DNA of 46,961 nt. It comes from Chiloscyllium plagiosum (lineage: Eukaryota). Both the position numbers and the translations under genes were made by a program. The DNA is taken from the NCBI RefSeq assembly GCF_004010195.1, contig NC_057752.1, forward strand, positions 2,313,750 through 2,360,710. The letters are read 5' to 3'. Each line of letters opens with the position of its first letter. The stretch's first letter is position 1. Shown here piece after piece: positions 1 to 46,961 of the stretch. The notes under the pieces are model-generated. The model saw nothing but the letters and a program-made list of their open reading frames with translations, made no database searches and was not told the DNA's origin.

Positions 1-604
1 TCTGCTTTATTATGTTTATTTATGTTTTGCTGGGAGTTGGGAAGGGGGAGCGTTAGGGAAGAAATGCAGTATGGAAAAAGGAAAGGGGAATTTTTTTTAA
101 AACAAAAGGCATGCACTCTGGTGAAAAATTAAGGATTAAGTGGACGTAACTGTGATGCAGAAAGCTTATTCAGCTCACTGCACAAGGAAAGTAATCAGTC
201 ATCAAAGCGGGTTGAAAGTCAATATAAGGCTGAGCAGCCGAACAATTAAGTCAGCAGTCTGGGAGACAGCTATGAATCAAACATGTGGGAGAAGTCAAGC
301 CCTGCATTGCAAACTCGAGTGCCATGTCTGTTAAGGAGGAGAGGCACTTAGTCACAAAAGACAAGAGCTCAGGTGACTACAGTGCAGAGATGATGCCAAC
401 ACCGAGGCCCAACCCAGAGAGGAATGCTTAGGCGCTCTGCGATGTTTAGGACAATCATATTCTCCTGCTTCATGCTGGGGCACTGCTCCTATACAATGGC
501 CTGCTCCTCCCTCTTCAGTCCTGACTCACTGCATCTCCTCCTCAGGCTGATACAGTGCAGCACTGCTGCAGTGCCATCTTTTACGTGAGGTGGAAAGACC
601 ATCA

Positions 605-835
605 GACATAAGAACAGAAGAAGGCCATTCAGCCCATCAAATCTGCACCACCATTCAATGAGATCGTGGCTGATCTGATGATCCTCAACTCCAATTTCCT
701 GCTTTTCCCCCATAACCCTTGATTCCCTCATTGATTAAAAATCTATCTCAGCTTTGAATGTACTTAATGACCCAGGCTTGACAGCCCTCTGTGGTAAAGA
801 ATTCCACAGATTCACTCCCCTCTGAGAGAAGAAAG
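605..835 (-). mobile_element. CR1-type LINE 3' end fragment
   Basis: Reverse complement of the CR1 3' UTR (cataagaacagaag...ggccattcagccc...gaattccacagattcac), similar to the copy at 38485-38830. Confidence 0.75.
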
Positions 836-1084
836 GTGCTATATAAATGCAGTTTGATTGGCTTGTATTTTGATTTCCTAGCTGTGCTCAATCCTAAACT
901 TGTTTCACAATGGATGCCAGTTTTTGCCAGTCTAGGATCAGTGAGACTGGTTTTACCAGCTTATTTACCCATCAAATACATCTTTAATATAATTTGCACA
1001 TATTAAAATGTATTTAATATCCCATTATCAGATTATAACAGAATATTCACTGTCCAATTAGTTTTCCTCTTGCTGTTCATGATG

Positions 1085-2022
1085 AAAGCCATTTACATCA
1101 ATGATTTGGATGAGAATATAGGAAGCATGGTGAGTAAGTCTGCGGACAACACCAAAATTGATGGCATAGCAGAAAGTGACAAAGGTTTCCTAAGATTACA
1201 AAGGCACCTTGATCAAATGGGTCAATGGGCTGAGAAATGGCAGATGGAGTTCAGTCTGGATAAATGTGAGGTATTGCATTTTGGTACAACTAACAAGGGT
1301 AGGGCTTATACAATTAATGGTAGGGCCTTGGGTAGTGTTGTAGAACAGAGGGACCTAGGGGTTCCGGTACATAATTCGTTGATGTTTGCCTCACATATCG
1401 ACAGGGTAGTAAAGAAGGTGTTTACCACGCCTGCCTTCATTCTGAGTATAGGAGTTGGGACGTGTTGTTGAGGTTGTACAGGACATTGGTGAGGCCTCTT
1501 CTGGAATACTGTGTCCAGTTCTGGTCGCCCTGTTATAGGAAGGATATTATTCAGCTGGAGTGGATTCAGAAGAGATTTACCAGGATGTTGCCAGATCTGG
1601 AAGGTTTGAGTTATAAAGAAAGGCTGGATAGGCTGGGACTTCTTTCACTGGAGCATAGGATGTTGAGAGGTGACCTTATAGAGGTTTATAAAATCATGAG
1701 GGGTATAGATAAGGTTAATGGTAGGTGTCTTTTCCCTAGGATGGGGGCTTTCAAGACTCGGGGCACATTTTTAAGGTGAGAGGAGAGAGATTTAAAAAAA
1801 TACTTTTTTTTTAAACAGAGGGTGGTTCACGTGTGGAATGGACTTCCTGAGGAAGTGGTGGATGTGTGGGCAATTGCAAAGTTTAAAAGGTATTTGGATA
1901 AGTTCATGAGTAGGAAAGGTTTGGAGGGATATGGGCCAGGAGCAGGCAGGTGGGAATAGTTTAGTTTGGGATTATGGACTGGTTGGACCGAAGGGTCTGT
2001 TTCCATGCTGTATGACTCTATG
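1085..2022 (+). mobile_element. CR1/HER1-type LINE, 5'-truncated; frameshifted RT C-terminal half and 3' UTR
   Basis: ORFs 1070-1471 and 1462-1779 give YINDLD..SKSADNTK..WQMEF..KCEVLHFG and LVRPLLEYCVQFWSP..RGDLIEVYKI; ends in tatgactctatga tail. Confidence 0.95.
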
Positions 2023-2099
2023 ACCAGGGCATTACAGTTGATCGCTGGGTTTTGCAAGATGCTCTTCAGAGTGAACAAGGATGTAGTAATGATAGAGTG

Positions 2100-2390
2100 A
2101 TGGTGGTGTTATGGTAACGTCACTGGGTTAGTAATCCAGAGAGCTGGCCCAATGCTGTAAGGCTGTGGGTTCAAATTTCACAACTGCAGCTGGTGGAATT
2201 CAAATTCAGTCTATAAATCTGGAACATAAAACCAGTCTCAGCATTTGTTGCAAACAACCCCATCTTGTTCACCAATGTCCTTTACAGAAGGAAATCTTCT
2301 GGCCACCACATGATTCCAGACCCACAGCAAAGTGATTTACTCCAAACTGCCCTCTGGGAAATAAACGCTGCCCACATCCTGTAAATTAAT
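2100..2390 (+). mobile_element. tRNA-derived SINE (family with LINE-like tail)
   Basis: B-box gggttcaaatttc; body similar to 22755-23080, 33405-33725 and 34420-34800. Confidence 0.75.
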
Positions 2391-3027
2391 GATGTGAGTG
2401 ACTCTTACATGCCGTTCATTTGAGGGGCAATCAGAGAAGGGCAGTGGACACTAGCACTGTCCTCACGAAAACAGAAAGAGATGTTATATTGTCTACTGTT
2501 CAAGTTTTAGGTGAATATAATTCCCAAGCGGATATTGAAACAAAAATGTACACAGCACCAGATGTGGAATCAGGCGCAATGTGACATTGTCAGAATATAA
2601 AGTACATTCAGCAGATTGACAAAATTGTGCTCCCTGAGGGAGTTCAGTGCTGAAGGGGTCAGCTCAGAGATCAGGCTATGAACCGCGATGGTAATTCTCC
2701 TTCCTGTCGCCTGAAGTTTTCTGCTGAGCCCAGAGAGTGCTAAGTTTTCCTGCTGCAGTGTGTTACTGTGGTGCACGGCAATCTGGGAAGGTCTGGAATC
2801 ACTGGTACTAGGCTCTCCCCTCTCAGAACCTGGCCTGAGCATCTTCCTCCATGTGATAGCAAGAAAAACAGTTGGACGGGGCACTTCTGAGGAAGATGCA
2901 ACATTAAAAGCGGTTAGACAGTGCACAGGCTTTAATGGTGATATCAGGCCTGTTATTGCAGCCTGCTTTGAGAGAAGAAGCATCCAACAGCATGAGTACA
3001 CAACCAAGTTAAATGTCTCATTTGTCA

Positions 3028-4345
3028 TAAGACTACAAAAGAATTAGGAGCAGGAGGGTATCATTCAGCCCCTCAAGCTTGCCCTGTCATTCAATAAGGC
3101 CATGGCCAATCCAGCCCAGGCCTCATATGCTCTATTTGACCAGCTGCCCACAGCCATCAACTCTTCAATATTTCAAAAATTTATCTATCTCCTTTAAATA
3201 CTTTGTGGTCAAGCCTCTACGACTGCCTGTATTCCAGACATTCACACCCTTCAGAAGAAATTCCTTTGCATCTCAGTTCTAAATAGTGCCCCCTTATTCT
3301 ATCACTATGTCTTTTAGTTCATGGTTCCCTAACATCATCTCAACATTTTCCCCTGTAAAGCCCTCTCAGACTCTTGTTGGTTTCAATAAAATCATCCTCA
3401 TTCTTCTAAACTCTAAGAAATACAGCCCTCACCTGTTTAGCTGGTCTTGACAAGTCAACCCCTCCATCCCAGGAATCAGCCAAGTGAATCTCTGTTGAAC
3501 TGCCTTCAATGCTGATAGATCCTTTCTTAAATATGAGGGCCACAACTGTGCCCACTACTCCAGGTGCAACTACACAGTTGGAACAAAACTTGCCTATTTT
3601 TAAATTCCAGCTCTCAAGCAATGATAGCTAAAATTCCATGTGCCTTCTTAATTACTTGCTGCACCTACATGCTAATGTTTTGTGTTTTATGCACAAGAAC
3701 ACCCACATCCCTCTGCATTGCATTCCTTCAGAGCTTCTCTCAGCTTAAAGAATAGTCTGAAAATGTGTTGCTGGAGAAGCGCAGCAGGTCAGGCAGCATC
3801 CAGGGAACAGGAGAATCGACGTTTCGGTCATAAGCCCTTCTTCAGGAGGGCATAAGCCATTCCTGAAGAAGGGCTTATGCCCGAAAAGTCGATTCTCCTG
3901 TTCCTTGGATGCTGCCTGACCTGCTGCACTTCTCCAGCAACACATTTTCAGCTCTGATCTCCAGCATCTGCAGTCCTCACTTTCTCCTTAAAGAATAGTC
4001 TGTCTTTTGATTCTTCCTAACAAAGTGTATGACCTCACACACTTCCCAACATTAAGCTCTGTCTGCCAAGTTTATCCCCCCTCACTCAACCTATGTATAC
4101 CCCCTTGCAGATTCCATATGTCCTCATCACAACATTTCCTCCCACCTATTTTTGTACAATAAACAAATGCATTACACTGTGCACCTTCCTCCAGGTCACT
4201 AATGTAGATAGTAAATAAATTGAGGCTCAAGGACTGATCCTTATGGCACTCCACTAGTTACTTATTTCCTGACTGAAAAAGACCCATTAATGCCGACTCT
4301 CTGTCTCCTGTGTGTGAACCAATCCTCAATCCGTGTTAACAGTAC
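3028..4345 (-). mobile_element. Old CR1 LINE fragment interrupted by a palindromic PLE-derived insertion
   Basis: 3' UTR at the left end; ORF 4072-4254 contains LFTIYISDLEEG; sequence continues across the 3760-3986 insertion. Confidence 0.85.
3760..3986. mobile_element. Palindromic Penelope-derived short element (family A) with two opposed hammerhead motifs
   Basis: ~90-bp inverted arms; flanked by exact direct repeat cttaaagaatagtctg (3744-3759 and 3987-4002); CTGAAGA-A-GGGC-TTAT-GCCC-GAAA at 3863-3886 and an antisense copy at ~3818-3845. Confidence 0.85.
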
Positions 4346-4364
4346 TATGGGCTCCTACCTTTCT

Positions 4365-5480
4365 TTTTATTAATTTGTCGGACCTGAGTGTCACTGGCTG
4401 GACTCAGCCTTTATTGCTCGTCCCTAGTTGCCCCTTGAGAAGATGGGGTTGAGCTACCTTCTTGAACCGCTGCAGTCCATGTGCTGTAGGTTGACCCACA
4501 ATGACCTTAGGGATGGAATTCCAGGATTTTGACCCAACGACACTGAGGGAATGGCGATATATTTCCAAGTCAGGGTGGTGAGTGGCTTGGAGGGGAACTT
4601 GCAAGAGGTAGTGTTCCCTTGTATCTGCTGCTCTTATCCTTTTAGATGGAAGTGGTTGTGGGTTTGGAAGGTGCTGTCTGAGGACTTTTGGTGAATTTCT
4701 GCAGTGCGTCTTGTAGATAGTACACACTCTTGCTACTGAGCGTCGGTGGGGGAAGGAGTGGATGTTTGTGGATGTGGTGTAACTCAAGTGTGTTGCTTTG
4801 TCTGAGATGGGATCAAGCTTCTTGAGTGTTATTGAAGCGGCACCATTCCAGGCAAGTGGGGAGTATTCCATCATACTCCTAACTTGTGCCTTGTAGGCAG
4901 GCCTTGGGAAGTCAGGAGGTGAGTTACAAACTGCAATATTCCTAGCCTCTGACCTGCTCTTGTAGCCACTGTGTTGTGTGGTGAGTCCAGTTGAGTTTCC
5001 CTACAATATTGATAGTGGAGGATTCACTGATAGTGACACCATTAAATGACATGGGGCGGTAGTTAAATTGTCTCTTATTGGAGATTGCCTGGCATCTGTG
5101 TGGCACAAATGTTACTTGCCACTTATCAGCCCAAGTCTGGATATTGTCCAGGTCTTGTTGCATTTGAACATGGACTGCTTCAGTATCTGAGGAATCGCGA
5201 ATGGTGCTGAACATTGTATAATCATCAGTGAACATCCCGAATTCTGACCTTATGATGGAGGTAGGGTCATTGATGAAGCAGCTGAAGATGGTTGGGCCTA
5301 GGTCATACCCTGAGGAACTCCTGCAGAGATGTCCTGGAGTTGAGATGACTGACCTCCAACAACCACAACATCTTCCTATGTGCCAGGTATGGCTCCAGCC
5401 AGCGGAGAGTTTGCTCCCTGATACCCATTGATTCCAGTTTTGTTGGGGGCTCACCCTCGATCAAATGTGGCCTTGATGGC
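4365..5480 (-). mobile_element. CR1-group LINE fragment (second family; RT C-terminus and 3' tail)
   Basis: LGPTIFSCFIND..MFTDD..MQQDLDNIQTWADKWQVTF and MEYSPLAW...SKSWNS; tail aaggggcaactaggg...aataaa. Confidence 0.9.
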
Positions 5481-5860
5481 AAGACTTATCTTGTGCAATA
5501 ACCTTTTATAAGACATCTTACAGAATGCCTTCTGGAAATCCAAATACAATACATCTACCAGTTCCCCTTTGTCAACTCTGCTCATTCCATCCTCAAACAA
5601 ACTCACAAAATTGTCAAACATGATTCCTCTTTCACAAAACCGTGTTGACTGATTGTGTGAAACCTTTCTAAATGTACTGCTTTTCTTCATTGATAATAGA
5701 CTCTAACATTTTCCCAATGACATATGTTAAGCTAACTAGCCTATAGTTTCCTACGTTCTATCTGCCTCTCTTCTTGAAGAGACAGATCACATTAGCAGGT
5801 TTTCAACCTCAGAATCCAGTGTCTTCTGCACTATTCCGATCAATGCCTCCACTATCTCTT
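5480..5860 (-). mobile_element. CR1 LINE RT N-terminal fragment
   Basis: ORF 5451-5690 contains VDKGELVDVLYLDFQKAF. Confidence 0.85.
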
Positions 5861-6164
5861 CAAAATGGAATCTATAGGTACAGGTGTGTGTAGGTACTGG
5901 CAGGAGGGCATAGAGCATCTTTTGGGTGACCTGACTAGCCTGGCATCCCTCTTCCATTCTCCACTTCTTTGGATGAGGCAAATAGAGGCATTTCCATTGG
6001 GGAAAATCTGATGGTGCTGGGGGCAGGAGAATTGCAAGTCCCAGGAAGGGATACAAAGAAAGGCTAACAAATAGTTTAAGTACACTCACCTTTTGTACCT
6101 CTGTATTCTTTCCAAGCTTCTAGGATACCTACTGCTGCTCTTGATGCCCATTTCAAATGGGTGG

Positions 6165-6782
6165 TGCTATGGACAAGGCCAGACACCACCCCCCCCAACA
6201 AAACAGTTCAAGAAAGTAGCCCAGACCCTAACTTTGCTAGTTGTTTTAAGTAGGTGTAATGTGGATATTCCAGGAGGGATGCAATTGGGTAAATGTAGTT
6301 TTAAACAAAACATAATTTATTTACCAGATTACAGAATGAAACACAAGTAAAAAAGAACACAATACAGAATAACTTAACCTATCCGAATACCCAACAGATT
6401 ATCCCAACTTAATGATGCTATTCCAAATACTTACAGCATTCCCTGAAAACACCCCTTGGCACAAAAGGTAAAATCAAATCCAGGAGAGGGGTCAGAGAGA
6501 GGACCTGCATGGACCACCTACTTTGGGTCCAGCAGTTTTTTTAAAACTGCCAGACTGCTTTCAGTGAATAGCCAGACCAAACCAGACCAGAGCAAAGCTA
6601 AGCTGGGAGAAATGCCCACTCCCCTTCCATTGTACAGGCATATTTTTTAAAACTTGAAAGCTTTCCTCCTGAGGCAGTATCTGTTAGCTATAAACAAAAT
6701 GGCCCTGAAACCCTTCAATCCCAGACTTTTCAGAACCTGTGTTTTTACATCCTCCTGAAAGAAAAGGAGCAGCATTATCATT
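6165..6782 (-). repeat. 3' LTR of the Gmr1-like element
   Basis: Alignable by eye with 12371-12992 (tgctatggac/tgttatggac ... ggagcagcat); next to a minus-strand polypurine tract (plus strand cctccccccttt, ~6783-6794). Confidence 0.9.
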
Positions 6783-6989
6783 CCTCCCCCCTTTAAAAAA
6801 AAATCACCCTCATTATCCAAAGATCGCTTCATTTTAAAACCCCTTCATCTTAAACTGCTAGTACCCTATAACACACACAATCATACATTACATGCACCAC
6901 TACATTCTGCTTCAGTCTGTTTCACTCCTGCCACTGAATGCCTCCGTTTCTCATCCAAGTCTCGACAGTGTGTCAACAATCACATTTTC

Positions 6990-7908
6990 TCATCCTGCCA
7001 CATGCCCAATTTTCAAATTGAATGGCTGTAGCAACAAGTTCCACCTAACCAGTCTGGCATTTTTGTCCTTAAATTTCTCCACAAGCTTCAGTGGGTTATG
7101 TTCAGTGTATATGATTGTCTCAAATACATTACTGGTAACATAAACATCAAAATGTTGTAACACCAATACCAAGCTCAAAGTCTCCTTTTCAATTGTCGAA
7201 TATTTCTGCTGATGAATGTTCAATTTCCTGGAGAAATATTGGATTGGTCTTTCTATCTTCTCATCATCTTGCTGTAAGAGCTCAGCACCAACACCCACAT
7301 CACTCACATTGATAGCCACCTTGAATGGCTTTGTGTAATTAGGTGTGGCTAATACTAGGGCAATGGTTAACACAGCTCTCAGGCTGTCAAATACCTTCTG
7401 ACAGTCCGCTGTCCACTGAAACCTTTTTTTAGCAATGCAGTGAGTGGAGCAGCCACATTGCTAAAAGTTGGTACAAATGTTCGATAAAATCCATTCAATC
7501 TCAGGAACTGTAGTACTGCTCTTTTTATTAATGGTATGCAAAACTCCCCAATTAACTTTGTTTTTGCATCCCGTGGGGCCATTTGTCCATGTCCAATAGC
7601 ATGGCCCAGGAAAGTGACTTGGGCTTTGGTAAATGCACTTTTAGCCAGGTTTGCCACCAAGCCTGCCTTCCAAAGTCAATCAAACAAGTCCAACAAATGT
7701 TGGAAATGTTCCTTCCATGAGTGACTAAAAATCACCAGGTTGTCAATATAGACAACACAGTTGGGTAACCGGCAATGACCTCATTGGTTAGTCTCTCAAA
7801 TGTGGCTGGCACATTTTTCATACCAAATGGCATGACTTTGAACTGACATAGTCCATTCGGCATTAGGAAAGCCAAAATTGTCTTTGCTCTTTTTGACGAA
7901 GCTACTTG
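6990..7908 (-). pseudogene. Gypsy RT C-terminal part and RNase H (frameshifted)
   Basis: FKVMPFGMKNVPATFERL; VTFLGH; SDVGVGAELLQ..YFSRKLNIHQQKYSTIEKE..IIYTEHNPL..ARLVRWNLLLQPF. Confidence 0.92.
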
Positions 7909-8782
7909 GTCATAGTCATAGAGATGTACAACACAGAAACAGACCCTTGGGTTCATCTTGTCCATGCCAACCAGATGTCCCAACACAATCTAGTCCCGCC
8001 TGCCAGCACTTGGCCCATATCCCTCCAAACCCTTCCTATTTATATTCCCATCCAGATGCCTTTTAAATGTTGCAATTGTACCAGTCTCCACCACTTCTTC
8101 TGGCAGCTCTGCATGAAAAAGGTGCCCCTGAGGTCTCTTTTATATCTTTCCCCTCTCACCCTAAACCTATGCCCTCTAGTTCTGGACTCCCCGACCCCAG
8201 GGAAAAGACTTTGTCTATTTATCCTATCCATGCCCCGCATGATTTTATAAACCTCAGTAAGGTCACCCCTCAGCCTCCGACGCTCCAGGGAAAACAGCCC
8301 CAGCCTGTTCAGTCTCTCCCTGTAGCTCAAATCCTCCAACCCTGGCATCATCCTTGTGAATCTTTTCTGAGCCCTTTGAAGTTTCACAACATCTTACCGA
8401 TAGGAAGGAGACCAGAATTGCATTCAATATTCCAAAAGTTTCCTAACCAATGTCCTGTACAGCTGCAACATGACCTCCCTACTCAATACTCTGACCAATA
8501 AAGGAAAGCAAACCAAATGCCTTCTTCACTATCCTATCTATTTGCGACTCTACTTTCAAGGAGCTATGAACCTGCTCTTCAAGGTCTCTTTGTTCAGCAA
8601 CACTCCCTTGGACCTTACCATTAAGTGTGTAAGTCCTGCTAAGATTTGCTTTCCCAAAATGCCGCACCTCACATTTATCTAAATTAAACTCCATCTGCCA
8701 TTCCTCAGCCCACTGGCCCATCTGATCAAGATCCCATTGTACTCAGAGGTAACCTTCTTCACTGCCCATTACACCTCCAATT
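7909..8782 (-). mobile_element. CR1 LINE 3' fragment nested inside the Gmr1 RT
   Basis: WQMEFNLDKCEV, RRRLRGDLTEVYKI; splits the host RT between ..LRGYWQ and VASSKRAKT.. Confidence 0.93.
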
Positions 8783-9376
8783 TTGCCAGTAGCCTCTGAG
8801 CAAATCCAACTTAGAAATATAAGTTGCTTGTCCTACTTTCTCAACACAGTCTTCTAAACATGGAATCAGATATGCACCAGTCTTTGTAACTGCATTGACT
8901 TTGCGATAGTCCACACATAACCATTGGGTACCATCTGGCTTTGGCACCATTACTATGGATGTGCTCCAGTCTCTGTAACTCACTTCGATTATGTTGTCTT
9001 GGAGCATGTGCTCTATCTCCTTCTGAACCTGTGCTAACTTTAGACGGTTATACCTATAAGGATATTGCTTAATTGGAACAGCATCTCCCATATCTGCCTC
9101 ATGTATAATTAGGTTAGCACTTCCCAGCTTATTTCCACTTATCTCCCCTTGTGATAGTAATAACTCTTTCAGGTCATTTCGGTTTTCCTGTGGAAGGTAA
9201 CTCAATAATTTATTCCAATTTTTAACAATTTCCTCATTGTCCAATTTGATTTGAGGAATGTCCAATTCAGAATCCTCTGAGCTCAGTCCTTCCTTCTGTG
9301 CTGTAATCATGAACACCTTCTCCTCTTGCTTTCCTTCCCTATCAGAATACCTTTTGAGCATATTCACATGACACAC
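8783..9376 (-). pseudogene. Gypsy RT N-terminal part
   Basis: IKQYPYR..VQKEIEHML..IVMVPKPDGTQWLCVDYRKVNAVTK..KLDLLRGYWQ. Confidence 0.93.
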
Positions 9377-10650
9377 TCTGTGAGATTTCTTTGTCTGGAA
9401 ACCTTATTAAATAGTTCACATTACTCAATTTCCTTTCGACTTGATAAGGTCCACTAAACCTTGCTTTTAAAGGCTCACCTGTTACTGGAAGTAACACCAA
9501 TACCTTATCCCCGATAGCAAAGTTGCAAGTTTTTGATTTTTTTGTCTGCTTCCTGTTTCATGGTATGCTGTTATACTTTTAAATGCTGTCCAGCCAACTC
9601 CCCCACTCTATTTAATCGTTCCCAAAAATTTGGCACAGTCCAAATATGTGGATTCTGAATTCTGACTGACCAATTTCTCCTTAATCAACTTTAGTGGTTC
9701 TCTCACTTCATGCCCAAAGACTAATTCAAATGGATTAAATTTGGTCGATTCATTTGGTGCATCTCTGATCGCTAAAAAGTACAAACGGAATTTCCTTATT
9801 CCAATGATTTGGACAGTTTTGACTATAAGCCCTCAACATGGTCTTTAATATCTGATGCCACCTTTCTTGCGCTCCCTGCGACTAGATGATATATGGTAGA
9901 TTTTAATTGTTTTATTGTCAAGCTGGGAATCGGTTTAGCTCAGTTGGCTGTATTGTTGGTGTACAGAGCAGTGTGGGTTCAATTCCCATCACTGGTTTGA
10001 GGTTACCATAAAGGACTCTCCTTCTCAACGTCTTCCCTCACCTGAGGTCTGGTGGCCCTTAGGTTAAATCACAACCAATCGCTTCTCTCTAATGAGAGAG
10101 CAGCCCCTATGGTCTGGTAGGGCTGTAGTGATGCAGCAATTGTGAGGCTATCCATAATTTCCTTGAATAATTTTGATATAAAGTTTGACCCTTGATCTGA
10201 TTATATCTCTGTGGATAGTTATTATCTACTGAAAAATTTGAGTAATTTTGCTACAATTCTTTTAGCTGTGACATTGCATGATGGAACGACCTCTGGAAAT
10301 CTAGTGGACACATCCTGATTCCCACTTGTTGTTTTAGGTCGGTGTCCTATGCAATCAATTAAGATTCTTCCACAAGGTTCCTCAAATGCAGGAATAGTTA
10401 TTAAAGAAATGGGTTCTTTTCATGCTTATGGTTTTCCAATTACCTGATGCGGCTGGCAAAATCCAACTCCATCCTTGTGCAGTCCAGGCCAGTAAAAATG
10501 TTTTGTATTTTAGCTTGGGGTTTTCTCACTGCTAAATGCCCCCTAGTGGTAGCTCGTGTGCTACCCGCAACACCTCCTTTCTATACCCCACTGGCAATAC
10601 GACTTGATAAACTTCTGCTCATTTCTCATCTGCCTGGATATGTGATGGTC
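9377..10650 (-). pseudogene. Gypsy integrase (disrupted), upstream of RT
   Basis: Manual translation gives KIQKHFYWPGL, DVSTRFPE, SDQGSNF, ERWHQILKTML, PFELVFGHEVREP, and the GPY/F module LKARFSGPYQV. Confidence 0.88.
9925..10138 (+). mobile_element. tRNA-derived SINE nested in the Gmr1 integrase
   Basis: A-box tagctcagttgg, B-box gggttcaattccc; imperfect TSD attgtcaagct (9914-9924) / attgtgaggct (10139-10149). Confidence 0.8.
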
Positions 10651-10867
10651 TCCAGCTCTTCTTTAATACATCACTTTTTAAGATAATAACATTCAGGGAT
10701 ACATTTGGGTTCTTTTTCTGTGTATGCCTTTTGATACGTTTGCTCTAAATTTTCATCTTTCTGCTGTAACTCAGTTAATTTATCTGAACTAAAGATATCT
10801 GCTTTGTCATCCATCTGCTCCTGGCTTGTCTCCACCATCTGATCAAACAGGGTCTCTGCTAATTCCA

Positions 10868-11434
10868 CTAAACTTTCTTATCTGTGCTCTTTGATCTCGC
10901 TTGTTTGAACTGGTGGCTTTGTAACCTCACTACCACACAGTCAGGAAAAATCCCAGGATGTGTGTCCTGCAATAGTTCAGTTGCCAGAGTTTGCACTGGC
11001 TTTTCAACCACAGTTGGCAGCACTCCTACCAGTGAATCAGCTGTATCAATATCAAGGACAAATTGTATTCCTGGAGCTGAGTGTTTGTCCAGTACTCCTA
11101 CCATGACTTTCTCACTCTTCACTGGACACTCTAACCTCACTCTACATAGCTGAGCACTTCTTTTCTCACCGTGAATTCCAGTTACTGGCACCTTTTCTGG
11201 CAATAGTCCTTCAGAGGTACATATCTCCTCATCTTTCAGTGTCACAGACTGAGAGGATCCTGTGTCTCTTAATATTGTAACCTCTTTACCAGCTGCTCCT
11301 GGCCTATGCGAGTAAACTTTACCTTCACAGGTATTTGGTTTAAGAAGATCTGGCTCTTCCTCCTCAACCAGCCTCCGACCAGCTTGTACATTTTGGTGCA
11401 GCTTTCTCGCCTCCACTGTGCTTTCTGTTACCAC
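10868..11434 (-). pseudogene. Gypsy aspartic protease region
   Basis: KEVTILRDTGSSQSV (DTG active-site motif). Confidence 0.9.
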
Positions 11435-11489
11435 TCCGACAACGTTACTGGCTTATCCTGTTTCCCTACATCTGGCTTCCCAGTGTTTT

Positions 11490-12241
11490 TCCTAACCCAC
11501 CAACACTGTGATTTCATGTGGCCTACTTCATTGCTGTGAAAACACCGGAGCTTTTTAACTTCTGTTTCCCCTTCTAGGGTTTATTTTTACCCTGTGGTAA
11601 GTTATCCTTATGATCTTCAACAAGATCTAACGTTCCCTTTCAATGTGAGGATTTCCCTTTTCCCCAATTTCTAATGGGGATTGAAATTGACTCTGGAAGC
11701 CAAACTTTGATTTATGAACCAACTCATAATCATCAGCCACTTCAGCTGCTAACCTCGCTGTTTTAACTCTCTGCTCTTCCACACGAGTTCTCACTACGTC
11801 AGAAAGTGAGTTTTTGAACTTCTGTCTAAGGGCCAATATCTGAAGTTTATAGTTCCTGTCTTTCTTTTTTTCCTTTCTCTCCTTATCTCTCTCTCTCTTT
11901 CTCTTTTTTCTTTTTGTTCTGCTAAAGCAATTCATTCTTTTTCTCTCTCCTCTGCTTTTAATCATAATTCCTTGTCTTTTGCCTCCAACTCAAACTGCTT
12001 CATTTTCAATTGCATTTTAGCCATCTCTAAAGATTCTGATGGTATTTCCAGGAAGTTTAAGTGCTGAGCTCCTGCTGTAATTATCTCTCCTTTCCTCACA
12101 GAAGGAGGCAGCTCCAACTCCATCATGTCTGCTAAATTCCAGCAGCTTGGCCTTAATTACCTTTTGTGAAACCTCCAAAATCACATCTTCCAGCCCCAGA
12201 AAACTCTTGATGACTGAAACAGCCATTGCTGTCCCAAACAC
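11490..12241 (-). pseudogene. gag remnant: coiled-coil, partial SCAN-like capsid domain, degenerate CCHC knuckle
   Basis: FKNSLSDVVRTRVEEQRVKTARLAAEVADDY; CFHSNEVGHMKSQC at ~11503-11545 (second Cys changed to Ser). Confidence 0.8.
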
Positions 12242-12346
12242 TGTTTAAACCAACTGCATTCAACACCCAGAACAAAAGACACTAACATCTACCACTTGGT
12301 GCCTTTGAGTCCAACAACCCTAATCCCAATTTGGAACTACAGAACA

Positions 12347-12368
12347 AATCCCACAAAGAGCCCCCCAA
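12347..12368 (-). promoter_or_regulatory. Degenerate primer-binding site, tRNA-Pro-like
   Basis: Minus strand ttggggggctctttgtgggatt just inside the 5' LTR resembles TGGGGGCTCGTCCGGGAT. Confidence 0.7.
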
Positions 12369-12370
12369 TC

Positions 12371-12992
12371 TGTTATGGACCAGGCCAGGTCCCCTCATAA
12401 CATTTCAAGAAAGTAGCCCAGACCCTAACTTTGCTTGTTGTTTTAAGCAGGAGGGCTGCAGTTGGTCAAATGTAGTTTTAAACAAAACAGAATTTTTTTT
12501 TACCAGATTACCAAATGAAACTCAAACAAAAGAGAACAGAAGACTGAATAACTTAACCTATCCGAAAACCCAACCAATCATCCCAACTTAATGATGCTGT
12601 TCCAAATTCCTGCAGCAATCCCCATAAACACCCCTTGGCATAAAAGGTAAAGTCAAACCCAGGGTCTTACAGGAGAGAGGTCAGAGAGAGAGGACCACCA
12701 TGCACCTGCTTCTTCAGGTCCAGCAGCTTTTTAAAACTGCCAGACTACTTTCAGTGAATAGCCAAACCAACCAGAGAAAAGCTGAGCTGGGAGAACTGGC
12801 CACTTCCCTTTCATTGACAGGTGTTTTTTTTTTTAACTTGAAAGCCTTCTGTCTGAGGTAGTTTCTGTTCGCTATAATCAAATTGGCCCTGAAACCCTTC
12901 AACTTCAACTTTTTGAGAGTTGTGTTTTTACAACCTCTCAGAATAAAAAGCCAAGGACAACATAGCCTTGTTAAAGGAGCAGCATCATCACA
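12371..12992 (-). repeat. 5' LTR of the Gmr1-like element
   Basis: TG...CA termini; homologous to 6165-6782. Confidence 0.92.
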
Positions 12993-13579
12993 GTGGGCTC
13001 TCTTATATGTGATGCCTCGATCACATTTCAGAAGTGCAGGAAATGGCAGTAGGGCCTGGCACTATTAAGGTGAAGCAGCCACTTGTGTGAGGTGGGCACT
13101 TTATCTGCTGCTGGTCCTGCCCACTGGTGAATATGTCAGGGCACAAACCAGTAGGATCTGAATCCATATCTTTAAAGTGTAAATGGTGTTTCCATTCATT
13201 TGTGTACATCCCAAGTTGCTGGTATGAACAAATCCACATTTTAAATTTAAAAATGCAGTTTTGCTGAAAAAGACTCAAAGCTTTCAACTTGCACTGATCC
13301 AGGACACTTGCTGGAATACAGGACTTTGACATTATGTCACTCATTTCTTAGCAATACTGAAGAACTGTACTTTTTTAGTGACTATAAACAAGATGAGGAA
13401 GATTCTGGAATAAAATGAAGATGCTGCCAGACCTGCTAAGTTTCTCCAGCAGTTTCTGTTTTTGTTTGTTTGAGGAAGAATCTAACATCTCCAAACTGAC
13501 TGTGACTCTGCACATTTCCCTCAAATGTGATCAAACAGCATTGAAGGCATTTGATAATCAACATCATAGACTACTAAAG

Positions 13580-15400
13580 GTGTGGTCCTCAAAGTAGCAG
13601 ATGCACTAGTGGTCATCTGTCAAGATTCTACAGACTCTGGAACAGTTTCTGTGGATTGCAGAGTAGTTAATGTAACCCCACTGTTTAAAAAAAGGTCAAG
13701 AGAAAACCAGGAATTATAGACCAGTTAGCTTGACATTGTTAGTGGGAATACTGCTGGAACCATTATAATAACCAATCACTTGGAAGATGGTGAGAGGATT
13801 GGACTGAATCAGCAAGGATTTACAAAGGGGAAGTTGTGCTTGACAGATTGACTGGAATTCTTTGAGGATGTAACTAGTAGAGTTGATAAGGGCAAGCAAG
13901 TGGATGTGGTTTACTTGGATTTTCAGAAGGCTTTCGATAAGGTTCCACTTAAGCGATTAGTGCGTAAAACTAGAGTGCATGAGACTGGGGGAAGTGTGCT
14001 GATATGAATAGAGAACTGGTTGGCAGTCAGGAATAACCACAACAGGAATGTCAGACAATGACTAATGGGCTACTGCAGGAATCAATGCTTGGTCCCCAGC
14101 TCTTCACAATGTATATTAGTGATTTAGATGAGGAAAGCAAATGTAATTTCTTCAAGTTTGCAGGCAACAAAAAGCTAGATGGGAGGGTGACCTGTGCGGA
14201 GGATGCAGAGATGCTTCAGTGTGACTTGGACAGGTCGAGTGAGTGGGCACCTGCATGGCGGATGCAATATAATGTGGATAAATGTGAAGATACCCACTTT
14301 GGGAGCAAAAAACAGGAAGGCTGCTTATTCTCTGAATGGGAAAGGGGAGGTGCAATAAGACCTGGGTGTCCTTGAACACCAAATGCAGAAAGGAGGCATT
14401 GCAGATACGGCAGGCAGTGAAGAAGGTAAATGGTGCAATGGCCTTCATAGTGAGAGGATTTGAGTACAGGAGCAGGGGTGTCTTGCTGCTATTGGACAGA
14501 GTGAGACCATACCCTGGGGTACTGTGTGCAGTTTTCATTCCTTACCTGAGGAATGATGTTCTGGCATGGGAGGGCAGCGAAGGGTTTACCAGACTGATTC
14601 CTGGGATGGCAGGACTGATGTCTGAAGAGAGACGGGATCGGTTAGGACAAGATTCACTGGAGTTTGGAAAAATGATGGGGGTGTGGAATCTCATAGAAAC
14701 CTGTACAATTCGAACAGGACGAGACAGGGTAAACACAGGAAGGATGTCCCTGATAACTGGGGAATTGAGAACCAGGGGGTGGGTCACAGTCTGAGGATAT
14801 CGGGTAGGCCATTTAGGACTGAGATGGGGAGAAATGTCTTCACCCAGAGAGTGGAATTCTCTGTCATGGAAAGCAGTTCAGGCCAACACATTATGGGTGG
14901 CACTGTGGTTCAGTGGTTGGCACTGTGGTTCAGTGGTTAGCACTGCTGCCTCACAGCACCAGGGACCCAGATTCAATTCCAGCCTCAGGCAACTGTCTGT
15001 GTGGAGATTGTACATTCTCCCCGTGTCTGCGTGGGTTTCCTCTGGGTGCTCCGGTTTCCTCCCACACTCCAAAGTTGTGCAGGTTAGGGTGAATTGGCCA
15101 CGCTAAATTGCCCCATTGTGTCTTGGATGTGTAGGTTAGGTGCATTAGTCAGAGGGTAGGGGAATAGGTCTGGGTGGGTTACTCTTCAGAGGGTCGGTGT
15201 GGACTGGTTGGGCCAAATGGCCTGTTGCCACACTGTAGGGATTCTATGATTGAAGACTCTCAAGAGAGATGGCAATACAATACTTGGGGCTGAAAGGATC
15301 TGCGATGGAAGTGGGAACAGGAGACGGGTTGGATGATCAGCCAGGATCATATTGAATAACAGAGCAGACTCGAAAGGCCTACACCTGCTTCCATGTTTCC
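13580..15400 (+). mobile_element. CR1 LINE ORF2 fragment interrupted near its 3' end by an HE1 SINE
   Basis: NVTPLFKK..NYRPVSLT, DVVYLDFQKAFDKVP, LGPQLFTMYISDLD; 3' UTR resumes at ~15252. Confidence 0.9.
14895..15251 (+). mobile_element. HE1-type V-SINE
   Basis: tRNA head, V-domain (cattctccccgtgtctgcgtgggtttcc...ccggtttcctcccac), CR1-like tail. Confidence 0.92.
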
Positions 15401-16149
15401 ATATAAAACAGGGTAATGTCTGTGTCTGTAGCTATGAGCCATGGCTTGGAGGAGCCTTTTGTACAGATGGTGCCTGTATTACAACTAACCTAGCCTTTAC
15501 TGGCTGTGCAGTCACGATTTTGAGTGATCCCAGTTTGGATAAAGAGAGGAAACTTCGATTCTCTGAATCTGCACCGTACATTGTTCGATTTGGATTGGCC
15601 ACAGGATTGGTGCCGTAAGAAATGGAAGCTGTGACACAGGTACACTGGTCGATTCTTAAGGGCAAAAGCGTGAGAATTGGATTCCAGTGGCTCATGTCAA
15701 AAGCCAGAGCTAGGCATTGGAACAGGCCAAATATCTTCTGCACGTTTGTAATTTCTATGATTGTAGTGTGCGTTCAACTATCATTGTGTGGGTAAATATG
15801 CCATCAAAAGGAGCCAACAAGATACAACATAACAATTATGTTGTCTTTTTCGAAATCTGCCACATACATATTTGTAAAGGTGATGCTTCTCTACTGGTGA
15901 AGGAGAAAACTGTCAACATTTTGAAGGCGAGCTTGGTTTTGTGCCATGCAGACGTTGAATGTGATCTCCTGGGTACTGTGAGGGAGTGATTTTTATCGGA
16001 GCCGTTCTCCTCCTGCCCATAACACTTAGGAAACCATTTGTTTTCATTAAATAAAAAGATGTCCTTCACTCACATGTTTGGAAGCATGGTCAAATGAAGG
16101 TTTTTTTTAATTTGTGAAATTATTATTTTGGATCCAGATGCTGAAATAT

Positions 16150-16395
16150 ACTCTGTTGCAAGTTCCCCTCCAAGTCACTCCCCATCCTGACTTAGAAATA
16201 TATCACTGTTCCTTTAGTGTCACTGGGTCAAAATCCTGGAATTCCCTCCTTCAGGGCATTGTGGGTCTACCTACAGCACATGGACTGCAGCGGTTCAAGA
16301 AGACAGCTCACCCCCACCTTCTCAAGGGGCAACTAGGGACGAGCAGTAAATACTGGTTTTAGTCAGCAGTGCCCACATTCCAATGAATGAATAAA
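16150..16395 (+). mobile_element. 3' tail of the second CR1-group LINE family
   Basis: QVPLQVTPHPDLEIYHCSFSVTGSKSWNSL; same family as 4365-5480. Confidence 0.85.
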
Positions 16396-16551
16396 GCAAA
16401 ACTATACCATTACTCTTGCAAAATAGTCCTCGCTAACCTTTATAGAGTTCAAATCAACAGGCTTTTTGTGTCTGTTATCAATCCAATCCAGTTTCCAATT
16501 CAGGTTTTGATAGCTATGTGTCCCTGAAAGGACTTGCTTAGGAAAGGAAAT

Positions 16552-16765
16552 AACTTGCATTTATGCAGCACCTTGGATATCCTGAGGATTTGCCAAAGTG
16601 CTTTCCAGCAAATGTAGTCACCGCTGTAATGGAGCCGGTGCTGATTTCTGTACTGGAAGCTTCCACACAGCAGCAGAGGGAGAATGACTGGGTCACCTAG
16701 GTGTTGGTTGAGGGATAAATATTGACTGGGACACCAGGGAGAATGCTCCTATTCTTCTGGGAGTC
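16552..16765 (-). mobile_element. Deu-domain SINE (SacSINE1/AmnSINE-like) 3' part
   Basis: Minus strand reads tctccctggtgtcccagtcaatatttatccctcaaccaacacc...ataaatgcaagt, resembling the DeuSINE consensus as I recall it. Confidence 0.7.
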
Positions 16766-16870
16766 TTGGTCAAAAAGGAAAAGTCGGTTTTCAAGCATCT
16801 CCAAGAACCCCTTGATGTCTTGTGCAGTGTTAATTCCTGATGAAGGCACAGGACATTTACATAGCAGTAG

Positions 16871-16999
16871 GTGGTGGGGACTGCAAATGCTGGAGATTAG
16901 AGTCAAGATTAGAGTGGTGCTGGAAAAGCACAGCAGGTCACGCAGCATCCGAGGAGCAGGAGAATCGACGTTTTGGGCCTAAGCCCTTCATCAGGAATG
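16871..16999 (-). mobile_element. Single-arm PLE family A element with a mutated hammerhead
   Basis: CTGATGAAGGGCTTAGGCCCAAAACGTC (G12 changed to A); TSD tagcagtag at 16862-16870 and 17000-17008. Confidence 0.8.
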
Positions 17000-17462
17000 T
17001 AGCAGTAGTCAGCACATTTCAAAAATAAACTTCTGTACAAAGGATATTGAGACATTTCATCTCGTAATCCTAAATGTGAAGGGTTGGTGGGAGCAGATTC
17101 GATGGGAACTTTGATAAGCGAATTCAATAAATACTGAAAGGGCAAACTCATACAGAATCTGGAGGGGGAAGAACAAACTGGATCACTCTTTCAAAGCCTT
17201 AACGTGAGCATAATTGGTCAAGTAGCCTCCTGAAAGTCATGCTGCGATACACTTCTGAAGGGGGTGGGTCTTAAACCCAGGATTCCTGGCCCAGAGGTAC
17301 CACTGTGCCACAACCACCCTCATGCATGCTGTCAGTTTCTGAGAAAAGAATCATCCCCCCAAAAAACGGCAAATGTTTCTAAATCTGCGGTGACAGTGTT
17401 TGTAATAGAAGCAAAATCTAGCTCATCAGGATCTGTAACCCCAACAAATATTTGTTAGCAGC

Positions 17463-17476
17463 GTTGTCATAGCAAC
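17463..17476. promoter_or_regulatory. RFX X-box-like motif
   Basis: GTTGTCATAGCAAC in sequence not recognised as a repeat. Confidence 0.35.
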
Positions 17477-17809
17477 AAAAAAAAGAATGCTCCTTAGCTG
17501 GGCCTTAATTGTGTAGGAACAGGTGGGGCCATTTTTCCACCAGTTCCCCTCAATGAATCATTCAATATTCTTGCAACTCATCACTTTTTTTGTAAACGTT
17601 GCAAAATGCCAACTGCAGGGCATGTGGCAAATTTGGCCTCGTTCCAAATGCTGAATCAGTAGCACAGGAATGATCAAGTTATTTTTCTAGAGCAACCAAT
17701 TAATCTCTCCTCATGACCATTGTTTACCCGTCCCTGGGGCCATTGCAGCCTGGGATTTCAGTACAATTGAGGTCAGCAGCAGTCAGGGGGAAAACTCCAC
17801 TGGCCGCAA

Positions 17810-18385
17810 TCACATCCAAGGCAAAGGTTGTGGTTGGAGATTATCAGTCATCTCAATTACAGGAAATTATTACAAGGGTCCTCACAGAAGTAAAGCAGGC
17901 CCAACAATTTTCCACTGCTTTATCAATGACCTCCCTCAACTCAGCCACCCTCATCCACAACACTCAAGAAGCTTGACACCATCTCAGACAAAGCTGCCCA
18001 CTTGATTGGCACCACTTTAACATTCATTTGTCTAAGGCTCCACACCACTGCACAGTAGCAGCAGTGTGTACTTTCTACAAGGTGTACTGCAGCGACTCAG
18101 CAAGACTCCATTGACAGCATCATTCAAACCTCGAGCACCCAAGATACTTGGGAACACCACCCCCTGCCAGTTCCCCTCCAAGCCACTCACCATCCTGATT
18201 TGGAAATACATCACCGTTCCCTCAGTGTCGCTGGGTTACAATCCTGGAATTCCCTCCCTAAGGGCATTGTGGGTCTACCTGCAGCACACAGGCTGCAGCG
18301 GTTCAAGAAGGCAGCTCCCCCCCACCTTCTCAAGGGGCAACGAGGGATATGTATTAAATACCTTTCCAGGGATGCCCACATTGCT
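17810..18385 (+). mobile_element. Internally deleted copy of the second CR1-group LINE family
   Basis: SWNSLPKGIVGLPAAHRLQRFKKAAPPHLLKGQ. Confidence 0.8.
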
Positions 18386-19999
18386 CTCCATGGCTTTATA
18401 TCCTTTTGTAATGTGGTGTCTGGTGATCATTCTAGTGAATAGTGAAGTTGGTAAAGTAAAGACTGCTGGATACTGTGGGTTAAACTCTCAGTGGCTCTGA
18501 CCGTGATCATGTTCAAATATTTAATGCATATGTCTGAAATTGCTGTGTCCACTCTTTTGAGCAGAGTTCACTCGCAATGTAAGTAGTTCAACAACACAGC
18601 AAAAACAGCAGAGAGGAGAAGGGTTGATAAATATATTCAGCTATTCATATGTTAGTGTCCCAAGGCATTGATTCAGGACTGCAGGCAAGCCATTACTGAA
18701 TGTTCAGTCCAATGAAGCAGTGAGGTGAAGAGTCAGTATGCTCCAAACTATGTTCAGCTGAGGATGGAAAAACCATGCAGGAAAAGCACGCAGGTTTGCT
18801 GAAGCGTTAGGTAGCACACACCTGGATAATCTGAGAAACGTGCGTCAGCAAAGGAAGGTGTTGGAGAAGCTGATAGTTTTGAAAGTGTTAATGTTGAACT
18901 ATCTTGCGCTCCAACCAATGTGATAATGTCGCACACTCTTTGGGTGGAGATGGGAGTTCTATACTTGTCTTCATAGGGAGCATATCTATACTGTACCGCT
19001 TCTAAGGGTTCTTTGCAAAAATTCTTCTTCAGCAATGTAAACTACCACCATACAATAGACTATCTTGTTAATAAGACAAGTGCCTCTTCTGTTCAGACTC
19101 CCCAGAGGTCTGTCCTTTACCACTGATAATTAGACAGGTCCTAAAGGGAGTATAGACAAAGAAGGATTAGTGGCAGCTGTGGTTCCCTGTGCCCTGGCAG
19201 AGGTGGCAGATGCCATGAAATGGCAGCATTCAAAACACAGCAACTAGGAAGCAGGAGCCAGTGTGTCTTCCATGTTGATTAATTCACAATGTGCCGTGCA
19301 GTACTGGTTACTTTTCCTTTCCATAGACCAGCGCCTGCCTGGTGGGAACTGCCTGTTGAATTACGTGCCTTAATCTTTCTGCATGTAATACCATCTGCTG
19401 TAATTACAGCGGGAGCATGGGTTCCCTTCAATGGCAGTGGGCCCTATTGGGGCTCATTCGACCCAACTATCTTCTGTGGTTATGACCACGCATGGCTATC
19501 CTTGAAGAGGAGGCACATGGTATCTGCTGGCACACTTTTGTGACCAATGGGGGTCACAGTAGCTGGAGTGTGTTGTTATCCCCATTCATGTCATTTTAAT
19601 TTACATTCCCAAAGTTTCTTTTGGAATTCTGATTTGATTTGCAGCAGCCTTTTAAGGGGCTGTCTTGTTTTCCTTTTTTTTATTTGATCTAATTTGGGTT
19701 TTCCCCCAAAGGAGTACCTACTCCATTGGCATTGCTTTTGCATGAGAATGGGGCTCAAACATTGGATCAAGTGATCAAAGTTTCCGCTGGAAGGAACTTT
19801 CTGAAAGTCAGTCTCTGACCATTTCTGAGTCAGAAAGCACCCTCTCTGAGAGAGGCAGTGGCATCCCTGCACCCATTTGGCATTGCCAGCTGCCACACTG
19901 GTCCACTGCCATGGGTTGTTCTGTGGGGTGTTTCATCAGGGTGGGGAAGGCATGGTAGCTACCCAATCACCAGACAAGTGGGCCAATTATCTGTTAAAT

Positions 20000-20787
20000 T
20001 GCAGAAGTGGCACTAGGAATAGTGGATGCATTGGTGATCATCCTTCAAGATTCTTTAAACTCTGGAACAGTTCCTATAGATTGGAGGGTAGCTAATGTAA
20101 CTCCTCTATTTAAAAAGGGAGGGAAAGAGAAAACAGGGAATTATAGACAAATGAGTTTGACATCGATTTGCAGGAAGATCCTACAGTCCATTATCAAGGA
20201 TTTTAATGGCAGACTACTTAGAAAGCAGTGGCAGAATCCAACACAGTCAGCATGGATTAACAAAAGGCTTGACCAATCTCCCAGAATTCTTCGAGGATGT
20301 AATGAGTAGAGTTGATCAGAGGGAATCAGTAGATGTGGTTTACTTGGACTTTCAAAAGGCTTTCAACAAAGTCCCACATAAGAGATTAATGTGCAAAATT
20401 AAAGCATATAGGATTCAGGATAGTGTATTGAGATGGAGAGAGAATTGGTTAGCAGATGGAAACAAAGAGTCAGAATAACTGGATCTTTTTCCGAATGGCA
20501 GGAGTGACTGCTGGGGTACCACAGGGATTGGGACAAAGACCCTAGCCATTCACAATATATTTTAATGATATAGATGAGCGAATTAAATGTAATATCTCAA
20601 TGTTTGCAAATAACATGAAACTGAGTGGGAGGATGAGCTGTGTGGAGGATGCAGATAGACTTCAGTGTGATTTGGACAAGTTGAGTGAGTAGGCAAGTGT
20701 ATGGCAGGTGCAGTGTAATGTGGATAAATGTGAGGTTATCCACTCTGGTTACAAAACTCAGAAGATAGATTTAATTTGAATAGCTGT
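20000..20787 (+). mobile_element. CR1 LINE ORF2 fragment
   Basis: DWRVANVTPLFKKG..NYRQMSLT; VDVVYLDFQKAFNKVPH. Confidence 0.9.
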
Positions 20788-21396
20788 TGTTATGGATCAA
20801 GCCAAACCCTCAAGGAGATAGCCTCGATTCTAACGTTTTCTCATTTTAAAGGTAAGCGTCAGGTGTTGAGTTCCGGATACAATTCGATTGGTTAAACTAT
20901 CAAGCTTGAAGCAAAACACACTTTATTCATACATTATGGTTAAAATACAGACAGAATAAGAATAAAAGAAATGAATTGGCTTAGCTGTAACTCTATCAAA
21001 ATGCTTAACAAAATAATAAACTACTTATTAACTGTTCCAATAGAGTAACATCCTATAAAAACGCCCTATGCAAAGGTAAATTCAGTAAAACAGATTGTCT
21101 CACATGCAACTCTAGCAGCAGGAACCCCTGCTTTTAGAGAGAAGAATGATAGCTTCCACATCCAGCTTCAAGACCTCAGTAACATCTGAAAGTGAAACTG
21201 AAACCCTGACTCTCCAGGTGCTTGACCCCACCCATTCAGGCTGCTTCTATTGTTCCAGTTTTTAGAAAAACCCCAAGGTGTCACAAGCTGTTTACTCTAT
21301 TGGATTTGAGCAGATTGCCTGGTGCCTCTATTTCAATCTTTCTTCAGAACAAAGAAAAGGGTAAAGTCTCTTATCTCTTATCACCAGAGTATTATA
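20788..21396 (-). mobile_element. Solo LTR related to the Gmr1-like LTRs
   Basis: Starts tgttatgga; shares blocks such as ctgttccaa and caaaggtaaa; TSD CTGT at 20784-20787 and 21397-21400; host CR1 rejoins as gaatagctgt|aaattg. Confidence 0.8.
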
Positions 21397-21532
21397 CTGT
21401 AAATTGTGCTAACACCTTGAAAATCCTTTAGCAGGCATCTCCAGCTGAAGGTACCTCCAGTTTGCCTCTCCCAGATGGCAGCCAGTCTTCTGGTGTAGAT
21501 TGTCTGGTGATAGGAGACAGCAGTCTGCTGGT

Positions 21533-22750
21533 AATAGAACATAGAACATTCTAAGCAGTACAGGCCCTTTGGCCCTCGATGTTGTGCTGACCTGTGGAAC
21601 CAATCTGAAGCCTATCTAACCGACACTATTCTATTCTCATCCTTATGCCTATCCAATGACCATTTAAATGCCCGTAAAGTTGGCGAGTCTACTACTGTTG
21701 CAGGCAGTGCATTCCATGCCCATTCCATTCCTCTGAGTGAGGAAACTACCTCTGACATCTGTCCCATATCTGTCACCTCTCAATTTAAAGCTACGTCCCC
21801 TCGTGCTAGCTATCACCATCCGAGGAAAAAGGCTCTCCCTGTCCACCCTATCTAATCCTCTGATTATCTTATATGTCTCTATTAAGTCACCTCTCAACCT
21901 TCTTCTCTCTAACGAAAACAGCCACAAGTCCTTCAACCTTTCCTCATAAGACCTTCCCTCCATACCAGGCAACATCTTAGTAAATCTCCTCTGCACCCTT
22001 TCAAAAGCTTCCACATCCTTCCTATAATGCGGAGACCAGAACTGTACACAATACTCCAAGTGTGGCCGTACCAGAGTTTTGTACAGCTGCAGCATAACCT
22101 TGTGGCTCCAAAACTCAATCCCTCTACCAATAAAAGCTAACACACTGTATGCCTTCTTAACAACCCTATCAACCTGGGCGGCAACTTTCAGGGATCTATG
22201 TACCTGGACACCGAGATCTCTCTGTTCATCTACACTACCAAGAATCTTACCATTAGCCCAGTACTCTGCATTCTTGTTACTCCTTCCAAAGTGAATCACC
22301 TCACACTTTTCCACATTAAACACCAGTTGCCACCTCTCAGCCCAGCTGTGTAGCTTATTTATGTCCCTCTGTAACCAGCAACATTCTTCAGCACTATCCA
22401 CAACTCCACCAACCTTAGTGTCATCCGCAAATTTACTAACCCATCCTTCTACACTCTCATCTAGGTCATTTATAAAAATGACAAACAGCAGTGGCCCCAA
22501 AACACATCCTTGAGGTACACCACTAGTAACTGAACTCCCGGATGAACATTTCCCATCAATCACCACCCTCTGTCTTCTTTCAGCTCATCAATTTCTGATC
22601 CAAACCACTAAATCACCCTCAATCCCATGCCTCCATATTCTGTGCAATAGCCTACCATAGGGAACCTTATCAAACACCTTACTGAAATCCATATACATCA
22701 CATCAACCGCTTTACCCTCATCCACCTGGTTGTTCACCATCTCAAAGAAA
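21533..22750 (-). mobile_element. Young 5'-truncated CR1 LINE with a 300-aa uninterrupted RT segment (21664-22566)
   Basis: SGVPQGCVLGPLLFVIFINDLD..SKFADDTK..; (atagaac) repeat tail. Confidence 0.96.
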
Positions 22751-22754
22751 TGTA

Positions 22755-23080
22755 CTGGATAATGTAATAATCCAGAGGCCTAGGCAAATGTTGTGGGGAC
22801 ATGGGTTCAAATCCCATCAAGGTGGCCGGTGGAATTTAAATGCAATGAATAAATCTGGAATTAAAAGTTAGCCTCAGTCATGATTGCCATGAGAACATCA
22901 TCTATTGTTGGAAAAGCCCATCTGGTTCACCAATGTCTTTTAGGGAAGGAGATCTTCCCTTCTTATCCAGTCTGGTCTCTATGTGATTCCAGACCCATAG
23001 CAATGTGCTTGACTTTTAACCACCCTCTGAAATGGCCTCACAAGACCAGGGACAATTCGAGATGATATTTACATCCCCTG
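22755..23080 (+). mobile_element. tRNA-derived SINE (same family as 2100-2390)
   Basis: gggttcaaatccc B-box; cccatctggttcac..tttagggaaggag..ccagacccatagcaatg. Confidence 0.8.
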
Positions 23081-23482
23081 AAAGATTTTATTTCGACCGA
23101 CAGCTTCCAACTGGCCCTGCAGCCTCCACCAGTGAATTTATTTGGATTCATTAATTGGATGGCACTGCCTTCACAATCTTTGTCTGGGTCATGCTGCTGG
23201 CCACTTGTGAGCTTCTGACCCACATTTTATCTGGGCAGCGCAATTGGCTGCCCAGAGTATGTCAGGTTGGACTCTCCTATGGCCCGATCAGTGCTTGGCA
23301 ACAGAATGAGAGGGTAAGTAAATATTTGATTCAGTCTCTGGAGAGCAAGGCTGGCATTGTGGCTTTCTAAGGTGCTTCCAAGGGCAGTTAACCATTAACC
23401 ATCTTGGCATGAGACTGGAGGTCAAATTGATTAAATCCATGAAAGGACAGCATATCTCCTTCTTCAAATTACATTCGGTAAC

Positions 23483-23817
23483 TGTGTCTGTGTGTGTGAG
23501 AGTGTGTGCGTATGTGTGCATGTCTGTCTGTGTGTGCGCGCGTGAGAGAGTGTGTGTATCTGTGAGAGTCTGTGCGTGTGTGTATGTGTGGGTGTGCGGT
23601 TGTGTGCATCTGTGAGAGTGTGTGTGTGTCTGTGCATGTCTGTGTCTGTCTATGTGTGTGTGGGTGTGTGCGTGTCTGTACGTCTGTGTGTGTGTCTGTG
23701 TGAGAGTGAGTGTGTGGGTGGATGGGTGGGAGAGTGTATGTGAGAGTGTGTGCGTGTGTGTGTGTCTGTGTGAGAGAGAGAGAGTGAGTGTGTGTGTGTG
23801 GGTTAGTGGATGTGTGT
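23483..23817 (+). repeat. Degenerate (TG)n/(GA)n microsatellite
   Basis: Directly visible. Confidence 0.97.
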
Positions 23818-25074
23818 TTAAGAATAATCCAACAGTGTCATGGGTTTGATAACTGATACTCAGTTTCCATTTCCCACTTTGTCGAAGATGGAATGCCCAA
23901 GCTGCCAGGATGGAACTGGCATCCCTCTTTCTCTGGGTTATTTCTGGATGACTGGTCCAGGGCAACCACGATGCTGTCAAAAATGCGTTACGAAATGCAA
24001 TTAAATATTTACCAATTCACCCAAGGTTTTGGAGAAGCTTCTGCATTATCAACAGTGACTTGACGATGCTCTGTCTGCAATGTGTGCTTCAGTTGAAACC
24101 TGCTTAAAATGACTGCAGACAACTGCAGAGGCTGGAGGATTTAAGATAGGGAGTGGCCGAGAAATAGAGGCAGGTTAATCACTTCTTCCAAATCCCAAAG
24201 AGAAAATTTCAACACAGTTTTGAGAAAGGAAAATCTGTCCGATTTGTCCCTGTCCTTTCCCCAAAGTGCTGACTTCTTCCTGGACTGTAGTTCACTCAAG
24301 CCCTGAAGGTGAACATTGACTCATTGTCATCAAGGCGGGACTGTGTATCCTTTCCCTAACACAGGGGCTGGGGCAAAATCCAATTGGACCGTGTCCATGG
24401 TTGACGTGACAGCAAATCTGAGACCGTCCTTGACCGTATGTTTTCAAATAAAAGTTGATAAAGTTAGTGATTACAATGGTAAAAAGAGTTATGGGGATAG
24501 TCTGGATAATAGACGTTAATGTATTTGCTCCGCCATGATCATTTTAAATAGTGAAGCAGGCTTGATGGGCCGAATGGCCTTCTTCTGTTCCTATGTACGT
24601 CTTTATACAAAAATGCCCCCTGCAATTCTCAACTGGGCCATTCGGAATCACCTCACTTCCAAAATATACTTGTTTGACATAAGGTTCTGACTAAAAACAT
24701 GAACATTTGCTGCCATTTTACTTATCATTCCAGTCTATTCTTGACTTTTCTGACCTTGTTTGCCTGAGAAAATTTGACTTCATGCCTTGGAGCAAGATGG
24801 CTGTGAAGAAACATCCTTGAAACCCCCACTATCAATATCGAGGTAATTACCATTGACCAGAAACTGAACAAGACTAGCCATATAAATACTATGGCTACAA
24901 CAGCAGGTCAGAGGCTAGGAATCCTGCAGCAAGTAACTCACCTCCTGACTCCCCAAAGCCTGTCCATCATTAACAAGATAAAAACAATGACTGCAGATGC
25001 TGGAAACCAGATTCTGGATCAGTGGTGCTGGAAGAGCACAGCAATTCAGGCAGCATCCGAGGACAGGCAAAATC

Positions 25075-25102
25075 GACGTTTCGGGCAAAAGCCCTTCATC
25101 AG
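25075..25102 (-). ncRNA. Minimal type I hammerhead ribozyme motif (intact core)
   Basis: CUGAUGA-A-GGGC-UUUU-GCCC-GAAA-CG-UC. Confidence 0.75.
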
Positions 25103-25865
25103 GAATAAAGGCAGAGAGCCTGAAGCATGGAGAGATAAGCTACCCTCTCAGGCAACATGTTCCATATTTGACCCATCCCCTGGGTAATTTGCTTTTCCAT
25201 CAGATCCTCGCGAAATGCTTCATTTTTCACTTTAACCTTAATTCAATTGGTCTAAGACATGCCTACATCGCGGAAGTATTTATCACAATCGGCCCAGTCT
25301 ATATCACTCACCATTATGTCTGCATCAATTGCCCCCTTAGCCTCTTCTGCTCCACAGACCCCAAACAAAAGTTAACTTTTTGCTGAGACCTCTCACTTCA
25401 GGGAACATCCCGTGAAACCTCTCTGCAATCTCTGCAGTGCAATTGTTCCCTGCCGATTTTGTAGCGATTGGACCCGCGCAGACTGTGGACTAACCATATC
25501 TTTCTTTAGAGTCTGCAACAATACTTCCTTCCTCCTATATTCCACCCTGTGGCTGATGATTATGCTTCCTTACGAACTTGCAGATGCAAGGACTACTGGG
25601 TTTTCAGTTCAGTACAACAGTGAACCTTTCATCGTTTTAAGTAAAGGTCCTGCTGAGAGCCCTGTCATTGACGGTGCCAGGAATCTTCACTGCCAAAACA
25701 AAACTTTCCTGAGCATAACGCACCGCCTTTCCCCCGGTACCTCCCGCTATATGCCTCATCATTAGAGCAGATGCGATCGGGAGGTAAGCTAAGAGAATGG
25801 AAGAGAGTCCATTCAGGTAGGATACTGTGACGATGCATAATAAATGTAACAGTGGAAATTGAAAG

Positions 25866-26227
25866 NNNNNNNNNNNNNNNNNNNNNNNNNNNNNNNNNNN
25901 NNNNNNNNNNNNNNNNNNNNNNNNNNNNNNNNNNNNNNNNNNNNNNNNNNNNNNNNNNNNNNNNNNNNNNNNNNNNNNNNNNNNNNNNNNNNNNNNNNNN
26001 NNNNNNNNNNNNNNNNNNNNNNNNNNNNNNNNNNNNNNNNNNNNNNNNNNNNNNNNNNNNNNNNNNNNNNNNNNNNNNNNNNNNNNNNNNNNNNNNNNNN
26101 NNNNNNNNNNNNNNNNNNNNNNNNNNNNNNNNNNNNNNNNNNNNNNNNNNNNNNNNNNNNNNNNNNNNNNNNNNNNNNNNNNNNNNNNNNNNNNNNNNNN
26201 NNNNNNNNNNNNNNNNNNNNNNNNNNN
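25866..26227. other. Assembly gap (362 N)
   Basis: Run of N. Confidence 1.
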
Positions 26228-26397
26228 CTTGTCGGACCTGCCCAGCTCCTTTTCCACCTATCCACTCCCCCCTCTCCTCCCTGACCTATCACCTTCATCT
26301 CCTTCCCCCCTGACCTATTGTACTCTATGCCACTCTCTCCCCACCCCCACCCTCCTCTAGCTTATCTCTCCACGCTTCAGGCTCTCTGCCTTTATTC

Positions 26398-26425
26398 CTG
26401 ATGAAGGGCTTTTGCCCGAAACGTC
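26398..26425 (+). ncRNA. Minimal type I hammerhead ribozyme motif (intact core)
   Basis: CUGAUGA-A-GGGC-UUUU-GCCC-GAAA-CG-UC. Confidence 0.75.
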
Positions 26426-27054
26426 GATTTTGCCTGTCCTCGGATGCTGCCTGAATTGCTGTGCTCTTCCAGCACCACTGATCCAGAACATCATTAACAA
26501 GACACAAGTCAGGAGTGTGATGGAATGCTCCCCACTTGCCTGGATGGGGTCAGCTCCAACAACACTCAAGAAGCTCAACACCATCCAGGACAAGGCAGCC
26601 TGCTTGATTGGCACCACCTTCAACAAATATCCACTCCCTCTACCACCGACACTCAGTAGCAGTAGTGTGTGCTATCTACAAGATGCCCTGCAGAAACTCA
26701 CCAAAGATCCTCAGACAGCACCTTCCAAACCCACAATCACTTCCATCTAGAAGGACAAGGGCAGCAGATACATGGGAACACCAGCCCCCTGCAAGTTCCC
26801 CTCCAAGCCATTCAACATCCTGGAAATATATCGCTGTTCCTTCACTGTCTCTGGGTCAAAATCCTGGAATGCCCTCCCTGATGGTATTGTGGGCCTACCT
26901 ACAGCACATGGACTGCAGCAGCTCAAGAAGGCAGTTCACTACCACCTCGTCCAGGGGCAACTAGAGACAGGCAATAAATCCTGGGCCCAGTCAGAGATGC
27001 CCATGCCCCTGATTGAATTTTAAAACCTTCTGATACAATTCAGTTCTATCTTGT

Positions 27055-27582
27055 TATAGAGTAATACAGCATGGAAACAGACCCTTCGGTCCAACTCGCC
27101 CATGCCAACCAGATATCCTAAATTAATTAGATTAGATTAGATTACTTACAGTGTGGAAACAGGCCCTTCGGCCCAACAAGTCCACACCGCCCCGCCGAGC
27201 GCAACCCACCCATACCCCTACATGTACCCCTTACCTAACACTATGGGCAATTTAGCATGGCCAATTCACCTGACCTGCACATCTTTAGACTGTGGGAGGA
27301 AACCGGAGCACCCAGAGGAAACCCACGCAGACACGGGGATAACGTGCAAACTCCACACAGTCAGTCGCCTGAGGCGGGAATTGAACCCGTGTCTATGGCA
27401 CTGTGAGGCAGCAGTGCTAACCACTGTGCCACCGTGCCGCCCACCATCTAGTCCCACTTTCCAGCATTTGGCACAAATCCCTCCAAACTCCTCCTATTCG
27501 TATACCCACTGAAATATCTTTTAAATGTTGTAACTGTACCAGCTTCCACCATTTCCTCTGGCAGTTCATTCCATACATGCAT
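27055..27582 (-). mobile_element. CR1 3' end with a nested HE1 V-SINE (~27127-27445)
   Basis: CR1 UTR ccagatatcctaaattaa|tctagtcccac is split by the SINE, which has a (ttaga)n tail and the V-domain. Confidence 0.9.
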
Positions 27583-27929
27583 TGGAAATTCAACAATATT
27601 TTAATTTTCTATTCTGTTAGGAATTACATTGCTTGGAATAATCTGGTGAACAGATGCCCAATAGCAAGCCCATGATATAAAGGCCAAACAAGGGGCAGGA
27701 CATAGTTATTTAAACACTTCAGGCTTGCCTGACCATTTAGATCTTCAACAACATCTTGCATTTGTTTTGGAGGATCACCTAAGATTCAGCTGTCAGACAA
27801 TTGTAAACCTCCTGGCATGGTTTACCATTGGGTCAATCATTGACAAGTGGTGGAAGGCCACCATTCAGCTGATTTGTTGAATGAAGGCCTAAACTGGCAT
27901 CAAACTGTCAGGCTGAATGACCTGTTACT

Positions 27930-28565
27930 CATAGAGTCATAGCGTCATAGAGATGTACAGCACTGAAACAGACCCTTCGGTCCAACCCGTCCATGCTGAC
28001 CAGATTTCCCACCCTAATCTAGTCCCACCTGCCAGCACCCAGCCCATATCCCTCCAAACCCTTCCTATTCATATACCTATCCAGATGCCTTTTAAATGTT
28101 GCAATTGTACCAGCCTCCACCACTTCCTCTGGCAGCTCATTCCATACACGTACCACCCTCTGTGTGAAAAGGTTGCCCCTTTTATATCTTTCCTCTCTCA
28201 CCCTAAACCTATGCTCTCTAGTTCTGAACTCCCCTACCTCGGGAAAAGACCTTGTCTATTTATCCTATCCACGCCCCTCATAATTTTGTAAACCTCTATA
28301 AGGTCACCCCTCAGCCTCTGACGCTCCAAGGAAAACAGCCCCAGCCTGTTCAGCCTCTCCCTATAGCTCAAATCCTCCAACCCTGGCAACATCCTTGTAA
28401 ATCTTTTCTGAACCTTGTCAAGTTTCACAACATCTTTTTGATAGGAAGGAGACCAGAATTGCACGCAATATTCCAACAGTGGCCTAACCAACATGACCTC
28501 CCAATTCCTATACTCAATACTTTGACCAATAAAGGAAAGCTTCCCAAACACCTTTTGTCCTACTA
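27930..28565 (-). mobile_element. CR1/HER1 LINE 3' fragment
   Basis: LVRPLLEYCVQFWSP..RGDLIEVYKI..RVVRVWNELP. Confidence 0.93.
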
Positions 28566-28926
28566 AATTTCATTAAACAGACATGGATAGGCTGGTGGAA
28601 TGGGTGAACACATGGCAGGTGAAAATTAGTGCCTGGAAATATGAAATGATACACTTTAGTGGAAAGAACACGGAGAAAAAATATTTTAAAATGGGCATTA
28701 TTCTAATAGACGTGAAGATCAGCAGTGTGTTCTTTAGAGTGGAGCTAAAACCACAACCAAATAAGCAAACTGACTGCCTTTAAAGGGGCACTGTAGCTAA
28801 AGCAAAGTCTTACGTTTCTACTTATCAAGTTAAATTGAAATGTCATTTCCTGGTCGAATAATGAACTCCATCCCTTGGCGTGCCTACTGGTCATAGAAGA
28901 CCCCAAGTGAACTGGCAGACACCACT

Positions 28927-29028
28927 GTAACCATGGCAACCATGTCTAATGACTCCGTCTGCTGCCTGGACCTTTTAATGGCAAGCTCAGCCACCTCAAG
29001 AAGCAGACCAACATGGCGTCCTTCCAAT
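28927..29028. promoter_or_regulatory. Candidate cis-element: RFX X-box, YY1-like and CCAAT motifs
   Basis: GTAACCATGGCAAC (28927-28940), CAACATGGCG (29009-29018), CCAAT (~29024). Confidence 0.35.
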
Positions 29029-29202
29029 CTCCTCCCCTCTCTTCACACTGGCTGGTCAAAGAGCAGGAACCTATCTACACAGATCATTGCCAGTGGCAGG
29101 GCAGGTTGAGAAAGGGACTTAAAAAAGACATATGGGATCCTAAGCTTCTGGTACAAAAACAGTGAAGTTACAATGACCCCCTGTATAAAATATTGCTCCA
29201 GT

Positions 29203-29312
29203 TGAGTTCTGAAGAAGGGTCACTGGATGCGAAAATTTAACTGTTTTTTTCTCTCTCTCCGCAGATGCTGCCCAACCAGCTGAGTTTCTCCAGCAGTTTC
29301 TGTGTTTGTTCC
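29203..29312 (+). mobile_element. PLE family B terminal fragment with a degenerate hammerhead
   Basis: gagttCTGAAGAAGGGTCACTGGATGCGAAAATTTAACT followed by cagatgctgcc..tttctccagca. Confidence 0.75.
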
Positions 29313-29555
29313 TCTTTTCTTCCTCTGGTTCTGGGCACAGATGCCAGCTGCTACTTGCCCAGATGATATTGAAAGGTCCAGCTTAGACGTACAAAACAGG
29401 TTTGTGTACAGACAGGGGAATATCAATGTCTCTTTGTCTAAAAGCATGATTCTTTTTTCCCCCTTTAGCTGAGAGGCGCAACCTGCTTGAGAATTGTCAA
29501 AGGGACAATGGTAGAAAAGGGGAAAGAAACTTTAGTGGCACAACTCTGACTCAAT

Positions 29556-29569
29556 CCAGCAGGAGGCGC
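29556..29569 (+). promoter_or_regulatory. CTCF-like motif
   Basis: CCAGCAGGAGGCGC matches the CTCF core. Confidence 0.5.
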
Positions 29570-29654
29570 TGTGTCAAGGTAATGGTGGACTGGGATGCTG
29601 AACATTGCAACCTCTGTGTAGGGTGTCAAGTCTCCAGGATTGAACTGGACTCTC

Positions 29655-30283
29655 CTAGAACATATAAAAATAGGACTGATGAGCAGGAATAGGCCATTTG
29701 GCCCTTCAAGCCTGCACTGACACTCAATAAGACAAGAAGAACTGAGATGGGGAGAAATGGCTTCACCCAGAGAGTGGGGAGCCTGTGGAATTCTCTGCCA
29801 CAGGATTGGTTGAGGCTAAACATGGAATGTTTTCAAGAAGGAGTTCGATATAGTTCTTAGGGCTAAAGGGATCAAAGGGAATGGGGAAAAAATGGGAACA
29901 GGGGACTGAGATGGATGATCAGCCTTAGATTCATATGAACAGGCCATTCAGCCCATTGAGTCTACACTGACCTATCGGCACTAATCTCACTTTCCAACAC
30001 TTGGCCCCTGTCTTTGAATGTTATGACATTTCAGGTGCTCAACCACATCCTTTTTAAAGGTTCAGCGATCATATTGAATGGCAGAGCAGGCTCGACAACT
30101 GTGACCCCTAGGCTCTGGACTCCCCCCAGTCATTGAAAACATCATTCCTGCATCTACCATGTCTATTCCTGATGGAATTTTATAGGATTCTATGAGATTC
30201 GCCCTCATTCTTCCCAGCTCCAGTGAATATAGGCCTAACCAATCCAGTCTCTCTTCATATGTCAGTCCTGCCATCCCGGACAA
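29655..30283. mobile_element. Mosaic of CR1 3' fragments in both orientations
   Basis: Minus, plus, minus, plus, minus pieces; last piece encodes GLTYEERLDWLGLYSLE. Confidence 0.75.
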
Positions 30284-30759
30284 AATGCAAGTTATTTCTC
30301 TCTCTTCTTCTATCTGAAGATATTCTAGTTTGATTAATGACAGCGTGGTTACCTTGGTGATACCATCGAAACAGTTCGACAGATAAAGGTCACCTTTACT
30401 CGGAAAAGATGTTCCTCATGTGGAAGAGTGGCCTGTTGGGTATTCGCTTGAGTAAAAACTGAACTGAGGGGCCATCAAATCGGATGCTGTCTTCATCTCC
30501 ACATTCCAGCGTGAGTCACAGTTGGTGATCCAAAGTGGGGCAGCTTATTCACTTCATCCCTTTTTCGTGCCTGTACCGAGTAAAATCGAAGCAGCTCGGT
30601 GCTGGAGAAACTCAGCAGATCCAGGCGAGATCTCTTGTACTCGAAGCTGCCCTTCTGTCCCACTTACTCCTCTTTACTTTGTTTGACAGTAAATAATTCT
30701 TCACTTTTCCACCTCTACCTTCAGTTCCAAAGAAGAGTCATATTGGAGGAGTCCCACGA

Positions 30760-31590
30760 AATGCTAAGAGACTGCAGAACTCTGAGGTGCAGAGGGATCT
30801 GGTTGGCCCAGTGCATGAATCGCAGAAGGTTAGCTTGCAGGTACAGCAAGTAATCAGGAAAACTAATCGAATGTAATGTTTTATTGTGAGGGCAATAGAA
30901 TGCAGGAGTGAGAAGGTTATGCTTCAGTTGTACAGGACATCGGTGAGACCACACCTGGAGTACTGTGTACAGCACTGGCCACTGTACTTACAGAGGGGTA
31001 TTAATGTATTGGAAGCAGTTCACTGAAAGTTTACTGGACTAATACCTGGAACCAGTGGATTACCTTATGAGGAAAGACTGACAGGCTATTATGACAGGAT
31101 ACAGTAGGCCTGTATCCTCTGGAGTTTAGAACAGTCAGAGCTGACTTAATTGAAACATATAAAATCCAGAGGGGACTTGACCGAGTGGATGTGGAAAGGA
31201 TGTTTTCTCTTGTGGGAGTATCTAGAACTAGAACATATGAACTAGGAACAGCAGTCCCTCCACCATTTAATACGATCATGACTGATTTAATTTTGGCCTC
31301 CACTTTCCTGGTGGGGCCATAATTTAAAAATCAGGGGTCACCCATTTAAGATCGAGATGGGGAAACCTTTCTTTAATCTGAGGGTTGAGGCTCTTTGGAA
31401 TTTCCTTCCTCAAAAGGCAGTGGATGTAGAATCTTTCATAATGTTTAAGGCAGAGGGAGATAGATTCTTGATGACCAAGGGGATGAAAAATTATTGGGGG
31501 ATATAGGAATGTAGAGATGAGGTTAAAATCCAATCTTATAGAATGGCGGAACAGGCTCGAAGGGCCGATCGGCCTCCCTTTGTTCCTTAT
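30760..31590 (+). mobile_element. CR1 LINE 3' fragment with a short antisense CR1 tail inserted at ~31230-31310
   Basis: gtgagaccacacctggagtactgtgtacag..; 3' UTR gaatggcggaacaggctcgaagggccg. Confidence 0.85.
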
Positions 31591-33404
31591 TGATATGAAT
31601 AGACTCAAAACATTCACTCTGTTTTTCTCTCCACAGAAACTGCCAGACCTATTGAGTTTCTCCATCTTCTGGTTTTCAATTCAGATCTCTAGCATCCACA
31701 GCATTTTGTTTTCATTTAATGTCCCTGTACTGACTAAGCCTAATTTCGAGGTTATTATTACACCCCTGTATATTTGGCAGTAAACTGAATTCAGCACTAA
31801 TACATTATCTTTCATTGTTAAAAAAAGTTGTCCACATTTATTAACTGTTCCTAGTTACTCTGACAACCACAAGCTTCCAAGCAAAGGGCACTGGGGGAAG
31901 GTCTAATGGCCGTGTGACAGGTTTAGATAGGACAGATAAAGAAAAGCTGTTCCCAGTGGCTGATCTCTGGTCTTTAAAAATATAAACTTCCTCTAATGAT
32001 GAACTCAACACCGCAAGGAACTGGAAGAACCATGAAGTTGATAAAAGCCATAAACAAATGACTTGTTATAAGACGAGGCATATTCTATGCAAAATCATGA
32101 GGGTGGTTCTTGATTGGTCAGGGGATCAATGGTTGCAGGGAGAAGGTGGGAGAAAGGGCCTGAGAAACATCAACCATGATTGAATGGCAGAGCAGAATCG
32201 ATGGGCTGAATGGCCTAATACTATTCCTATACCTTATGGTCTTATGGTCTAAATATACGAACCTAGAGGCACAACATATGTTATGTGCTACAGAAGGCTA
32301 TTTATTCAAGAAAATATATATTTTCAAATTTTTGGCCAGTGCTGTGGTATTGGAGACATTTGAGATGTATGCAGAATTGATTAAAAATGGCATTCACAGT
32401 CTCCAAGACAGAACTAGTGCAACACTGGGAGAATGGATCGATACCAGACTCTTGCAAGAAGGCAGCTTGTTTGGGGACTAGCAGCATAGAGACACGTGAG
32501 ATTTCTCCAAAAGTTGGATCAGACAGAGAAGGTCAGCTGAACAATGCCTTGAAGCGCAGAAAGCAAGATGGCTGATTGTGGCTCAGTTTGACAACTGAAG
32601 ACCCACCTGCTCAGCTAATTGGCACCCTGTGCTATCCGTGCACAGGGATACTGGGTGAAATGGCCACCTCTTGTGCTGTGTCATTCTACAACCATGCAAC
32701 TTCTCACAGCAAACCTGGTATTTGTTTGTTCCTGAGGGTGGAGTCTGGAAATGGGCTCTTCATTGAGCAACATGGGTAAGGAACCAAGACCCTCAGTACC
32801 GGATCCCGATGAGGCTGAGAGGAGCCAATCAAAAGGTGGGGTCCTCCAAGAAGCCATTTGCTGGGCTTGACAAGTCTGGGAGTTGCATAAGGGAAGGAAG
32901 AGTGAGAAAATGAAAGGGATCCATGGCTTTGAGGTCCAGAGAGAGAGAGAGATTAGAAGCTACACGTGAAAGGTGGGGGATCTAGTAGATGAGAAAGTGT
33001 ATCTAGGAACACAAATGAAATGTCCGAAGAAGCTTTTCCTTTCATCATAGAACAAAACCATAGACATTGACAGTCTAAAAGGCGGTGTACATCAGACCAG
33101 TTAGCACATAGACAGGTCAGTTTGAACTGTTCCCATTCCATTTTGCATTGTGTGTCTAACTCCTGTGTTATACATGTATGATTTTAAAAAATGCTTCATC
33201 CACATAGCAGCATATCAGCGAATCCTCTAGAAACTAAAGCATTGGAACTGGGTTGCGGTGAGATCCTCAGCTTGACCAATCCCGAATCTTTGATATCTGA
33301 AATAAAGCAACGATGACACTCCAAATCTCTGCCTAAAATCCTTCTGTTGATCAATTCTGTGCTTCATCATCAACAAATTGTGAATTATTTAAACATTCAC
33401 AGAA

Positions 33405-33725
33405 TATGGACATCACTGGCTAGGCCAGCATTTATTGCCCATCTCTAATTGCCCAGGGGGCAGTTAGGTGTTAACCCCTTTGCTGTGGATCTGGAGTCAC
33501 ATGTAGGCCAGACCAGGTAAGGATTGCAGCTTCCTTCCCTTAAGGACATTAGTGAACCAGATGGGTTTTTCTCTCAATAATAATTCCAAGGTCATCATAA
33601 GACTCTTAATTCCAGAAATTTTGTTGAATTCAAGTTCCACCATCTACCATGGCAGGATTCAAACCCAGGTCCCCAGAACATTACCCGGGTCCCTGGATAA
33701 ATAGGTCAAGCAACAATACCACTTC
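33405..33725 (-). mobile_element. tRNA-derived SINE with LINE-like tail
   Basis: Antisense copy of the 22755 family; tail ggcaattagagatgggcaataaatgctggcc. Confidence 0.85.
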
Positions 33726-34419
33726 CCATTAAATATTCTGAACATAACCTGCCCAACAGCAGATCAATCGTTCTTCAAGATTCACTTTCGCATGTTTTTG
33801 TAAGTTGTTCAAAGATGATTGATGGATTCATCATTAAGGAATATTTTGTTGGTGTGGTCCCTGTTCTTAGTGAGAAAGCAAATGCTTAACCACATTTTAG
33901 GAGCCAGTTAATCAATCGTGAAGTTCACTGACACGAAATTGGATATTGCAGATGTACAGCAGACCATCAAAGTCTATTACAACTGTGTAGCTTTCTTTGG
34001 GAAAGTTGAAAATGAGATTCAGAAAGCAGCCATTGTTTTGAAACACTATTTCTTCCTATGTGTGGAAAGAATGATTCTGGTTATCTGATAGTTCACAAAC
34101 AGTGTGAAATGCTGCAGGCAAAAACATCGCTCGCTTCCCATCATATCACGTCAAAGGAGATTATTAACATTTTTAAATTGGGAATATTGTTAACCTTTTA
34201 TCCGTCTGCCTGGGAATCCAGCTTTGATCTTCGGAAACCGATCTTGTGCACTAATGAGTCAGTAACTGCTCTTATTGGGAAACAAAGCATTTGGGATATC
34301 CCAGCAAGATGGTTTTGATTTCCCAACTGCAAAAATTTCAAATGAGCTGTTCTCTCTTTACAGCTGTGAGTTTTGTTAGCAGGATGAGATTTCATGATAC
34401 AGGGTATCTAAGGTCTGGA

Positions 34420-34800
34420 TGTGGGACACAGTGGTATATTGATTATGTCACTTGAGCTGGATATGCAGGGGCTCAGATTACTGCTTTGGAGACATAAATA
34501 CAAATCCCTCCATGGTAATTGGTGGAATTTAAATTCAATCAATAAATCTGGAATTGAAAGCTATTTGTACTGTTTGTTTTTATTTAAAATATCCTTTGAT
34601 TTATTAATATCTTTTAGAAAGGGAAAACTTCCATCCTTATCTGACAGGCCTACATGTAACTCCAGCCCAACAGCAATGTTAATTGCTCATTCTCACCCTA
34701 GTGATACATTCAAGTCCAGGACTGTTAAAGATGGGAATCAAATGTTGGCCGTGGGGTGGGCAAGAAATGTTAGCTTTGCCAGTGACACTTACAACCCATG
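34420..34800 (+). mobile_element. Older copy of the same SINE family
   Basis: ggtggaatttaaattcaat..aaatctggaattgaaagct..cctacatgtaactccag. Confidence 0.75.
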
Positions 34801-36031
34801 AAATATAATCAACAAGTCCAATTGGGACAAGAGTTGACAAAATAGGCCAAACTGGTGCTATTTTCCAAATAACATTCATTGAAAAGAAAAAAAACCCAAC
34901 TACAAATACTGCCAGTTATATTTCATCACCTGTATGTTGACTATAATTCCTGAATTATTTTGTGTTTCACATTTACTTTACATTGTGAAATACTTTTGGC
35001 TTTGGTTTCTTTAGCCTGTAAGGTCTTCAGTCTTTAATATTCTGCCAATGCCAGAAAGGGATTGAAAGTAACAGTGAATGGTGGTGGTCAATTATTCAGA
35101 AAATAATTACTGAAACCAGGGCAAATGAATGCATCCATCACTAACAGCCTATATCCTGTTGCTGCATCGATTTGTCCCAGGATTTGCTTCCCCTTTATTT
35201 TGCTGAAACATCCACTCCTGCTTTTGATCACTTTCTCTCTGTGGTGAAAGAACATTGTGTTTACTTCTGATAATTGATTGCATTATACAGATTCAAAGTA
35301 AGGCCATAATTATCTCTGTCTGTTATGCCACCCTTGTTGAATAGCTCAATTGCAATTGCTTGGCCCCTAACTACTCCCTGTCCATTGACTCCCTCTCAAA
35401 AATCAGCTGTTCCTCATACACCTCCTCACTCACCTCCCTCTTGTTGCACTGGGATAAATGTCACTTAGCCAGATGGGATTTGTCTCAGCCTTTCCAGTTT
35501 GCTGAAAACGTGAATCTTGTTTACTTTGAAGTCCTTCATTTCAGTTTAGGTCTCTTTCTTCCAGGGATTCGAAAAGGACATGTTGCCCATGTCTGCCTTG
35601 CAAATGCTTTGAGGAAGTAATAACTCAGAATATTTTCAATCGAGTGCCTATCCTCATTTCGAAGTCTGTCTTTTAATGCTGTCTTCTCTGACAGCCACTT
35701 GTTCATTTGTACTTTGATACATTTTTCCCCTCTGCGGCAATTTGTTTTTCTCTCAATCTTTCTTTATCCTAATCTTTCCGAGGTGTTCTTGTGAGATCAT
35801 AGTCCAGTGTTTCCCTGCAAGGATTGTAATGGTCATTTTCTTTTGCAGGTGCCCTTTGTAAGGTGACACCTGGCCATTTACACTGTGGCTTGACACAAGA
35901 ATCACAAAAACTAAGGAGGCAACACTCAAAGCTCAACTTAAACACGAACATTTGTATTGGGTTTGGTGGGATTACTAATTAGCATTACCAAGTCCTGATA
36001 ATGCACCTATTATCAGTGCACCCAGTAACTG

Positions 36032-36130
36032 AGGTCCTCCTCTTGTGGTAGTCTCCCCGCCCCTGGATCAGGAGGCCAGGTTCAAGTCCTGCCTGCTTCA
36101 GAGGTGTCTCTGAACAGGTTGTTTAGAAAA
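36032..36130 (+). mobile_element. Short tRNA-like SINE (related copies at 41373-41475 on plus and ~17260-17318 on minus)
   Basis: ggttcaagtcc B-box, then cagaggtgt..tctctgaacag..ttagaaa in both plus-strand copies. Confidence 0.6.
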
Positions 36131-36661
36131 CTAGGTTCAATAAAAATTTACGCTCATTAATGCATTACAAGACCATTGCCAGTCTAACTGAACACTATAC
36201 ATACACTAACCCAGCAAACAATCATCTCCTGTTGTACTCTTCAACAACTGACCACATTTCCCACTTAAAGCAACAAATCTCTCTTTGCAATGGTTTTTAT
36301 ATATCCCCGTCTCAGGTGTGCAAGATGTTTCATTGCCTCGATTGCACTGTCCGATCAAAATTCATCCTAATCTACTACTATCCTAATTCTTTGCTCATAC
36401 TATGATATTAAAAGGTATCTTGCGTTTTAAGCCTCTTTCAGTAATTTTCCTGCCAGACATTTATCAGCAAATGCAACATTCTCTCACACATTTCAAAATC
36501 GCGAGATAATTAAACCCTCAAATTCCTGACTTGTTTCTTGGAGAATTAAAGACAGTTTATCTAATTATTTAAGCATATTAAAATAATATAGTTCCTGACA
36601 GAGTCAGTTCCTCTGCTTCTCAAAAGGAGACATCATCAATCAAATATCGGTTTGTAAAATA

Positions 36662-36797
36662 CAAGCAAAAGGAAATACTGTGGGTGCTGGAGATCTGAAA
36701 TGACAAAAAAGTGCTGGAGAAACTCAGCAGGGCTGGCAGCATCTGTTGGAAGGGAAACACAGTTCACAGTTTGATTCTAACATGACTTCTTCAGAAC
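36662..36797 (-). mobile_element. PLE family B terminal fragment
   Basis: gctggagaaactcagcag..ggcagcatctgt..acttcttcagaac. Confidence 0.7.
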
Positions 36798-36965
36798 GTC
36801 AGTTTCTGCAGCTTTGGAACACTTAAGCCAGTTGAACAAGTCTTTTCTTAAATATGTTCAGTCACGCCAATCTCTTATTTTTGTAGTTCCAAACACCACC
36901 TGTTTAAGATCAGCGACTTTGTTTATCTGTAATGAAAACAGCTGATAGTTATTAGTAGGTTTTTT

Positions 36966-37255
36966 TTAGATTAGATTCCCTACAGCGTGGAAACAGTCCA
37001 CACCGACCCTCCGCAAAGTAACCCACCCAGACCCAATTCCCTCTAACTAATACCCCTAACACTATGGGCAATTTAGCATAGCCAATTCACCTGATCTGCA
37101 CATCTTTGGACTGTGGGAGGAAACCGGAGCACCCGGAGGGAACCCACACAGACACGGGGAGAACGTGCAAACTCCACACAGGCAATCTCCCGAGGCTGGA
37201 ATCGAACCTGAGACCCTGGTGCTGTGAGGCAGCGGTGCTAGCCACTGTGCCACCC
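36966..37255 (-). mobile_element. HE1-type V-SINE
   Basis: V-domain, tRNA head and (ttaga) tail. Confidence 0.92.
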
Positions 37256-37511
37256 CCAGGTTACTGTAGTAAAACAAGCCTTTTAGTCTCTGTGCCAGTA
37301 AAGCTCAGTCAGTCTCTGTACATTTTCCCACAGTAAAAAGCATTCTGTATTTCAGTTAAACCGTCAATGCTCCCAGATTGGTTTGTCCCTTTAGTCTCAA
37401 CCAAACGGATTTGATTAAAATAATACTGTCTGTTACAAATTTCAAGTTGTTGTTTTGCTTGAGGACATGACTGTTTAATCTGGGGTTTCAGAACTTCAAT
37501 ATGCATTTGTG

Positions 37512-37765
37512 AGTTATAGAGATGTCCAGCACAGAAACAGATCCTTCAGTCCAACCTAACCTAATCTAGCCCCATTTGCCAGCACTTGGCCAATATCCCT
37601 CTAAACCCTTCCTGTTTATATACCATCCAGATACCTTTTAAATGCTGTAATTGAACCAGTCCCCACCGCTTCCTCTGGCAGCTCATTCCATACGCGCACC
37701 ACCCTCTGTGTGAAAAAGTTGCCCTCAGGTCCATTTTAAATTTTTCCCCTCTCACCTTAAACTGC
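37512..37765 (-). mobile_element. CR1 3' fragment
   Basis: Homologous to 27930-28210. Confidence 0.88.
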
Positions 37766-37834
37766 ATGTTCATTATTATTCCTTTAAAGGTGTCCCCATT
37801 GTCTTCTATTGACAAACCGCCTTCTTTAATTCAA

Positions 37835-38355
37835 CCAAAACATAAATTGCTGGAGAAACTCAGCAGGTCTGGCAGCATCTGTGGAGAGAACACAGAGTTA
37901 ATGTTTCAGGTCCAGTGACCCTTCTTCAGAATTGGTAGTAGCTAGGGAAAAGGTGGCAGATATGCTGAAGACAGGGGCTGGGGGTATAGGAGTGAGTGGA
38001 GAGGTGGAGATGTAGTGCAGACAGAGAGAGAATGGCAGTTCAGCAGGCAATGGGATGGATAATGATAAGCTGGGGAGAAAGAAAAGCTGCTAATGGGGAC
38101 CATGAGCGGGTGAGAATGGGCTGGTCGGGCTGAGAGCAGCCCATGTGATGACAGGACCTGGGGTGTGAGGATGAGTAAAGCACATGGATGGAGATGTTAC
38201 GGCCCGAAAACTATTGATCCTGATGTTGAGTCCACAAGGCTGCAGGGTCCCCGAGTGGAAAATGAGGTGCTGATCTTCACCGGAGCGGTGCAGCAATCCC
38301 AATACGGAGATGTTGGCGGTGTGTTAAAGTGTTGGGCAGCCAGAGGCTCAGGGTG
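37835..38355 (-). mobile_element. Penelope-like element 3' part: GIY-YIG C-terminus plus hammerhead-bearing terminus
   Basis: EDQHLIFHSGTLQPCGLNI (PLE endonuclease C-terminal motif); CTGAAGAAGGGTCACTGGACCTGAAACATTAACT at ~37896-37929. Confidence 0.85.
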
Positions 38356-38484
38356 TTCCTGGCGGATTCAGAGCTGTCTGATCCATTTGCTTTAATCATT
38401 CGACGATTTCTTTAAATTGAGTTCTTTTAATGTTATTCACTCTATTCTGGTCTGAAACCTGTTGATGCTGGGTCAAGTTAACAC

Positions 38485-38830
38485 CATAAGATACAGAAGC
38501 AGAATTTGGCCATTTGGCCCATCGAGTCTGTTTCACCATTCAATCATAGCTGATATATTTCTCAACCCCATTCTCTTGCCTTCTCCCCATAACCCTTGAT
38601 CCCCTTAGCAATCAAGAACTTATCTATCTCTATCTTAAATACATTCAATGACTTAGCCTCCACAGCCCTCTGTAGAAATGGGTTCCACAGATTCCTTACC
38701 CTCTGACTGAAGAAATTCCTCCTCATCTCAGTTCTGAAGGGTCGTCCCTTCCCTCTGAGGCTGTGTCCTTGGGTCCTAGTCTCTCCTACCAGTGGAAACA
38801 TCTTCTCTACATCCACTCTATCCAGGCCTC
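38485..38830 (-). mobile_element. CR1 3' fragment
   Basis: GLDRVDVEKMFPLVGETRT..FRTEMRRNFFSQRV. Confidence 0.92.
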
Positions 38831-39014
38831 TGTTAGGTATTGTCCTGCGGCTCCCTGTGCACACTCAGGCATAGTGTGGGTCATGTGTGTATGTTTTTTA
38901 AATGAACTCTTGTTCCTTAAACATTTGAATTTTCCCCATTTACATTAGTCTGGTTGAAGGTGCGCATGAAAGTCATTAATGCACTGCAAAAGAGGTTGCT
39001 AATAAGAACCCCCT

Positions 39015-39257
39015 CCCCTGAGAAAAGGAACCGGAAGTGACCTCACCACAGGAAATTACATCACCAACCAAAAGAAATGCAAAGTGACCTCACCACAGGA
39101 AATGACATCACCAACCCAAAGAAATGCAAACATATACATGGAAAGCAGGAATTTTTAGCATTGATTCGCCTGAGGCACACTGAAGATATTATCTAGTAGG
39201 GTAACGAAACGTCTGGAAATGAACCTTTCAGCTCAACGAGCAAACCTGCATCCAAAA
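39015..39257 (+). mobile_element. PLE family D terminus with a 47-bp tandem duplication and a hammerhead motif
   Basis: Duplicated unit starts at 39035 and 39082; CTGAAGA-T-ATTATCTAGTAGGGTAAC-GAAACGTC at 39180-39213. Confidence 0.7.
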
Positions 39258-39524
39258 GAAGTCCTATTTTGAGGTCCTTGAAGGAAAGACCTGGTTACAG
39301 GAACTGCTGGGCATTTATTAGAAAAAGTGTTTTCTGCAGGCAGGACATAATTCCAAAAGGCAGAATCCAGAACACTGGACACATTGAAGAAACAGAGTTG
39401 CTGCAGAGGGGAGCTGATGGCTTCAGTTAGTGGGATGGGTGCAAGTAAATGGGACAAAAATTCTTCTTCACCCGAAACCATCTCATGAGTGAACACCTAA
39501 AATTGGTTCAGTAAGTTTTATAAC

Positions 39525-39975
39525 AAAACAAAGAAAGACTGTGGATACTGGAGATCTGAAAGAAATCCAGAGAACGCTGGAGAAACTCAGCATAGCTGGC
39601 AGCATCTGTGGAGAGAGAAACAGTGTTAACGTTTCGAGTCCAATGACTCTCTGTCAGAACTAAAAGCAGCTGAGAAATGGTGGTATTTACACTGCTGGCA
39701 GGGAGCGGGGGAGGAAGGAGTGAGCCAAATAGTGCCCAAAGAGAGGGGGAGCAACTGGAGAAGCAGACAAAAGGATTGCTGATGATAAGCTAGGTGAGAG
39801 GTAAATGCTGATAGGAAGTGTGAATAGTGGAAAATGGGTTGGCTATACTGGAAACAGGATGGAGGTGTGTGGATGGATGATCAACATGGAGGGAGGTCTT
39901 TGCACTCTGAAATTGTTAAACTCAATGTTAAGTCCTGAGGACTGTAAGGTACCTGGGCAGGAAGTGAGGTGTTGT
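39525..39975 (-). mobile_element. Penelope-like element 3' part (family B)
   Basis: QHLTSCPGTLQSSGLNIEFNNFR; hammerhead-like CTGACAGA-GAGTC-ATTG-GACTC-GAAACGTT at 39628-39657. Confidence 0.82.
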
Positions 39976-40159
39976 AAATGTTATACAGTTTTTGTCAAGT
40001 GTTGTGATGGTTCCAAGCTAATCTCCCAGTTAGATTTAGTAATGTTACTTCATTGCCATTGCAGTTCATATGAAGTACCATCCTCACTGTGCTGAATATT
40101 TTCAGTGCTCCATGCTTTCCTCTATCCCTGCCTTCACCCTCCCACATCATTCCAACCCA

Positions 40160-40750
40160 ATCATAGACTCATAGAGATGTATAGCACGGAAACAGATCCT
40201 TCGGTCCAACCTGTCCATGCTGACCAGATATCCCAACCCAATCTAGTCCCACCTGCCAGCACCCAACCCAAATCCCTCCAAACCCTTCCTATTCATATAC
40301 CTTTCAAATGTTGCAATTGTCCCCGCCTCCACCATTTTCTTTGGCAACTCATTCCATACACGTACCATCCTCTGCGTGAAATAGTTGCCCCTTAGGTCTC
40401 TTTTATATCTTTCCCCACTCACCTCTAAACATATGCCCTCTAGATCTGGACCCTCCCACCCCAGGGAAAATACTTTGTCTATTTAGTCTACCCATGCCTC
40501 TCATAATAATTTTGTAAACCTCTATAAAGTCACCCCTCAGCCTCTGACGCTCCGGGGAAAACAGCCCCAGTCTGTTCAGTCTCTCCCTATAGCTCAAACC
40601 CTCCAGACCTGGCAACATCCTTGTAAATCTTTTCTGAACCTCTTCAAGTTCCACAACATCTTCCCGATAGAAAGGAGACCAGAATTGCACACAATATTCC
40701 AACAGTGGCCTAACCAATGTCCTGTACAGCCGCAACATGACCTCCCAATC
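40160..40750 (-). mobile_element. CR1/HER1 3' fragment
   Basis: WEVMLRLYRTLVRPLLEYCVQFWSP. Confidence 0.93.
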
Positions 40751-41067
40751 TCCTGTACTCTTGTGCATCCTGGTGAAATTGTTCTGATGAATCATTATAA
40801 ATCTTTGCCGTGTCACAGAAATGGAATGTTCCATGGGCACGTTTATTCTCTTGCTCACTGCTGGACAAGTAAAGACTGAGAGGCATGAAGCAAGGGAAGC
40901 ATTTGAGTCGCCAGCAGGAAAGGAAATTGTGTGCAATTTAAAGCAATGATACCCGACTCTCGATTTGCTAAAGTGCTTTCATCTGAAAAATAAATGAGTT
41001 GCACAGCAGTGAGCTCCAGTCCAAAAGAGCAACCTCCCAAAGTATGCAGCACACATCGCTGAAATAT

Positions 41068-41245
41068 AAAACAAAAAGCAAAAGAACGGCGGATGCTGTA
41101 AATCAGAAGCAAAGACAGAAATTGCTGGAGAAGCTCAGCAGGTCTGGCAGCATCTGTGGAGAGAAATCAGAGTTAACATTTCACCGCACCCGAAACATTA
41201 ACTCTGATTTCTCTCCAGAGATGCTGCCAGACCTGCTCTTTCAGC
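41068..41245. mobile_element. Palindromic PLE family B short element
   Basis: gcaggtctggcagcatctgtggagagaaatcagagttaacatttc / gaaacattaactctgatttctctccagagatgctgccagacctgc inverted pair; ribozyme cores deleted at the centre. Confidence 0.8.
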
Positions 41246-42164
41246 TTTTGTCACTGAAATATTACTCTGCCTATTAACCCATGACTTTTGGAATTTAATG
41301 TGCACGTGCATTAGCTGCCAAAAATGATTTTGCCTGTGCACTTTTCCATACATTATATAACATAACTAAGATGGGCTCTTGTGGTGCTGTGGTAGCGTCA
41401 CTCCCTCTGAGCCAGGAGACCTGAGTTCAAGTCCAGAGGTGTGGTATAACATCTCTGAACAGCTTGATTAGAAATACCATGAACAGAATTAAAATGGATA
41501 CAGTCTTTGGAAGGCAGTGGAGCTGATTTGAGCGATTGTTGGGAGACAGTCTAGATGTTGCAAGCTTCATTCCAAATGTCTGCTTCCTTGTCCCAAACAC
41601 GTGGTACACAGATGTCAACCCCCAATGGATAGATTCAGTCTTTACACATTACTGTCACATTTTTGGTTCAGTTTGAAAGATAACTCTTCCAATCATTTAT
41701 CAAGCCTCCTTTTAGACCCTTCTCTGTCAATATTCCTATTTCTGCAAGGTCCTTCAGTTGGGTGAGTCCCAACAATCTTAAAAACCAAGCTTATCCTGCT
41801 GAACCTGCTCCCTGTAGATCCTTGAAACCTTCATCCAACAGGATGCAAATATTCCAGTTGAAATGAGGTAATGTGGAGGTTAGAGGTTCAGTAAAGTACA
41901 TCATTTACTAGATGAGTGTATTATCAACTAACTTTATTAATCTCATCATTTGAATTCCTCAGAAACAAAAATAACATCCTAAAGTGAACTGGACTTGCTT
42001 TGTGCTTCAGAAGCAGAGTAGACTGGAAGTGATCTAGTTCTTCTGATGGAAGGGTTTGCTGACATCTTGTGATAAACTCCATCCATAAGGATATAAAGGA
42101 CTGTTCCTAGATGGAGGTGGAACCAGTGTGTTCCAGTTTTACTGTACCAGTTACAAGCTAAGAT

Positions 42165-42560
42165 TAAGTTGAGAAGAATGAGAGGTGACCTTATTGAAAC
42201 ATACAGGATTCTTGGGGGATTTGACAAGGGAGATGTGGAGTGGTTGTTTCCCCTTGAGGGAGAGTCTGGGACCAGAGGTATCATCTCAGAACAAGGGGTT
42301 GCCCATAGAAGACAGAGATGAGGAGGAATTTTTCTCTGAGGGCAGTGAATGTGTTGAATTCTTTACCACAGAGGGCTATCGAGGCTGGGTCATTAAGTGT
42401 ATTCGAGGCTGAGATCGACAGATTTTTAATCAGTAAGGGGAATCAAAGGTAATAGGGGACAAAGCAGGAAAGTGGAGTCAGAGATTATCAGATCTTATTG
42501 AGTGATGGAGCAGACTCGATGGGCAGAATGGTCTACTTCTGCTCCTACATCTTGTGATCT
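42165..42560 (+). mobile_element. CR1 3' fragment
   Basis: agaagaatgagaggtgaccttattgaaacatac; 3' UTR present. Confidence 0.88.
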
Positions 42561-42579
42561 AAGTCTCAGTCAACCATTG

Positions 42580-42935
42580 CCCCTGTGCTCATTGGTCAAC
42601 AGTGTCTCCCAGTCTGTTACTACCTCCATTTTAAAGTTCACATCCATGTCTTTAATAGACTCGACGGGCTAACTTCTCCCTCCATCCATCGACACCTCCA
42701 GCCCAAAGCCCTTCTGATATCCAGGCCTCCTCAAATTCAGTCCTCTTACACATCCCCAATTTCTATCACCATTGGTGACCTTGTCTTTAGCTGCTTGGAT
42801 GTTAAATTATGAAATCCCTTCACTCCCCAAACTGCTCTGCCTCCCTCTTCTCCTTGAAAAGCCCTCCTTAAAATCTACGTCTTTGACTGAGTTTGAGGTC
42901 AGCCGCCCTTCTATCATCGTGTGGTTCAGTGTCAG
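42580..42935 (+). mobile_element. L2-like LINE 3' remnant
   Basis: LHFKVHIHVFNRLDGLTSP..IGDLVFSC resembles the L2 ORF2 C-terminus (FKILLLVFKALHGLAP..GGRAFS). Confidence 0.6.
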
Positions 42936-43119
42936 GCTTCAACAGGTTTGGTTCGCAAGTTCACAAAGTTACAATACCTCAGAAAGAATGATTGCTCAGC
43001 ATTAGTTGGGACGTTGCTTAATTTAATAATTTGATGATTATTTGGGAATATAGCAAGTATGGATGAGAAGGTTAGTTCTATCACATTAGAATGCCTCTTT
43101 GTGACAGGTATACTGAATC

Positions 43120-43648
43120 AATGAATTGTTACAGTGCTGAAAGAGGCCATTCAGCCCATTATTCCTGCAACAGCTCTTCAAACAGGCATCATACCCTAAT
43201 GCCAATCCCCTGCCTGTTCCCCATTTCTATCCCAATAACCAGTCAATGCCCCTCTTGAATGGAACCTGCCTCCCCCACATTCCAGACTCTAACTACTCGC
43301 TGGGTGAGGATTTCCTCACCTCCCCCTCACTTCATCCCCTTCAATCTCTGACCCTCTCGTTCCTGTTCCTTTTCCATGTGGGAACAGTTTCTCCCGATCT
43401 ACTCTGTCCAGCCCCCTCTCCCCATGATGTTGGAACCCTCTCTCAGATCTCCCTCTCAGCCTCCTTCTCCCCAAGGAGAACAGTCCCAATGTCTTCAATC
43501 TCTCCTCCTCACTGAAGTTTCTCATCCCTGGAACCATTCTGATAAATCCCTTCAGCCCTCTCTCTCCAATGTGTTCACATCGTTCCTATAGTGTGGGGCC
43601 CACAACTGGACACAACCCTCCAGCTGAGGTCTAACAAGGGTCTTAGAC
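43120..43648 (-). mobile_element. Old CR1 3' fragment
   Basis: MVPGMRNFSEEERLKTLGLFSLGRRRLRG. Confidence 0.88.
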
Positions 43649-44149
43649 TGTGGAAGTCTTACTGTTTGAAACCTTCTGAAGGGTGCGGGACCACTTCACA
43701 CACTGTGTATGAGCTTTATGCTTCTTCAAGAATCATTTTGTGAAGTAAAAATCTCCAAGAGGCACCTTTCCCCTTTTAAATTTCCCCACGGTGTGGCTTT
43801 ATTCTGCTTTCTGTTCCAGGCGGTGGTTTGTCTAGAAGTGCGTTTGGTTTGACTTTCAAGCAATGTTTTGCAGAATTGCAGGCCAACGTTTGCCTTTTGT
43901 CAGCGGCTGTGGTTTGTTGAAAAGAATGGTCAGGCTGGTTAAAGGGATGAATGCATTTCACAGAACCATGCTGCTGTGCACCAGGGAAAAGCCAGCAGCG
44001 AGGAGATGTCACACTGTTTCTGCTCCTACCTCAGATGCGCAGAAGGAACGCCCCGTTTTGATGCAGGACACAGAGTGGATTCTGAATAAACAGGATGCCA
44101 CACTGCCCCACCCTTCTGGGTCTTTCTGATGGCCCACAGTGTGCGTTCT

Positions 44150-44420
44150 CTTTCTAATTGCAGCTTGCCCGGTGAGCCCCCTGCGAAAGGCCGGGCAATG
44201 GGAGGCTGCAGCGCTGAGGTATCAGAGGGACTGTGAGAGAGGGGATGACATCAGGAAGGAAGTGAGGCATCTGCAGTGCCCACGTGCTGGAGCCTTGGCG
44301 CTGACGCAGCACTTTGGCCAAGCTGCCTGCGAGGGGGTAACCACGGCACCACCTGCTGGAGAGACTGGCATTCGCCACCTCTTAAAGGGACACCCCGCAC
44401 AGAATCGTTGCGGGCATGAC
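44150..44420. promoter_or_regulatory. GC/CpG-enriched candidate enhancer or insulator
   Basis: TGACATCA next to GGAAGGAAGT, CACGTG, TGACGCA, and CTCF-like CCAGCAGGTGGTGC on the minus strand (44346-44359). Confidence 0.5.
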
Positions 44421-44427
44421 TTTCTGA

Positions 44428-44530
44428 TTCTGAGCAAGGGGTGGCCGCACCTGAAACGTTAACTCTGCTTTCTCTCCACAGATGCTGCCAGACCTGCTGA
44501 GCTTTTCCAGCGACTTTTGTTTTGGTTTTG
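44428..44530 (+). mobile_element. PLE family B terminal fragment
   Basis: ttctgagcaaggggtggccgcacctGAAACGTTAACTCT followed by cagatgctgccagacctgctg. Confidence 0.75.
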
Positions 44531-44566
44531 GGTATCTTTCTCTAATCTGCCGATGTTCGGATTTAC

Positions 44567-44712
44567 AAAGTTAAAAATCACACGACACCAGGCTATAGTC
44601 CAACAGGTTTATTTGGAAGCACTAGCTTTTGGACCACCTCTCCTTCATCAGGTGGCTGTGGAGAATAAGATTGTAAGACACAATTTATAGCAAATGTTTA
44701 CAGTGTGATGTT
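44567..44712 (-). mobile_element. PLE family C terminus with a degenerate hammerhead (AGCU palindrome)
   Basis: cacCTGATGAAGGAGAGGTGGTCCAAAAGCTAgtg at 44620-44654. Confidence 0.65.
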
Positions 44713-44885
44713 CAGATTGAGAGTGAGGCTTACTCTAGTGGTTTCAAAGCTCACTGGACATTGTTATTCGATTTGAACTGGGTTAACAGCTTTCTTGAAA
44801 GATGTATGTTAGAAATTGGAGCAGGATTAGACCATTCGGCCCCTCAAGCCTACTCCACCATTCAATGTGAACTTATTAATCAGGG

Positions 44886-45072
44886 TTGAGAGTGTGGTTG
44901 GGAAAAGCACAACAGGTCAGGCAGCATCCAAGGAGCAGGAGAGTTGATGTTTCGGGCATAAGCCCTTCATCAGGAATGCCTGAAATGTCGATTCTCCTGC
45001 TCCTCGGATGCTGCCTAACCAGCACTACACTCTCCACTCTGAGCTCCAGCATCTGCAGTCCTCACTTTCTCC
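44886..45072. mobile_element. Palindromic PLE family A element
   Basis: Inverted arms; minus-strand CTGATGAAGGGCTTATGCCCGAAACATC at 44946-44973. Confidence 0.8.
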
Positions 45073-45074
45073 AT

Positions 45075-46470
45075 ATTGTTCAGGGGTCTTTTCCATCTGC
45101 TCCCTACACCCCTCGATTCTGTGATATCAAAAATCTGTCTCTTTCAGTCTTAAATGTATTCATGAGGGATCATCCACAACCCTCAGGGGTACAGGATCCC
45201 AGATATTCACCACCCTTTACCCAAAGAAATGTCTTGTCATCACAGTCCCAAACAATCAGCCCCTTCCCCTCAGACTGTGCTACACCTCTGGCAGTCAGGG
45301 GGAAACAATCTTTGGGTATCTATTCTGTCAGGATCCTTCAGAATCATGCCTGTTTTAGTGAGATTCCCTGTCATTCTTCCTAACTCCAGAGAATCCCCCC
45401 CCCCCCCCCCCCAGTTTACTCAGCCTCCTATTGTAGACCTCATCCCAGGGACTTTTGGACTGTGTCCAATGTAAATATATCTTTCCTTAAATCCAGCCCA
45501 AAATTGCACCCAGTATTCCAGGTGTGGTCTCACCAAAGCCTTTCCATTGTAACCAGACTCCATTATTCCTGTATTCTAATTCCCTGCAATAAAGGCCAAT
45601 GTGTCACGTGCCTTCCTAATTACTCACGGTACCTGCTTACTAACTTTCTGTGTAGCTTCTGTGAGTTACACCCAAGTCTCAACATGTTGAACATCAACAT
45701 TTACAACAAGAAACTGCCGTTTGCATCAAGTGTCTCTTTGCCGGTACTGTCTGGGGCTCAGCAAGCACAGTGAGGTCATGTGAAAAGAGCCCCTGTTTCT
45801 GCTTTTGTTTCAAACCTCCAGCATCCACCGTTCTTTGTTCTATCAACATTTACAACGTTCATCCCTTCGAAAAAAAACTCTTCTTTTCTAATCTTACAGC
45901 AAACTGAATAACCTCACATTTCACTAAATTATACTCCAGCTGCTGTTTTGTTGTCTACTCACTTAACCTCGAGAATATGTAGCTGAAAAAGCACAGTAGG
46001 GTTGGGAAGCATCCGAGGAGCAGGAGAATCAATGTTTCGGGCAAAAGTCCTTCATCAGGAAAGGCTTATGCCCGAAATGTCGATTCTCCTGCTCCTCGGA
46101 TGCTGCCTAACCTGCTGTGCCTTTCCAGCATCACACTCTCGATTCTGATCTTCAGCATCTGCGGGTCCTCACTTTCTCCATTCATTTAACCTGTCAGTAC
46201 TCCTTTGTAGCACTTCTGTATCTCCCTCACAGCTTACATTCCCAACTAACTTCCTCTGGGCAGCAAACTCACTGTCCTTTTATCAAAGTCATTAATGTAG
46301 ATTGTAAATAGTTGTGGTCCCAGAATGTTAATATATTCAGGAGCCCTCAGCCTGTCTATTAATCTTATTGAATGGTGTTTGGAAATCCAAGTACACCACA
46401 TCTACACATCCCCCTTTATCTACCTTACTAATTACATCCTTAGAAAAACAGACACATTTGGCAAACACAA
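45075..46470 (-). mobile_element. Old fragmented CR1 (starts ~44810) with later insertions
   Basis: cagtattccaggtgtggtctcacc; ttggaaatccaagtacaccacatctac (antisense of VDVVYLDFQ). Confidence 0.7.
45970..46179. mobile_element. Palindromic PLE family A element
   Basis: Inverted arms; imperfect TSD actcacttaacct / attcatttaacct; hammerhead-like motif at 46031-46058 on the minus strand. Confidence 0.8.
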
Positions 46471-46862
46471 TTTCTTCAAGGAAAAGCAGGTACAGTAAGG
46501 AAAAAGATTTAATCTGGTTTCATTTTATCCTGTCACTTCAGTGTCAGGTACAATGAGTCGAATCTTAGCATATTTTGTTCCATTTCAGGGAGGGTTTCTC
46601 TTTGCAAAGCTGAATGGGTTTCTTGTTTGAGCCATTTCTAACAATGGAGGTTCGACCGTGTCAGCTTCTTGGGATGAGTAGGCATTTCGGTTTCGATTTG
46701 GCTGGCTCTGAAACTGTCCCACTTCTGCACATCTGGGAGTGATCCATGGCTTTACAGCTACAGCATTTCTTTGGCATAGCTGGGCACTGTTTACACTTTG
46801 TCCTTCCTCAGTGCAGACACTGCTGCTGAACTAACTGGTAGTGTTGCCGGGCATCTGTGTCT

Positions 46863-46961
46863 GTGTGTCAGTATTTACAGGGGGGTCCCCGGGGGGAGGA
46901 GGGAGTGTGTCAGTATTTATAGGGGGGTCCCCGGGGGGAGTGAGTCAGTATTTACAGCAGG
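46863..46961 (+). repeat. G-rich minisatellite (~35-42 bp unit), running off the window end
   Basis: Repeated gtcagtattta(c/t)ag-Gn-tcccc-Gn-ag. Confidence 0.85.

Follow-up and report, generated by a model that had tools for sequence, protein, structure and literature searches.

Minimal hammerhead motifs at Penelope-like element ends in Chiloscyllium plagiosum, probably left by the elements' own insertion on uncut RNA

The hammerhead-like motifs in a 46,961-nucleotide stretch of the Chiloscyllium plagiosum genome (the window) were confirmed, as judged from sequence, as minimal type I hammerheads (min-HHRs) at the ends (pseudo-LTRs, pLTRs) of Penelope-like elements (PLEs). We consider it probable that most copies are dead-on-arrival products of the element's own insertion on uncut RNA and do not act on the host. 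A profile search of the window found 20 arms in 15 insertions, with the ribozyme core covered in 15 of the 20 arms:

3760..3986, both strands: family A2 inverted (head-to-head) insertion; cores start at 3845(-) and 3863(+), neither fully intact; tail on right arm only; 16-bp target duplication, 3744-3759 / 3987-4002
13419..13468, +: family B fragment without ribozyme core (profile match)
16875..17003, -: family A2 solo end with tail; starts ~8 nt before C3 (16995), G12 changed to A; 9-bp duplication
24965..24978, +: 14-bp target-site duplication flanking the insertion 24979-26488, left copy; its partner on the right is 26489-26502
24979..25142, -: tailed arm of family A1 whose minimal hammerhead is intact (C3 25102; cut predicted after 25075)
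25143..25865, -: non-PLE segment of a young non-autonomous A1 subfamily
26228..26488, +: tail-less arm of family A1 with a 3' UTR of autonomous type; its minimal hammerhead is intact (C3 26398; cut predicted after 26425)
29202..29316, +: family B end; C3 29209, damaged stem II
31600..31705, +: family B end without first box
36674..36802, -: family B end, decayed core
37830..37955, -: family B end plus upstream pLTR; C3 37929, two CpG changes
39151..39263, +: end of Poseidon-like family C, its pLTR extending upstream; C3 39180, A in place of G10.1
39537..39685, -: family B end, broken first box (C3 39657)
41084..41237: family B inverted pair, both arms cut off inside the core
44426..44539, +: family B end; C3 44430, broken first box
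44549..44681, -: family D end preceded by a TATA-like box; C3 44652, A in place of G12
44878..45068: family A2 inverted pair; C3 44973(-); tail-bearing right arm begins within stem II
45965..46179: family A2 inverted pair; C3 46058(-); tail on right arm

Each of the 12 places listed in the original prediction, which gave minus-strand motifs roughly by their predicted cut site and plus-strand motifs by C3, holds a hammerhead-like repeat end. CUGANGA...GAAA is unbroken in nine of them (C3 at 3845-, 3863+, 25102-, 26398+, 29209+, 37929-, 39180+, 44973- and 46058-); in the other three, G12 has become A (16995- and 44652-) or the first box is broken (39657-). Only two of the 12 (25102- and 26398+) also preserve stem II and the palindrome together with a stem I of 2 bp or more, and only two window arms, both belonging to the insertion 24979-26488, pass the full descriptor. 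The descriptor search proposed earlier was run independently of family on a 1.33-Mb non-N sample and returned 41 matches, all inside the four families, against none in each of five Markov-resampled controls; family profiles had no match on reversed sequence. An Rfam search gave no hammerhead among 15 matches at E≤10, with only hairpin-driven miRNA matches below the cut-off.

The predicted core is the majority state in every family: CUGANGA, the extra base, a G-C pair opening stem II, and GAAA-NN-UH. A palindromic helix III stub was also found, CG in A, B and C (with CpG decay) and GC in D. Pairing despite differing stem sequence, likewise predicted, is borne out by compensatory changes across families. 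At stem I.1, families A and D have C-G, B has U-A and C has A-U; I.3 in family C is G-C in 15, U-A in 4 and C-G in 2 of 22 copies, and U-U in family A. I.1 and I.2 are paired in 76-100% of copies per family with differing pair types, copies being related so that the counts are not independent events. The minimum-energy fold of the monomer (-11.4) is not the hammerhead fold (-5.7). Published min-HHR monomers need a partner or PLE protein to cleave (PMC4209133, PMC11167929).

Derivation from PLEs, also part of the original prediction, is supported by coding sequence. In some genome copies, a GIY-YIG endonuclease (EN) frame lies upstream of the ends of all four families. At locus L042 (A1) a single frame runs through RT motifs, the thumb, a CX4CXXC linker and GIY-YIG, and the EN of L007, whose 3' UTR is that of the window arm 26228..26488, scores above the cut-off against PF01541. 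Same-strand EN was found upstream of ends of family B (L078, L083, L096, L098, L099, L100), C (L108, L114, L120) and D (L140, L148, L149); for these three families there are EN frames only, some broken, and C scores 19.3 against a Pfam cut-off of 22.6. The Zn-finger-like linker between RT and EN is CX4CXXC in A1, and decayed forms stand beside B and D. From the presence or absence of this linker and from the EN motifs, we take A, B and D to be Neptune-like and C to be Poseidon-like. At least four families had been claimed, and four are confirmed, A and B being related downstream of the core. A search for a full-length autonomous copy gave five long-frame candidates consisting mostly of N gaps, and none was recovered from the gappy assembly.

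The inverted pLTR, the optional 30-40 nt tail and the target duplication of EN+ PLEs all occur here. Copies have two fixed 3' ends ~30-35 nt apart, and of 113 inverted pairs, 99 combine a tailed arm with a tail-less (short) one. A target duplication of 8-19 bp, mostly 11-16 bp, flanks 78 of the 113 pairs, compared with 15 of 339 controls. At the other end, of 282 A2, B and D copies extending as far as C3, 213 go no more than 10 nt beyond it. The DNA beyond copies ending just before the ribozyme is host-like (pyrimidine 0.49 vs 0.72), 22 of 45 solo A2 copies have a duplication at this boundary (8/330 in the control), and the short copies have no upstream TATA-like box. A further 116 copies start anywhere in the 60 nt downstream of C3, and 14 of 406 start within 3 nt of the cut site. 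We rejected a pile-up at the cut site, since across all families 18 of 138 downstream starts fall within 3 nt of it, where ~16 are expected. Loose read ends at 26393-26394 were discarded as support for the 5' boundary because A2 diverges from A1 at that point anyway. Family C has no 5' pile-up, 15 of 29 copies extending at least 40 nt and several shorter values reflecting subfamily differences; family D ends centre at -4/-5, closer than TATA+30 predicts. Given the gaps in the assembly, some of the identity among young copies and of the shared gap edges may be artefacts of assembly.

Inverted neighbours within 150 bp number 128 and tandem neighbours 11. The inverted junctions, at which TTC or TTCA recur, differ between loci, so that the pairs were not copied as units. 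Arms within a pair differ by 10.0%, compared with 16.7% for random family members; a single RNA serving twice, or subsequent conversion, would explain this no less well than two RNAs. Captured DNA bears on the number of templates. The window segment 25143..25865, whose 3' part looks like the decayed end of a LINE (E 9e-6 in tblastx against LINE-like frames), is 100% identical over 458 bp in 40 of 40 scored genome matches; it has near single-copy depth in DNA run X15 and no reads in the polyA single-cell run X20 (probably a related species; 2% of the run read). In the window it belongs to the tailed arm, in L290, L292 and L294 to the short one. The gap-free L294 holds an autonomous-type tailed arm, a LINE fragment and a captured-segment arm inside one 14-bp duplication; this young insertion joins three sources.

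The pile-up 0-10 nt before the ribozyme, the one-tail pairs, the duplications and the three-source insertion fit two-nick priming on uncut RNA. From these footprints, together with PLE parentage and core decay, we infer the following steps. The PLE protein would nick both target strands 11-16 nt apart, and each nick would prime reverse transcription at one of two internal starts, which lie ~95 and ~125 nt downstream from where the ribozyme begins. Most cDNAs would run off the 5' end of an RNA beginning a few nt before the ribozyme, where TATA- and initiator-like motifs lie, yielding solo or head-to-head copies of 100-130 nt without the upstream promoter. Long copies would come only from RNAs that carry the end on their 3' side, and a single insertion may draw on two or more RNA molecules. 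The ribozyme would be kept by selection in master elements and would cleave there only with PLE protein or a partner copy. In vitro, an anole PLE cuts and extends both strands, uses two internal RT starts that define the tail, takes uncut RNA as its main template and has a ribozyme active only with protein (PMC11167929). Against run-off, the 5' pile-up could come from RT stopping at the ribozyme fold or from joining guided by microhomology; against two templates, the similarity of pair arms allows the readings given above, and for some A1 insertions both arms could derive from one read-through RNA that includes an upstream pLTR. Arkhipova et al. account for inverted junctions by self-priming on an antisense template (PMC3846280). 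We found no description of two-nick priming in PLEs in the open-access literature.

Copies are as abundant as the predicted one motif per ~4 kb. In 1.28 Mb sampled elsewhere in the genome there is one core-covering copy per 3.4-3.8 kb and one intact copy per 25 kb, in keeping with the expectation that many copies are core-mutated, and motifs turn up about every 3-4 kb in every sampled genome part. If extrapolated, these densities give ~0.9 million core-covering and ~0.14 million intact copies. The core had also been expected to be better kept than its flanks. This holds overall, with a non-CpG core mismatch of 5.8% (194/3367) against 11.5% in the 3' flank, but not in family D (8.1% vs 7.3%). 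We count the overall difference towards structure kept in the master elements and rejected selection on dispersed copies, because the low core divergence reflects subfamily differences and vanishes in D. G12, which lies within a CpG, is changed in 28% of copies (92/329) and other CpGs in 32-36%: the core decays after insertion and G12 behaves like an ordinary CpG.

The further suggestion that the ribozymes could cut host pre-mRNAs found no support. In gene bodies, all copies divide into 224 sense and 241 antisense (p=0.46), and intact copies in 120 gene-body stretches into 15 and 26 (p=0.12; Fisher test against non-intact copies p=0.14), a test that covers 10 genes and 41 intact copies. About 42% of arms (226/540) sit in fold-back pairs that would bury the ribozyme; the insertion 3760..3986 folds as a single hairpin of -186 kcal/mol. 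Host cutting by dispersed copies is not supported, because strand bias is not significant, the core is not protected after insertion, ribozymes are buried, few tandem pairs are intact (2 among 33 same-strand neighbours up to 1.5 kb apart) and monomers are inactive. We think it unlikely that intact copies nevertheless cleave pre-mRNAs with PLE protein, chaperones or a trans copy and are thinned by selection on gene sense strands. The split of intact copies leans that way without significance, as does the 11-nt core, intact in 50 of 143 sense and 69 of 157 antisense copies (p=0.13), and, per strand, gene sense strands carry intact copies at a lower density than 15 fixed-offset stretches do (p=0.011 in a post hoc comparison with region uncontrolled); cleavage assisted by protein is known from the anole PLE (PMC11167929). 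The even split of all copies, a G12-to-A change no commoner in sense copies (p=1.0), the long hairpins of inverted pairs, the non-hammerhead monomer fold and the inactivity of monomers in vitro (PMC4209133) argue against it. Run X20 has 628 family reads on both strands, and no read-end pile-up was seen among these fragmented polyA reads, a weak test. A wider proposal seems quite improbable to us: on the order of 100,000 intact protein-gated hammerheads, at least 10 times the load reported for other vertebrates, with PLE protein, when expressed, licensing them in trans to cut host pre-mRNAs, selection against intact sense copies, and, in the element itself, the palindromic stub pairing the two RNAs from which a dimeric protein makes each head-to-head insertion.

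The original prediction placed the ribozymes in SINE-like non-autonomous elements. The genome matches point to one true non-autonomous subfamily of the 24979-25865 type, but most copies have the look of short or inverted products made directly by autonomous PLEs, because the TATA region is missing and they have target duplications and tail or no-tail ends. That the short units instead propagate themselves as SINE-like or retrozyme-like elements with an internal promoter, from short masters and possibly via circular RNA, is in our judgement quite unlikely. Defined 5' ends with target duplications, the captured-segment subfamily, the internal promoter of D. virilis Penelope (PMC2377424), a tandem array of core units at L020 and the derivation of retrozymes from pLTRs (10.64898/2026.07.22.740005) would all suit such units. 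The L020 unit, however, has G at position 17 and no stem I, pairs were not copied as units, tandem neighbours are rare, and ends miss the cut site, unlike those expected of unit-length retrozymes. No tRNA-type head was seen in the short copies by eye, and the retrozyme layout of tandem units each with an intact ribozyme is absent from the window; the sample has two intact same-strand pairs among 33. There is next to no chance that the motifs are chance matches or repeats unconnected with ribozymes: Rfam is silent and loose patterns yield many unrelated matches, but the descriptor counts against controls and the compensatory stems refute this, and the location in pLTRs agrees with published PLE hammerheads.

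The hammerhead motif and the layout are already published for PLEs. The min-HHRs described in pLTRs of metazoan PLEs by Cervera and De la Pena in 2014 (PMC4209133) share the type I core, the extra base after A9, G10.1-C11.1, the palindromic 15.2-16.2, the presence of several families in one genome, a majority of single motifs left by truncated PLEs, and close opposite-strand pairs. Stem II of 4-6 bp and stem I of 2-4 bp here differ from those, and our extrapolated 1.4e5 intact and 9e5 total copies compare with ~4,000 in coelacanth and ~9,000 in Xenopus there, the descriptors being different. The accessible part of that paper includes no cartilaginous fish; one chondrichthyan is among the genomes sampled for retrozymes in 10.64898/2026.07.22.740005, and we found no shark-specific description of such elements in the open-access literature. 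Families A, B and D resemble Neptune-clade EN+ PLEs in the order RT-thumb-Zn linker-GIY-YIG, strong 5' truncation, an inverted copy with a tail on one arm, TATA/Inr-like motifs and host DNA captured between pLTRs, but differ in that the majority of insertions measure only 100-250 nt and break off sharply at a 5' boundary just ahead of the ribozyme, the one-tail rule has a count behind it (99/113) and duplications are mostly 11-16 rather than 8-10 bp (PMC8557442, PMC3846280). The Anolis carolinensis Poseidon element PAc (PMC11167929) is the nearest system for family C and for the mechanism; its data are in vitro, whereas ours are footprints in the genome, left by three Neptune-like families and showing signs that one insertion can have several templates. 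Non-LTR retrozymes (PMC7229834, 10.64898/2026.07.22.740005) are likewise non-coding type I hammerhead repeats from pLTRs, but they are tandem units each with a ribozyme, and the copies in the window occur singly or inverted, with starts away from the cut site.

Should it be possible to switch intact copies on, the ribozyme load would matter for pre-mRNA integrity in cartilaginous fish, but the present data do not show this. How PLEs insert and what their hammerheads do are open questions in the field (PMC8557442, PMC11167929). About a million short PLE ends provide footprints of insertion in vivo in a large sample, and it is mainly in this way that the motifs are useful: the one-tail rule, the two-nick stagger, the use of uncut RNA and the mixing of templates can be counted from them, and they give sharp predictions for an in vitro PLE assay.

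All 12 places at which the original prediction had put hammerheads in the window proved to be members of Penelope-like element (PLE) families. A strict scan for CUGANGA..GAAA gave 15 matches, nine of which coincide with predicted places; at the remaining three, a family copy is present in which one box is broken. Using profiles derived for each family from 24-60 genome copies, we found 20 arms (hammerhead-bearing end copies) in the window, representing 15 insertions. The core is covered by 15 arms, the boxes are kept in nine, and two are fully intact, that is, with boxes, a stem II of at least 3 bp opening with G-C, the palindrome, and a stem I of at least 2 bp. The reversed sequence gave no profile matches, and a family-independent descriptor matched 41 times in the sample vs not at all in five of five Markov controls. 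An Rfam search of the window returned 15 matches with no hammerhead among them. The hammerheads of the window are real, abundant, and of a known kind.

The repeat content of the window resembles that of cartilaginous fishes. Frames of at least 80 aa in the window have, where recognisable, a LINE, Gypsy-type, or repeat-derived appearance. We take the broken frames at 6990-9403 and 10868-11452, split by LINE fragments, to resemble Gypsy-type LTR retrotransposon pol; 21664-22584 and many shorter places are presumably CR1/L2-like reverse transcriptase (RT) fragments. A SINE-like repeat of ~170 nt occurs at 14913-15088, 27269-27444, and 37090-37253, and presumably resembles V-SINE/HE1.

The predicted density of about one motif per 4 kb held in two samples taken elsewhere, neither of them random: fifteen 10-kb stretches on the 15 largest contigs, placed at a constant offset (142.6 kb non-N), and 120 stretches in 10 gene bodies, recognised by laminin-G or spectrin exons following one another on one strand (1,142 kb non-N). 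They contained 55 and 465 arms, 42 and 300 core-covering copies, and 11 and 41 intact copies, respectively; the window is ordinary for this genome in hammerhead density. Extrapolation to the gapped 3.56-Gb genome, assuming 5% N and with intervals that are Poisson limits only, gives 9.0e5 (8.1e5-1.0e6) core-covering copies and 1.4e5 (1.0e5-1.8e5) intact hammerheads.

Near-identical copies of family A1 (26398) are numerous in the genome, judged from the best 40 scored of 719 candidates. Upstream of an A1 end at one locus (L007) lies a GIY-YIG frame on the same strand (PF01541, E 1.7e-5), with 150 scored genome matches at 93-100%, and at another (L042) a single frame holds RT motifs, thumb, CX4CXXC linker, and EN, which marks A1 as a probable Neptune-type PLE. 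Among 30 loci fetched per family, an EN frame lies upstream of the ribozyme, in its orientation, at six loci of B, three of C, and three of D; the remaining loci do not reach far enough to reveal one. Family C lacks the linker and its ATG opens stem II, matching anole Poseidon, which is described likewise. Every family has two 3' ends ~30-35 nt apart, and the interval is the published PLE tail. An inverted pair of 150 nt (L027:166-315) represents a further subfamily with another stem II and 3' flank, so the hammerhead variants in the genome exceed those of the window.

Two tandem arrangements were also seen. At L020:1-1230 (G000:C28:11850654 onward) at least 32 identical 36-nt units with an A-type hammerhead core stand head to tail; the array extends beyond the locus start, and its last unit passes into a normal element end. 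Lacking stem I and carrying G at position 17, the inner units are likely inactive. In the region upstream of family C, 39035-39130 is a 47-bp tandem duplication whose genome copies differ in unit number.

A tailed and a tail-less arm are joined in 99 of 113 inverted pairs (two tailed arms in 10, two short arms in four), and duplications of 8-19 bp, mostly 11-16, occur at 78 of the 113 vs 15 of 339 shifted controls. Among A2, B, and D copies reaching core position C3, 213 of 282 stop within 10 nt upstream of it, whereas 116 starts are scattered across the 60 nt downstream; only 14 of 406 5' ends are close to the cut site. No crowding of 5' ends just before C3 was seen in family C. Solo copies ending there have host-like DNA upstream, often with a duplication (22/45 in A2, 6/46 in the older B). 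Long copies have TATA-like boxes 30-40 nt upstream, and A and B carry what we take to be an initiator-like YYANWYY with A at -4. We infer that the 5' boundary is a transcription start site, and a promoter within the pLTR (the pseudo-LTR end) has been described (PMC2377424); alternatively, an RT stop may produce this boundary.

The young insertion at 24979-26488, presumably within a CR1/L2-like LINE remnant, has two unlike arms:

25143-25865 (723 nt), captured segment of a non-autonomous A1 subfamily, carried on one arm of 24979-26488; the opposite arm carries the autonomous 3' UTR.

All 40 scored genome matches to this subfamily are 100% identical (25143-25865; loci L286-L295 and L014). The segment is near single-copy in a DNA run (X15), so amplification of the subfamily may be lineage-specific. 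Among 10 subfamily loci the captured arm is tailed in four and short in six, and the opposite arm is of autonomous type in all four where it is visible. At three gap-free loci the fixed first base of the segment adjoins three different sequences, one of them a LINE fragment within a single 14-bp duplication.

The mixed-tail pairs, the 5' ends before the ribozyme, and this young insertion together suggest a model in which both target strands would receive staggered nicks, each nick would use one RT start site, the cDNA would run off the 5' end of uncut RNA, and the cDNAs would be joined head to head with template jumps. Two RNAs may feed one insertion. The model, drawn from genomic footprints, agrees with in vitro work on an anole PLE, which describes RT start sites and a ribozyme assisted by protein (PMC11167929). 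Read-through RNA may instead be the template source, and microhomology may lie behind joins and ends. Inverted pLTRs with one tail, duplications, and capture of host DNA are described in PMC3846280 and PMC8557442, and antisense self-priming may form such pairs (PMC3846280). Naiads have inverted insertions without canonical hammerheads (PMC8557442), which argues that ribozyme dimerisation is unnecessary for the head-to-head layout. Assembly effects may account for some footprints.

The core is constant across families and subfamilies while the stems vary in pairs. Stem II pairing in family C gave a permutation p=0.009, which is weak since the sequences are related, and position II.4 of the largest C subfamily has an A-G or G-G mismatch, with 7 of 22 paired. 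In A, B, and C, G12 and both palindrome bases lie in a CpG context; G12 is altered in 92 of 329 copies. No core-covering family B copy is intact (0/83), and in family D the non-CpG core is kept no better than the flank. The core decays once inserted; hence, the ribozyme mattered in master elements and not visibly in scattered copies.

Cutting of host pre-mRNAs, which the original prediction had considered possible, was not supported and is unlikely. Gene-body arms showed no strand bias (224 sense vs 241 antisense, p=0.46); intact copies (15 vs 26, p=0.12) show a trend toward harm that is not significant at low power, and G12-to-A changes were alike in sense and antisense gene-body copies. The 113 inverted pairs comprise 226 of 540 arms and are predicted to fold back on themselves (-87 to -186 kcal/mol for four in the window), and the predicted preferred fold of the A1 monomer differs from the hammerhead. 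Of 33 same-strand neighbour pairs spaced by up to 1.5 kb, only two have both members intact. One polyA RNA run (X20) contains family reads from both strands with no pile-up of read ends, a weak test. Separately, family B has a pyrimidine tract and CAG directly before the ORF-start ATG, ~20 nt past the cut site (e.g. 37885-37900(-) and 41155-41170), resembling a 3' splice site by sequence; at ~1 copy per 9 kb, these sites could yield cryptic acceptors. Family B showed no strand bias in gene bodies (67 sense vs 60 antisense).

Minimal hammerheads in PLE ends, scattered genome-wide and in opposite-strand pairs, with weak, dimer-only cleavage, are described in PMC4209133; the prior literature includes a review (PMC6155905). 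A preprint (10.64898/2026.07.22.740005) derives retrozymes from pLTRs, with one chondrichthyan among the genomes sampled, and reports their enrichment in intergenic DNA of Xenopus. Searches of the open literature turned up neither a shark-specific description of these hammerhead ends nor any tally of how many inverted pairs follow the one-tail rule. What is new here is the scale of the hammerhead load and the counted insertion footprints.
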